From the NCBI GenBank assembly GCA_946965045.2, contig OX337233.1:124001-188000 (forward strand): 64,000 nucleotides of DNA, given 5' to 3'. Below, piece by piece: positions 1-64,000 of the stretch. Origin of the DNA: Epithemia pelagica. Taxonomy: Eukaryota; Protista; Bacillariophyta. A program made the translations under genes and the position numbers. The notes beneath the pieces were generated by a model that made no database searches, was not told where the DNA came from, and saw only the letters and a list, made by a program, of their open reading frames with translations. How positions within the stretch are numbered: position 1 is the first letter of the stretch; each line of letters begins with the position of its first letter.

Positions 1-18
1 GTTGGTGACACTTTCCTG

Positions 19-2181
19 ATGGCAGCCTTCTGGTCCCACGGCATTCGATCTCCTAGCACTCTTGCGCGCCTCAATGCCTGCCGCTTGTTTTTGCGGGCAT
101 GTACCCTGGCTGATATTACCTCGGTTGATGGCACGCATATTCTGCTATCCGCTTGGTCTGGAACGGCACCGTGCAACCGTCGTCTTCACACGGAATGGTG
201 GCCGCGATCCCCTCCATCCTCGGCCTTAGCGTGGCACGAGTGGCGGGAAGCTCTTTCCCTCACCTTTGGCGTGGAGCCCCGGTTTCGGCGGGTCGACTCC
301 ACCTTGGGCTCTTGGTTAGTCCCTCACGTTCTGTCGGCCTTGTTTCTCTATTGCCCCTCTTGGAATCGACTTTTTGTTCCTCGTTTCGATGGCACTTGGT
401 CTATGGCGATTGCTCGGCCGGTGCGCCGGAGTCGCTCGGTGTTTATGGTCACTCCTGACAAAGTGTCGGTAGCCTCCTTGGTCCTTTATCCGCCCGTCTT
501 CGCGGCGGACGTCCATGGTTCCGCGGATTCGCCGATCCTCTTGCATGTTGACACCCTCCCCTTGGATATCCAGGTTCTCTTCCAGTCGGTCCCTCGTTCC
601 CCTCCGTCTTTTACGTGGGATGTCCCAGAGGTCTCCCAGGTTGCCGCGGTGTGGTTTGCGTCTCCTCCCCCTGACTTTCTTCCGAAATTGTGCTCAGCTA
701 TTGCGAGTGGCTCATGTGCGACTTTCTCTGATGGCTCTGCCCGGGAACAGCAGCAAGGAACGTGTGCATGGGGTCTGGCATTGGATGGTTCTACTCTTGT
801 TGATTTGGCGGCTGGTTTCCGCGTTCCGGGCCCTGCTGGTTCCCAGTGTTTGTTCCGGAGCGAGCTTGCGGGCCTCATTGGGATTGCGAGCCTTTTACGG
901 GCAGTTTCGCGCTATGTTCCGTCGTTATCTGGATCGGTGTTTTTTGCCACGGATAGCGACTCGGTTTTGAGTCGCGTGTTTCGTCGCCCCGCTCCGGCTA
1001 CGGTGGCGGATCATAGCTGGGACCTTTTGTCGTATTGCCGCAAGTTAATCGATGCGATGCCTCAGATCCGCTGGAAGAGTTTCCATGTCAAGGGACACCA
1101 GGACAATGGTGATGGCGATCTCGATATTTGGGCCCAACGGAATATCTACGTTGATTCTTGCGCCTCCGAGGTCTACTCCTGCGTTCCGTCTACTTGCTTT
1201 CCATGTTTTGCCACGGCCCCTCTACCACCGTCACGGGTAGGGGACAACGAGGTTGTTTCCTCCTTGGCCCCGGCTGTCCGATCGCATATCCTCGACGCCC
1301 CCTTACGTGATCATTGGTCTCGGCTTCGAAGTTGGCCCCCACAGGGTGTGCCCATTGTGGATTGGGCCTCACGGGCGCTGGCATTGCAGTCAATTCCCCA
1401 GAATCGGCGCCACTGGGTGGTTAAACACACAGCAACTCGGTCTGCCATCGGCGTTGAAATGGTTCGCCGTCGTAAATGGCGTCAGCCCACATGCCCTCGG
1501 TGCGGTGCAGCCGTGGAAACCGCTGATCACGTCCTCCAGTGTCCCCACCCCGACTCTGTTGAGATCTGGCACACAACGTTGCGCAGCCTTGATCGCTGGA
1601 TGGCTTTACGCCACACCCAACCGACGATGGCAAGGTTGATCCTGGCGTACCTACGCTCGTGGGTCGAGGGGACGACGTACGACGCCCCCTTTACCTCCGT
1701 TCCAGGGCTTCGCGAAGCTGTCGCGGATCTGGAAGTTTTGGGTTGGACGGACGCGGTTTTGGGTTTCTGGTCTTGGCGATGGGCGGAGGTGCAACAGGCT
1801 CATTACATGTTCCTGGGCAAACGGTACTCCGGACGACGCTGGCTTGTGCTCTTGATCCAACAAATTTGGAATACGTCGTGGGATCAGTGGGAACATCGGA
1901 ACGCTATCTTTCACGCGGCGGAGGTTCTCCGCCTCCAAGCGGAACGCCGAGCAGCCATCCAAGCGGCTTACTCTGGCCCTCTCCGCTCCTCCCCTCGTTT
2001 TCGTCTTCTTTTCCGCCGCCCTTTGGATCGTCGGCTGCAGGATCCTGCCCACATCCAATTGGCTTTTTTACGACGTCTCTCCACTCCAGTGGCATCGGCG
2101 GCTTCCCGGGCCCTTCGTCTTCAGCAACGCTGTTTTCGCTCCTATTTCCGGTTCTCTCGGGCTCGGCATACCTCGTCTTGA
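19..2181 (+). CDS. C-terminal part of LINE ORF2: RNase H domain plus C-terminal zinc knuckle
   Basis: RNase H motifs TFSDGS, RSELAG, FATDSDSV, HVKGHQD, NIYVD; knuckle CPRCG-x5-ADHVLQC. The ORF probably begins upstream of the window. Confidence 0.85.
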   Translation: MAAFWSHGIRSPSTLARLNACRLFLRACTLADITSVDGTHILLSAWSGTAPCNRRLHTEWWPRSPPSSALAWHEWREALSLTFGVEPRFRRVDSTLGSWLVPHVLSALFLYCPSWNRLFVPRFDGTWSMAIARPVRRSRSVFMVTPDKVSVASLVLYPPVFAADVHGSADSPILLHVDTLPLDIQVLFQSVPRSPPSFTWDVPEVSQVAAVWFASPPPDFLPKLCSAIASGSCATFSDGSAREQQQGTCAWGLALDGSTLVDLAAGFRVPGPAGSQCLFRSELAGLIGIASLLRAVSRYVPSLSGSVFFATDSDSVLSRVFRRPAPATVADHSWDLLSYCRKLIDAMPQIRWKSFHVKGHQDNGDGDLDIWAQRNIYVDSCASEVYSCVPSTCFPCFATAPLPPSRVGDNEVVSSLAPAVRSHILDAPLRDHWSRLRSWPPQGVPIVDWASRALALQSIPQNRRHWVVKHTATRSAIGVEMVRRRKWRQPTCPRCGAAVETADHVLQCPHPDSVEIWHTTLRSLDRWMALRHTQPTMARLILAYLRSWVEGTTYDAPFTSVPGLREAVADLEVLGWTDAVLGFWSWRWAEVQQAHYMFLGKRYSGRRWLVLLIQQIWNTSWDQWEHRNAIFHAAEVLRLQAERRAAIQAAYSGPLRSSPRFRLLFRRPLDRRLQDPAHIQLAFLRRLSTPVASAASRALRLQQRCFRSYFRFSRARHTSS

Positions 2182-2391
2182 GTTGGTGGAACCGTCCCTG
2201 TCCTTGTGACTGCTGGGACCGTTAACCTTCTCCTTTTTGTATTGGTGATCTTTACTGTGTTGCATTTCTCTTTACCCCATCATTTTTCTACATGTCTTGC
2301 ATTGGTCGACTGGGCCGGGCGGGATTCGTCTCCCCTAGGTTCACCAGCGACGTTAAAGCCTCCGGCAGTTTAATTTAAACTAATCAATGAG

Positions 2392-2409
2392 TTATTATTA
2401 TTATTATTA
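2392..2409 (+). repeat. (TTA)6 3' tail of the LINE
   Basis: gag-ttattattattattatta-ctatc at the end of the 3' UTR. Confidence 0.8.
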
Positions 2410-3043
2410 CTATCTGGGTAATCCAGATCATGACAGGTCCCCTGATCTCAATCCATTCAGTAACTGTCGAGAATGACACCTTGTGCCCCCTCACATGGTA
2501 CACTACTTTCAAACAACCATATTTAATCCTCCGTAGTAGAGACGAGCGAAAGCCGCAACCTATTGTAGGACAATCGGCACTGGAAAAGTATTGTGCCTAA
2601 CCTGTATAGTCGACGAGTGTGCAGTGGCACAGTCTGCAACAAAAGTCACTTTTGCTGCTCGAATGGCCTCTAGACTTGGGCCGCACAAGCCACCCGCACT
2701 GTCGACCGTTGGGATCGTAGTACACTGTGTCATACTCCATCACGGATAACGTCATCCTTATTCGTCGCAAACAACAAATCATAAGTACAAACGAGTGTCT
2801 GATGGTCTCTCTGCGAGAGTCGCCGAACTTAAAGTACATCCTTTGTGGAGAACGATGATGCGAGTGTTTCAAGTGGGTGTCTTTCGGGTTTGCTTTGATA
2901 TTGGAACTGCTGGATCTAACTGTCTGCTTTTGCAAGTTTCCTTGCTGCGTGTGCTCTTCATCAAGTCATTTCCAAAATTCATTCTTATACCATACGCGGC
3001 TTAAATCCGCATAAATCAGGGATTATCAAACTCAAGCAGATCT

Positions 3044-3282
3044 CTACTTCTCGACTTTCTTCTTCTTGTATGGGTTGCTAACGGCTTTCTGTTGCTGTGG
3101 CTCATCCATTCTCGGAATGCTGACCTCCGGTACATCCAAAGAATTCCAGAACTGGCTGAGCTCGGTTCGCAAGCCTTGGTACTGGAAGAAGGATGGATCA
3201 AATAAGACAGCATGCTCGTAGTGTTTCAACCGAGAAGCTTGGGTATAGTTGTAAGATCCAACCATAGCTCCAGCACTGGTAA
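3044..3282 (-). pseudogene. C-terminal part of a PLD-superfamily (single HKD-like) nuclease gene interrupted by copia-1
   Basis: Translates as (T)SAGAMVGSYNYTQASRLKHYEHAVLF..., the GSxN half of the PLD motif. The apparent ORF start MQQESF... is LTR-derived. Confidence 0.75.
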
Positions 3283-3737
3283 TGTTGTTTTCCTTACTAG
3301 CGAGTAAACAAAAGGACTCTTGTTGCAAAATTGTGTGTCTACGGTGTTAGGTACTACGTCTTCGTTCCCTACTGTCATCGATGCGTTGAATCGTTGGTGG
3401 AGACGTTGTGTCACCAATTTGGGCGACGAGATGTGTCATGGACGGGCCTGCCACCGTTCGTGGGATATCGCTGCCTCTAAGTATCTTCTGATTCACTTAG
3501 GGCCATGGACCGTTATGACAATGGTCATGGGATCCCGTCCTTAAGAACGACAATCGTTACATAGGCATTGTCGATCGTTACATAGGCATCGTCGCCTGGA
3601 TCCATCGTCCGTCGTTTTTGCATTTTGTGAAAGGTGGTTCGATGATGCGTTGGGCCTAATGGAGTCATGAGGTTTGCGTCTGCGGTCCCCCAAGGTCCCC
3701 ATCAGTTACATATGCCCGCATGTACAATATTCGAACA
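3283..3737 (-). repeat. 3' LTR of copia-1
   Basis: Direct repeat of 9051-9505; preceded on the minus strand by a purine tract. Confidence 0.97.
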
Positions 3738-3763
3738 CTCCCTCACGCAGCGTGAAAATCTGA

Positions 3764-6700
3764 CTACCAGCCCATAATACGCGTGCGATGCCGCTCGAAC
3801 GTCTCTTTATCCAGTGCTTTGGTAAAGATATCCGCGGTCTGCAACTCCGTATCGCAAGGGAGGATCGTAATCTCTTTCTTCTCGACATAGGACTTGAAAT
3901 GAAATAGCTTGGTACAGAGGTATCGCGTGCGTGGTCGATACTTATAGACCGTAGCCAATTCGTAAGCTCCGTTATTGTCTTCAAAAGCTCGACAATGTAC
4001 TCTGGGTTGTGTTGACAGAACAGGGAAGCCGAGTGATTTCATCTCTTTCGTAATGTGCATAAGTGGAATGACTGTACGCAATGAAGTAGAGAGGCTGATA
4101 ATTTCCGCTTCCGTTGTGGACAGTGCAATCTCGGACTGTAACTTTGATGCCCACACTATGGGACAACCTCCATAAAAGATGACATATCCGGAACGGGATC
4201 GGGCCATGTCTGATCGTGGTATATCTGTCTTGTTGAAGTTGCCACAAAAATCGGCATCGGCATAAACGTCGAAATTTTCCTTGTCCTGTGGTTTGAGCAC
4301 TAGTCCTCGTGACCGTGTACCAGCGAGGTAGCGCCCAATCTGCTTTACTGCTCGTCCGTGTACCTGCTTTGGATTCGCGGAAAAGCGTGCACATTGATGT
4401 ACTGCGTAGGATATATCAGGTCGTGTACTTTTCTCGAGGAAATTCAGTTTCCCGATGACCGAGCGATAGTTGAAGTGTCCATCAAAGGGCTCCCCATCAT
4501 CATCGGCGCGCATCTTCACTGTAGTTGCTGCCGGCACGTCGCGAGTATTCGTGTCCGCTGGTAATCGCAGATCATCAAGGATAGCGTCGATCAAGCGAGT
4601 CTGGGAGAGGTGAAGATGTCCGGTCTGTTGTTTTGTAATGTTGACTCCAAGAAAATCTTCAACTCCGTCTTCATATGTAATCTTAAGCCCAATGTCCTGC
4701 ATCTGGGTGATGATGTCATCGAGTTCTTGTGGATCAGGCCCTGTTAAGATGGAGTCGTCTGTGTACAGGATATAGAGGCTGCGTCCTTTGTAGAAGACAC
4801 ATTCATCATGATCACTCTGTTTGAATCCCACTTGTTCCAATTGCTGTACTAGATGTTTATTCCAGACACGCGCGGCCTGTTTCTGACCGTAGTAATTCCG
4901 TTTAATCTTCTTGAGAACAAAATCTTCGGCTCGTTGTTTTCCGGTCGTGTCGAATGTAAACCCTCTAGGTGCCTCCATGTACATATCAGTTTCCGCCACG
5001 GCTTGAGTATAGGCGAGGACATAGTCTATCTGCTTCATCGCCCATCCGTGCGAAATAGCCGTCGTTAAGACATAGCGGACCACAGGCCATTGGACTACGG
5101 GAGCATAAGTCTCCCAATAGTTCACTCCTTTGGTCTGTCTTGATCCATCAAATGCCAAGCGTGACTTCCATTTATAGATTTCACCTGTCTGCAGTTTCCG
5201 CTTCCGGACACAACTCCATACTGCTCTAGTCACATAGCTACCCGGTGGTATATCTTGTCGTCGAACCACTTCCCAGAGACCGTTTGCGGTGTGATCCTGG
5301 ACCTCCTTTTGGGCAGCCTTTATAAATTCCAATCGATCTGGTTGTCGCATGGCTTCGTGCCAATACATGACATCTGGATTTGCTTGGGCCTGTGCGGTCA
5401 TGGAGATCAACCCAGGTAACGTCACTGCCAGCTCACCTAGAGGATCTAGGTCGTCCCCCAAGGAATCCATATAGTCTTGATATCGCATAGTTGGTTTGGG
5501 TTGTCGTTGTGACCTGCGGACTCCAAAGGCTCCCTCATTTGTCGGCTGGATTAGCTCTTCGTTGTCGATTGGTAACGGAACTATAGGCGGCTCCTCTAGG
5601 GTAGAATTGTGATCTACCTCCCTCATTTGTGAGGGTAGTTGTGAGTCACGTGTGTGGGTAGTGTGGTGATCTGGTTGGGACTGATCCATGGTTTTACCCT
5701 TGCGGAACCCAGCCTTCTGCTGCCAGTAGGAGACAGGTTGTGCTTCCCCGAAACTACGTCGCATAGTCTCAAAACGGTCATCATATTGAACATGGAATTG
5801 GGGCGAAGATAAACCGGAGGACAATGAGAGAATAAGCCCCACGGTTCTTGAGTGTTGGGCAGAGTATCCCAAGAAGATACCAACCCGAGAGCGTTCGGAC
5901 CATTTGGGAATCCCTTTTCCTGATTGTAGAGCATTGTCTAGGACATAACTTGGACATCCAAATGTATGCGCATGTCGCAAGTTGAATCGTGCTGGGGAAC
6001 CAGAGAAGAGTTCCAAAGGCGTCGTTTTCTTATGTTTCGCCATAAGTGCAGAGTTGAAGATATCCGATGCATAGCGTACTGCATAGGGCCAGAGGTTCGG
6101 AGTAATAGCAGAGGGCCATCGACGATGTGCATGGAGTAGCATAGTCCGTGCTGAATCTTGTAGGTCCCTTATGCGCCTCTCGGCCATACCGCTCTGAAAA
6201 TGCGCGTTGACTCCGCTGAACGTCAAGCGCTGTCCTTTGTCTCTTACTGCTTTGCGAAATTGGTTGTCAGCAAAAATGCCGTTGTCTGCATGATAGTGCA
6301 TGATTGCGACCCCGTGCGTATCCGCCCATGCTTCAAATCGCTCCTTTGCTTCGATGGTATCTGCAGCCGACGTCGATCGTTGTAGGTGGACGTACCCTAT
6401 ACCAGAGTAGTGGTCCACGAAAACAGTCGCTACCCGATATCTATCGCGTGTTGGAGTACCTCGTAAGTGGGCAATATATCCTGGTGTTGTCGATATGAGT
6501 TGGTCAACCGATACACATTGGCCTGGACGAGTCATAACATCCAGTGTACCCCTTGTACCTTTCACTCGCCATGGTTTCTTCGTCGCTTTCCCGTACATAC
6601 AGGCTGTACATGCTGGAACAGCGCATGAACCGAGTCGCTTGGGCAATTCACCTCGTCGTGCCATTTCTTGAATCTTAGCAAATGACAGATGGCCGAGCCG

Positions 6701-7766
6701 ATGATGAACGCGTAGGAGTTCAACCGTCGGGTTTTCGATTGGCACTTCTTCTTCATTGGGAATCACATGTACCACTTTTTTCATCTTCGAAGAGAAAATC
6801 CGTGGTGATGGGCTGATCCTGTTGTGGAAAATACTGTTCGTTGTGCTCGTCATCCATGTCAAATTCTACATCGTTGGAATCTTGTTCGATCTGGGCGCTT
6901 GGTGAGTTCTCATTGATGCTTTCGTCATCCTCGATCAGATTCGCATGACTAACGATCGGTGGATTCTCATCTTCTTCCTCCGGTGTCGCGTGTACTTTGC
7001 AGCAGAAAGCATGGAACTTGAGCATACCGTTTGCAGTGTACAGCTGTCCCACGTTTGTCCCTCTTCGATTGAGTGGGATGGTTCTCGTGTATTCGCGTTG
7101 GTTCCATTCGAGAATGATGTTGTCAGCTGTGGTGATGCAGCGAGTGCCATCTGGATTCGGCTTGTGGTCTTTGGCTACTTGTGCCCAGTGTTGGGGAGAG
7201 AAAAGTCTGTTGGAGGTCGATGGTATGTAGAATGATCGAGGCAGGACGAATGTATGGATGGCACCGTTGTCGTCTTCGAAGTGCCACTTGATCGTCGTGG
7301 AGTAGATTTCCGTTTTGAACAATCCTGCAATGCCCTTGATCTTTCTTCTTACGGGTTGGATTGCTGTTATGCAGTCGGTGATATCGTTTGTGATAGACGA
7401 TGTTGCACAGTTGTCAACAAACACGGGCTGGCTATCGGAGTCGAACTTGACTTGATGTGCTGCAGCTGGTTTGCCTGTTATCGGAGCTGCGAGTATTGTT
7501 GCCATGCATAACATTCGCATTGTTTGTCTATTCCATCTTGGTTTCCTTGTTTGTCGTCGTATCCTGTTGCTATTGCATTTTGGTGTTAGAAACCATAGCT
7601 TAGGCCGCAGACTCGTCTTGTCATCTTGGGAAGGGTTAGCCGACCTAGCATCATCATCACTATATACTAGGACAGACATGTCGAGGATTGTTGTCACTAG
7701 TAACATATAGATGAGCTGCTCGACCGTCTTGTAGAACAGCCCGAGGAATGACCTCGGGTCTCGTTG
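3764..7766 (-). CDS. pol: copia-1 pol (protease, integrase, RT, RNase H), with a +1 frameshift in an A6 run at 6776-6781
   Basis: PR VFVDNCAT; HHRLGH...CTAC; IN VSVDQL/HADNG/AERRI; RT YTDD; RH YADADF/EAE/EDNNGA/ADIFTKAL. ORFs 6753-7706 and 3764-6862 join as ...FEDEK/VVHVIP. Confidence 0.9.
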
Positions 7767-7769
7767 TCA
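7740..7769 (-). promoter_or_regulatory. Candidate stop-codon readthrough signal between gag and pol
   Basis: Minus strand: TGA CAACGAGA CCCGAGG TCATT CCTCGGG. pol is in frame with gag and there is no other stop before the pol ORF. Confidence 0.65.
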
Positions 7770-9008
7770 CTCTTCGTCAGAAGATTCTTCTTGGGCCGGT
7801 AGATCAGCTAGAGCACTCGCGAGGCGAAGGGCAGGAGTTGTACCATCATTGTTCTTCTCGGCATGAGCTAGATCATAGGCCTTCTTTTTCTCGCCGGTTA
7901 AGCCCCGTCCGTTGCACGTGTTGGAAGTGTGTTTCTTGTTGAGTGACCATTTTTCATGCCACTTACACCAATAGTACATTTTTCCGTTGACTTCTTTTAC
8001 TTCTGGGCCTCCCTCATGTGGCCCAATGGTGAGCCACGATTCTTTTGCTGATTCTTTGGTCTTTTGCTCGCCCTGTTTGGATCCCTTGGTCGTGGACAGC
8101 GGGGCTGTTTTTCCTTTCTCCATCTTCTTGACTTTGGCCTCAAGGGCAATAATCTTCTGGTCACGTTCGGACAGAGCCTGCCATTTCTTCGCTTCTACCA
8201 GGCCTTGGTACTTGAGACGGGCCCAATCCATGAGTTGCGTCGCCGAGAGATTCGGAGAATCTCCTTCTTCGTATGCGTTCTTTCGACGACGGATCATCTC
8301 CAAGAAGTTCTCATCACTCACAGTCTCATAAGCTTTGAAAAGGTTAGGGAGTAAGTCCAGCGTTCGTTCACCGCGGGCATGCAAACCTTGAAGAGTAGCC
8401 TTCACATAGGAGTTGAACTTGATGATGTCACCGTTGAAGTCTGCAATATGAATATGCAGATCGGACAAGCGCTGGCGAAGTACCATCACGGTCGCCTCGG
8501 TATCCACATACGCGAGGGAAATGATCACTTTGAGAAGAAGTGGACCACTGCCAACGTCGTCAATAATAAAGTCTTCGCGTCGTAGATTTACTTGCGCCTT
8601 CGCATCGTCGTTGAGCGACGCCATCAAACACATGTAGGACATGTAGGAATTCTGAGAAATCCTGTTCTGTCCGATGAAACTATCGACGTAGGTGCGAACC
8701 TGGGCGAGCGAGACGCGACCGTAGGCTTGAGTCAAGAGATGCGTAGGTGCTGGTGGCGGTGCTGGTCCAGCCGCTGGAGGAACCACAATGTGTTCGGGAA
8801 TGGAAAAGGTGCTGGTCCAAGACTGTTCGACGATCCGATCTTGGAATGAGTCGAGAAATGTCTTCAGCCCTTCCGCGTGGAGATCGTAGAGATCACCACC
8901 GTCAAAGAGTCCAGTCGTTGCCTGCTTGTAGAGCTTTGCTCCAGCTGCCGTTGCAAAGTTCACGATGTTGTTCGCGTTTGCGTTAGCGGGAGAGATTGCG
9001 AAAGCCAT
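7767..9008 (-). CDS. gag: copia-1 gag (413 aa from MAFAISP)
   Basis: Position after the 5' LTR; C-terminal CxxH...H...C motif (YWCKWHEKWSLNKKHTSNTC). The longer ORF call starts inside the LTR. Confidence 0.85.
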   Translation of the reverse strand: MAFAISPANANANNIVNFATAAGAKLYKQATTGLFDGGDLYDLHAEGLKTFLDSFQDRIVEQSWTSTFSIPEHIVVPPAAGPAPPPAPTHLLTQAYGRVSLAQVRTYVDSFIGQNRISQNSYMSYMCLMASLNDDAKAQVNLRREDFIIDDVGSGPLLLKVIISLAYVDTEATVMVLRQRLSDLHIHIADFNGDIIKFNSYVKATLQGLHARGERTLDLLPNLFKAYETVSDENFLEMIRRRKNAYEEGDSPNLSATQLMDWARLKYQGLVEAKKWQALSERDQKIIALEAKVKKMEKGKTAPLSTTKGSKQGEQKTKESAKESWLTIGPHEGGPEVKEVNGKMYYWCKWHEKWSLNKKHTSNTCNGRGLTGEKKKAYDLAHAEKNNDGTTPALRLASALADLPAQEESSDEE

Positions 9009-9036
9009 GGCAGACGATGGACGTGTGCTGTCTAAA

Positions 9037-9050
9037 GCGCAGAGGAAGCG
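9037..9050 (-). other. Putative primer-binding site complementary to the D-arm of initiator tRNA-Met
   Basis: Directly abuts the 5' LTR. Plus strand GCGCAGAGGAAGCG resembles the conserved eukaryotic tRNAiMet segment GCGCAGCGGAAGCG (one mismatch, from memory). No TGG start. Confidence 0.55.
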
Positions 9051-9505
9051 TGTTGTTTTCCTTACTAGCGAGTAAAGAAAAGGACTCTTGTTGCAAAATT
9101 GTGTGTCTACGGTGTTAGGTACTACGTCTTCGTTCCCTACTGTCATCGATGCGTTGAATCGTTGGTGGAGACGTTGTGTCACCAATTTGGGCGACGAGAT
9201 GTGTCATGGACGGGCCTGCCACCGTTCGTGGGATATCGCTGCCTCTAAGTATCTTCTGATTCACTTAGGGCCATGGACCGTTATGACAATGGTCATGGGA
9301 TCCCGTCCTTAAGAACGACAATCGTTACATAGGCATTGTCGATCGTTACATAGGCATCGTCGCCTGGATCCATCGTCCGTCGTTTTTGCATTTTGTGAAA
9401 GGTGGTTCGATGATGCGTTGGGCCTAATGGAGTCATGAGGTTTGCGTCTGCGGTCCCCCAAGGTCCCCATCAGTTACATATGCCCGCATGTACAATATTC
9501 GAACA
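9051..9505 (-). repeat. 5' LTR of copia-1
   Basis: Direct repeat of 3283-3737. Confidence 0.97.
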
Positions 9506-10043
9506 TGGTAAGGACAGCTTTGGAATGAAAAAATTCCGAATCTTTGCCGTACAACTTGAGACGGAGGCGAGCCACAGCGACGCGCCGATTTTCATACGTG
9601 CCGACAAACTTCTGCAGACTTTCAATATTCCAGGGAGATGTTCCCAGAACAATGAATATATGTAGATTTGAAGCTGTCGGCATCGCATAATGACAGAGCT
9701 TATCTATCACAGCAAAGTCCGATAAGAATGGCGCGGATAGAAATACTTCAGAATTCGGCTCGGCCGCGGCGAGCAAATGAACGAGCGCCACAAAAGGATG
9801 GCTCTCATGGGCTATCGACTTGCCTGCTTCTGGGCCAGAGGGGTGGCGGATGCATGTATAAAGCAAGGTCGGGCGATCATTGGTAACAGCCATTTCATCA
9901 CTCTGTTTGCCGTCGCCTAGCAGCCATGATTGATCCACAAAATGGTCGTCTCCTTCCCGCACCGTTTCGCTCTGTCGTTGACGTTCGTACTCAGCGTTGT
10001 ATTCCCAGTAAGAGGTGTTGAGTTCCAAATTCGAGTCATTCAT
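9506..10043 (-). pseudogene. N-terminal part of the PLD-superfamily nuclease gene interrupted by copia-1
   Basis: MNDSNLE...EVFLSAPFLSD...FFHSKAVLT. Removing copia-1 and one TSD gives in-frame HSKAVLTSAGAMVGSYN (HxK...GSxN). Confidence 0.75.
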
Positions 10044-10730
10044 GGTTGTTCCAGAATATTAACTGCAGAATTTATGAGGATCGGGACACTGTATTGTAGG
10101 TTTTGCTTTGCTCCTGTGATTCTGATGGATGCGGACTGGAAGCACGACTGACTTGCCGAAATCGATGGAGAGAGAAAAATCGTGACCGTAGTCACAGACC
10201 AAGCATCCTTTTCGGAGAAGTTTTTGGATACCGAAATTAACGACACAGAACCACTGGTATGTATATGGCTCCGATCTATTTCTCTCTATCCCTGTGTTTT
10301 GCATCCATAGATTCTTCGTTCTTCCTGGGCGCTCGTGACTAGAGGATCTCTTTGCAATCCTACTTGTCGAGCCTCTGCTTTCAATAACCACAACTACTCT
10401 TCTTACAAAGGGACCCATGGGATGGTGATGTTGTTAACAGGAAACACGAGATTCCATGTACCCATCATTGCTGATCTTTTTGAGGATGAATGCGGTAAAT
10501 CAGAAGAGTACTCGATATCACCCTGTTTGCATTGGTCCATGGTGGATCGCTCGGTTTCTTTTCTTGTTGCTCATGTAGCGTTAGGATTTTGTTGCGAAGA
10601 AGACAAACTGGAGGGACCACTTGGTTGATCGAGAGAGTCTCACCAACAACGATTGTACACCACCAGCATCAATGTGGGGTCTTGGGGAAGCAGACAAGCT
10701 TGCAGAGGGAGTTTGTGGATGAGGAATGAC
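10044..10730 (-). promoter_or_regulatory. Kelch-type upstream/leader module placed before the PLD-like gene
   Basis: Aligns by eye with 38723-39440 (upstream of kelch K6), including CTGCAGAATTTATGAGGATCG and AACCATG at the start codon. Confidence 0.75.
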
Positions 10731-10949
10731 GCATCGTCAACGTTTCTGCATCCTCGGTGCTACCGCTTTTGTGGAATGGTCGTTGTTGTTCTCCCTTGTT
10801 CCATTTCATTCGAAGCGCCTTTATATGGTTGGTCTTTTTCCTTGCGACAATCTTCGTAGTCTTTCACCAAGAAAAGGAAGAAGAGAAGTACATGCCTCGT
10901 CACTGGCAGAGTCTCATAAACTGCTCGTAACGAACGATTCCATGGTTTC

Positions 10950-12790
10950 CCATGGAATGTGGCAGTAGATTCTATTGTAGAGTGGTCGTCTTGGCGACGA
11001 GAGCAACTGTCAATTGTCCGCTTATTTTTCGAATAGAGGAAAGAGTGGAACTGTTCGTCTCGGTCGGCGCGCCTGTGAGCACAGGACAGAATACTCGCAG
11101 TGTGACAGGGCTGGTCTTGGTCGGCGCGCCTCTGCGAGCCATTCCTGTCCTCATTCCGCGACCAAGATTTGGAAGGGACTCCAGACTTTGGGGGAGGGGG
11201 ACTCCACACTCCACCTCAACATCACAGTTTGGGGGAATATCCATTGAAACGAACGACAAAAAGATACCATCAGCACCACAATGAGTCGGTCGCCGTCGTC
11301 GCCGTCTTTGGTTTCGGAGATTGACCTTTTCGCGCCTTCTGGCAGCGTTTTCTGCTGTGATTTGCTCTCACATCTCCCGTCGAGAAAGACTCTAAAGAAG
11401 ACTCTAACCAGATGAACATACTCAACGACAACTTTCATCGCAACAAGCTAGAAATCGTACCTTGGCTTTCGATTCGCAACAGGAGGTCAAGTGCAACAAA
11501 AAACAGAACAACAAAAAGAAGAGCACTAGGGCGATGGTATGCTTCCTCATCCACATGTCTTTCGTGGAACGAGAATCAACAACAAGACCACGCAAATCTC
11601 TTTGTGTTGTGGCACCGCATGGCAGTCTGGTCGACAATTATGTGGACCCTTTCTCGACATGATACTATGAGGACCTGCTGAATCGATGACAAAGTCGCCC
11701 CATTGGAGGTAGTTGCGCCGCTGACGAGGAGCGCAGTACTATGGATTGAAGTATGGAACGCTATTCAACTCCCTCCCGACGCGTCCGATTGGAGTAGTGA
11801 AGAATTGATCATGGGAGAAGGTCGCATCTCCCCTTCATGTCCACATACGAAGATTCAAGCTGGGTGTCGGTGTGGAACGACAAGGCAGCAACGCCAACCA
11901 GAATCAAGCGAACAAGAAGAACAACAACAACACAACAAGTACTAGTAGACTACAGCCAAGACATGATCGGCGGCATTCGTGGTCGTGGTTTTGTTGTTGG
12001 TACCACTGAGTTCGGTACGAGGCTCAAATGTGGTAGTGATCGAGGTCCAACACTGCTGTGAGACGATAGGCATGACATGATCGGCGCAGGTCGTGGTTTT
12101 GGTGGTGCTGTACGAGGCACAAACGTTGTAGTGGTCCATGTCCAACAGTGCTGTTCGACAGTGTTGCAATCGTGCAACAAGGTTTCGGCGGAACTGGCAT
12201 TGAGGGGCAAAACATAACCTTGCACACTGCGATTGTTCTTGTGGATCCCCATGGACTGATACCCATGGACTGTCAACGAGCCACTACGGAGAGACTGATT
12301 GCTGGATCGACGCAATCAATTTGCCGACCTCATGATAAAGTATAGTTGCTGTATTGGAGGAACTATCGAACACTTCGGTGGCAAAAATTCCCAAGGATTC
12401 GCAAATGTCCTGTTACCCAAAACCACCACGAGCATCGAGAGACGGTGTACTGTCCTCTCACGTAGTATGCATGGGCCATAGAAGGACCGGACCTCATAGT
12501 TTAACGCATGGTCGACCGTCCAAACGAGTCGCTGCGCCAAGTGTTTCAGGCACGCAACCATAATCCTCCACAGCATGATAACTCGACCTATTCAACAGCG
12601 GAGAGGCATGGTCCCATGGACATCTACCCAAGGACTGGCTCCACTATGGTGTAACTTTACAACGGAGTACATGATATCTCAATAATAGTTCGCAATGTCA
12701 TGAAGAAAACAATACAACTACGATTTGAGAACGAAATGATAATGTTTTAGTTCTGCCAATGTTAGGACATACATGCAATGCGTTGCAAAT
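10950..12790. repeat. Repeated spacer module downstream of kelch genes
   Basis: Similar blocks at ~21590-23420, ~40790-41395 plus 47665-48670 (split by copia-2) and ~53690-54878; boundaries approximate. Confidence 0.8.
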
Positions 12791-12791
12791 T

Positions 12792-13991
12792 TCAAGTTCC
12801 ATCCTTCCCTTCATCACCACGGTGCGTATTGGGCCTTGCTCGTTTACAAGCTAATGTCGATGTGGAGAAGGGTGAGATATCATCATCTTGGATACCCACA
12901 CCTTCAAGAGAATGATACCATCCGTTTGGATGCTGGTCACAGAGTCGACGAAAGCACCACGTACTCTTGTCCATTAGTGGTAATGTCGCACAGGTAGGAT
13001 TGTACACACCACCAATCACGGCAACTTGATTGGCAACAGTCACCATACTGCAGCCCCTGGGTAAATTCACTGGTGGGAGATTCCACACACGGTTCCGGCG
13101 CGTATCCAGAACTTCCACGGTTGAATTGACCCATGCTCCTCCCGCCACAACCAGACAAGATCCCACGGCAACCACTGCACAAGATCTTCGTGCATTGGAA
13201 AGCCTCAACTCCAAATGAGTGGTCCAGGTGGGTGTGAAAGAAATAAACATCGAGCCAGTTTCCTTTTCTGTCTCATCATTGGCAAAGGGTGTTGCGAAGT
13301 CCAAATACTCCAGCGAGCCAAGATTGCCATTATCGTTTTGGCCTCCAACGACAAAGATGCGGTGACCAATGACCGCACTGGCACATAATTGTCGAGGAAC
13401 AGTCATGGATGGTCCCGCAGTGACTATGTGGTTGTTTGTATCAATAATATCCACCGACGGCACATAACGATCGTTGTAGCCACCCATTACAACGATGTAT
13501 CGGTTGTGCACCGCAACAGCACAACATCCCATTCGTCTCGTTGATAATCGACAGCTTAATCTGGTCCAATTACTCTCATGTGTGGTGCTTGATGTCAAAG
13601 ATGAATGTAGCAAGTCATCGGCATCGATTCGTTCAATAGAGTCAAACGAACCTTCATCGTATCCTCCCATCACGTAGACGGCTCTGTTGCACACAGCAGC
13701 GGCATGTCCAAAACGTTTCTTGTTCAAGGGCGTTCCTTCTCGCCATTGCTTGTTGGACTCTGCCAAGTTTAAGACAAGAATGGAATCTAGCTCGCCTTGA
13801 CCTGGTTGATATCCGCCCAACACGACGACGGTTTGCTCCTTGTTGTTATCGGTAGGATTCAGTACGACCGAAGCATGATAGTAACGCCATCCACCCTCAA
13901 GAGAAGGCCAGTCCTCGAGATTCCATTCAGGTGGCTCGTCCGATAAGACAAGGCCCGACTGTCGTGCTTGTTCTTTCAGTGTCGTGGTCAT
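12792..13991 (-). CDS. Kelch-repeat protein K1 (399 aa, intact, intronless)
   Basis: Six kelch blades with R-x-x-h...VxGG...Y/W motifs; start MTTTLKEQ. Confidence 0.9.
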   Translation of the reverse strand: MTTTLKEQARQSGLVLSDEPPEWNLEDWPSLEGGWRYYHASVVLNPTDNNKEQTVVVLGGYQPGQGELDSILVLNLAESNKQWREGTPLNKKRFGHAAAVCNRAVYVMGGYDEGSFDSIERIDADDLLHSSLTSSTTHESNWTRLSCRLSTRRMGCCAVAVHNRYIVVMGGYNDRYVPSVDIIDTNNHIVTAGPSMTVPRQLCASAVIGHRIFVVGGQNDNGNLGSLEYLDFATPFANDETEKETGSMFISFTPTWTTHLELRLSNARRSCAVVAVGSCLVVAGGAWVNSTVEVLDTRRNRVWNLPPVNLPRGCSMVTVANQVAVIGGVYNPTCATLPLMDKSTWCFRRLCDQHPNGWYHSLEGVGIQDDDISPFSTSTLACKRARPNTHRGDEGKDGT

Positions 13992-15541
13992 GGTTCTAAA
14001 CAATGACTGCAGAATTTATGGGGATCGAGACACTGTCTTGACGCACGTAGGTTTGCTCTGCTCCTTTCGTTGTGATGTTGATGGGTGTGGACTGGAAGCA
14101 CGACGACTATCTTGACGAAATGGATGGGTTACGAGACAAATCGTGACCGTATCAACGCGATGAAGAAAACCACGCATCCTTCTTGGGAGTATCGTGGGCG
14201 TTTTTGGAACCTGTGATTGCTGATGGGTTCGGACTTATCCCCAGCGGTGAAGATCCAGGGTGCACTCACTGTAATCCCCCCCCCAAATTACTCGTTTCTC
14301 TTCTTCCGAATCGACGACCTTTCCCAACCAGTCACGGATATGGGATCGTGCGGAATCACAGTCATCTTCCCCCACTCCCCACCAGTCATTGAAACAGGCA
14401 ATTGTGAGGGCAATAGTAGATGTTGGGGAGGATGTGACGCAGTGTCTTCTCGTTGGGCTTGCTGGGAGAAGGAAAACAAAACACCAGAGAACCAACACCC
14501 AAACCGGAACAAACTAGATGGAACGAGACGATGCGGTCAAACACCAATGTCTCGCATCATTGTCATCATCTAATTGCTGTTGATTCGAATTGACTGTGGG
14601 GGTGTGGCAGTCTCGTTCGAACCGAGAAACAGGGAAAGCAGCATGATGGTGGTGATGAAACATTGTCCGTTTCGTGGGCTTTGGTGCAACTCATGGTTCT
14701 GGTCGTTCTTGTTCTGCCGCCGACAATTCCCTTGCAGAACAATTCCATGCCTTTCGCATCCGTCATCCAGGCTTGCAGACCACGGCACCAATTCGTTCGA
14801 ACGCTGATCAATTCAAGTGTTTTGATCTCGTGTGCCCCTCCGCACTGTCCTCCTCCCACCAGCATTCGTCCGGGTGTCAGCATGCGATCTTTGTGGGACA
14901 ACCATGAGGAAGAACAACCACACCAAGACGTTGTGTACAAGAGCGGGCAAAGGCATGAATTTTCTTTCAGTGAGGTGGGAGCGGTAATGTAATAGTGACC
15001 TCTCAAGCTACCCTTGCTCGTTGGACAGGCGTGACATTGGTTCTTCTTTGTCGGTATCTCTTTCAATATCTTTCAACCAATGACCGTTTTCAAAGACGAC
15101 GCTGCACGTTTGGATGCATATCGTGTTTGCCGGCTCCACACGCTCTTGTGCGAATATGGAAAGGATTCGATAAGTCCCATCTACAACGAAAGTCGCTGCT
15201 GGCATCTCGGGAATTGGGATGCTACGCCGCTCTCTTTACCCGCCCAGAAGCAAGATGGACAGTATCTCACATTGGGTACTAATCGAATTGGTCAAATTCC
15301 ACCGCGCGTTTTTGGGTTCTAACTGACAATCATCACCGAACCTTTTGAGTTTGCCGTGTTCCAGGTAAGACGTCTCGCTGACCTGGCATCCGATTTGGCC
15401 ATGGTGTACATGTCCAATTCTTGGTTGGTGTTGAATTCCACTCGCTCGGGGACATAGTGTGGGTGTTCAGGCGGTCCCACACCGCAAGGTTTCCCAGACT
15501 TTTACTTACCCACAACCCTTTTGCCATTGACGTCCGAACCA

Positions 15542-15798
15542 TCGACCTCTGTTCCGACCACCACTTTCTCCTCAAGGCAAGAAAACAATCAACCGTAGCC
15601 AGAGCAAACGCTCACCGTCATGGATGCTTGGTTAGATCAGATAGCTCCGAGCATAGCGCGCCTCGGTCTGTCGACCCCTGTTCCGACCACCACTTGCTCA
15701 AGGCAAGAAAACAATCAACCGTAGCCACAGCTAACGCTCACCGTCATTGATGCTTGGTTAGATCAAATAGCTCCGAGCATAGCGCGCCTCGGTCTGTC
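15542..15798 (+). repeat. Two-copy tandem duplication, ~129/126 bp
   Basis: tcgacc...gttccgaccaccac...agcgcgcctcggtctg repeated from 15542 and 15671. Confidence 0.9.
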
Positions 15799-16184
15799 TC
15801 CACAGTCACGAGAGTGTCTCCCTGTTATGTGGACAAGGAGACGATGCATTCCGAGGATGGAAACGGGTGGTGCGAGGGAGTATTACTTGCCACGGAGAAA
15901 TACTTCAGGGACTGCCAAAGTACTCAACAATACGACAGTAGCACTCAACACAGAGCAAAACTCTGCAGAATCCATGACATTGTTTTGTCGTTTCGGAACA
16001 GTCGCGCTATCCCGGACACGTCGTATGACATGATTGATGATTTCATTTGTACAATAAGGATTCACATGAGAACTCCGCAGGCAGCGGACACTACGAAAAC
16101 TGTTTGAGATCAACATGTTTGAGATCAAAATGATCATTAGATAGCTTCACCATTCTAGGACATTAAAGCAACGTGATGCCCACT

Positions 16185-17339
16185 TCAAGTTTCATCCGCC
16201 CCTTCATCACCACGGCGTGTATCACGCCTTGTTAGTGAAATATGAACATGTCGGATATCTATTCTTTCCCGGAACTGGTACCATCCGTTGGGCTGCTGTT
16301 CACAGAGACGACGAAAACACCACGTATTCTTGTCCACTAGTGGCAATGTCGCACAGGTAGGATTGAGCTCTCCACCAATCACGGCAACCTGATTGGCAAC
16401 AGTCACCATACTGCAGCCCCATCGTTGTTCTTGCAGTCTAGGGAGATTCCACACGCGGTTGAAGTGCGTATCCAAGACTTCCACGGTTCGTCCTCCTGCC
16501 ACCACCAGACAAGATCCCACGGCAACCACTGTACAAGAATATGGTGCATTGGAAAGTACCAAATGAGAATGAGTGGTCCAGGTGGGTGAGAAAGAATTGA
16601 ACGTCGAGCCAGTTTCCTTCTTTGTCTCTTCATTGTCACCAGGCTTTGAAAATTCCAAATACTCCACCGAGCGTCCTGTGTAGCCTCCAACGGAGAAGAT
16701 GCGGTTACCAATGACCGCACTGGCACAATTTGATCGAGGAACAGTCATGGATGGTCCAGCAGTGACAATGTGATTGTTGGTATCAATAATCTCAACAGAC
16801 GACAAATAACGACCGTTGTAGCCACCCATCATAACAATATATTGGTTGTGCACTGCGACAGCACAACATCCCCATCGTTGCGTTGATAATCGACAAGTTA
16901 ATGTCGTCCAATTGCTCGCATGTGTGATGCTGTTTGTTGTTAAAGGTGATAGCAGCAACTCCTTTTCGTCAATTCGTTCGATACAATCAAATACTGAGCT
17001 TCCATTGTAGCCTCCCATGACGTAGACTCCTCCGTTGCACACAACAGCGGCATGTCCAATACGTTTCTTGTTCATGCGTGGCCCTTCGCGCCACTGCTTG
17101 TTTGATTCTGCCAAGTTTAATACAAGAATGGAATCTAGCTCGCCTTGACGTGGTCGATATCCACCCAACACGACGACGGTTTGTTCTTGGTTGTTATCGG
17201 GATGATTCAGTACGACCGATGTATGAAACCAACGCCATCCACCCTCAAGAGGAGGCCAATCGTTTTCATTCCATTCTGCTGTGTCGTCCGATAAGACAAG
17301 GCCCGACTGCCATGCTTGTTCTTTCAGTGTTATGGCCAT
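16185..17339 (-). CDS. Kelch-repeat protein K2 (384 aa, intact)
   Basis: Six kelch blades; start MAITLKEQAWQSGLVL. The ORF-track extension upstream is leader sequence. Confidence 0.9.
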   Translation of the reverse strand: MAITLKEQAWQSGLVLSDDTAEWNENDWPPLEGGWRWFHTSVVLNHPDNNQEQTVVVLGGYRPRQGELDSILVLNLAESNKQWREGPRMNKKRIGHAAVVCNGGVYVMGGYNGSSVFDCIERIDEKELLLSPLTTNSITHASNWTTLTCRLSTQRWGCCAVAVHNQYIVMMGGYNGRYLSSVEIIDTNNHIVTAGPSMTVPRSNCASAVIGNRIFSVGGYTGRSVEYLEFSKPGDNEETKKETGSTFNSFSPTWTTHSHLVLSNAPYSCTVVAVGSCLVVAGGRTVEVLDTHFNRVWNLPRLQEQRWGCSMVTVANQVAVIGGELNPTCATLPLVDKNTWCFRRLCEQQPNGWYQFRERIDIRHVHISLTRRDTRRGDEGADET

Positions 17340-18074
17340 GGTTGCAAACCTTTCGACTTCAGAATTTATGGGATGTAGGTTTGCTCTGCTCCTTTCATTA
17401 TGATGGGTGTGGACTGGAAGCACGACTGACTTGACGAAATGGATGGACCAAAGAGGGGAAGGAGATTTCGTCACGAGACAAATCGTGACCGTAGCCACGC
17501 AATGAAGAAGATCACACATTCTTCTTGTTCGGAGTACCGTGGAAGTGTTTTTGCATACCGGAATAAACTTTATGTTTGTTGGCACTGCTCTTGTTGTTCC
17601 ATCCTGCTAGTACTGCTGATTGATCGTCGGAGTCCATCAGCATGACACGGGTGCCTGTCGTTGTGCGCAATTCATCTGATGGGGTTGAAAAGCTTCCAAC
17701 TGTGGAACACTTGAGAGAGATGGACGCGAACACACACCGTCAGTCGGTCCATTACGTCCATTGTCAAACGACGAGAAAGAGTGGCCGACGTCGTCTGGTC
17801 GTCGACCAGTGACCGTGGGTTGTCTCCTTTTCTGTCTTGTGTGGTGTCACATGTAGCTCTCACTCTACCCGATTCTGTACGTGAGGACACAGAAGTGACT
17901 CTGTCTTTCTGGGAATCCGAACTCACTTGCAAGAGGTTGCGACCACAAAGGTTTCCTCGCGCTTTGCATACACCGGCAGATTGTGACCTCTCACATCTGC
18001 CCCCGCCGAGGAGGAATGGTGGCACAAACAAGATCTTTTTTGATTTCTGTGCATGATATATACATGATGATAAT

Positions 18075-19400
18075 ATGGATCAAAAACCCATTAAAACGAA
18101 GACGACAACGACTTTCGACCTCAACAAGCCAATTAACCGCAACATGTCTCTTCCAGAAACGACAATGGAGGGAAACAACCCTGAAATGAACGAATGTAAT
18201 CCATGGGAATTGCAAGGCACTCGAATCAGCCCCGAAATGAAGCAAAAAATGGTGGATCACTTTGGGGAACGAAAGTTGCCAGTCTTGACCAACACCAAAG
18301 CCACTGATCGCAGTGCACAAGTCATTCTCGATTTGGATAGAGACGTCAGGAACGTAAGACGTGCTAATGTGGCGTGGTTCTATCTGAAGCTCGATGGTAC
18401 GAATATCGGTGACGTGGGCATTGAAGCGCTCGCCCGGGCATTCGTCCAAAAAGTATTAGCCCGAGCATTTGTCCAAACCACCCAACCAAATCCAGAGCTA
18501 GCTTTGTCTTACATAAAAGCCCTGGACGACAAAACGGCGGTTGGATTGGCGAATGCCATCAATACGAATCCATCCTGGGTGACCTTGTGGATTGAGAAAT
18601 GCAATTTTGGATCGCGTGGAGTAAAAGCAATGGTAGGCGCTTTGAGCAACAATCATGCTTGGCAAACTTTTGAACTTGTTGAAACGAACCTTGAAGATGA
18701 AGAAGTTGAAGTACTGGCAAGAGCACTGCAACAAAATACCCAATGGACAAACTTCAAGCTCGATTTAGTGCAGTTTTCTTCTGTGAATGGACTCAAAGCC
18801 TTGTGTGAAGCCTTGAGTGAAAATAAGACATGGAAATGATTCCGACTTGGCGGTATTCCTTGGTCTCGGACCGACGAATGTGAAATGGAAGAATTGTCAC
18901 ATGCCTTGCGTTGCAATCAATGCTGGGAAACCGTTCACTTTGGATGGCCTTTTCTTTTTGATGGAGGACTGGTATCCGTTGCCAAATCACTGGATGGCAA
19001 CACAATCTGGCGAGTGTTTGATCTGGATTTGGACAAGACAAAACATGTCGAGATAGTTACCGAGGCTCTCCGTGAACAAAAGTGTTGGAAATATTTTATT
19101 TTGAGACTCCCTAAAAGCACTCCCGACCAAGGGGTTGAAATGTTGGCCAATCTACTAAAAACGTCACCAAGCTGGGAACGGTTTGTTTTACATCTGAGAT
19201 ATCACGAACAACTTGGGCCATGGCTCAAGGTTGGTCCAGCCATTCTCCAAGAACGGTTGGAGAAGCATTGGAACTCGTTGGTGCTTTGGCTTCCGTCCAA
19301 GCATGGCGACAAACCTGACCTCATAAAGCACCTACCCTTTCAACTAGAGAATCATCAACAAGAAGAAATTGGAGTGACGGCAGAAACAGCGTTGTGGTGA
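18075..19400 (+). pseudogene. RI-like leucine-rich-repeat protein with one in-frame TGA (18837-18839)
   Basis: ~28-aa repeats (LKLDGTNIGDVGIEALA; NPSWVTLWIEKCNFGSRGVKAMV; NHAWQTFELVETNLEDEEVEVLA). ORFs 18075-18839 and 18885-19400 are in the same frame. Confidence 0.75.
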
Positions 19401-19734
19401 TTACACCAAAGGTCGAAGCAACCCACACTCCACCCGATCAGTGTGATCAGCGAGCCAGACGATCGGGCGATTCCCCGACAAACAAGAAATAGATACACGA
19501 ATTGCGCCATTCCGACTGCGACGAGCAAAACCATTCGACCACACAACCGCCTCGGGCGACTCGTGTTCCAACACGACCAACCATTCATACGGTGTGGGTG
19601 GCAAGGCTTCCATAATGGCCAAGACATGACCGACGGCATTCGTTGTCGTGGTTGTGTTGTTGGTGCTGCTGCTGAGTTGGGTACGAGGCACAAAGGATGT
19701 ACTGGTCGAGGTCCAACACTGCTGGTCGACAGCA

Positions 19735-21060
19735 GTGTTATTGTCGTGCAACAAGGTTTCGGTGTAACTAGCATTGAGGGGCAAGACATCGCGATGGGGA
19801 ACGGCTTGTTTCCAGGCATGAGCAATTGAACGAGCAATATTGCGACAGGAAATAGTGGTGGTGGATGTTTCCTGACTCGTCGTCGTCAATGGCACAAAAG
19901 TGCCCACAAAGTCCAGCTTCCAAGACGGAGTTCAACACAGTTGGTTCCACGACAATGATACCATGAGTTTCGTTCATATGGAGGAAGAACGATGAAGGCC
20001 TTCTTCTTTGTGGCTGCGTTGGTAGTTCGGGAGGTTGTGGTGTGTCAACGATAAGGCTCGATTCCTTGTTGTCGTACTGCTGGTCCATTGCGACAACTGG
20101 CACGACCAATCCGATTTGGTGGGTTCCTCTTGGACTTGTTCTGGAGGGACTTTACTGTCCTCGTTGCAACTGTCCTCCTGACGAGACGAAATTCCATTCG
20201 CAGGAGACAACGTGGGTTGTTCGATCGTAGCCAAGAGGGTCTTGCAAAAAGTGTTGCGGTATACGTCTCTGGACGTAGGGTTCCGCCGATCCACCATGGA
20301 AGCAGGAAACTTGATGGTGAAGAATCGAACACATTCGGTCGCATGGTGACTCCTCCGAAAGGGACACTGTTCTTGGTTATCGTGTCGGGATTGGACATGA
20401 CACGGTCCTCCCTCCTTACTTCCATCCAAAAATGGAACCATCAGAAGCGGGCCTCATCCAGTCCAACAAAGTTTTGCCTTGTCGTGCTTCTGCTCCTGAT
20501 CCTCTCATCATCGGACTTTTGGATCCACCTGTTTCGTCCTTTTGTCGGATTCATCAAACTCTAGAAAATTGAAACAAAGCCAATTTGAGAACTTTTTTGG
20601 AATATAGTTACCAATCGATGACGTTGTGCCGTGTAAAGAAGTGCCATGATACCACCACAAGGACATGGCCAAGGCGTAGTACCACTCGTAGACACGCGCA
20701 AGTCGGATCGTTCCTTCCATGCCTTTGACAACAAACAAGCACATTCTATCTTGCAACATGTTCTTTCTACTTTTGAGTAAACACTAACAAGGTTTAAGGA
20801 TTGCAATCGAACGTAGAAAACAAGTCAATGACTTATAACAAAACGTCTAGGTTTTCATCCGTCCCTTCATCACCACGGTGAGTATCGAACCTTGCGCGTT
20901 TACAAGCTCATGTCGATGTGGAGAAGGGTGAGATATCATCATCTCGGATACCCAAACCTTCAAGAGAATGATACCATCGATTGGGCTGCTGCTCACAGAG
21001 TCGACGAAAGCACCATGTATTCTTGTCGATTAGTGGCAATGTCGCACAGGAAGGAATTTG
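19735..21060. repeat. Segmental duplicate (K3 3' end and flank)
   Basis: Near-identical to ~50160-51520 (K8 3' end and flank); boundaries approximate. Confidence 0.85.
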
Positions 21061-21461
21061 CCATCCACCAATCACGGCAACTTGATTGGCAACAGTCACC
21101 ATGGTACAGTCCTCGCGGTGATTTACGAGTACACGCCGCCATTGCAAACAACAGCGGAATGTCCAGCACGTGTCTTGTCCATGGATGGTCCTTCTCGCCA
21201 CTGCTTGTCTGGGTCCGATAGATTCAATACAAGAACGGAATCCGTGGCACCTGGGGATTGTCTGTAACCTCCCATCACGACGACCGTTTGTCTGTCGTGA
21301 AAGTTATCGTTTTCCTTATCGGGATGATCAAGTACGACCGTAGTTTGACGGTCTCGCGCTCCTCCCACAAGAGGAGGCCAATCGTTTTCATTCCATTCTG
21401 GTGTCTCGTTCAACAAGGCAAGGCCCGAATGCCATGCTTGTTCTTTCAACGTCGTGGGCAT
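20833..21461 (-). pseudogene. Kelch K3, internally deleted
   Basis: Blade 1 and the start of blade 2 are joined out of frame at ~21120 to blade 6 (NHREDCTMVTVANQ); ~0.58 kb shorter than K8; extra TGA at 20908-20910. Confidence 0.88.
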
Positions 21462-23420
21462 GGTTCCAAACAATTACTGCAGCGGATTTATGAGGATCGG
21501 AAGAAGGCATCAGTTTTGATGCTCTGTGATTGATGGATTGATGATGGGTTCGGACTTATCCCCAGCGGTCAAGATCCAGGGTTCAGTTGTGAGCATTCAC
21601 TTTATTTCCCAAATACAAAACTCACCCACGCTGGAGCGTAATAGCGGACTGACGGATTGTCTCGTCTCGGTCGGCGCGCCTCTGCGAGCCATTCCTGTCC
21701 TGATTCCGCCGCGACACCAAGATTTGGAAGGGACTCCAGACTTTGGGGGAGAGGGACTCCAAATCAGTTTGGGGGAATATTCATATTGAAACGAACGACA
21801 AAAGAAAAGATACCACAATCCACAATGTGTCTGTCGCCGTCGTTTTCGCGCCTTCTGGCAGCGTTTTCTGCTGTGATTTGCTCTCACATCTCCCGTCGAG
21901 AAAGACTCTAAAGAAGACTCTAGCAAGATGAACATACTCAACGACAACTTTCATCGCAACAAGCTAGAAATCGTTCCTTGGCTTTCGATTCGCAACAGGA
22001 GGTCAAGTGCAACAAACAACAACAACAACAACAACAACAAGAGCACTAGGACGATGGTATGCTTCCTCATCCACATGTCTTTCGTGGAACGAAAATCCTC
22101 CTCCAGTATTGACCGACTTTTAGTGGATCAGTATCAACCCCAACAGCAAGACCACGCAAATCTCTTTGTGCTGTGGCACCGCATGGCAGTCTGGTCGCCA
22201 ATTATGTGGACCCTTTCTCGACATGATACCATGAGGACCTGCTGAATCGATCACAAAGTCGCCCCATTGGAGGTACATCCAAATGTGGAGGCTCGAAAAA
22301 AGTACCTAGCTTGACAGCGAATGGCATACAACTTGCATCCAGGATGATCCTCAACCAAGACAAAAGAGTGGAGGAGCATTCCACTCACCAACCATGGTTT
22401 GCAACGAATGCTAAAAGTCGGACCACGGTGACGAGGAGCGCAGTACTATGGATTGAAGTATGGAACGCTATTCAACTCCCTAGTGAAGAGTGAAGAAATA
22501 ATTCTGGGAAAGGGTCGCATCGCCCTTTCAAGTCTACATACGAAGATTCAAACTGGATGTTGGTGTGGAACGACAAGGCAGCAAAACCAACCAGAATCCA
22601 GCGAACAAGAAGAAGAACAACAACAAGTTCTAGTAGACTACAGCCAAGATATGATCGGCGCGGGTCGTGGTTTTGTGGTGTTGTACGAGGCACAAAGCTT
22701 GTACTGGTCAATGTCCAACGCTGCTGTTCGACAGAGTTGTAATCGTGCAACAAGGTTTCGACGGAACTGGCATTGAGGGGCAAGACATAACTTTGCACAC
22801 TACGATTGTTCTTGTTGATCCCCATGGACCGATACCCATGGACTGTCAACGAGCTACTAATACGGAGAGACTGATTGCTGTATTGACGCAAGCAAATTGC
22901 CAACCTCATGATAAAGACTTCATAAAGACGAGTTGCTGTAGTGTAGGAAATATCGAACACTTCGGTGGCAAAAATTCCAAAGGATTTGCAAATGTCCTGT
23001 CACCCAAAACCACCACGAGCATCGAGAGACGGTGTACTGTCTCACGCAGGCATGGGCCATAGAAGGACCGGACCCCACAATTCAACTCATGGTCGGAACG
23101 AAGACGACCGTCCAAACGAGTCACTGCGCCCAAGTGTTTCAGGCACGCAACCATTATCTTCCACAGCATGATTACTCGACCCATTCAACAGCAGAGAGGC
23201 ATGGTACCATGGACATCTTTACCCAAAGCCTGGCTCCACTCCTGTTTGCCGTGTCACGCCGGATGGTGTAACTTTGGTTTTCTACTAGTACAACGGTGTA
23301 CATGATTTCTCTATAGGTCGCAATGCCATGAAGAAACAATACAACTACTGTTTGAGAGTAAAATGATAATGCTTTATAGTTCCGCTAATGTAAGGACATA
23401 CATGCAATACGTTGCAAATT

Positions 23421-24650
23421 TCAAGTTTCATCCTTCCCTTCATCACCACGGTGCGTGTGGGGCCTTGCTCGTTTACGATCTGATGTCCAGGTGGGGAAAG
23501 GCGAATTATCAGCATGTTGGATATTCCTTCCTTCCCGAAATAGACACCATATGTTGAACTGCTGGTCAAAGAGTCGTTGAAAACACCACGTATGCTTGTC
23601 CAGTAGTGGTAATGTCGCACAGGTAGGACTTCCCCAGCCACTTATCACGGCAACTTGATTGGCAACAGTCACCGTACTGCAGTCGTCGCGGTGATTATCC
23701 AATGGTGGGAGATTCCAAACGCGGTTGCGGCGGGTTTCCAAGACTTCCACGGTTGAATGGCCTTGTCCACCCGCCACCACCAGACAAGATCCAACGGCAA
23801 CCATTGCACAAGAACTTTGTGCATTGGAAAGCCTCAACTCCGAATGAGTGATCCAAGTGGTCGAGAAGGAAATGAATGTCGAACCACTTTCCTTTTTTGG
23901 CTCATGATTGTCACACGGTGTTGCATAGTCCAAATACTCCACAGTGTCAAGAAAACCATGCTCGCCATGGCCTCCAACGACAAAGATGCGGTGGCCAATG
24001 ACCGCACTGGCACACCATTGTCGTGGAACAGTCATGCTTGGTCCTGCAGTGACAGTGTCATTGCTGGTATCTATAATATCCACCGACGACAAATAACGAT
24101 TGCTGTAGCCACCCACTACAACGATATATCGGTTTTGGACCACAACAGCACAACATCCACATCGGCCCGTTGATAAATGACATGTCAATGTTTTCCAATG
24201 GCTTTCATGTGTGATGCTGGTTGTTGTTAAAGATGATTGTAATAGATCGTTGGCATCAATTTGTTCGATGCAGTCCAAATTTGCTCCATCACGGTATCCT
24301 CCTGTGCGACCTCCCATGGCGTAGACGGCTCCGTTGCACACAACAGCGCCATGTCCAGCACGTTTCTGGTTCATGGGTGGCCCTTCTCGCCATTGCTTGT
24401 CTGGGTCTGCCAGATTCAATAAAAGAATAGAATTCACATAGCCTCGGCGTTGTTGAATTCCTCCCAACACGACAACAATTTGTGCCTTGTTGTTGTCGTT
24501 GTGGAGTTCCTTGTCGAGATGATCGAGTACGACCGTAGCATGAAGATAACGCCATCCACCCTGAAGAGGAGGCCAATCGTTTTCATTCCATTCTGCTGTC
24601 TCGTCTGAAAGGAAAAGGTCCGACTGCCATGCTTGTTCTTTCAGAGTCAT
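23421..24650 (-). CDS. Kelch-repeat protein K4 (409 aa, intact)
   Basis: Six kelch blades; start MTLKEQAWQSDLFL. Confidence 0.9.
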   Translation of the reverse strand: MTLKEQAWQSDLFLSDETAEWNENDWPPLQGGWRYLHATVVLDHLDKELHNDNNKAQIVVVLGGIQQRRGYVNSILLLNLADPDKQWREGPPMNQKRAGHGAVVCNGAVYAMGGRTGGYRDGANLDCIEQIDANDLLQSSLTTTSITHESHWKTLTCHLSTGRCGCCAVVVQNRYIVVVGGYSNRYLSSVDIIDTSNDTVTAGPSMTVPRQWCASAVIGHRIFVVGGHGEHGFLDTVEYLDYATPCDNHEPKKESGSTFISFSTTWITHSELRLSNAQSSCAMVAVGSCLVVAGGQGHSTVEVLETRRNRVWNLPPLDNHRDDCSTVTVANQVAVISGWGSPTCATLPLLDKHTWCFQRLFDQQFNIWCLFREGRNIQHADNSPFPTWTSDRKRARPHTHRGDEGKDET

Positions 24651-26159
24651 GCTCAGTCTTCCTTTTGTTGACCGCAGCGCATTTATGAGGATCAAAGGAG
24701 CACACTGATGACTGTGTAATAGATTGCAGTGGGCTGCTCGGATGGGTGTGGACTGGAAAAAGAAGAGTATATACTGTAATCCCCAGCGGGGGAATCATGA
24801 GGACTAGTGACTCAGTGGTTAAAAAACAGAAAGGACGACACAAACGACGCGACCCATCCTTACATTCTTGTGCGATCGGACGTAGGCTTATGAGTACTAC
24901 ACGTGGAAGCCTTCGAGCCAGTGCTTTTGTCGGGTACGTACATAACACCACACACACATCTTTTGCCCAAATACAAACAAAACATCATGGATTGGATTCC
25001 AACTATGGGTACATCCGGACTGTTGACGAATGTGAATTGCATTGTCTCGTGCATGACGTCTCAATTCACATCAGAGAATGCTGATGGACTGGTTTCAGCT
25101 TCGACATGCGGCAGATCGCACCAGCAGCAAGTTTAATGGAACCGCTGTCGACCCAGTTGCGTCAGTCCCAGAGACTTCTTCCTTCCCCTTGATGGTTCCA
25201 TTCCATCTTTGCTCGATCAACACTGATTCGTTCTTCACAAGACGACGGACGAGGAACGTAGAGATGCAGCAACCAACCATGCTCGATTTCCAAAAAGAAC
25301 CATCAGCGAAGCGGACAACAGGGTCCACAAGGTTTTTGGCTTGTCGTGCTTTTCATCGTTCTGCTCCTCTCATCGTCGGACATTGGAATCCACCCGTTTC
25401 GTCCTTTTGTTGGATTCATCGACCACGAGACCATGAACCAAGCCACACAAGGATCAGGATCAAGAGATGCCTAAACTAGCGATTCGTGGTGGAAAGGACC
25501 AAAGACCACACAGTTATTCGATTGCACTACAGTGATGATGACTGCACCCAACAACAACAACGAGTTACACCCAATCATCAACAACAAGAAGAGCCGTTCT
25601 GCTCATTCATCAAGGAGCACGGCAAGACGAGAAAAATCAGGTTTGACGATCTACCAGCAAGACCCAAACAACAATAACAGTCGTCGCATGCACAGCAGGC
25701 ATCCCGTTTTGTCCTCCTTCTCGCAATTTTCAAATAGGCAAAGTAAAGCCATATACTCCGTGCTGGATCGGTTGCTTCGCGCAACCATGGGACCGTTGTT
25801 GTCGGAATGGCGGGTTGGTGGGCATCGGCCTATCGACATGCCGTACCAACCTTGCTTCAACTGCAAGAACGGATGTTGACGACGGCCAATGAAGGCATGG
25901 ACCAAGTCTCGATTCAATCTCTCATTGCGAAAGCACAAATCTCACTTTTCTCAATGTCGTCCGCATCTTGTTCCATGGCTCGTCCCCAGTCAAATCGTCT
26001 TCAATCAACTCTGGATGGGAGTTCGGCTTTGGAGACGATTGACAAGGTATCATCATCGACTGCTCGCAATTTCTCTTGAATGGTTGAACAACAAAGGTTT
26101 TGCCGTTCATACCTATACAAGGGATTGTGGCACCATCTCCGATATTCATTACTGATGGC

Positions 26160-26590
26160 ATGGGTATGCAATCCGTGGGAGACGCCCGGTTGGTATCCGG
26201 CTCGATTGCTCAAGCTTGCATAGGTCCCGATTGGTACAAGGGTTTCATTACCGATGCCCATGCCGATGGAAGGTTTAGTCTCGATTTGTGGAGAGGGCAT
26301 ATTGCTTTGATCTTCTTACCGTGATTGGAGAAACGAATCAAGTACGAGTCATCGATGACAATAATACCGACGACAGCAAAGTACGCAAACACACACGTGG
26401 CTGTATGAAGATTGTCGTGTGATTGCGGTCGAGTGTAGTCGGACACAGCAAATCGCGACGCCCCTTCTACAGTCCTGTTACATGATTGTGTACCGTGAGT
26501 TTGAAGACGGTGAGATTTGGTACAAGATTGAACTTGGTGATATTCAGCAAACTGTCAGAAAAAAGAATGAGGCACGTCCTCTACATTCAT
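26160..26590 (+). pseudogene. Possible decayed tandem Tudor/Agenet-like coding remnant
   Basis: GSIAQACIGPDWYKGFITDAHADGRFSLDL and, in another frame, QVRVID...LYEDCRVIAVE...YMIVYREFEDGEIWYKIELGDI; frameshifted; pattern recognition only. Confidence 0.35.
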
Positions 26591-26859
26591 AGTGATTAGT
26601 TTGTGACTCTTGGAGTCCAGCCAAAAAAAGCGAATTCTGCCAAACCATCTCTTGAATCTGATTGGTAAAGGCTAGCAAAGCAATTCACACAGCGACAAAA
26701 ACACTCAACACAAAGCACACCTCTAGATAGTCTTTGTCTTTTCGTAAAAGTCACGTTCTGCCGGACGCTGCAATTCCATGAGTGATTTTATTCTTTAGTA
26801 CAATTCAGGATTATCCTTCCCTTTTTCAATACAGTGCGTATTGGTCGTGCTTCATTTAG

Positions 26860-27060
26860 ATTTTGATTTTGACGCGGAGCGTTCAAAGCGATTTCCAAAG
26901 GGTGGGAGATTCCACACGCGGGTCCGGTGCGTATCCAAAAGGTTTCCACAGTTGAATTGCGTCGTCGTCCCGCCACGACCAGCCCGGATCCCACAGCAAT
27001 CACTGCACAAGAACATCGTGGATAGGAAAGAACCAATTCAGAATAAGTGATCCATGGATG
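26860..27060 (-). pseudogene. Isolated kelch blade-5 fragment
   Basis: WITYSELVLSYPRCSCAVIAVGSGLVVAGRRRNSTVE. Confidence 0.75.
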
Positions 27061-27312
27061 ATGACTCTGTGTGCTGCAAAGTGCCATGATGCCACCACAA
27101 AGTCCCAGATTCTTGTCTCACGACCGCACGACCACGGCAGTGGCTCTTCCACATGTAGAGACAAAAATGTGGTCTTCCTTCCCCGCCTTTGACAACAAAC
27201 CAGCACATTCTATCTTGCAACATAATCTTTCAACTTTTGAGTAAACCACTTACTAGGTTCTAGGATTACAATCGAACATAGAAAACAAGTCAGTGACTTG
27301 AGAACAAAACGT

Positions 27313-28542
27313 CTAGTAGGCTTCATCCATCTCTTCATCACCACGGTGAGTATTGGACGTTGCGCGTTTACGAGTTGATGTCGATGTAAAGAAGGGTGAG
27401 ATATCTTCATCTCGGATACCGGCATTTTCAAGAGAATGATACCATCTGTTCGATTGGTGCTCACATAGTCGACGAAAACACCACGACTTCCTATCCAGTA
27501 GTGGTAATGTTGCACAGGAAGGATTCTCCCATCCACCAATCACGGCAACTTGATTGGCAACAGACACCATACTGCAGCCCCAACGATCTTCTTGCAGTCC
27601 AGGGAGATTCCACACACGGTTGCGGTGCGTATCCAACACTTCCACGGTTGAATTTCTCCATCCTCCCGCCACCACCAGACAAGATCCCACGGCAACCATT
27701 GCACAAGGACTTCGTGCATTGGAAAGCCTCAACTCCGAATGAGTGGTCCAGGTGGGTGAGAAAGAAATGAACGTCGAGCCATCAGTTTCCTTTTTTGTCT
27801 CAACACTGTCCCAGGGTGTTGTGTCGTCCAAATACTCCACCGAGTGAAGCATGCCATGCTCATTACGGCCTCCAGCGACAAAGATGCGGTGACCAATAAC
27901 CGCACTGGCACAGTGTGATCGAGGAACATTCATGGATAGTCCAGCAGTGACAATGTGATTCCTGGTATCAAGAAAATCCACCGACGACAAATAACGACCG
28001 TTGTAGCCACTGTATCCACCCATTACAACGATGTATCGGTTGTGAACCGCAACAGCACCACATCCTCTTCGTCCCATTGATAAGCGACATGTCAATGTCG
28101 TCCAGTGGCTCTCGTGAGAGATGCTTGATGTCGAAGATGATTGCAGCAGATAATTGGAATCATTTTGTTCGATACAGTCCAAAATTCCTTCGTTCTCCCC
28201 TCCCATAACGTACACGCTTCCATTGCACCCAACAGCGGCATGTTCTCGGCGACTCTTGTTCATTGATGGTCCTTCTCGCCAGTGCTTGTCCGGCGCTGCT
28301 AAATTCAGTACAAGAACGGAATTGGTAGTATTCCAGCCTTTGTCGCATCCTCCCATCACCACGACTGTTTGTGCCTTGTCGTTGTTATAGTTGGTCTTAG
28401 CGGGATGATTTAGTACGACCGATGTATGAAACAAACGCCATCCACCCTCGAGAGGAGGCCAATCGTTTTCATTCCATTCTGCTGTGTCGTCCGATAAGAC
28501 AAGGCCCGACTGCCATGCTTGTTCTTTCAATGTCATGGACAT
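27313..28542 (-). CDS. Kelch-repeat protein K5 (409 aa, intact ORF; upstream region carries MITE plus gypsy)
   Basis: Six kelch blades; start MSMTLKEQAWQSGLVL. Confidence 0.9.
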   Translation of the reverse strand: MSMTLKEQAWQSGLVLSDDTAEWNENDWPPLEGGWRLFHTSVVLNHPAKTNYNNDKAQTVVVMGGCDKGWNTTNSVLVLNLAAPDKHWREGPSMNKSRREHAAVGCNGSVYVMGGENEGILDCIEQNDSNYLLQSSSTSSISHESHWTTLTCRLSMGRRGCGAVAVHNRYIVVMGGYSGYNGRYLSSVDFLDTRNHIVTAGLSMNVPRSHCASAVIGHRIFVAGGRNEHGMLHSVEYLDDTTPWDSVETKKETDGSTFISFSPTWTTHSELRLSNARSPCAMVAVGSCLVVAGGWRNSTVEVLDTHRNRVWNLPGLQEDRWGCSMVSVANQVAVIGGWENPSCATLPLLDRKSWCFRRLCEHQSNRWYHSLENAGIRDEDISPFFTSTSTRKRATSNTHRGDEEMDEAY

Positions 28543-28697
28543 GGTTCTTAGTGTTTTGGCTGCAGAATTTATGAGGATCGAGGCACTGTCTTGTAAGAGG
28601 CACGTAGTTTGCTCTACAGTTGTGATTCTGATTGATGCGGACTGGAATCACGACTGACTTGACGAAATGGATGGACCAAAGAGGGGTAAGGGCTGGG

Positions 28698-28913
28698 TGC
28701 GGTACCCCTATATGGATCCCGCCATACGTGTCACCACGTTCCATTCCCGGTTCGCGTTCTTGACACTGCGACATGAATCTTTCGCCATCTGACTGTTCCT
28801 CCTCCAGTCATTTCTCGTCGCACGTGGCACTGTGGATTCCTCATTCCCCCTAATTCCTCGTAATTCCTAAAGATCACAATTTTTATACCGTGCTATTTTA
28901 CATGGGTATGGCA
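28698..28913 (+). repeat. 5' LTR of gypsy
   Basis: Direct repeat of 34192-34407. Confidence 0.97.
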
Positions 28914-29041
28914 CTCTGATCAGAAGCTCGAAAACTTCCCCCAACACTCTTTCACCATAACCACCTGCCGTTCTTTGGCCGATCCTCGTTGATCTTATCA
29001 TCCTTTGATTCCTTTCCTTTTCTTTCCTTTGCAGCCTCATT

Positions 29042-32000
29042 ATGAGCACAGGATCTTCCCTCGTCTCCCTTGCGGATGTTCAACGCTTCCAAAAGCGCTT
29101 TGATCAAGCCTCGGCTTCAGATTCTTCCTCTGCTCTTTCCACCCTCAAGATGAAAGACGACGACGATGATAAGTACTACGCCCGTCTCTTGCCATTCCGC
29201 GATGGCGTGGACGAAGAACCCTCAAGTCTCTTCCTGTGGGTCCTCCATTTTGTTGACAAGGTCAAGATCTCCGGTCATCCAGAGCCCTTTGCTGCCTGTT
29301 GCACCTACTTTCCCCGTGTTACCACAAGTCTCGTAGCGGACAAGTTCCATGATGCATTCCAGGCCTTGCCTGATGGCGCCAACCTCGATGAGGCGTGTTT
29401 CAAACGGTTGATTGCTACGATCTTTGAACCCAAGTTGACGGTTTCCGAAGTCAATGCCTTTCGGGCACACCTTCTTAGCGGTCCTCGCAAGCCACCTGAT
29501 ATGAACGTGGATATCCATTATCACACCCTCCAGAAGATTTCCAACGGTCTCCGTTATTTGTCTAACGACAACGCTGTCCAAGCCCTCACTGACGATGAGT
29601 TGAAGCAAGCCTTCTATCTCGGCTCCCCTGTTGCTTGGCGCAACGAGTTTAAGACGGCCAATCCCTTGGTTGCAGATTTGGTGAATCATTTCAACATCAC
29701 CGACCTTCTTCATGCGATGCGTGGCTATCAAAAGGTCTCCCAAGAGAAGATGGCTGCCAACGCACAGTCCCAGGCCAAGTCCCGCAATCCTCGCGATGAT
29801 TCCACTTCTCGCGGTTCCACGAAGCGTTTCCGCTCCTCTAATGGTGGCCGTGGCGGTCTCCGCGGCGGCAATCGCCAGTCCAATGGTGGACGCCAAGCGT
29901 CCGGTGATCGTCCCGTCAATGACGGCGATGCCTGTCCTTACAAGGACGCGATTCCTTCGCACGCCAATCATACTTGGGCCAACTGCATCTACAACCCGCA
30001 GTCCTCCAATTTTAACCAAGAGCGTTTCAACGCCTTTCTTGCCCGTACCGGGTCTGGTCTTCGTACCCCTACTGGGTCTCATCCCAACAATGGTTCTCAG
30101 AACCAAGGCCGTAATGGCCAAGGCTCTCGTAGCCAGGGAACTCCCTCGTCTGGAGGATCGCGCCCTATTGGCTCCAATTGGGGCGCTGTTCCCCGTCGTT
30201 CTGGATCTGGCTCAGACCAGCATGCCTCTGAAGGCACCAGCACAGGCGACAATCCACCGGTTGATCCGTCGTTGGCCGAGCCGTTGCCTTCTGTGCAAGA
30301 CGCGGCTTATCGTGCTCGTCAACGTCCTCTGACCGATTCTCGTGATTGGTCGAGTCTCCGCAATGCCGATCGAACGGTCCCCGGTATGTGTTCTTCTTCC
30401 TTTTTTACCTCATCCTCTCCGGATATTTCTCATCATCTTGATGTTCTTTTTGCTCAGCAATGTCACATCCAGACTGGCCCTCCACAGGCTATGCCGGCCG
30501 AGAATGCCATCCTCAGGCCCCAATTCTCGAGGTCCGCGAACAATTGTACAAGATCTACGGGCGTAACATGGACATCGCCCACATCTACGATTTGTCCTCC
30601 CCTGGAGGCAACGACGAATACTGTCGTTTCCCCTTGTCTTAATCCTACGGATGCTGTCATCGCTGACATCGTTGATCCCAATAATGGTTTTTTATCTAAC
30701 CTAGATCACTATGAAGATGTCTACTCATCTAGTTCTGTCTCTGACGCTCCTAGTTTATCTAGTCCCCTTTCGGTCGCTCCCTCTGAGCCTCCGTCTGTTC
30801 CCCTCACCATTTTGATGGCTCGGTCCATTGGTGGAGTCGAGAACACCGTCCCGTTGCGTGCCCTGCTCGATTCAGGCGCCGACAAGACGATCCTGCACGC
30901 GCGCTGTCTTCAGCCCGGCATGCATCCACGTGTAACCAATCGGTCTGTCAATACCACCATGGGTACGCGCGACCACGTCTCCGAGATTCTTCTCGAAGAT
31001 TTGGTTCTCCCCGAGTTTTCTCGGACCAAACACATTTCATACCCCCTTTGGGCCGATATCTTTGATGCCCCCACTTGTCGTTATGACATCATTATTGGTC
31101 GCGATCTTTTGCGTCGTTTGGGCATTGTGCTCAACTTTCACACTGGTCTCACAACTTGGGACTCCGTTGATGTCGCTATGCGCCATCGCGATTCATTCGC
31201 CACTGACCAGACATTCATGTCTCATTTCATCGACATCTTTGCCGACGATCCCATTATTGGTGATCAATTCCTCTTGGATTCGAACTACGTTCCTACGGAT
31301 CTACAAGATCTGATTGACAAACAACATCATCTTACCGATGCCCAAAAGCAAGATCTTCTTGCTATTTGGCAAGACTGTGGCAAGATCTTCGATGGCGAGC
31401 TCCGTGAATATCCGGACCGAACGCTCCATCTTCATCTCAAGCCTGATGCCCAGCCTGTCCATCATCGTCACTTTTCAGTGCCCCGCAATATACATGATAC
31501 TTTCACGAAGGAGCTGTGGCGCTTCGTCGACATTGGTATCCTTGAGCGCGTCGGTTCTACCGAATGGGCTGCTCCTCACTTTGCCATTCCCAAAAAGGAT
31601 GGTCGTATCCGAATGATTTCGGACTTTCGTTCTTTGAACGCCCAACTCTACCGTCGGGTCTACCCCTTTCCTCGTATCGAGGACATGCTCCGTAAACGGA
31701 AAGGCTACACGTATTTTACAAAGCTAGACATCTCCATGTGTTTTTACACATTCCGCCTCGATGAGGAATCCAGCAATCTTTGCGTCATTACTACGCCTTT
31801 TGGCAAATTCCGTTACCGTCGCTTACCGATGGGTGTTAAACAGTCTCCTGACTTCTGTCAAGAGATTATGGAAGACGTCCTCAAGGACTTCAGCGACCAT
31901 GTCGAAGTCTATATTGACGACATTGGCATCTTCTCCAATTCTTGGGCAGAACACGTGGACATCTTGTCCAAAGTTCTCCAACGTCTTCAAGACAAGAACT

Positions 32001-34111
32001 TCTCCATTAACCCTTCCAAATGTGAATGGGCCGTTAAAGAAACGGAATGGCTCGGCCATTGGCTCACGCCCACTGGGATCAAACCCTGGAAAAAGAAGAT
32101 TTCTGCCATCTTGGCATTGGCTCCGCCAAAAACCATGAAAGAACTCCGTTCCTTCATTGGCATGATCAATTTCTATCGCCACATGTATCCGCAACGATCT
32201 CATATTCTTGCTCCCCTCACATCCATTACAGGTAACAAGACCCTCGTTTGGTCCCCGCAATGTCAACGTGCTTTCGACAAAGCCAAGTCCATGCTCGCAC
32301 ATGATGCCTTTCTTCGGTATCCCGACCATAACCTTCCCTTCCATGTCTATGTGGACGCCTCTGATTACCAGCTTGGTGCTGTAATCATGCAACAAGACGT
32401 TCCCGTCGCTTATTACTCTCGCAAGTTAAACCCTGCTCAACGCAACTACACTACGATGGAAAAGGAGTTACTCTCCATTGTCGAAACTCTTAAGGAGTTC
32501 CGCTCCATGCTTCTCGGCTGTGCCGAACTGCATGTCCATACGGACCATAAAAATCTTACCTACGCTACGCTCAACTCGCAACGGGTCCTCCGTTGGCGGT
32601 TGTTCCTCGAGGAGTATCACCCTATTTTTCACTATGTCCCTGGCCAGGACAATGTCATCGCCGACGCCTTGTCGCGTCTCCCTCTCTCTGAAGAGGAGGA
32701 GAAGAGTGTCTCTCCGTCGTCGACCTCCTCTACGGATGCCTCGCCGCCTCCACGATCGCTCTATGATCATAGCGGACAACACTCAGTGTTGCAAGTGCCT
32801 CATGGCCCTAATGATGACCCCCGCTCTCATCACTCGCGTGATCCTGACGCTTTCGAATCTCCCATCTTCATGGATGAGGATTTGATCGATGTCTACCTCA
32901 ATCATCCTCCCATTAACGCAAATCAACCATTGCCCGTCGATTACGCGACGATCCATCAACACCAACAAAACGATGCCGCTCTTGTGGCCAAGTTGACCGA
33001 ACAACCACAGAGATTCCATCTCCAACCCTTCCCTACGGAAAACCCACAATACAACTTGATTTGTTATCGTCAGAATCCTAATGCCGCATGGCGTATTCGT
33101 ATCCCAGACAGCCTCTTGGCACATACCGTCAATTGGTATCACCTGTCCCTCAATCACTTGGGGTCTACGCGTCTTCGTGAGACGATCTCTATGCACATGA
33201 GTCATCCTAATTTGGGTTTGTATTGTGAACAAGCCGTGGCTAGTTGTGCTACATGCCAACGCTCTAAAGTCATACATCGCCATTATGGTGAACTCCCTCC
33301 TCGCGAGGTCCGAGGCAACCCATGGGCTGACATCTCTGTCGACCTCATTGGACCATGGAACGTCACCGTTCATGGGCAGAAATTAACATTTCAAGCCTTG
33401 ACTATTATTGACAATGTCACTAATTTCTGCGAACTCATTCGCATCCATGACAAGACGGCACGTCACGTGGGTCTTCAATTGGAAAACGCGTGGCTCTCGC
33501 GCTATCCACGTCCCGTTCGTTGCCTTTTTGATCAAGGCGGTGAATTTATTGGACATGCGTTCACGCAAGTGCTTCGAAACCATGGCATTAAGCCAGTGCC
33601 GTTGACGGCCAAGAATCCTCAATCAAATGCTCTTTGCGAGCGCTTACATTTGACTGTTGGCAACACTCTTCGTGTGATCACCAACTATGAACCACCACAA
33701 GATGCACAAAATGCTGCACTTGCCGTGGATACTGCTCTGCAGACTGCTGCGTATTCCACTCGCACTGCCATTCATGGCGCCTTGAAATATTCTCCCGGCA
33801 GCCTTGCGTTCCATCGCGACATGCTGTTCGACATCCCTATTATCGCGGACATGGAAACAGTCCGTCTGAAACGACAACAGATTGTCGATGAACGCGCTCG
33901 TCTCGCAAATCGTTCTCGTGTCTTTCATGACTACGCTGTCAACGATCGTGTGTTGCTCCGCGCCACGAATCCGGACAAACTTGAGCTCCGCACAAGCCCT
34001 AATCCCTTTCGGATTACACAAGTCCATTCCAATGGCACTGTGACTATCCAACGTGGTCCCCACGTCACTGAACGAATCAACATTCGTCGCCTTGTTCCAT
34101 TTCGTGAATAA
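29042..34111 (+). CDS. gag-pol: Gypsy gag-pol polyprotein (1689 aa, single ORF, no chromodomain seen)
   Basis: PR ALLDSGAD; RT LPMG...VYIDD; RH VYVDASD/EKELL/TDHKNL; IN HLSLNH...CATC, SVDLIGP, FDQGGEF, CERLH. Confidence 0.95.
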   Translation: MSTGSSLVSLADVQRFQKRFDQASASDSSSALSTLKMKDDDDDKYYARLLPFRDGVDEEPSSLFLWVLHFVDKVKISGHPEPFAACCTYFPRVTTSLVADKFHDAFQALPDGANLDEACFKRLIATIFEPKLTVSEVNAFRAHLLSGPRKPPDMNVDIHYHTLQKISNGLRYLSNDNAVQALTDDELKQAFYLGSPVAWRNEFKTANPLVADLVNHFNITDLLHAMRGYQKVSQEKMAANAQSQAKSRNPRDDSTSRGSTKRFRSSNGGRGGLRGGNRQSNGGRQASGDRPVNDGDACPYKDAIPSHANHTWANCIYNPQSSNFNQERFNAFLARTGSGLRTPTGSHPNNGSQNQGRNGQGSRSQGTPSSGGSRPIGSNWGAVPRRSGSGSDQHASEGTSTGDNPPVDPSLAEPLPSVQDAAYRARQRPLTDSRDWSSLRNADRTVPGMCSSSFFTSSSPDISHHLDVLFAQQCHIQTGPPQAMPAENAILRPQFSRSANNCTRSTGVTWTSPTSTICPPLEATTNTVVSPCLNPTDAVIADIVDPNNGFLSNLDHYEDVYSSSSVSDAPSLSSPLSVAPSEPPSVPLTILMARSIGGVENTVPLRALLDSGADKTILHARCLQPGMHPRVTNRSVNTTMGTRDHVSEILLEDLVLPEFSRTKHISYPLWADIFDAPTCRYDIIIGRDLLRRLGIVLNFHTGLTTWDSVDVAMRHRDSFATDQTFMSHFIDIFADDPIIGDQFLLDSNYVPTDLQDLIDKQHHLTDAQKQDLLAIWQDCGKIFDGELREYPDRTLHLHLKPDAQPVHHRHFSVPRNIHDTFTKELWRFVDIGILERVGSTEWAAPHFAIPKKDGRIRMISDFRSLNAQLYRRVYPFPRIEDMLRKRKGYTYFTKLDISMCFYTFRLDEESSNLCVITTPFGKFRYRRLPMGVKQSPDFCQEIMEDVLKDFSDHVEVYIDDIGIFSNSWAEHVDILSKVLQRLQDKNFSINPSKCEWAVKETEWLGHWLTPTGIKPWKKKISAILALAPPKTMKELRSFIGMINFYRHMYPQRSHILAPLTSITGNKTLVWSPQCQRAFDKAKSMLAHDAFLRYPDHNLPFHVYVDASDYQLGAVIMQQDVPVAYYSRKLNPAQRNYTTMEKELLSIVETLKEFRSMLLGCAELHVHTDHKNLTYATLNSQRVLRWRLFLEEYHPIFHYVPGQDNVIADALSRLPLSEEEEKSVSPSSTSSTDASPPPRSLYDHSGQHSVLQVPHGPNDDPRSHHSRDPDAFESPIFMDEDLIDVYLNHPPINANQPLPVDYATIHQHQQNDAALVAKLTEQPQRFHLQPFPTENPQYNLICYRQNPNAAWRIRIPDSLLAHTVNWYHLSLNHLGSTRLRETISMHMSHPNLGLYCEQAVASCATCQRSKVIHRHYGELPPREVRGNPWADISVDLIGPWNVTVHGQKLTFQALTIIDNVTNFCELIRIHDKTARHVGLQLENAWLSRYPRPVRCLFDQGGEFIGHAFTQVLRNHGIKPVPLTAKNPQSNALCERLHLTVGNTLRVITNYEPPQDAQNAALAVDTALQTAAYSTRTAIHGALKYSPGSLAFHRDMLFDIPIIADMETVRLKRQQIVDERARLANRSRVFHDYAVNDRVLLRATNPDKLELRTSPNPFRITQVHSNGTVTIQRGPHVTERINIRRLVPFRE

Positions 34112-34191
34112 ATGGGTTTTAATGCTGGCCTCCAAGCTTTCCCATTCTTGTCCCGCTCGAACTCCCTCAATCCGACCAGGGAGAGGTAGAG

Positions 34192-34407
34192 TGCGGTACC
34201 CCTATATGGATCCCGCCATACGTGTCACCACGTTCCATTCCCGGTTCGCGTTCTTGACACTGCGACATGAATCTTTCGCCATCTGACTGTTCCTCCTCCA
34301 GTCATTTCTCGTCGCACGTGGCACTGTGGATTCCTCATTCCCCCTAATTCCTCGTAATTCCTAAAGATCACAATTTTTATACCGTGCTATTTTACATGGG
34401 TATGGCA
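34192..34407 (+). repeat. 3' LTR of gypsy
   Basis: Direct repeat of 28698-28913. Confidence 0.97.
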
Positions 34408-37400
34408 CTGGGGATGTACATCTAAGTAGGCTCAGTACAAAAGCTACGTAGAGTACATAAAATCCCATAGTACACGTCACGCCGGAGAAATGGTCGGAAT
34501 TTCAAAAAGAAATGCAAAAACGCTCGACAATGATGGCGAGATCCGGTGACGCCGTATGCATTCACCCATGCATCGCATAAACATCCAACCACCGTAAGTT
34601 CTTTGCCTTTACCTTTGAAATTGTTGTCTGAAATTACAGAAGATTTGCCAAGTTGGCTGAAAAGGTACGCTCATTTTTCTGCAGTGATGAAATCGAACGA
34701 CCGCCCTAACTCATTCATTTTTCAAGGGTGCCTGAATCAAAGTGAAAGCAAAGTTGCTCTAGTAGTAAAGATTCTTATTGTAAAAGTGATTCAGGCAGGC
34801 TCAATTGTTCAGGAAGTTATTGCCATGGGGGTGATGACTTCCACCATTGTCGAGCGATGGCTTCCAATTTGCATTGTTTCTCGTTTTCAATTTGAGACCA
34901 TCCGCCCCACTTGTTACACTGATGAAAATAGTACTACGTAGCTTAATGTACTGAGCCTACTTAGATGTACATGGATCGGTATCCCCAGCCCTTAGGAGCT
35001 TTCGTCACAAATCGTGACCGTTGCTTCTTCCGACCAGTTCTTGTTGACACTGTGCTCTTGTTGTTCCATCCTGCTAGTATACTGCTGGTCAATCGTTGGA
35101 GTCCAGCATAACGGGTGCCTGTCGTTGTCGTGGTGGTACTGGCACAGGTCAGTTTCGTCGCCATGTAATTTTCGGGACGCGTCGTCCCAGTAGTACACGG
35201 TGTTTCGTGGTGCCTCTCGCAAAGAACCCCAGCAATACGTCGCTCTTGTTCGAGCCCTGCCAAATAGCATAATACCAGCACAATAGGGAATGTGCTCCTT
35301 CGTCATCCTCTCGATTTGCAGAACACCAATGGCAGGATGCTCCTTGCCTGCAACCAAGGTTTGTTTCCAATCCCCTCTAGTAGTAGAACAACAGCAATGT
35401 GTTCGAGGTGGCCACCATGTGGCTTTGCGGACCAAGTGGAACATTTCTGATCAAGACAAGAAGAGTCCTTTTAGTATTCGTTTCCAACAACAAGAAGAAG
35501 GATGACAAAAAAAGGACAATCCAGTTGCTGCAGGCCTTGAAGCGTCAACGGAGAATGCCTGTAACAGTGATGAAGGTGATGTGTTGTTGTTGTTGTTGTT
35601 GGAATGTACAAACATGCAATGAAGGCTCCAGTCTGTCTGGTTGTTGGTTTCTTACGCATATCGAGTCGACGAGATGAAACGAAACTGCCCACAGGCCGTG
35701 GATGGAGACATGGGTGGGCTTCCGAATCCTCTGGGAAGGAAGTTGTTTGAATGATTGGACAGTACTACACGGCATCGGCGGGTTGAGACGGACAAGCGTC
35801 CAAAGTCATGGCATCCATTATGTGTGGCGGTAATACGAATGCTGTAAGGTTGCGCAGTGGTGGGTTGCCCACATTCCACACATCGTCCATTGTCGTCGAC
35901 GCCACGGAACAGCCCTAGCGTTTGCAATATTTTTTACTCTACAAAATAGTCTAGGTACATGGGATTTGAGTCATGAGGATTAGTGAATGAAAGTAGTTTG
36001 AACACCACAAGCACGACACACATGCGACCCGACTCCTCACCCCTGCTGGGGACTATTCCAATACATTGACGAGACGATGACGGATGACGGCGATGACGAG
36101 GACGACTTGACCTCTCATCGAGCAATTTGACCCACATGTCTCTTCCGGAAACTATGATAGATAACAACAACCATCAAGTGGCCTCGTCCAATCCGTGGGA
36201 ATTGAATTGCGGTTGCCAAGATTGATCAACACTCAAGTCACAGATCAAGGAGCGCAAGTCATTCGCGAGAGGTTTTGTATGGACCCTCAAGTTCGAATCG
36301 ACACTGTGGTGGATGGTGGCTGCTCCGTGCCGTTGCCGTTCTGATTTCTGGATCCGTGCCACTGCGATTGCTTCGTTGGTCGATGTGGGATTTTACTCGC
36401 GGCGCATCAGTATATGTGGGCAACTAAACATTGCGAACCGGTTGGGTAAATCGCACTATTTCGGGCCTTGTCAAGGATTTGATGCACAAGGGTCATTGTG
36501 GCAATTTTGTCATGTCATTTGAATCGACACGGTCAAAAGCCTTTGTCAACACCCATAACGCTCCTGTGAACGGCACATGGTGCAGTGGCTCACTCGATTT
36601 ACCAGGCATTACGGCATGCACAACAAACAGGGGAGCCCGCTCGATTTTTTGCAACAACAAGGAAATGGCGGACAATGGTTTCTCATCAGTCATAGACAAG
36701 GAAGAGCCATATACTCCGTGCTGTATCGGTTACTTCGCGAAACCATGGAACCGTTGTTGTCGGAACGGCGGTTTGGTGTGTACCCGCCTATCGGCATGCC
36801 CTACCAACCTTGCTTCAACTGCAACAACGGATGTTGACGACGGCCAATGAACGCGTGGACCAAGTCTCGATTCAATCTCTTATTCTGAAACCACGAATCT
36901 CTCTTTCTTCAACGTTGTGTGGATAGTTGTCCGTGGATCGTCCTCTGTCGAATCGTCTTTGTAGGATTCATATCATGTGGTGTCAGCGACAATGATTCCA
37001 AAACGGCCATGACGTGATTCACATTTTCTTCCTTGTGGACTCTACTCTACTGCTGCATAATTCGTTCGAATGTACAATGGCCGTGAGAGTATTCGTCCAA
37101 CAGTGATGGTACTGTTGTTGCTTTGCGTACTGTGACTGCTCGATGCTCATCAAAACGATACTCCAAGGTCGATTGCTGATTCGGCACAAAAACCAAGACA
37201 AGTGTCTCACCACCCAAGACAAGTGGCACGGCGGCGCAGCCAGAACACGGCATGGATAGGCGATAGGATTAACCAGCAGGTCTACGAAAGGTCGCGGTTC
37301 GCAGCAAAAGTTTCATAGCAGAAACACAAACGAAAGAAACAAGGCACAATGGAACCCTACGTTGTGGACAAGAACAAGCAAACAAAGACACCAGTAAGTG

Positions 37401-37594
37401 CAATCTACAATGCTGCAATCGCATCAGACTACCTTCTATCTCTGGCAACATGTTCTGTCTACTTATGAGTTACCATTAGTTACTAGGATTCCAATTGAAC
37501 GTGGAAAACAAGACGACCGTTAAAGGACAAAACTTCTGTGTCTCATCCTGTCCTCTATCGTAATGACATGTGTTGGGCTTCACGTGGTCCTTGG

Positions 37595-38722
37595 TTATTT
37601 CGGATACCCATTCCATCCCGAAAACTCGTACCATTCGTTCCGAGGCTGCTCACAGAGTCGACGAAAACACCACGAATTCCTATCCATTAGTGGTAATGTT
37701 GCACATGAAGGATTGATCCATCCACCAACCACGGCAACTTGATTGGCAACAGTCACCATATTGCAGCCATTTCGGGGATTTTCCAATAGCGGAAGATTCC
37801 ACACAAGGTTGCGGTTCGTATCCAACACTTCCACGGTTGAATTGTCCCAACCTCCCGCCACCACCAGACAAGATCCCACGGCTACCATTGCACAACAATC
37901 TCTAGGGTTGGAAAGCCTCAACTCCGCATGAGTGATCCAAGTGGACGAGGAAGATATGAATGTCGAACCAGTCTCCTTTTTTGTCTCATCACTGTCACAG
38001 GGTGTTGCAAAGTCCATATACTCCACCGAGTCAAGATGGCCATGATTGTTACTACCTCCAACGACAAAGATGCGGTGGCCAATGACCGCACTGGCACACC
38101 ATTTTCGTGGAACTTTCATGAATGGTCCAGCAGTGACAATGTGATTGTTGGTATCAATAATATCAACCGACGACAAAGAACGATCGTTGTAGCCACCCAT
38201 TATAACGATGTATCGGTTGTGAACTGGAACAGCACTACATCCTCTTCGTTCTGTTGATAGTCGACAATTCAATGTCGTCCAATGCCTCTCATGTTTGTTG
38301 CTTGCTGTTAAAGGTGATTGCAGCAAATTGTTTAGGTCAATTCGTTCGATACAATTTAAAGATGAACCTTCAGAGTATCCTCCCATCACGTAGACCCCTC
38401 CGCTGCACACAACAGCGGCATGTGCGGAACGGTTCTTGTTCATGGGTCGCCCTTCTCGCCACTGTTTGTTCCGTTCTGCTAGATTCAATACAAGAACGGA
38501 ATTGGTGACACCTTGACGTTGCTGATATCCACCCAACACGAAGACTGTTTGTGCTGTGTCGTTGTTATAGTCGGTCTTGACGGGATGATCAAGTACGACC
38601 GTAGCATGACAATAACGCCATCCACCCTCAAGAGGAGGCCAGTTCTCGAAATTCCATTCAGGTGTCTCGTCCAACAAGACAAGACCCGACTGCCATGCTT
38701 GTTCTTTCAGTGCCATGCTCAT
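37595..38722 (-). CDS. Kelch-repeat protein K6 (375 aa, intact, short C-tail)
   Basis: Six kelch blades; start MSMALKEQAWQSGLVL. Confidence 0.88.
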   Translation of the reverse strand: MSMALKEQAWQSGLVLLDETPEWNFENWPPLEGGWRYCHATVVLDHPVKTDYNNDTAQTVFVLGGYQQRQGVTNSVLVLNLAERNKQWREGRPMNKNRSAHAAVVCSGGVYVMGGYSEGSSLNCIERIDLNNLLQSPLTASNKHERHWTTLNCRLSTERRGCSAVPVHNRYIVIMGGYNDRSLSSVDIIDTNNHIVTAGPFMKVPRKWCASAVIGHRIFVVGGSNNHGHLDSVEYMDFATPCDSDETKKETGSTFISSSSTWITHAELRLSNPRDCCAMVAVGSCLVVAGGWDNSTVEVLDTNRNLVWNLPLLENPRNGCNMVTVANQVAVVGGWINPSCATLPLMDRNSWCFRRLCEQPRNEWYEFSGWNGYPK

Positions 38723-39720
38723 GGTTGCAAAGGTTGACTGCAGAATTTATGAGGATCGAGACACTGTCTTGTAAGAGGCACGTAGGTTTGCTTTGTTGTT
38801 GTGATTCTGATGGTTGCGGACTGGAAGCACGGCTGACTTCACGAAATGGATGGACCAAAGAGGGGTAGGAGGAGCTTTCATCACGAGTAAAACCGTGACC
38901 GTAGCCACGCAATGAATCGTGGAAGTTTTTGGATACCGAAATATAACCTCATGGCGAGACAGACAACCACTGATATGTTTGGCTTTCTCTCTTCCCCTGT
39001 GTCACATTCATAGGTTCTTCCGATGCGCTCATGACTAGAGGATCTCTTTGCAATCCAAGTCTCTGTGCTTTCGATAACCACAACGACCCTTGTTATAGAA
39101 GGACCCATGGGATGGTGATGTACACGTTACAAGAAACAAGAGATTCCGTGTACCCACCATTGCGGATCGTCCCTCACTTTGAAGACGAATACCGTAAATC
39201 AGAAGAGGATTTGCTTCCACCATATGCTTGTTTTGGCCCGATGGGTACCTCCTGATGTTGTTGCTCATCTAGCGTTAGGATGTTGTTGGGAAGACGACCA
39301 ACTGCTGGGACCACATGGTCGATCAAGAGAGTCTCATCACAAACACTGATTGCCCACGGGCACAGTGGGGTCGTTGGGCAGACCATCTCGAGGCTGTTTA
39401 GCCGTAAGAGAAAGCATACAGAGGGAGTTTTGTGGATGGACATCTTCGTCATTCTGCCGTCTCTAGTTTCCGCCATTGTCCGAGCTTTGCCAAACGCTCT
39501 TGGGAACACCAGCAGTATACCGATAGGGCATGAAATGTTGCCAATGGGAGCATGCTCCTTGCCGCAACCAAGGCTTGTTTCCAATCCCCTAGAGAGCAGA
39601 AAAACAGCACTGTGCTGGTGGGTGCCAACGAGAGAAGGTGGCCACCATGTGACTTTTTGGGGGGCCGGGTGAAACCTCACTGTTGGAGACTAGAAGAGTC
39701 CCTGTATTAGTCTTTTCAAG

Positions 39721-40099
39721 GAACAAGAAGAAAAGTGACAACACAGGACAATCCAGTTGCTGCAGGCCTTGAAGCGTCAACGGAGAATGCCCATAACAGT
39801 GATGAAGGTGATGTTTTGTGGTTGTTGCTGATGTCACTTGCAAAAGAGGTACAAGAAGAAAAGTGACAACACAGGACAATCCAGTTGCTGCAGGCCTTGA
39901 AGCGTCAACGGAGAATGCCCATAACAGTGATGAAGGTGATGTTTTGTGGTTGTTGCTGATGTCACTTGCAAAAGAGGAACAAGAAGAAAAGTGACAACAC
40001 AGGACAATCCAGTTGCTGCAGGCCTTGAAGCGTCAACGGAGAATGCCCATAACAGTGATGAAGGTGATGTTTTGTGGTTGTTGCTGATGTCACTTGCAA
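39721..40099 (+). repeat. Tandem triplication of a 128-bp unit
   Basis: acaagaagaaaagtgacaacacagg... starts at 39723, 39851 and 39979; copies are nearly identical. Confidence 0.95.
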
Positions 40100-41395
40100 T
40101 GGGTGTATGGTCGGGTTTTGTTTAGCATTTCCACGCATCACAATCACAATGCCATGGAATATCCAACAATACAGGAATGCTTCTCAGTCTGTCTGGTTGT
40201 TGGTTCCCATGAACGAATACCGAGTCGACCGAGAAGCAATGACACTATGTACAGGCCGTGGATGGAGACATGGGTAGTGATGCGAGTTGTCTGGGAAGGA
40301 ACTTGGTTCGACCGAGCTGTTGTTGTTTCGTCGACCGAGCTGTTGTTGTTGGCACTGCTCTTGTTGTTTCATCCTGCTGGTCGATGGTCATGACGGGTAC
40401 CGGTCGTTGTCATGGTACTGGCTCAGGTCAGTTTCGTCATCCTGCAATTTTTGCCATGGGTCGTGGTGTCTCTCGCGAAGAACCCCAGTAATACAACGGA
40501 TCAAAAGGCCAAGGCCACTTGCTGCTGACATGGCATGGTACGGTGTTTGTAAACTGTTGACCTTGGCAACCTGGCTAGGCGTCTTTTACAAAAAGCACCG
40601 GCAGGTTGCGCAATGCATGTCATGGGTCCATCTGTTGCGCCAGTGGGAGTGTGGTTGGATGTTTCCCAAGGAATACCTGCCATGAGTTTAGACTGCCAAT
40701 TGGGATGATCATTCTTTGGCCGCCATGGCCGTGGATCGAACGCCGTTGCCGTTGGGATGATACCGTAGATGCTAGATGCCTTGTTTCCCATTGAGTGTAG
40801 CAGTAGATTCTATTAGAGTGGTCGTTTTTTGGCGACGACATCAATCGATATTTTAGAGTGACACTGCTCGTCTCGGTCGGCGCCATTCCTGTCCTCATTC
40901 CGCGACCAAGATTTGGAAGGGACTCACAGACTTTGGGGGAGGGGGACTCCACATCAGTTTGGGGGAATATCCATTGAAACGAACGACAAAAAGATACCAT
41001 CAGCAAGCACCACAATGTGTCTGTCGCCGTCGTCGCCGTCTTTGGTTTCGGAGATTGACCTTTTCGCGCCTTCTGGCAGCGTTTTCTGCTGTGACTCGCT
41101 CTCATGTCTCCCGTGGAGGAAGACTCAAAAGAAGACTCTAATACTCAACGACAACTTTCATCGCAACAAGCTAGAAATCGTACCTTGGCTTTCGATTCGC
41201 AACAGGAGGTCTAGTGTAACAAACAACAACAACAACAACAACAGCAAAAGAAGAGCACTAGGACAATGTTATGCTTCCTGATCCACATGTCTTTCTTGGA
41301 ACGAGAATCCTCCTCCAGTACTGACCAACTAGTAAATCAGGATTGACGCCAGCAACAAGACCAGATAAATCTCTTTGTGTTGTGGCACTGCATGG

Positions 41396-41694
41396 TGTTG
41401 AGCAGAATGGTTTGGCCGTCAGCTTTTACCACTTTACTGTAAAATTGAACGTAATCCTATTTTACTGGCTTGATTGTTTCCAAAGAATGAGCTCTAGGTT
41501 CATTTGTTGGCGATTTGTTCGCCTTGCCTCTTCTGACTACGTCAGCGAACGTCACGCGTGCGGAGCTCGTCCTGCTTGTTTTGTTCTCCATAGTATTCTT
41601 CATTGTCTTTGGTCTTGCTTTCATTGTCTTTGGTCTTGCTTTGCCAGGCGTTCCCGCGTCGCAGTGTTTTCTTACTTGCTCATTATTTCCAACA
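41396..41694 (-). repeat. 3' LTR of copia-2
   Basis: Direct repeat of 47366-47664. Confidence 0.97.
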
Positions 41695-44600
41695 CGCTCC
41701 TCACAAGGCGTGGGAACGTCGTGTGTTTGTAGGGTACTGACGGGTTTATGCCCTAATAGTACGTCCCGAAACTTGTTGAAGAGTGCCCCCTGTAGCGGGT
41801 TTGTGTAGAAATCCGCCAGCATTTCTTCGGTGGGACAGTAGTGGATATCGATCTTCTCCTGTTGAATCTGGTCCTTAATGAAGAAGTATCTGATGTCCAC
41901 GTGTCTTGATTGTTTACCTGCCGATGCTCTTCCATTTTTCTCAAGCCGTATGGCGCTCTGGTTGTCTTGTGCAAAGCGTGTGCTTTCAATGTTGTATCCT
42001 TGGGCCTCGAGAAAACGTTTGGCCCATAGAGTATTCGGGAGGTAATCGCTGGCTCCAACAACCTCCGCCTCCGTAGAACTCTTTGTATTAAGCTTTTGTT
42101 TTTTCGATTTCGCCATGATTGCGCCTCGTCCCAGTGACATTACGCCCCCTGTGTGACTTTTCATGTCCTCGTGTACTGCGAATGATGCGTCCACCCAGTT
42201 GAGAAGGTGCGGGACATCATCCGCTCCCACGATGTATTCCATCCCTTCTGTAGCATGTAAGTACTGGAGTACTCGTCTGAGTTTGTCCCAATCCTCAGTG
42301 GTGGCCTTTGATACGCGTGTACAAAGGAAGGCGATTGCTGTTTGGATGTCAATCCTTGACCTCTGCGATAAGTAGAGCAACTTGGCGACGATGCTGTGGA
42401 ATTTCTCCTTTCGTTTCGAATCCAGTTCAGGGGCGCTTTTGGTGTTGAAAAGGCCTTTCTTTGCTGGTGAAGATGCACCTTGGGACACGTCTTCACCGAA
42501 CATTTCGATTGCTTCTTTTATGTATTGCGGCATCAGGATACTTACCGTGCCGTTTTCGTTGATTGTGGTATTCATTCCCAAATATGTGTGCTTGCGTCCT
42601 CTGCAGACCGTCATCTTTCCAAACTTGGCCTCGATCGTCTCAATGATTTGTTCGACGACTTCTTCTTCCACGTGAGACGCCTTGAGGTCGTCCACGTACC
42701 ACGTAATTGTGCATTGTTTGCCGTTTATGATCTTATTCGCGACGCATGGATCATAGGGGTTTAACTCGAAACCCATTTCTTTCAGGGTCGACGCGAACAA
42801 CTCATACCAGAGTAATGCGGATTGTACGCATCCATATAGGGCCTTGTTGAGGCGTACGTATAGTACTTTAACGCCATCTTCCATGACGACGTATTTCTCG
42901 TATTTCTTGTCTAGTTTGCAAAAAATGTCGACGACCTCTCCCGTCAGTCGCATTAGGACAAAATCCTTCATGTAGGCGTTGAGGTAAGCGCCGGCGATGT
43001 CGGCCGTGATGACCTTTCGTCGTTCTTGGGCGTCGATGACGAGAGACATGATGAGGGCATCCACCGATAGTGCTGGTGATGCTGTCTCACTCTTGTCGTA
43101 TTGGGTTCGTTGTGGTCGGCCGTCTGCACATGAACGTCCCTTCAATTTCCCGCAACGTTTCTCTTTGATTACGTTGACTGATCGTAGGGCCGCCTTTTTT
43201 TGTTGAGGGGTCAATTTGGACGCGTCCTGTGGATCGAAAGTATCTTGGCCGTCCAATTGAGTGAACTCCTTCAATAATGCGTCAATGGCTCGTTGCCCGT
43301 GTTTCTTTATGCCGGCTTTCGCGGACATCTGAGTGAAAATGAAGTTTGCCATCAGAGAGTGGATGGGTGTTCGGTCATTCACGTTGGTTGTAGCGTGTTT
43401 GATGGCCTGTTGCAAGAACTGCGCGTGCAAATAAGAGGTTGCGCCATCTGCCATGTCCATCTGATGGTCGAGCCGGTGGGCGTACGATCGCTCCCGGTTT
43501 CCTCGAAGGTTGTACTCGTGTCTAGGCTCGGTGTTGTCGGTTGGTTCGACCATGTCATGGTCATCCTCGTATTCTTCGGATACGTCTGGGAACTCCTCGC
43601 GCTCCTCAATTTGCGCTCCTTCATCTTCCACTTCTTCCTCGTCGACATCGTCGTCGTGGTCGTATGCTCCTTCATTTTCGGCCGTTTCATCGACCGCACC
43701 AACATCAGATTCATCTTCTGTTGTGCTGTCCTCATCCGTGGTTGATACCATGGGAGGCTCCGATGGTTCGTCGCTGTCGGAGCTATTTTCGTTCGCTCCT
43801 TCGTCCACATCGGGGTCGTCTTCGTTGTCCTCATCGGAAATCGCTCCTTCATCTTCATCGTTGTGTAGATCATCATTTCCGTTGTTTTCTTCTTCATCGT
43901 CATCGTCCGCTGCATCGTCAACGTGTTCAGGGTCTTCGATCGGGACATTGGGTGCCCACTCAAAAACGAGCTCGCCGTTAATGATGGGTTGTTCTTGTTC
44001 GGCTGCCAACTCTTCTACCCTGTTGATGACGTCTTGGGTGATTGGTACTTCCGTCCACTGGTGTCGGGAGATTCGCGCTCCGGTCGCGAGGGACATGAAG
44101 TAGTAGCTCCCTTGTGCGTTTCCAGTGGGGTTGAGGGCGATGGCGCCGATGGTACGCGGTTCTGTTGTGCTTGTTCTGCGGCGCTCCTCAAAAACCTGGG
44201 CATATTGCCCGAATTCTATCCTCATGCTATTGTAGTCAGGATCCGGTAGTCCAGTGATGATTTTTCGTGGACTCATGGTGGGTGAGATTCCTTTTCGGTT
44301 GGGGAGCTGGTTCAAGGTCCGGACCGCATGGGATACGAGCTCGCGTACCATGAGGACTGGATACCGTCGGAAAGGGAGGCCATGGACCGTTGATCGCACT
44401 CGCTCCTTAATCGTGCGAATGGATCGTTCGACTTGGCCCACATGGTCATCGGCGGCGACGATGTTGGCTATGACTGGTCGAATGCTGTTTTGGAGGGGCG
44501 CAAACTCGTTGTCCGCGTGGAGGTCTACCACTTCGAAGCCGCGGGACTTGTAAAGGTGAAATACGTCCTTTAGTTCTTGCTCCAACGTTGTCTTTTGCCT

Positions 44601-46727
44601 GTTTGCTATGGCCGCAACGGTGCGGAAATTGATGTGTCTCGAAGTAGTGTGGCAAAAAATGAGCCCTTGAACGTAAAAATTGTCCGCGCAGATCGTCACG
44701 CGCTTGTGTTCTTGTTTGATGTGGTCGGGAATGTCCGTTATCGTCTGTTGAGGCACGGCGGCCGTTGGTCGTTTCACTGTCTTTCCTTTGAGGGTGGCGG
44801 GGTCCGGTCCGTAAATTTGGAGGGCGCGTCGTGCATCTTCGGGGGTGACGGGACAGTTTCGGATGACGTTGTTGGTGAGGGCGTCGAGAAAATCGCGTTG
44901 GGAGGGGCGACCGAGTTGTCTGTACAGAGTACGGGCACGATCCGCTCCTTCGACCTCCCGGGGCGAAAAACCAGTCGCATTACGAGGTACCGAGTTAAGG
45001 AACAGATAGGGAGTAGAGGTAGAGTTAATAAAGTTAGACGGATCTGCAACATCAAAATAGTAAAGTCCCATCGCACTTTCACGAAAAATCATTACCGAGC
45101 CATCACGACGATGGACTGAGATGGAAGGATCACCGGCAGTGTCCATGGTGACTCGACAGCGCTGCCTGACAGCAGCAAGGGACAGGATGTTGGCCAGAGA
45201 CTGAGGGTTATACCAGACCTCCCCAAAATTGGGAATGTCGCCGAGAAGAGTTGAAACTTGGCAACCACCGTTGGTATAGACGGTGAGGGGACGGGAAGAG
45301 GATCGAATATTGGAGAGGAGGGAGGAGTTCTTGAAAACGGAGATAGTCGATTGACTGTCCAACAAGACCCACGTATCAGGAATGGCACGGTGTGCCGGTT
45401 GGGAGAAACAGCAACCAAACAAAGCGAAAGTGAAATTGTAGCGTGGAGGAGAGGTCCCATGTTGGAGCATGGTGACACCAGAGTTGGAAGGGGCAGCGGA
45501 ATCACCGTCTTCCCGACGTGGACACTGGCTAGCATAATGACCTGGGCCCTGGCAAAAGAAACAGGTGATGGCCTCATGGAGAATGCCATCCAAACCGGGA
45601 ACAGGGGCCGTTGTCTGTGCAAACTGTAGCCCACCACTTGTGTGACCACTGGAAGCACCACTGCTGGAAACACCACCTGACGATGGCAAAGGGGAGTGAG
45701 ATTGTTTGGGGCCACGGTAACTCACAAGCATACCGTACGCGGCCGTGACGTCGGGGGGATACTGATCGGTTCCCCGAGAGAACTGGTTTTCCAACTCGAT
45801 CATCAAGTTCCCAAAACGTTTGCGATCGGCCCCCCGGAGGAACTGAATGGCAAGGGCGCGTTCTCGACTCAGACGCTTCTTCTCGTCAGATGATGTGGAC
45901 TCATCGGGGTCCAAATACTTCACAATTAACTCCTGGGAACCCTTGTCGACGCCAATTGAACCACCATAATGTTCCAACACGTCAACATTTTCCCGAAATT
46001 GGTGAAGGTAATCGGCAAGGGATTCTTCTGCTTGCTGCCGATGTAAATAAAAATTGGTATACGCATCATTCAGTGACGCAGAACCATATTGTTTTTCTTC
46101 AAATTTGTGTCGAATGGCTTTGATTTGGGTCAAAAGCCAAGCACAATCACACTCGTTTCTGGCGGTTTCGTATTTTTCTAGGCCCTGCAGTTTCGCTTTC
46201 ATGGCCTCACTGCATTGGCCCCATATGACAGCGTAGGCGGCCTGTAGATTACTCTTGAGGATTTCACAGCGTGTCACATACGCGGCCACCGTTTTTTCAA
46301 AGATCGCTATCTTGAGCCGGCTAGTTTCATCTTCTGCCAGGTCTGGGGGCTCTTCAACGATGGGATTCTTCAAATCCCTGGTGAGGGTCACCATGTCACC
46401 CGCATGCTTGAAAGTCTTGGAGAAATGTTCCTCCAGGGCTTCCATGGTGCGAGTGAATTGACGTTTGTCATTGCACTCATGAAACACCTGGAACACGTGG
46501 CCGTTCATGCCATCAGTGTTCCCTTTGAACGAACTGTTCCCTGTGGCGTTACCACCTGAACCACCTCGTCCACCTCGTCCTCCACGTCCTCGACCACGAC
46601 CTCGTCGGCCTCTTCCTTGGTTTCCTTGGTTCGAGTTGGTACCAGTGCCATCACTAGGCGGCGTGGTACCGGGCGTAGTTGGGGCGCCGCCCTGGCTTGA
46701 CTGGTTGGACGTGGGAGAACTGCTCAT
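41457..46727 (-). CDS. gag-pol: copia-2 gag-pol polyprotein (1756 aa; stop lies inside the 3' LTR)
   Basis: CCHC CFFCQGPGHYASQC; PR VLLDSQST; IN CADNFY/ADNEF/VERSIR; RT YVDD; RH WVDASF/EAE/QDNQSA/ADFYTNP. Confidence 0.95.
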   Translation of the reverse strand: MSSSPTSNQSSQGGAPTTPGTTPPSDGTGTNSNQGNQGRGRRGRGRGRGGRGGRGGSGGNATGNSSFKGNTDGMNGHVFQVFHECNDKRQFTRTMEALEEHFSKTFKHAGDMVTLTRDLKNPIVEEPPDLAEDETSRLKIAIFEKTVAAYVTRCEILKSNLQAAYAVIWGQCSEAMKAKLQGLEKYETARNECDCAWLLTQIKAIRHKFEEKQYGSASLNDAYTNFYLHRQQAEESLADYLHQFRENVDVLEHYGGSIGVDKGSQELIVKYLDPDESTSSDEKKRLSRERALAIQFLRGADRKRFGNLMIELENQFSRGTDQYPPDVTAAYGMLVSYRGPKQSHSPLPSSGGVSSSGASSGHTSGGLQFAQTTAPVPGLDGILHEAITCFFCQGPGHYASQCPRREDGDSAAPSNSGVTMLQHGTSPPRYNFTFALFGCCFSQPAHRAIPDTWVLLDSQSTISVFKNSSLLSNIRSSSRPLTVYTNGGCQVSTLLGDIPNFGEVWYNPQSLANILSLAAVRQRCRVTMDTAGDPSISVHRRDGSVMIFRESAMGLYYFDVADPSNFINSTSTPYLFLNSVPRNATGFSPREVEGADRARTLYRQLGRPSQRDFLDALTNNVIRNCPVTPEDARRALQIYGPDPATLKGKTVKRPTAAVPQQTITDIPDHIKQEHKRVTICADNFYVQGLIFCHTTSRHINFRTVAAIANRQKTTLEQELKDVFHLYKSRGFEVVDLHADNEFAPLQNSIRPVIANIVAADDHVGQVERSIRTIKERVRSTVHGLPFRRYPVLMVRELVSHAVRTLNQLPNRKGISPTMSPRKIITGLPDPDYNSMRIEFGQYAQVFEERRRTSTTEPRTIGAIALNPTGNAQGSYYFMSLATGARISRHQWTEVPITQDVINRVEELAAEQEQPIINGELVFEWAPNVPIEDPEHVDDAADDDDEEENNGNDDLHNDEDEGAISDEDNEDDPDVDEGANENSSDSDEPSEPPMVSTTDEDSTTEDESDVGAVDETAENEGAYDHDDDVDEEEVEDEGAQIEEREEFPDVSEEYEDDHDMVEPTDNTEPRHEYNLRGNRERSYAHRLDHQMDMADGATSYLHAQFLQQAIKHATTNVNDRTPIHSLMANFIFTQMSAKAGIKKHGQRAIDALLKEFTQLDGQDTFDPQDASKLTPQQKKAALRSVNVIKEKRCGKLKGRSCADGRPQRTQYDKSETASPALSVDALIMSLVIDAQERRKVITADIAGAYLNAYMKDFVLMRLTGEVVDIFCKLDKKYEKYVVMEDGVKVLYVRLNKALYGCVQSALLWYELFASTLKEMGFELNPYDPCVANKIINGKQCTITWYVDDLKASHVEEEVVEQIIETIEAKFGKMTVCRGRKHTYLGMNTTINENGTVSILMPQYIKEAIEMFGEDVSQGASSPAKKGLFNTKSAPELDSKRKEKFHSIVAKLLYLSQRSRIDIQTAIAFLCTRVSKATTEDWDKLRRVLQYLHATEGMEYIVGADDVPHLLNWVDASFAVHEDMKSHTGGVMSLGRGAIMAKSKKQKLNTKSSTEAEVVGASDYLPNTLWAKRFLEAQGYNIESTRFAQDNQSAIRLEKNGRASAGKQSRHVDIRYFFIKDQIQQEKIDIHYCPTEEMLADFYTNPLQGALFNKFRDVLLGHKPVSTLQTHDVPTPCEERVGNNEQVRKHCDAGTPGKARPKTMKARPKTMKNTMENKTSRTSSARVTFADVVRRGKANKSPTNEPRAHSLETIKPVK

Positions 46728-47328
46728 CCCGTTGTGCCGATAGATACCTTACGTTGTCTCGGGCTCGCCGAAGATCGTGCCCACTGTCTGTGTGCACGAG
46801 GACTTGTATATCCGTCACCTTGGCCACCACTCCAGTGCCGTCTCTGATTGTTGGAGCCCGACCGAAACGAGCTGCAGGGTTCACAATCCTGACGATGTCG
46901 CCCACACAAAAGATTCGACGTCTTGGGTGGATGATTTATCGGATTCCTGTGACGTTGGACGTCCACAGTGTACAGCCGGACCGTAGGGCGGTTCTCTCTT
47001 CTGGAGTGTAGTTCACCTGACTATCCGTTCTTGGGGAAAAGGTGCCGACAACTTCAACACTTGAGCTCGCCACGCTTGCACTGGAAACAGATTCTCCACT
47101 TGTCCTGAGGGTTCTAGGTTGTTCTTCGTGCGATTCGTCTTCGTCTTCGCTGTCTCCCGTTTCGTACCCACTTGGTTGGCCCCTTGCCACGGGTGGATTG
47201 ACCCCCAACTCCGTTGGTGGATCGCGTAGGTCCTTGAGTTTCCGGACAATCTCCTGTTGACGGACACTCAATTCGTCAAGTTCTTGTATAAGTTCGTCGA
47301 TTTCTTGTTGTCGAGAGGATGTACTCAT
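46654..47328 (-). pseudogene. Extra upstream ORF of copia-2 (coiled-coil N-terminus, KOW/SH3-like C-terminus) with one in-frame TAA at 46936-46938
   Basis: ORFs 46936-47328 and 46654-46905 share a frame; EIDELIQELDELSVRQQEIVRKL and VGDIVRIVNP...GVVAKVTDIQVLVHTDSG...RRARDNVRYL. Confidence 0.55.
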
Positions 47329-47365
47329 GAATGAAAGCAGTGAAAAGGATTTTCTTTGGAAGCAA

Positions 47366-47664
47366 TGTCGAGCAGAATGGTTTGGCCGTCAGCTTTTACC
47401 ACTTTACTGTAAAATTGAACGTAATCCTATTTTACTGGCTTGATTGTTTCCAAAGAATGAGCTCTAGGTTCATTTGTTGGCGATTTGTTCGCCTTGCCTC
47501 TTCTGACTACGTCAGCGAACGTCACGCGTGCGGAGCTCGTCCTGCTTGTTTTGTTCTCCATAGTATTCTTCATTGTCTTTGGTCTTGCTTTCATTGTCTT
47601 TGGTCTTGCTTCGCCAGGCGTTCCCGCGTCGCAGTGTTTTCTTACTTGCTCATTATTTCCAACA
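47366..47664 (-). repeat. 5' LTR of copia-2
   Basis: Direct repeat of 41396-41694. Confidence 0.97.
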
Positions 47665-48670
47665 CATGGCAGTCTGGACGCCAATTATTTTGGACCCTTT
47701 CTCAACATGACACCATGAGGACCTGCTGAATCGATCACAAAGTCGCCCCATTGGAGGTACATAAAGATGTGGAGGCTCGAAAAAAGTATCTAGCTATACA
47801 GCAAATGTCATACAACTTGCATCCAGGATGATCTACAACCAAGACAAAAGAGTGGAGGAGCATTCCACTGCCCAACCATGGCTGGTGGATATGAGGACAG
47901 CTATGAATGGCAGCGTCATGTTTGCAACAAATGCTCAAAGTCGGACCAAGAGAGTAGTTGCGCCGGTGACGAGGAGTGCAGTACTACGGATTTAAGTATG
48001 GAACGCGATTTAACTCCCTCCCGACGCGTCCGATTGGAGTAGTGAAGAATTGATTATTTGAAAGGGTCGCATCGCCCTTTCAAGTCTTCATACGAGGACC
48101 GATACCCATGGACTGTCAACGAGCCACTTCGGAGAGACTGATTGCTGGTTCGACGCAAGCAAATTGCTGACCTCATGATAAAGTATAGTTGCAATATTGG
48201 AGAAAATATCGAACACGTCGGTGTCACAAATTCCAACGATTCACAAATGTCCTGTCACCAGAAACCACAAACGTCGAGAGACGGGGTACTGTCCTCTCAC
48301 GCAGGCATTCGCCATAGAAGGACCGGACCTCACAATTGAACGCATGGTCGGAATGAAGACGACCGTCTAAACGAGTCGCTACGCCTAGTGTTTCAGGCAC
48401 GTAACCATAATCTTCCACAGCATGATTACTCGACCCCATCAAGAGCAGAGAGGCATGGTACCATGGCCATCTACCCAAGGCCTGGCTCCACTCCTGTTTG
48501 CAGTGTCATGCCGGATGGTGTAACTTTCGTCTTCTACTAGTACAAAGGTGTATGTGATATCTCTTTAGGTCGCAATGCCATGAAGAAAACAATCAAACTG
48601 CAGTTTGAGAAAAAATGATAATGCTATAGTTCCGCTATTGTTAGGACATACATGCAATACGTTGCAAATT

Positions 48671-49855
48671 TCAAGTTCCATCCTTGCCTTCATCACCACG
48701 GCGTGTATCGGGCTTTGTTCGTTTATGAGCTGATGTCGAGGTGGAGAAGGGAGAAATATCATCATCTCGGATACCCATACCTTCAAGAGAATGATACCAT
48801 CCGTTCGATTGCTGCTCACAGAGTCGACGAAAGCACCACGAATTCCTATCCATTAGTGGCAATGTCGCACAGGAAGGATTGATCCATCCACCAACCACGG
48901 CAACTTGATTGGCAACAGACACCATACTGCAGCCCCAACGATCTTCTTGCAGTCCAGGGAGATTCCACACACGGTTGCGGTGCGTATCCAAGACTTCCAC
49001 ACTTAAATTGCCTCGTCCTCCCGCCACCACCAGACAAGATCCCACGGCTACCATTGCACAAAAAGCTCGAGGGTTGGAAAGCACCAATTCAGAGTGAGTG
49101 GTCCAAGCGGACGAGAAGGAAATGACTGTCGTCAAAGACTCGTCTTTTCTCTCCTCTGCAAAGTCCAAATACTCCACCGAATCAAGTACATTGTCATCGT
49201 TTCGGCCTCCAACGACAAAAATGCGGTGTCCAACGACTGCGCTGTCAAAGTATGATCGAGGAACAGTCATAGATGGTCCCTCAATGAGAGTGTGATTGCT
49301 GGTATCAACAATATCCACCGACGACCAATAACGATTGCTGCGTCCACCCATTACAACGATGTATCGGTTGTGCACGGCAACAGCACAACATCCCACTCGT
49401 CCCGTTGATAATCGACATGTCAATGTTGTCCAATAACTATCCTGTGTGGTGGTGGTTGTAAAGGATGATCGAAGCAAATCATTGGCATCGATTCGTTCAA
49501 TACAATCCAAAAGTCCTCGACTGTATCCTCCCATCACGTACACGCCGCCATTGCAAACAACAGCGGCATGTCCAGCACGTGTCTTGTCCATGGATGGTCC
49601 TTCTCGCCACTGCTTGCTGGGGTGTGATAGATTCAATGTAAGAACCGAATCGAGCTCGCATTGACCTGTTCGATATCCACCCAACACGACGACGGTTTGT
49701 TCTTGGTTGTTATCGGGATGATTCAGTACGACCGAAGCATGACGAGAACGCCATTCACCCTCAAGAGGAGGCCAGTCCTCGAAATTCCATTCATGTGTCT
49801 CGTCTAACAGGACAAGGCCCGACTGCCATGCTTGTTCTTTCAGTGTCGTTGTCAT
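48671..49855 (-). CDS. Kelch-repeat protein K7 (394 aa, intact)
   Basis: Six kelch blades; start MTTTLKEQAWQSGLVL. The 161-codon upstream extension in the ORF track is spacer sequence. Confidence 0.88.
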   Translation of the reverse strand: MTTTLKEQAWQSGLVLLDETHEWNFEDWPPLEGEWRSRHASVVLNHPDNNQEQTVVVLGGYRTGQCELDSVLTLNLSHPSKQWREGPSMDKTRAGHAAVVCNGGVYVMGGYSRGLLDCIERIDANDLLRSSFTTTTTQDSYWTTLTCRLSTGRVGCCAVAVHNRYIVVMGGRSNRYWSSVDIVDTSNHTLIEGPSMTVPRSYFDSAVVGHRIFVVGGRNDDNVLDSVEYLDFAEERKDESLTTVISFSSAWTTHSELVLSNPRAFCAMVAVGSCLVVAGGRGNLSVEVLDTHRNRVWNLPGLQEDRWGCSMVSVANQVAVVGGWINPSCATLPLMDRNSWCFRRLCEQQSNGWYHSLEGMGIRDDDISPFSTSTSAHKRTKPDTRRGDEGKDGT

Positions 49856-51281
49856 GGTCACGGCTTTACTAATACGTTGACAAGAAAAATGGCAGAGGGT
49901 ATTTTTGTAATAGTAGAGCAGCTTTGCTTTTTTGCGTGGAGACCGCGGCGACAGAAAGGTGTGCCAGTCCTGCGTACGATGGTGAAGGGTAATCAATCGC
50001 ACATAGATTTCATGACAAGCCCCAAGAAAAGTATCTTTTGGTCGACGACGAGAGGGAGAGAGCGACAGCATTATTTGTGATGATGAAGAGGTCCTTTTGT
50101 ATGATGAATAGGTCAGTGCGAGGCACAAAGTGGAGGTAGAGTACTCTTGTGCGACAGTGTTGTAATCGTGCAACAAGGTTTCGGCGGATCTGGCATTGAG
50201 GGGCACGACATCGCGATGAGGAGGAGCTTGTTTCCAGGCATGATCGATCGAACGAGCAATGCTGCGACAGGAAATAGTGGTGGTGGATGTTTCTTGACTC
50301 GTCGTCGTCCATGGCACGAAAGTGCCCACAAAGTCCAACTTCCAAGACGGAGTTCAACACAGTTGGTTCCACGACAATGATACCATCCATTTCGTTCATT
50401 TGGAGAAGGAACAATGAGTGCCTTCTTCTTTGTCGCTGCGTTGGTAGTTCGGGAGGTTCTGGTGTGTCAACGATAAGGCTCGATTCCTTGCTGTCGTGCT
50501 GGTCCATTGCGACAACTGGCACGACCGATCCGATTTGGTGGGTTCCTCTTGGATTTGTTCTGGAGGGACTTTACTGTCCTTGTTGCAACTGTCCTCCTGA
50601 CGAGACGAAATTCCATTCGCAGGAGACAACGTGGGCTGTTCGATCGTAGCCAAGAGGGTCTTGCAAAAAGTGTTGCGGTATACGTCTCTGGACGTAGGGT
50701 TCCGCCGATCCACCATGGAAGCAGGAAACTTGATGGTGAAGAATCGAACCCATTCGGTCGCATGGTGACTCCTCCGAAAGGGACACTGTTCTTGGTTATC
50801 GTGTCGGGATTGGACATGACACGGTCCTCCCTCCTTGCTTCCATCCAAAAAGCGAACCATCAGAAGCGGGCCTCATCCGGTCCAACAAAGTGTTGCCTTG
50901 TCGTGCTTCTGCTCCTGATCCTGTCATCATCGGACTTTTGGATCCACCTGTTTCGTCCTTTTGTCGGATTCATCAAACTCTAGAAAATTGAAACAAAGCC
51001 AATTTGAGAACTTTTTTGGAATACAACACAGTCGGTTCTTGCCGTAGCTACCACAGTTACCAATCGATGACGGTTTGCCGTGTAAAGAAGTGCCATGATA
51101 CCACCACAAGGTCATGGCCAAGGCGTAGTACCACTCGTAGACACACACAAGTCGGATCGTTCCTTCCATGCCTTTGACAACAAACAAGCACATTCTATCT
51201 TGCAACATGTTCTTTCTACTTTTGAGTAAACACTAACTAGGTTCTAGGATTGCAATCGAACATAGAAAACAAGTCAATGAC

Positions 51282-52488
51282 TTATAACAAAACGTCTAGG
51301 TTTTCATCCGTCCCTTCATCACCACGGTGAGTATCGGACCTTGCGCGTTTACAAGCTAATGTCGATGTGGAGAAGGGTGAGATATCATCATCTCGGATAC
51401 CCATACCTTCAAGAGAATGATACCATCGATTGGGCTGCTGCTCACAGAGTCGACGAAAACACCACGAATTCCTATCCAGTAGTGGTAATGTCGCACAGGA
51501 AGGATTGTCCCATCCACCAATCACGGCAACTTGATTTGCAACAGCCACCATACTGCAGCAATTGCGGTGATTCACGAATGGTGGGAGATTCCACATGCGG
51601 TTGCGGTGAATATCCAAGACTTCCACGGTTGAACCCCATCCTCCCGCCACAACCAGACAAGATCCCACGGCAACCACTGCACAAGATCTTCGTGCATTGG
51701 AAAGCCTCAACTCCAAATGAGTGGTCCAGGTGGGTGAGAAAGAAATGAATGTCAAGCCTATCTCCTTTTTTGTCACATCGCTGTCACAGGGTGTTGCATA
51801 GTACAAATACTCCACCTTGTCAACACGACCATGCTCGTTCCAACCTCCAACGACAAAGATGCGGTGTCCAATGACCGCACTGGCACAACAAAATCGTGGA
51901 ACATTCATGGATGGTCCCACAGAGACAGTGTGGTTCCTGGTATCAATAATATCCACCGACGACAAATAACGACCGTTATAGCCACCCATTACAACGATGT
52001 ATCGGTTGTGAACCGCGACAGCACCACATCCCCATCGTGGCGTTGATAACCGACATGTCAATGTCGTCCAGTTCATCTCGTGTGTGATGCTGGTTGTCAA
52101 AGATGATTGCAGCAAATAATTGGCATCAATTCGTTCGATACAATTCAAACATGAACCTTCAGAGTATCCTCCCATCACGTAGACGCCGCCATTGCACACA
52201 ACAGCGGCATGATGCCCACGTTTCTTGTCCATGGACGGCCCTTCTCGCCACTAAATTCATTACAAGAATGGAATCTAGCTCGCCTTGGCCTGTTCGATAT
52301 CCTCCCAACACGACGACGGTTTGTTCCTTGTTGTTATCGGTACGATTCAGTACGACCGAAGCATGACGAGAACGCCATTCACCTTCAAGAGGAGGCCAGT
52401 CCTGGTAATTCCATTCAGCTGTCTCATCGTCTAACAGGACAAGGCCCGACTGCAATGCTTGCTTTTGCAGTGTCGTTGTCATGGTCAA
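51282..52488 (-). pseudogene. Kelch K8, frameshifted by a short deletion near 52253
   Basis: The NL(AESNKQ)WREG segment is missing about 17 nt relative to paralogs; ORFs 52159-52488 and 51282-52232 are in different frames. Confidence 0.85.
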
Positions 52489-54878
52489 CGGCGCTTTACA
52501 ACAACGTCGACGAGAAATGACAGCTTTGCAATTGAGCTTTCGCAGCGAGGAGAGGAGAGAGAGTGATGTGTGGAGACAGGAAAGTTGTGCCTGTCCTGCG
52601 TACGATGATGAAGGGCAATCAATCGCACATAGTTTTCATGACAAGCAACAAGAAAAGTATCTTTTGCTGTAAGATACGACGAGACGAGAGGAGGGAGAGA
52701 GATCGACATCCCAATCTGTGATGAAGAGGTCCTCCTATAACGAAGAGGTCCACAGATCGACAATCCAACATCCACTGGGTAGATATCCCTAGTTTCTGAG
52801 TCATCTCGACCAACACCATTTATGGAACACCATTCTTGCCTTGGGCCTACGGACTGTTCACATCAATAACAACAAAACAGAGTGAGACAGTGGTCCTCTC
52901 TTGATCCAATGATGTGAGTGGGCATCACTCATCAGGTATATAGTGAAGGAAGCAAGGCCACAAGTACAAGTACAAGTACCAAACACAAGAATCTGACGAC
53001 ATGATGGACCAGAAGGAACATGTCATTCATCCCATTCTGACTCGCTTCCCGTGTTGCATTAGCTCACAGCAGACGCCTGCATTCGTCTTCTTTGGATCGC
53101 TTTAAGATCCATTAAAACGACAAAATCAGCAATCAGCACCATACGGCCACTATTGTGCTTTTTGTAACAAAGATTGTCCTCCTCCACTAGACGTGCAACA
53201 GTGGAGGACCAAAGTGTTATACTCATGTATGCACCACAAGTGCTGTCATTTAGAATCCAGATGTTTGCCGTTTGTTTGCTCGCATGGACAATCCAGCAAG
53301 CCATACTTGGACACGAGGTGGTGGGTGGGGATGCCGCAGCACTGCCATGGTCTTTTTTTTCCTTCCTCCGTGATAGTGCCATGAGAAAGTGGCTATACTT
53401 TGTACTCTGCAAACTGTTATTGTGGATCTCCATGGACCGATCTGACGACGGTGTGAAGACGTGTCTCTCTTGGCGTTGGACTTGTATGTGGGAAGTGCTC
53501 CTCCAGTCCAGTATCGTCGACTACCAAGTCTTGGTCGTTGCAGCCAATCACCAAATGTCCAGTGGATGAAACGCAGCATCAAGTGTCGCCGCAACAGCGC
53601 AAGCCAGGAAAGAAACCTCGATGGAATCCCATATGAAAAGTACAACAACCAAGCCGCATTTGTCGTTGTCACACTGGACAAAAGAAGAACACCATTCTCA
53701 ACGACAACTTTGATCGCAACAAGCAAGAATTCGCCCCTTGGTTTTCGATTCGCAACAGGAGTCCTAGTGTAACAAACAACAAAGAAAGGAGAACACGAGG
53801 ACGGGAACGAGAATCTTCCTTCAGTACTACGGATCGAAGTACGAAACGCAATTCAACTCCCTAGTGATGAATTGATTATGGGAAAGGGTCGCATCACCCT
53901 TTCAAGTCTACATACAAAGATTTAAGCTGGTTGTTGGTGTGGAACGACAAGGCAGCAAAACCAACCAGAATCCAACGAAGCAGAAGAACAACAAGAAGTT
54001 CTATTAGACTACAGCCAAGACATGATCGGCGGCATTCGTGGTCGTGGTTTTGTTGTTGGTACTGCTGAGTTCGGTACGAGACTCAACTGTGGTAGTGATC
54101 GAGGTCCAACACTGCTGTTTGACGACAGCCAAGACATGATCGGCGCGGGTCGTGGTTTTGTTGGTGCTGTACGAGGCACAAAGGTTGTAGTGGGCAATGT
54201 CCAACAGTGCTGTTTGACAGTGCTGTAGTCGTGCAACAAGGTTTCAGCGGAACTGGCATTGAGGGGCAAGACATAACCTTGCGGACTGTGATTGTTGTTG
54301 TTGATCCCAATGGACCGATACCCATGGACTATCAAAGAGCCACTACGGAGAGACTGATTGCTGTATTGACACAAGCAAATTGCCGACCTCATCATAAAGA
54401 CTTCATAAAGACTAGTTGCTGTAGTGGAGGAACTATCGAACACTTCGGTGGCAAAAATTCCCAAGGATTCGCAAATGTCCTGTCACCCAAAACCACCACG
54501 AGCATCGAGAGAGGGGGTACTGTCCTCTCACGTAGTAGGCATGGGCCATAGAAGGACCGGACCTCACAGTTTAACGCATGGTCGACTGTCCAAACGAGTC
54601 GCTGCGCCAAGTGTTTCAGGCACGCAACCATAATCCTCCACAACATGATAACTCGACCTTTTCAACAGCAGAGAGGCATGGTCCAATGGACATCTACCCA
54701 AGGACTGGCTCCACTATGGTGTAACTTTACAACGGAGTACATGATATCTCAATAATAGTTCGCAATGCCATGAAGAATACAATACAACTACTGTTTGAGA
54801 GTAAACGATAATGCTATAGTTCCGCTATTTTTAGGACATACATGCAATACGTTGCAAATTTCATGTTTCATCCTCTCA

Positions 54879-55492
54879 TTAATCACCGAGGTGAGTATCG
54901 GGCCTTGCTCGTTTATGAGCTGATGCCGAGGTGGAGAAGGGTGAAGTATCAGCATGTTGGATATTCCTTCCTTCCCCCAAAAGACACCATCTGTTGGGCC
55001 GCTGCTCACAGAGTCGTCGAAAACACCACGAATTCCTATCCATTAGTGGTAATGTCGTACAGGACGGATTGTCGCCACCACCAATCACGGCAACTTGATT
55101 GGCAACAGCCACCAAACTGCAGCCTTCGCGGTGATTGTGGTCATTTCCGAATGGTGGGAGATTCCATACGCGGTTGCGGTTCGTATCCAAGACATCAACG
55201 GTTGGATTGCCTCGTCCTCCTTCTGCCACCACCAGACAAGATCCCACGGCAACCACTGGACAACGACTTCGTGCATTGGAAAGCCTCAACTCCGAATGGG
55301 TGGTCCAGGTGGGTGAGAAAGAAATGAACGTCGAGCCAGTTTCTTTTCTTGTATCATCACTGTCACAGGGTGTTGCATAGTCCAAATACTCCACCGAGTC
55401 AAGATAGTCATCATCATTTTGGCCTCCAACGACAAAGATGCGGTGGCCAACGACTGCGCTGCCAAAATATGACCGAGGAACAGTCATGGAAG
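54879..55492 (-). pseudogene. Kelch K9, 5'-truncated (blades 4-6 only)
   Basis: Begins at MTVPRSYFGSAVV; homology to paralogs stops at ~55492, where K10 3'-flank sequence begins. Confidence 0.85.
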
Positions 55493-55663
55493 ATTACACT
55501 ATATAATATATCCCCTTTTGCAGGACATCAATGCAGGAAACAAGAAAGTGTCTGAGAACAAAATCATTATTTTATAGTTCCACTAGTGTAGGACATCAAT
55601 GCAATATGTTGCCCATTTCAAGTTTCATCCTTGCCTTTATCACTAGTACGTACTGGTCCTTGT

Positions 55664-56815
55664 TCATTCAGATTTTGATGTCGAGGTGGAGAAGGACGAA
55701 ATGCCCATTCCTTCCCGAAAATGGTACCATCCGCTAAGTTGCTGCTCACAGAGACGGCGAAAACACCACGAATTCTTGTCCATTAGCGGTAATGTCGCAC
55801 AGGTAGGATTGTGCTCTCCACCGATCACGGTAACTTGATTGGCAGCAGTCACCATACTGCAGCCCCTGCGGAAATTACGAAGAGGAGGAAGATTCCATAC
55901 GAGGTTGCGGTTCGTATCCAAGACTTCCACGGTTGAATTGACACGTCCTCCCGCCACCACTAGACAAGATCCCACGGCTGCCATTGCACAAGGCCTTCGT
56001 GCATTGGAAGGCACCAACTCCGACGGAGTGGTCCAAGAGGATGAGAAAGAAATGAATGTCGAACCAATCTCCTTTTTTGTCTCGTCATTGTAACAAGACT
56101 TTGCAAAGTCGACGTACTCCACCGAGTCAAGATGATGGCCATGCTCTGTTTCGCCTCCAACGACATAGATGCAGTGGCCAATGACCGCACTGGCACACCA
56201 TTGTCGTGGAACAGTCATGCTTGGTCCCGCAGTGACAGTGTGGTTGTTTATATCTATAATATCCACCGACGACAAACAACGATTGCTGCGTCCACCCAAT
56301 ACAACAATATATCGATTGTGAACCGCAACAGCAGCACATCCCCATCGTGGCGTTGATAACCGACATGTCAATGTTGTCCAATGACTCTCATGTGCGGTGC
56401 TGGATGTCAAAGATGTTGTTAGGATATCGTCGGCATCAATTTGTTCGATACAATCCAAAGGTGCTCCATTGTCTCCTCCCATCACGTAAATGCCTCCATT
56501 GCACACAACAGCGGCATGTCCAGCACGTTTCTGGTTCATGGGTGGCCCTTCTCGCCATTGCTTGTCTGGGTCTGCCAGATTCAATAAAAGAATAGAATTC
56601 ACATAGCCTCGGCGTTGTTGAATTCCTCCCAACACGACAACAATTTGTGCCTTGTTGTTGTCGTTGTGGAGTTCCTTGTCGAGATGATCGAGTACGACCG
56701 TAGCATGAAGATAACGCCATCCACCCTGAAGAGGAGGCCAATCGTTTTCATTCCATTCTGCTGTCTCGTCGGAAAGGAAAAGGTCCGACTGCCATGCTTG
56801 TTCTTTCAGAGTCAT
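55664..56815 (-). CDS. Kelch-repeat protein K10 (383 aa, intact)
   Basis: Six kelch blades; the first ~100 codons match K4. Confidence 0.88.
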   Translation of the reverse strand: MTLKEQAWQSDLFLSDETAEWNENDWPPLQGGWRYLHATVVLDHLDKELHNDNNKAQIVVVLGGIQQRRGYVNSILLLNLADPDKQWREGPPMNQKRAGHAAVVCNGGIYVMGGDNGAPLDCIEQIDADDILTTSLTSSTAHESHWTTLTCRLSTPRWGCAAVAVHNRYIVVLGGRSNRCLSSVDIIDINNHTVTAGPSMTVPRQWCASAVIGHCIYVVGGETEHGHHLDSVEYVDFAKSCYNDETKKEIGSTFISFSSSWTTPSELVPSNARRPCAMAAVGSCLVVAGGRVNSTVEVLDTNRNLVWNLPPLRNFRRGCSMVTAANQVTVIGGEHNPTCATLPLMDKNSWCFRRLCEQQLSGWYHFREGMGISSFSTSTSKSE

Positions 56816-59804
56816 GCTCAGTCTTCCTTTTGTTGACCGCAGCGCATTTATGAGGATCAAAGGAGCACACTGATGACTGTGTAATAGATTGCAGTGGGCT
56901 GCTCGGATGGGTGTGGACTGGAAAAAGAAGAGTATATACTGTAATCCCCAGCGGGGGAATTATGAGGATTAGTGACACAGTGGCTAAAAAAAAGAAAGGA
57001 CGACACAAACGACGCGACCCATCCTTACATTCTTGTGCGATCGGACGTAGGCTTTTGAGTACTACACGTGGAAGCCTTCGAGCCAGTGCTTTTGTCGGGT
57101 ACGTACATAACACCACACACACATCTTTTGCCCAAATACAAACAAAACATCATGGATTGGATTCCAACTATGGGTACATCCGGACTGTTGACGAATGTGA
57201 ATTGCAATGTCTCGTGCCTGACGTCTCAATTCACATCAGAGAATGCTGATGGACTGGTTTCAGCTTCGACATGCGGCAGATCGCACCAGCAGCAAGTTTA
57301 ATGGAACCGCTGTCGACCCAGTTGCGTCAGTCCCAGAGACTTCTTCCTTCCCCTTGATGGTTCCATTCCATCTTTGCTCGATCAATAATGATTCGTTCTT
57401 CACAAGACGACGGACGAGGAATGTAGAGAAGCAGCAACCAACCATGCTCGATTTCCAAAAAAGAACCATCAGAGAAGCGGACAACAGGGTCCACAAGGTT
57501 TTTAGCTTGTCGTGCTTTTCGTCCTATTACTGCTCCTCTCATCATCGGACATTGGAATCCACCCGTTTCGTCCTTTTGTCAGATTCATTGACCACAAGAG
57601 ACCACACAAGGAGCACGACCAACAGATGTCGAAACTCGTGGTTCGTGGCGGGAAAGCAGCAATGGTAACACAGTCATTCGATTGTGCTACGATGATGCCG
57701 ACAACACAAAAACAACTACAACCAGTTACACCCAAACATCAACAAGAACTACCGTCCTGCTTGTTCGTTGAGGAGCACGACAAGAAGAGAAAAATCAGGA
57801 TTTCCGATCCACATATAGAGGACCCGAACAACAAGAACAACAACACTTGTCGCATGCACAGCAGGCATCCAGGGTTTTGTCCTCCTTCGCGTAATTGCCT
57901 ATAGTAACGAATGAATGGTTTCGATCGAAGCATTGACGATTGGTGGTTCAGGACAAAATAAGACCAGTTGGTTATATTTTTGAACACGGCCCACCAGCAC
58001 CACAATGATAAACCACCAACACGGGGGTCGTCACGAAGCTACATGGACAAGGATCATGTTTCGAGAACTGCAGGTATGTATCATGCAAGGACCCAACCGC
58101 ACAAATTGATGCTTGGCCGAATCCGAGACCACCCTTCGAACGAGTCGCTGTGCCTTCTTAGACGTTGTTTCGTGAAGGTGTTTCTGGCGCGGTGCACGAC
58201 CATGATCTTCCACAACAAGATGATCCGATCTTTTCAACAACAGATAGAACTGTTGCCAATTCCAAGAAACACTCCGAGTGTATCCAAGAACAAAAGGACT
58301 GTCATCTCGCCAGCATTATTTGTGCTCTCGAACATCATAGATGGTGCGCGGAGAAAGAAAATGAAGAGAATATTGGTGTCGTTGACTGCGGGGTGCTTCC
58401 GGTTTTCCTCTTTCACTTCCGGTCTGCACCATGGTCGATGCCCCTTGCCAAATCTTGTGCCAACCTGTTTTCTCATTCACGATATTGTTCCATGGGCTCG
58501 CATTTCGAAGAAGAAATGCGCTCGCACTGATCGAGATGCCATCCTGTGTGTCGAGGAATATCGACAGAGACGTTTCTGCCTGCCAATGACACCAATGTGT
58601 GGCTGTTCCCCGCTCTTGCTGCTCCAGAATCAATGCAAAGAATATTGCCATCCCGTTGCTGCTTGAAATGACGACAACAAGAAATCCTCCACCAGCATCG
58701 ACCAGTGGCCGTAGCACCATTATCAATCATCACAACAGGACGCGAAAGATGTCTTGTCACAACAACAATAAACAACCAACCACCACAGGTACAAGACTCG
58801 GTTTCCCTACGTCCATGCTCAGGCGCAATGATGACACGTTCTTCGAAAGAGGAGGAGGAGGAAAGTATAGAAGCAGCATCCCCTCATGACACAATCCTCC
58901 CAACTTCCATGCACAAGTCAACCCTTTGTCAATTTCTAGCAAGAACCCTAAGAGAAGCAGACAATAGGATCAAGATGGTTTCGCATTGTCGTGATTATTC
59001 TCTCCCTGCTCCTCTCATCGTCGGACATTTGAATCCACCCGTTTCGTCCTTTTGTTGGATTCATCGACCACGAGACCATGAACCAAGCCACACAAGGATC
59101 AGGATCAAGAGATGCCTAAACTCGCGATTCGTGGTGGAAAGGACCAAAGACCACACAGTTATTCGATTGCACTACAGTGATGATGACTGCACCTAACAAC
59201 AACAACGAGTTACACCCAATCATCAACAACAAGAAGAGCCGTTCTGCTCATTCATCAAGGAGCACGGCAAGACGAGAAAAATCAGGTTTGACGATCTACC
59301 AGCAAGACCCAAACAACAATAACAGTCGTCGCATGCACAGCAGGCATCCCGTTTTGTCCTCCTTCTCGCAATTTTCAAATAGGCAAAGTAAAGTCATATA
59401 CTCCGTGCTGGATCGGTTGCTTCGCGCAACCATGGGACCGTTGTTGTCGGAATGGCGGGTTGGTGTGCATCGGCCTATCGACATGCCGTACCAACCTTGC
59501 TTCAACTGCAAGAACGGATGTTGACGACGGCCAATGAAGGCATGGACCAAGTCTCGATTCAATCTCTCATTGCGAAAGCACAAATCTCACTTTTCTCAAT
59601 GTCGTCCGCATCTTGTTCCATGGCTCGTCCCCAGTCAAATCGTCTTCAATCAACTCTGGATGGGAGTTCGGCTTTGGAGACGATTGACAAGGTATCATCA
59701 TCGACTGCTCGCAATTTCTCTTGAATGGTTGAACAACAAAGGTTTTGCCGTTCATACCTATACAAGGGATTGTGGCACCATCTCCGATATTCATTACTGA
59801 TGGC

Positions 59805-60238
59805 ATGGGTATGCAATCCGTGGGAGACGCCCGGTTGGTATCCGGCTCGATTGCTCAAGCTTGCATAGGTCCCGATTGGTGCAAGGGTTTCATTACCGAT
59901 GCCCATGCCGATGGAAGGTTAAGTCTCGATTTGTGGACAGGGCATATTGCTTTGATCTTCTTACCGTGATTGGAGAAACGAATCAAGTACGAGTCATCGA
60001 TGACAATAATACCGACGACAGCAAGAGTACGCAAACACACACGTGGCTGTATGAAGATTGTCGTGTGATTGCGGTCGAGTGTAGTCGGACACAGCAAATC
60101 GCGACGCCCCTTCTACAGTCCTGGTACATAATTGTGTACCGTGAGTTTGAAGACGGTGAGATTTGGTACAAGATTGAACTTGGTGATATTCAGCAAACTG
60201 TCAGAAAAAAGAATGAGGCACGTCCTCTACATTCATAG
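59805..60238 (+). pseudogene. Second copy of the possible Tudor/Agenet-like remnant
   Basis: Duplicate of 26160-26590; ORF 59861-60238 ends ...YIIVYREFEDGEIWYKIELGDIQQ. Confidence 0.35.
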
Positions 60239-60504
60239 TGATTAGTTTGTGACTCTTGGAGTCCAGCCAAAAAAAGCGAATTCTGCAAAACCATCTCTTG
60301 AATCTGATTGGTAAAGGCTAGCAAAGCAATTCACACAGCGACAAAAACACTCAACACAAAGCACACCTCTAGATAGTCTTTGTCTTTTCGTAAAAGTCAC
60401 GTTCTGCCGGACGCTGCAATTCCATGAGTGATTTTATTCTTTAGTACAATTCAGGATTATCCTTCCCTTTTTCAATACAGTGCGTACTGGTCGTGCTTCA
60501 TTTA

Positions 60505-60705
60505 GATTTTGATTTTGACGCGGAGCGTTCAAGGTGATATCCGAAGGGTGGGAGATTCCACACGCGGGTCCGGTGCGTATCCAGAGGTTTCCACAGTTGA
60601 ATTGCGTCGTCGTCCCGCCACGACCAGCCAGGATCCCACAACAATCATTGCACAAGAACATCGTGGATAGGAAAGAACCAAATCAGAATAAGTGATCCAT
60701 GGATG
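60505..60705 (-). pseudogene. Isolated kelch blade-5 fragment (copy of 26860-27060)
   Basis: WITYSDLVLSYPRCSCAMIVVGSWLVVAGRRRNSTVE. Confidence 0.75.
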
Positions 60706-60957
60706 ATGACTCTGTGCCCTGCAAAGTGCCATGATGCCACCACAAAGTCCCAGATTCTTGTCTCACGACCGCACGACCACGGCAGTGGCTCTTCCACATG
60801 AAGAGACAAAAATGTGGTCTTCCTTCCCCGCCTTTGACAACAAACCAGCACATTCTATCTTGCAACATAATCTTTCAACTTTTGAGTAAACCACTTACTA
60901 GGTTCTAGGATTACAATCGAACATAGAAAACAAGTCAGTGACTTGAGAACAAAACGT

Positions 60958-62174
60958 CTAGTAGGCTTCCTCCATCCCTTCATCACCACGGTGAGTATTG
61001 GACCTTGCGCGTTTAAGAGTTGATGTCGATGTAAAGAAGGGTGAGATATCTTCATTTCGGATAACGGCATTTTCAAGAGAATGATACCATCCGTTCGATT
61101 GGTGCTCACATAGTCGACGAAAACACCACGAATTCCTATCCATTAGTGGCAATGTCGCACAGGAAGTAGTGCGCCATCCACCAATCACGGCAACTTGATT
61201 GGCAACAGTTACTAGACTGAAGCCTTCGCGGTCATTTCCGACTGGTGGGAGATTCCAAACGCGGTTGTATCCAAGACTTCCACGGTTGAATGGCCTTGTC
61301 TACCCGCCACCACCAGACACGATCCCACAGCAACCATTGCACAAGAACCTCGAAGTTCGGAAAGCCTCAACTCCGAATGAGTGATCCAGGTGGGTGAGAA
61401 AGAAGTGAACGTCGAGCCAGTTTCCTTTTCTGTCTCATCACTGTCCCAGGGTGTTGTGTCGTCCAAATACTCCACCGAGTGAAGCATGCCATGCTCATTA
61501 CGGCCTCCAGCGACAAAAATGCGGTGACCAACGACCTCACTGGCACACCATGTTCGTGGAACAGTCATTCTTGGCCCCGCAGTGACAGTGTGATTGTTTG
61601 TATCTATAATATCTACCGACGACAAATAACGATCGTGGTAGCCACCCATTATAACGATGTATCGGTTGTGAACCGCAGCAGCACAACATCCCCATCGTTT
61701 CGCTGATAAGCGACATGTCAATGTCGTCCAATGGCTCTTCTTCGAGCTGCTTGATGTCGAAGATGGTTGGAGCAAATCGGTGACATTGATTTGTTCGATA
61801 CAATCCAAACTTGAATGTCTATTGTATCCTCCCATCACGTAGACCCCTCTATTGCACGTAACAGCAGCATGTCCATAACGTGCCTTGTTCATCGGTGACC
61901 CTTCTCGCCACTGCTTGTTCGATTCTGCCATATTCAATATCAGAACGGAACTGACACCGTATTGACCTTGTTTATATCCTCCCAAGACGACGACGGTTTG
62001 TCTCTTGTGGTTGCTATCCTCGTCCGTATCGGGATGTCCAATTACGACCGAAGCATGATAGTCTCGCGCTCCTCCCATAAGAGCAGGCCAATCGTTTTCA
62101 TTCCATTCAGGTGACTCGTCTAACAAAACAAGTTCCGACTGCCATGCTTGTTCTTTCAGTGTTGTTGTGGTCAT
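60958..62174 (-). pseudogene. Kelch K11, frameshifted near 61270 (between blades 5 and 6)
   Basis: Start MTTTTLKEQAWQSELVL; a short deletion in EVLDT(HRNR)VWNL shifts the frame; the C-terminus continues in ORF 60958-61188. Confidence 0.85.
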
Positions 62175-63663
62175 GGTTGCAAAGGTTCCAACTGCAGAAC
62201 TTATGAGGATCGAGACACTGTCTTGTAAGAGGCACGTGTAGGTTTGCTCTGTTGTTGTGATGCCGATGCTGATGGGTGCGGACTGGAAGCACGACTGAGT
62301 GCATGAAATCGATGGACCAAAGAGTGGGGTAGGAGTTTTCGTCACGAGACAAATCGTGACAGTTGCTTCGGCCGGTTGTTGTTGGCACTGCTCTTGTTGT
62401 TCCATCCTGCTAGTACTGCTGGTTAATGGTCAGAGGCCAGCATGGCGGGTGCCCTGTCGTTGTCGTGGTACTGGCAAAGGTCAGTTTCGTCGCCATGTAT
62501 AATTTTGGGATGCGTCGTCGTAGTAGTACAGTGTGTCGTGGTGCCTCTCGCAAAGAACCCCAGCAATACGTCTCTCTTGTCCGAGCCCTGCCAAACGTCG
62601 TTGGGAACTAGCATATCACAATATAGGGCATGTGCTCCTCCGTCATCCTCTCGACTTGCAGAACACCAATGGCTGGATGCGCAGTGCCTGCAACCAAGAT
62701 TGGTTTCCAATCCCCTCTAGTATAGTGTATAGTAGAACAACAATTTGTTGGTGGGTGCCAGCAAGAAGAGGTGGCCACCATGTGGCTTTGATGACCAAGT
62801 GGAACAATTCTGGTCGAGACAAGTCTAGAGTCCTTTTAGTATTCGTTTCCAAGAAGAGGAAGAAACTTGACAAAACAGGAAAATCCAGTTGCTGCCGGCC
62901 TTGAAGCGTAAGCGCAGAATGCCCGTAACAGTGATGAAGGTGATGTTTGTTGTTGTTGTTGGAATATCCAACAATACAATGAATGCTCCACAGTCTGTCT
63001 GGTTGTTGGTTCCTTACGCATACCGCGTCGACGAGAAGCAACGACACTGCCCACATGCTGAGGACGGAGACATGTGTAGCTTGCGAATCCTCTGGGAAGG
63101 TAGTTCGTCGACCGAGCTGTTGTTGACTGTTGACACTTGGCAACCTCGTTCGGCGTCTTTTACGAAAAGCACCGGCAGGTTGAGACGGACAAGCATTAAA
63201 AGTCGAAAGTCATCTGGAATTCATAATGCGGCGGTACGATTGCTGTAAAGCTGCGCAGTGCATGTTCTGATGATGGTGGGTTGTAATATATGGCCGTCCA
63301 CGTTCCACATCGTCCATTGTCGTCGACCCGTTTAGTTCGCCACGCAACAGTCCTAGCGTTTCTAATATCTTTTACTGTCCTAAAGATTTTGTTTAAGTTC
63401 AGGCTTTTTGGTGCACATCCATTATTAGTTCCCAGCGGGAGTGAGTCATGAGGATTAGTGAATGAGTCGTTTGAACAGCAAAAGCACGCGGCCCACCCCC
63501 AAGCATGGGGCGACTGGTCAGTCGCACTTTTCAAGTGCATTCCCTTAGTCACCCCCACGGCTCGAGGGCCCCAAATCGCCAATTTCTCGACTCTGATACA
63601 AACTGCATTTCACCTCCACAGAGCCACCACGGAGGCAAACTAGTGAGGACGATTACATCCATC

Positions 63664-64000
63664 ATGGCTACCCGCACCTCCAACCCCGACCACAAGGCTC
63701 TCACCAATACTACCCACGACGGTTCTACGAAAGCGCGGGCTCTCCAAAGCCTCTCCTCATTGGAGCAAGACACTCTAAATACAAGGCTCTCCGACTGCAA
63801 CAACAACAAGACAGATGACCATGCTGCAAGGGGCCAAGATAATCCTTTTCCATCCAACCGAACGCCTCCGGTCACCCATCTTTCTACTAATAATGAATCC
63901 CATGGGCGTCCTTCCCTCGAAGGCGCCGTCAACTCCGTATTCAGAGGCTGGCATGGAAAGACGGCCCGGTCATGGCAAGTCCATGCATGTAAAGAAGTAC
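63664..64000 (+). CDS. Unknown ORF open to the window end, possibly ORF1 of another mobile element
   Basis: ATGGCTACCCGC... gives 112 codons with no stop. It starts ~170 bp after homology to the repeated spacer (compare 35820-36020) ends at ~63490. Confidence 0.4.
   Translation, partial: MATRTSNPDHKALTNTTHDGSTKARALQSLSSLEQDTLNTRLSDCNNNKTDDHAARGQDNPFPSNRTPPVTHLSTNNESHGRPSLEGAVNSVFRGWHGKTARSWQVHACKEV

Follow-up and report, generated by a model that had tools for sequence, protein, structure and literature searches.

The window analysed here is a stretch of 64,000 nucleotides from Epithemia pelagica (assembly GCA_946965045.2, contig OX337233.1, positions 124,001 to 188,000 of the forward strand). 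By tblastn it holds 11 copies of a Kelch gene, all on the minus strand and arranged head-to-tail, plus two small fragments. The preliminary description of this DNA spoke of 11 kelch genes, a figure that stands as a count of copies but not of intact genes, of which there are only seven. The intact copies, delimited by Pfam and tblastn, are K1 (12795..13991, 399 aa; Pfam Kelch_1 2.6e-28, with a single tblastn HSP over aa 1-365), K2 (16185..17339, 384 aa), K4 (23421..24656, about 410 aa), K5 (27313..28542, 409 aa), K6 (37595..38722, 375 aa, with a short C-terminal tail), K7 (48671..49855, 394 aa) and K10 (55664..56821, 385 aa). Residue numbering takes K6 as its reference. The other four copies are broken. 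K3 (20968..21461) retains only aa 1-111 and 312-366, in different frames (two tblastn HSPs, frames -3 and -2); K8 (51282..52482) carries a frameshift near aa 84-88, at about 52243-52250 (two HSPs, frames -2 and -3); K11 (61081..62159) changes frame near aa 283-303, at about 61263-61335 (two overlapping HSPs, frames -3 and -2). K9 (54879..55487), some 180 nt away from the 3' end of K10, is truncated at its 5' side and runs from aa 202 to the end (an ORF, with an HSP over aa 202-364). The two fragments, each a tblastn HSP of about 40 codons, lie at 26938..27066 (aa ~258-300) and 60589..60699 (aa ~262-298).

The array genes are intronless and share an upstream module of about 200 nt, which ends at the start codon (13992..14200, minus strand, in the case of K1). 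In an alignment of the 600 nt preceding each of 22 intact copies, the majority base reaches a frequency of 0.6-0.9 in the last 200 nt or so, and less farther upstream. The propeller begins about 22 residues past the start codon; what lies upstream is this non-coding module.

The array bears the marks of rearrangement. A block on the minus strand comprising the 3' part of K5, the following spacer and the first 240 nt or so of K4 (24420..27950) is 95-100% identical, in 100-nt windows, to a second minus-strand block (56570..61550) made of the 3' part of K11, a spacer and the 5' part of K10, the second spacer containing an insertion of about 1.4 kb at about 57600-58965. Beyond the blocks, identity drops to 74-84% on both sides, within coding sequences. 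The two blocks are a recent duplication whose breakpoints fall inside genes. Two retrotransposons are interspersed in the array: a Gypsy-type element between K5 and K6 (29042..34111, plus strand; ORF of 1689 aa with Pfam RVT_1, RNase H, rve and RVP) and a Copia-type element between K6 and K7 (41457..46727, minus strand; ORF of 1756 aa with RVT_2 and zf-CCHC). The birth-and-death evolution suggested in the preliminary description is supported by these insertions, by the internal segmental duplication and by the four broken copies out of 11. Segment exchange among copies, of which that description said nothing, is pervasive. K4 and K10 are identical over their first 85 codons or so and only about 80% identical over the remainder, codons 261-340 of K2 match a copy from a different contig at 97-100% identity, and K7 is a mosaic of several paralogs. 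Over the gene as a whole, likelihoods summed across segments with their own trees are better by about 680 log units than that of a single tree.

The encoded proteins belong to the superfamily of Kelch-repeat beta-propellers, with six blades. Kelch_1 was found in all nine ORFs scanned with Pfam (E=1e-23 to 1e-35, three to five stretches each), and no family besides Kelch was detected in these ORFs, including BTB, BACK, F-box, NACHT and NB-ARC. AF2 models of K6 (mebf44289ed4c) and K1 (mb5ef64175133), with pLDDT of 76 and 82, respectively, display six times four strands. VIA-align gives matches to KLHL12 (Z=34.1, rmsd 1.6 A over 258 residues) and to a Keap1-peptide complex (Z=33.4), and Foldseek, run with the K6 model, consistently returned the kelch domains of KLHL12, Keap1 and KLHL3. 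With the Keap1, KLHL12, KLHL3 and KLHL20 domains (Z 33-34, rmsd 1.6-1.7 A) the array proteins share the six-blade fold and the motif formed by a GG doublet and an Arg; the doublet after strand B and the Arg before strand A are invariant or nearly so. However, sequence identity to the BTB-BACK-Kelch (KLHL) adaptors of Cul3 is only 18-25% and the array proteins lack BTB and BACK, just as they lack the N-terminal F-box of F-box-Kelch SCF receptors.

Both termini are conserved, even in relatives with only 36-57% identity. The N-terminus consists of a helix and a strand with the motif [ILM]xEQAxxSGLx[LF], and this strand probably closes the propeller. At the other end is a helix with the motif LPLxD[RK]NSWCFRRL (the K1 model has helices at residues 342-353 and 358-364), followed by a disordered tail that carries a basic patch, KRxR. 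The termini have no sequence match in Pfam or PDB. No F-box was detected in whole proteins, nor when the first 40 aa were scanned by themselves with E values up to 10, and the SOCS-box and VHL-box profiles gave no hit in the array proteins either. BC-boxes, with the consensus [STP]LxxxCxxx-hydrophobic, and Cul2-boxes bind Elongin B/C and Cul2; neither could be recognised when residues 1-36 and 330-368 were read for their composition column by column. In the N-terminal TLKEQAWQSG, an invariant Gly takes the place of the final hydrophobic residue of the BC-box consensus, and none of the C-terminal windows fits that consensus. Signal peptide, membrane anchor and death domain are likewise absent from the array proteins. 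Since they have no signal peptide, the products of the intact genes are probably soluble intracellular proteins of about 375-410 aa.

In Keap1 and KLHL propellers, the B-C and D-A loops build the ligand face. We measured variation over 324 propeller residues in 110 paralogs and called sites hypervariable when their entropy exceeded 2.2 bits. These loops comprise 116 of the 324 residues and, with the top face assigned from DSSP strand order and motif register rather than from coordinates, they contain 25 of the 28 hypervariable sites (Fisher p=1.3e-9). The clustering on this face, on which the preliminary description had staked its claim, is therefore confirmed, as is the variation of the residue pair that follows the conserved Arg in each blade, which is evident from the translations themselves. 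Strands have a mean entropy of 0.4-0.65 bits. Mean entropy is no higher in top loops than in bottom loops (MWU p=0.40): only the extreme sites cluster on the top face. Length variation in the loop after GG, also claimed earlier, is found in blades 2, 3, 4 and 5 (for instance 7-14 or 3-6 residues) but not in blades 1 and 6, and the D-A loops are of fixed length. The 110 paralogs display 107 distinct 28-site signatures, and the median number of differences between two paralogs is 22 out of 28 sites.

Substitution rates follow the same layout. Pooled NG86 dN/dS is 0.27 in strands, 0.41 in bottom loops and 0.84 in top loops, with 0.44 at the N-terminus and 0.23 at the C-terminus; purifying selection thus holds the scaffold and the two termini. 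The two residues following the conserved Arg (Arg+1 and Arg+2, 12 codons), taken from the preliminary description as an a-priori set, have a dN/dS of 2.0 (bootstrap 95% interval 1.15-3.7, permutation p=0.0016), while pS at these codons equals the genome-wide value and is not raised. In 15 copies from other loci, which that description had not seen, the same set yields 1.76. We fitted codon site models to 22 intact copies, using our own code, which matches the iqtree M0 likelihood exactly. The likelihood ratios (2ΔlnL) are 227 for M1a/M2a, 254 for M7/M8 and 200 for M8a/M8, and M8 assigns 8.8% of codons to an omega of 2.9. At the variable sites dN/dS exceeds the background, as had been anticipated, and also exceeds 1. 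Twenty-eight sites have a posterior above 0.95, and 25 of them are in top loops (p=1.2e-9; p=6e-5 against bottom loops alone), adjoining the Arg that is conserved in every D-A loop or occupying the first positions past GG in the B-C loop. Gene conversion inflates likelihood ratios in such models. When every third of the gene is given its own tree, a control that leaves recombination within each 120-codon segment, M8a/M8 still gives 64, 54 and 72. The seven copies of the window alone give 56, with 15 of 15 sites on the ligand face; the copies from other loci alone give 112, and their site posteriors correlate with those of the window set (rho=0.74). Positive diversifying selection acts on some 28 residues, and Tyr (3.2x), Arg (2.7x), Phe (2.6x) and Trp (2.1x) are enriched among them, an interface-like composition.

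In the family profile, Arg+1 is aligned with the Ser that follows the conserved Arg of Keap1-type repeats and, in blade 4, GG+1 (site 224) and GG+6 (site 229) are aligned with the Tyr and Phe of GGYDGHTF. The pocket of Keap1 is lined by Ser363/508/555/602, Tyr525/572, Phe577 and Arg415/483 (PMC6891428). Judging from the profile alignment, the selected sites of the array are, in the blades that can be aligned, the register positions lining the Keap1 peptide pocket. The broader Keap1-register set (51 codons) has a dN/dS of 1.06 (95% interval 0.77-1.45), so only part of the face exceeds 1.

A search for further members gave 510 hits among 2932 candidates scored. The best 120 are 61-76% identical and come from ENA assembly ERZ21939226 only. 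By sequence similarity, we assign the array copies to a family of several hundred members. We found no published description of it in the literature.

The array combines selection on the ligand face with the organisation of a clustered multigene family subject to turnover and exchange, as expected of a recognition repertoire. A diversifying repertoire under birth-and-death, as first proposed, is supported by the omega values and because copies are mosaic and duplication breakpoints fall inside genes; gene conversion has to be added to the picture. We propose, with a probability of roughly 0.55, that these genes encode interchangeable target-recognition propellers, each presenting a variable pocket to its target and addressing a common partner through invariant termini, in a repertoire of innate-immunity type. 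The pockets would bind different peptide or protein ligands and the termini would dock to the shared partner, most plausibly an adaptor of ubiquitin-ligase type as in other Kelch proteins. New pocket combinations arise both through point substitutions and through gene segments passed from copy to copy, inside an array or from one array to another, and copies turn over as they are duplicated in tandem, truncated, frameshifted or interrupted by retrotransposons inserting into the array. Targets would be fast-changing, most plausibly viral or parasite proteins, in which case the family would amount to an innate-immunity-type repertoire. Unlike KLHL proteins, which are conserved single orthologues, the family consists of hundreds of tandem paralogs with a pocket omega above 1, although in the blades that can be aligned its fast sites follow the peptide-pocket register of Keap1. 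In this respect it resembles the nematode MATH-BTB and F-box families and the plant F-box-Kelch family, also large, lineage-specific and tandem, with birth-and-death evolution and an adaptive substrate-binding part. A 2006 study by Thomas in Genome Res reportedly described positive selection on the substrate-binding domain of expanded ligase-adaptor families and proposed that they act against pathogen proteins. These families carry a ligase-docking BTB or F-box, however, whereas Pfam detects none here; and NLR/STAND receptors with propeller sensors have a NACHT or NB-ARC fusion that is absent from the array ORFs.

Could the array instead encode housekeeping receptors that recognise degrons on endogenous proteins, akin to the KLHDC2, KLHDC3 and KLHDC10 subunits of Cul2-Elongin B/C ligases, with pocket variation reflecting subfunctionalisation and no arms race? 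The architecture is the same, a stand-alone Kelch propeller, of about the same length and extended at the C-terminus by a short helical segment, and Kelch_KLHDC2_KLHL20_DRC7 is among the two Pfam families that score best with the array proteins. VIA-align finds KLHDC3, KLHDC10 and KLHDC2 with Elongin B/C at Z 31.1, 29.6 and 28.0, respectively, and the aligned ranges extend from model residues 19, 20 and 29 through 360-363, past the propeller. Yet rmsd is high for KLHDC2 and KLHDC3 (5.3-5.7 A), SOCS-box and VHL-box hits are lacking, and the BC-box and Cul2-box consensus by which these proteins dock is unreadable in either terminus. KLHDC proteins are not known to form a hypervariable multigene family, and stable receptors would hardly be expected to show an omega near 3, hundreds of copies confined to one assembly, 36% of the window's copies broken and ongoing segment exchange. 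We regard this explanation as unlikely. Some stand-alone Kelch propellers are enzymes or lectins, such as the epithiospecifier and nitrile-specifier proteins and NanM/YjhT. A function of the array proteins as enzymes or as binders of small molecules or sugars, the top face being the active or sugar site, is suggested by VIA-align hits on Arabidopsis specifier proteins (Z 31.3 and 30.1) and on YjhT (Z 30.9). We consider it very improbable: an active site should be conserved, whereas variability here peaks in the top-face pocket and none of the invariant columns is at the pocket positions beside the conserved Arg or just past the GG doublet. The best Z and rmsd also belong to the peptide-binding KLHL and Keap1 domains, and a secreted lectin would need the signal peptide that is missing here.

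Self/non-self or mating-type recognition, with pockets that tell conspecific genotypes apart as in the fungal WD40 het genes, would leave a similar signature. In the HNWD family of Podospora anserina (het-d, het-e and het-r), surface positions of WD40 repeats are positively selected and units are exchanged within and between loci (PMC1805685), and the association of selection on a propeller interaction surface with exchange points to the same evolutionary mechanism for making a repertoire. However, HNWD proteins join their repeats to NACHT and HET effector domains, while the array proteins are Kelch-only, with no signal peptide, membrane anchor, death or NACHT domain. HNWD also counts about ten genes rather than hundreds and shuffles repeat units inside a gene, whereas shuffling here occurs among whole stand-alone propeller genes. 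Allorecognition usually relies on a few highly polymorphic loci, for which hundreds of paralogs are atypical, and we hold such a role to be improbable. We give equally little credence to the idea of a decaying or selfish repeat family devoid of present function, in which relaxed constraint and gene conversion would mimic selection. The four broken copies in 11, the interspersed retrotransposons and the strong mosaicism (the 680 log units or so gained by segment trees) speak for decay. But strands and termini are clearly purified (dN/dS 0.2-0.45), elevated sites are confined to one face, in the same register in six of six blades, and M8 is preferred over M8a, in which omega is fixed at 1, by 2ΔlnL 200 overall and by 54-72 in segments with their own trees, with no rise of pS at the a-priori sites. 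Finally, frames of about 1.1 kb are still intact at a mean dS of about 0.37, and the upstream module is conserved.

The window is eukaryotic and has a G+C content of about 48%; Copia and Gypsy elements are interspersed in it. With one copy as the query, tblastn identified 11 Kelch copies (K1 to K11), every one intronless and on the minus strand. As a count of copies this agrees with the 11 genes of the preliminary description; however, only seven are intact: K1 (12795-13991), K2 (16185-17339), K4 (23421-24656), K5 (27313-28542), K6 (37595-38722), K7 (48671-49855) and K10 (55664-56821). The four others are broken: K3 by an internal deletion combined with a change of frame, K8 by a frameshift near residues 84-88, K9 by a 5' truncation and K11 by a frame change near residues 283-303. 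Two Kelch fragments of about 40 codons each lie at 26938-27066 and 60589-60699.

AlphaFold2 models of K6 (pLDDT 76) and K1 (pLDDT 82, from a more diverse alignment) are alike, with a six-blade propeller of four strands per blade. The structures that match best are peptide-binding Kelch domains, namely those of KLHL12 (Z = 34.1, rmsd 1.6 Å over 258 residues), KLHL17 (Z = 34.0) and a Keap1-peptide complex (Z = 33.4), and Foldseek agrees. The Kelch domains of KLHL proteins and Keap1 are the closest known in fold. In Kelch-type propellers, one face (hereafter the top face) carries the B-C and D-A loops, and the opposite face carries the A-B and C-D loops. We sorted residues into strand and loop classes from DSSP strings and the Kelch motif register; the mapping to the top face is topological, derived from strand order and motif register rather than from model coordinates.

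The preliminary description held that strand cores are nearly invariant and that variation concentrates on the top face, in residue pairs after the conserved arginine of each blade and in loops of variable length after the GG doublet that follows strand B. The residue pairs were confirmed directly in the translations. Among 110 paralogs, entropy exceeds 2.2 bits at 28 propeller positions, and 25 of these fall within B-C or D-A loops, which make up 116 of the 324 propeller residues (Fisher P = 1.3e-9). Strands show almost no variation in the same set, so both the invariant cores and the clustering on the top face are borne out. The length variation holds for the B-C loops of blades 2-5; the D-A loops have a fixed length. 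Top and bottom loops cannot be told apart by mean entropy (P = 0.40), because bottom loops are moderately variable throughout; top loops are bimodal, with invariant structural residues beside extreme ones. 

Is this diversity driven by selection? We built a codon alignment (352 codons) of 22 intact copies, seven of them located in the window and the other 15 spread over five further loci. Pooled Nei-Gojobori estimates of dN/dS were 0.27 for strands, 0.41 for bottom loops, 0.84 for top loops, 0.44 for the N-terminus and 0.23 for the C-terminal helix. At the 12 codons designated a priori by the preliminary description, the two that follow the conserved arginine of each blade (Arg+1 and Arg+2), dN/dS reached 2.0 (codon-bootstrap 95% interval 1.15-3.7, permutation P = 0.0016); the value was 2.9 in the window and 1.76 in the 15 copies from elsewhere, which the preliminary description had not seen. 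Hypermutation was rejected as the cause of variability at these codons, where synonymous diversity was 0.29, versus 0.30 overall.

Codeml-type site models were run with our own code, which matches the iqtree GY+F3X4 likelihood to 0.001. The comparison of M7 with M8, which had been proposed as a check, strongly favoured positive selection over the 22 copies (2ΔlnL = 254), as did M1a versus M2a (227) and M8a versus M8 (200), and M8 assigned an omega of 2.9 to 8.8% of codons. Posterior probabilities exceeded 0.95 at 28 sites, 25 of them in B-C or D-A loops (P = 1.2e-9; P = 6e-5 against bottom loops alone). Each of the six blades contributes to these sites, which fall at Arg-1, Arg+1, Arg+2 and GG+1 to GG+8 and at which Tyr, Arg, Phe and Trp are over-represented; their synonymous diversity is somewhat raised (0.40 versus 0.29), with a pN of 0.55 versus 0.13. 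Across the 110 paralogs, 107 different 28-site signatures occur, and two paralogs differ at a median of 22 sites. The seven copies of the window, taken alone, gave a 2ΔlnL of 56 for M8a versus M8, with all 15 sites of posterior above 0.9 on the top face, and the other 15 copies gave 112, with 17 of 21 sites on the top face. Site posteriors of the two sets were correlated (rho = 0.74). Scaffold and termini are therefore under purifying selection, and a ring of pocket positions is under positive, diversifying selection.

When the family profile is aligned with Keap1-type consensus repeats, the conserved Arg corresponds to Arg and Arg+1 to the Ser that comes next. The Tyr and Phe of GGYDGHTF correspond, in blade 4, to GG+1 (site 224, K6 numbering) and GG+6 (site 229). 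The spacing of Tyr572, Phe577 and Ser602 fits the GGYDGHTF alignment, so that, in the blades that could be aligned, the selected sites fall in register with Keap1 ligand contacts. Residues of the Keap1 pocket include Ser363, Ser508, Ser555, Ser602, Tyr525, Tyr572, Phe577, Arg415 and Arg483 (PMC6891428).

The gene tree is star-like, and the copies of the window are not mutual closest relatives. When three gene segments are each given a separate tree, the summed log-likelihood rises by about 680 units, and in 120-nt windows the nearest relative switches along every copy (median pairwise identity 80%). In K2, identity with a copy from another contig is 97-100% over codons 261-340, and identity with a third copy is 97% over codons 41-80. 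A block running from the middle of K5 across the spacer and over the first 240 nt or so of K4 shares 95-100% identity with a second block, which extends from the middle of K11 into K10. Identity between these blocks falls to 74-84% at both flanks, inside coding sequences; K4 and K10 are therefore chimeras with their first 85 or so codons in common. Segments are thus exchanged between copies. Birth-and-death turnover, foreseen in the preliminary description, is evident from the broken copies and from two long retrotransposon ORFs inside the array.

These stand-alone Kelch propellers make up a family that is very large and restricted to one genome. With K6 as the query, a word-index search returned 510 matches among 2932 candidates scored; the best 120 of the 510 are 61-76% identical, 360-490 residues long and found in ENA only. 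Five of these 120 were traced to contigs, all in assembly ERZ21939226; four of them belong to similar head-to-tail arrays, located on separate contigs. Full-length relatives at 36-57% identity were added by searching 1.84 billion representatives exhaustively. All 20 divergent relatives that we looked up were again ENA-only, and the three traced belonged to the same assembly, two of them being single genes among ordinary genes. We found no relatives from any other source in these searches, the more distant matches being generic Kelch proteins.

Single-copy relatives, 41-44% identical, lie among ordinary genes rather than in arrays in two other stretches (L006, 6001-7128; L007, 6001-7089) and are candidates for the progenitor type. 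A further stretch, L008, carries two divergent relatives side by side (1140-4046 and 6001-8028; 53% identical over the propeller), whose C-terminal extensions of about 300 residues or more, without Pfam match, could hint at an ancestral effector part. Many divergent relatives are paired, with near-identical proteins on two similarly long contigs, which suggests that both haplotypes are present in the assembly. Those of the window's own proteins that appear among the K6 matches have no such partner at 90% identity; the two haplotypes may therefore carry strongly differing arrays, or only one of them may carry the array. The locus was found in no RNA run but in four DNA data sets from one study (fragmented Logan contigs), in which coding parts were 10-25 times deeper than spacers.

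Pfam recognised Kelch families only; no BTB, F-box, SOCS-box or other domain was found in whole proteins or in termini scanned alone, and neither terminus had a Pfam or PDB sequence match (the PDB query being the C-terminal 69 residues). In the K1 model, the better of the two, a helix (5-11) and a strand (14-16) are predicted at the N-terminus (pLDDT 83-87), and helices 342-353 and 358-364 at the C-terminus, the final 40 or so residues being disordered. A basic KRxR patch in this tail would predict that part of the protein is nuclear. Ahead of blade 1, the segment EW..WPPLxGGWR is patterned like a strand D with a D-A loop and therefore probably closes blade 6. Two terminal motifs, [ILM]xEQAxxSGLx[LF] at the N-terminus and LxLxD[KR]NS..F.RL at the C-terminus, are kept in relatives only 36-57% identical. 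The N-terminal peptide resembles a BC-box, but an invariant Gly occupies the last hydrophobic position of the consensus, to which neither terminus conforms.

We propose, tentatively and with a probability of about 0.3, that this family serves intracellular immune-type recognition in the diatom: hundreds of stand-alone Kelch propellers, with a fixed scaffold, invariant docking termini and a pocket of some 28 residues that positive selection diversifies and gene conversion recombines among copies, would constitute a germline-encoded library of binders. The proteins would bind differing peptide or protein ligands through the pocket, and the invariant termini would hand bound ligands to a common partner. 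The targets would be fast-evolving, most plausibly virus or parasite proteins.

How do other explanations compare? A decaying family with an artefactual selection signal would agree with the presence of broken copies. Because recombination can inflate site-model tests, we reran M8a versus M8 separately for the three thirds of the gene, using one tree per third; 2ΔlnL was 64, 54 and 72, and tree-free pairwise estimates pointed in the same direction. Alternatively, the proteins may be receptors for endogenous degrons. KLHDC3, KLHDC10 and KLHDC2, which are stand-alone Kelch ligase receptors, are among the structural matches, with aligned ranges reaching the C-terminal helices; we regard these matches as a lead for a docking function, not as evidence of one. 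In that case the family would still represent an unusual adaptive radiation of ligase substrate receptors, without a recognisable ligase-docking domain. Under allorecognition, the variable pockets would tell conspecific genotypes apart. Enzymes or lectins could also be built on a propeller; the closest structures here are peptide-binding.

Recognition of viruses and parasites by diatoms and other microalgae is little known, and such interactions shape blooms. Full-text literature searches turned up no account of either a hypervariable Kelch family or Kelch expansion in diatoms, and we know of no comparable recognition system on the Kelch scaffold or in the diatom lineage. A Kelch family of hundreds, evolving fast solely at the canonical ligand pocket of its scaffold, offers a concrete, testable recognition candidate and, with it, Kelch-based binders in the form of a natural library. 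In mechanism, the nearest precedent is the WD40 protein family HNWD of Podospora (PMC1805685). In its logic, the immune-type reading would resemble fungal HNWD or plant NLR repertoires, but scaffold and lineage differ; this would be a second, independent beta-propeller surface diversified by selection and inter-copy exchange, after the fungal WD40 het genes.

About 200 nt immediately 5' of the start codon are conserved across the 22 copies. Similar DNA (to about 10420) precedes a 189-residue ORF with an HxK (PLD-like) motif (9474-10043, minus strand), which lies directly downstream of it and abuts on its other side a Copia element (3764-9185). Between K3 and K2, on the strand opposite to the Kelch genes, an RNI-like LRR ORF (18075-19400, plus strand) has an in-frame stop near 18837 and a weak LRR_6 match; its homologue in another stretch (L003, 12859-13551) is 80% identical, and no TIR domain was found near either. 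Uninterrupted ORFs within the array belong to a Gypsy element (29042-34111, plus strand, 1689 residues) and a Copia element (41457-46727, minus strand, 1756 residues), whose length suggests that they are recent and possibly active. A spacer module present twice (19974-20564 and 50396-50983), in which ORFs of about 155 residues overlap on the two strands without matching any family, probably represents non-coding repeat DNA belonging to the array unit. Finally, a 720-residue ORF without Pfam match (19-2181, plus strand), unrelated to the 720-residue ORF of L006, occupies a G+C-rich stretch (58% versus 48%) and carries near its end a CxxC...HxxxxC motif like the zinc knuckle of non-LTR retroelements.
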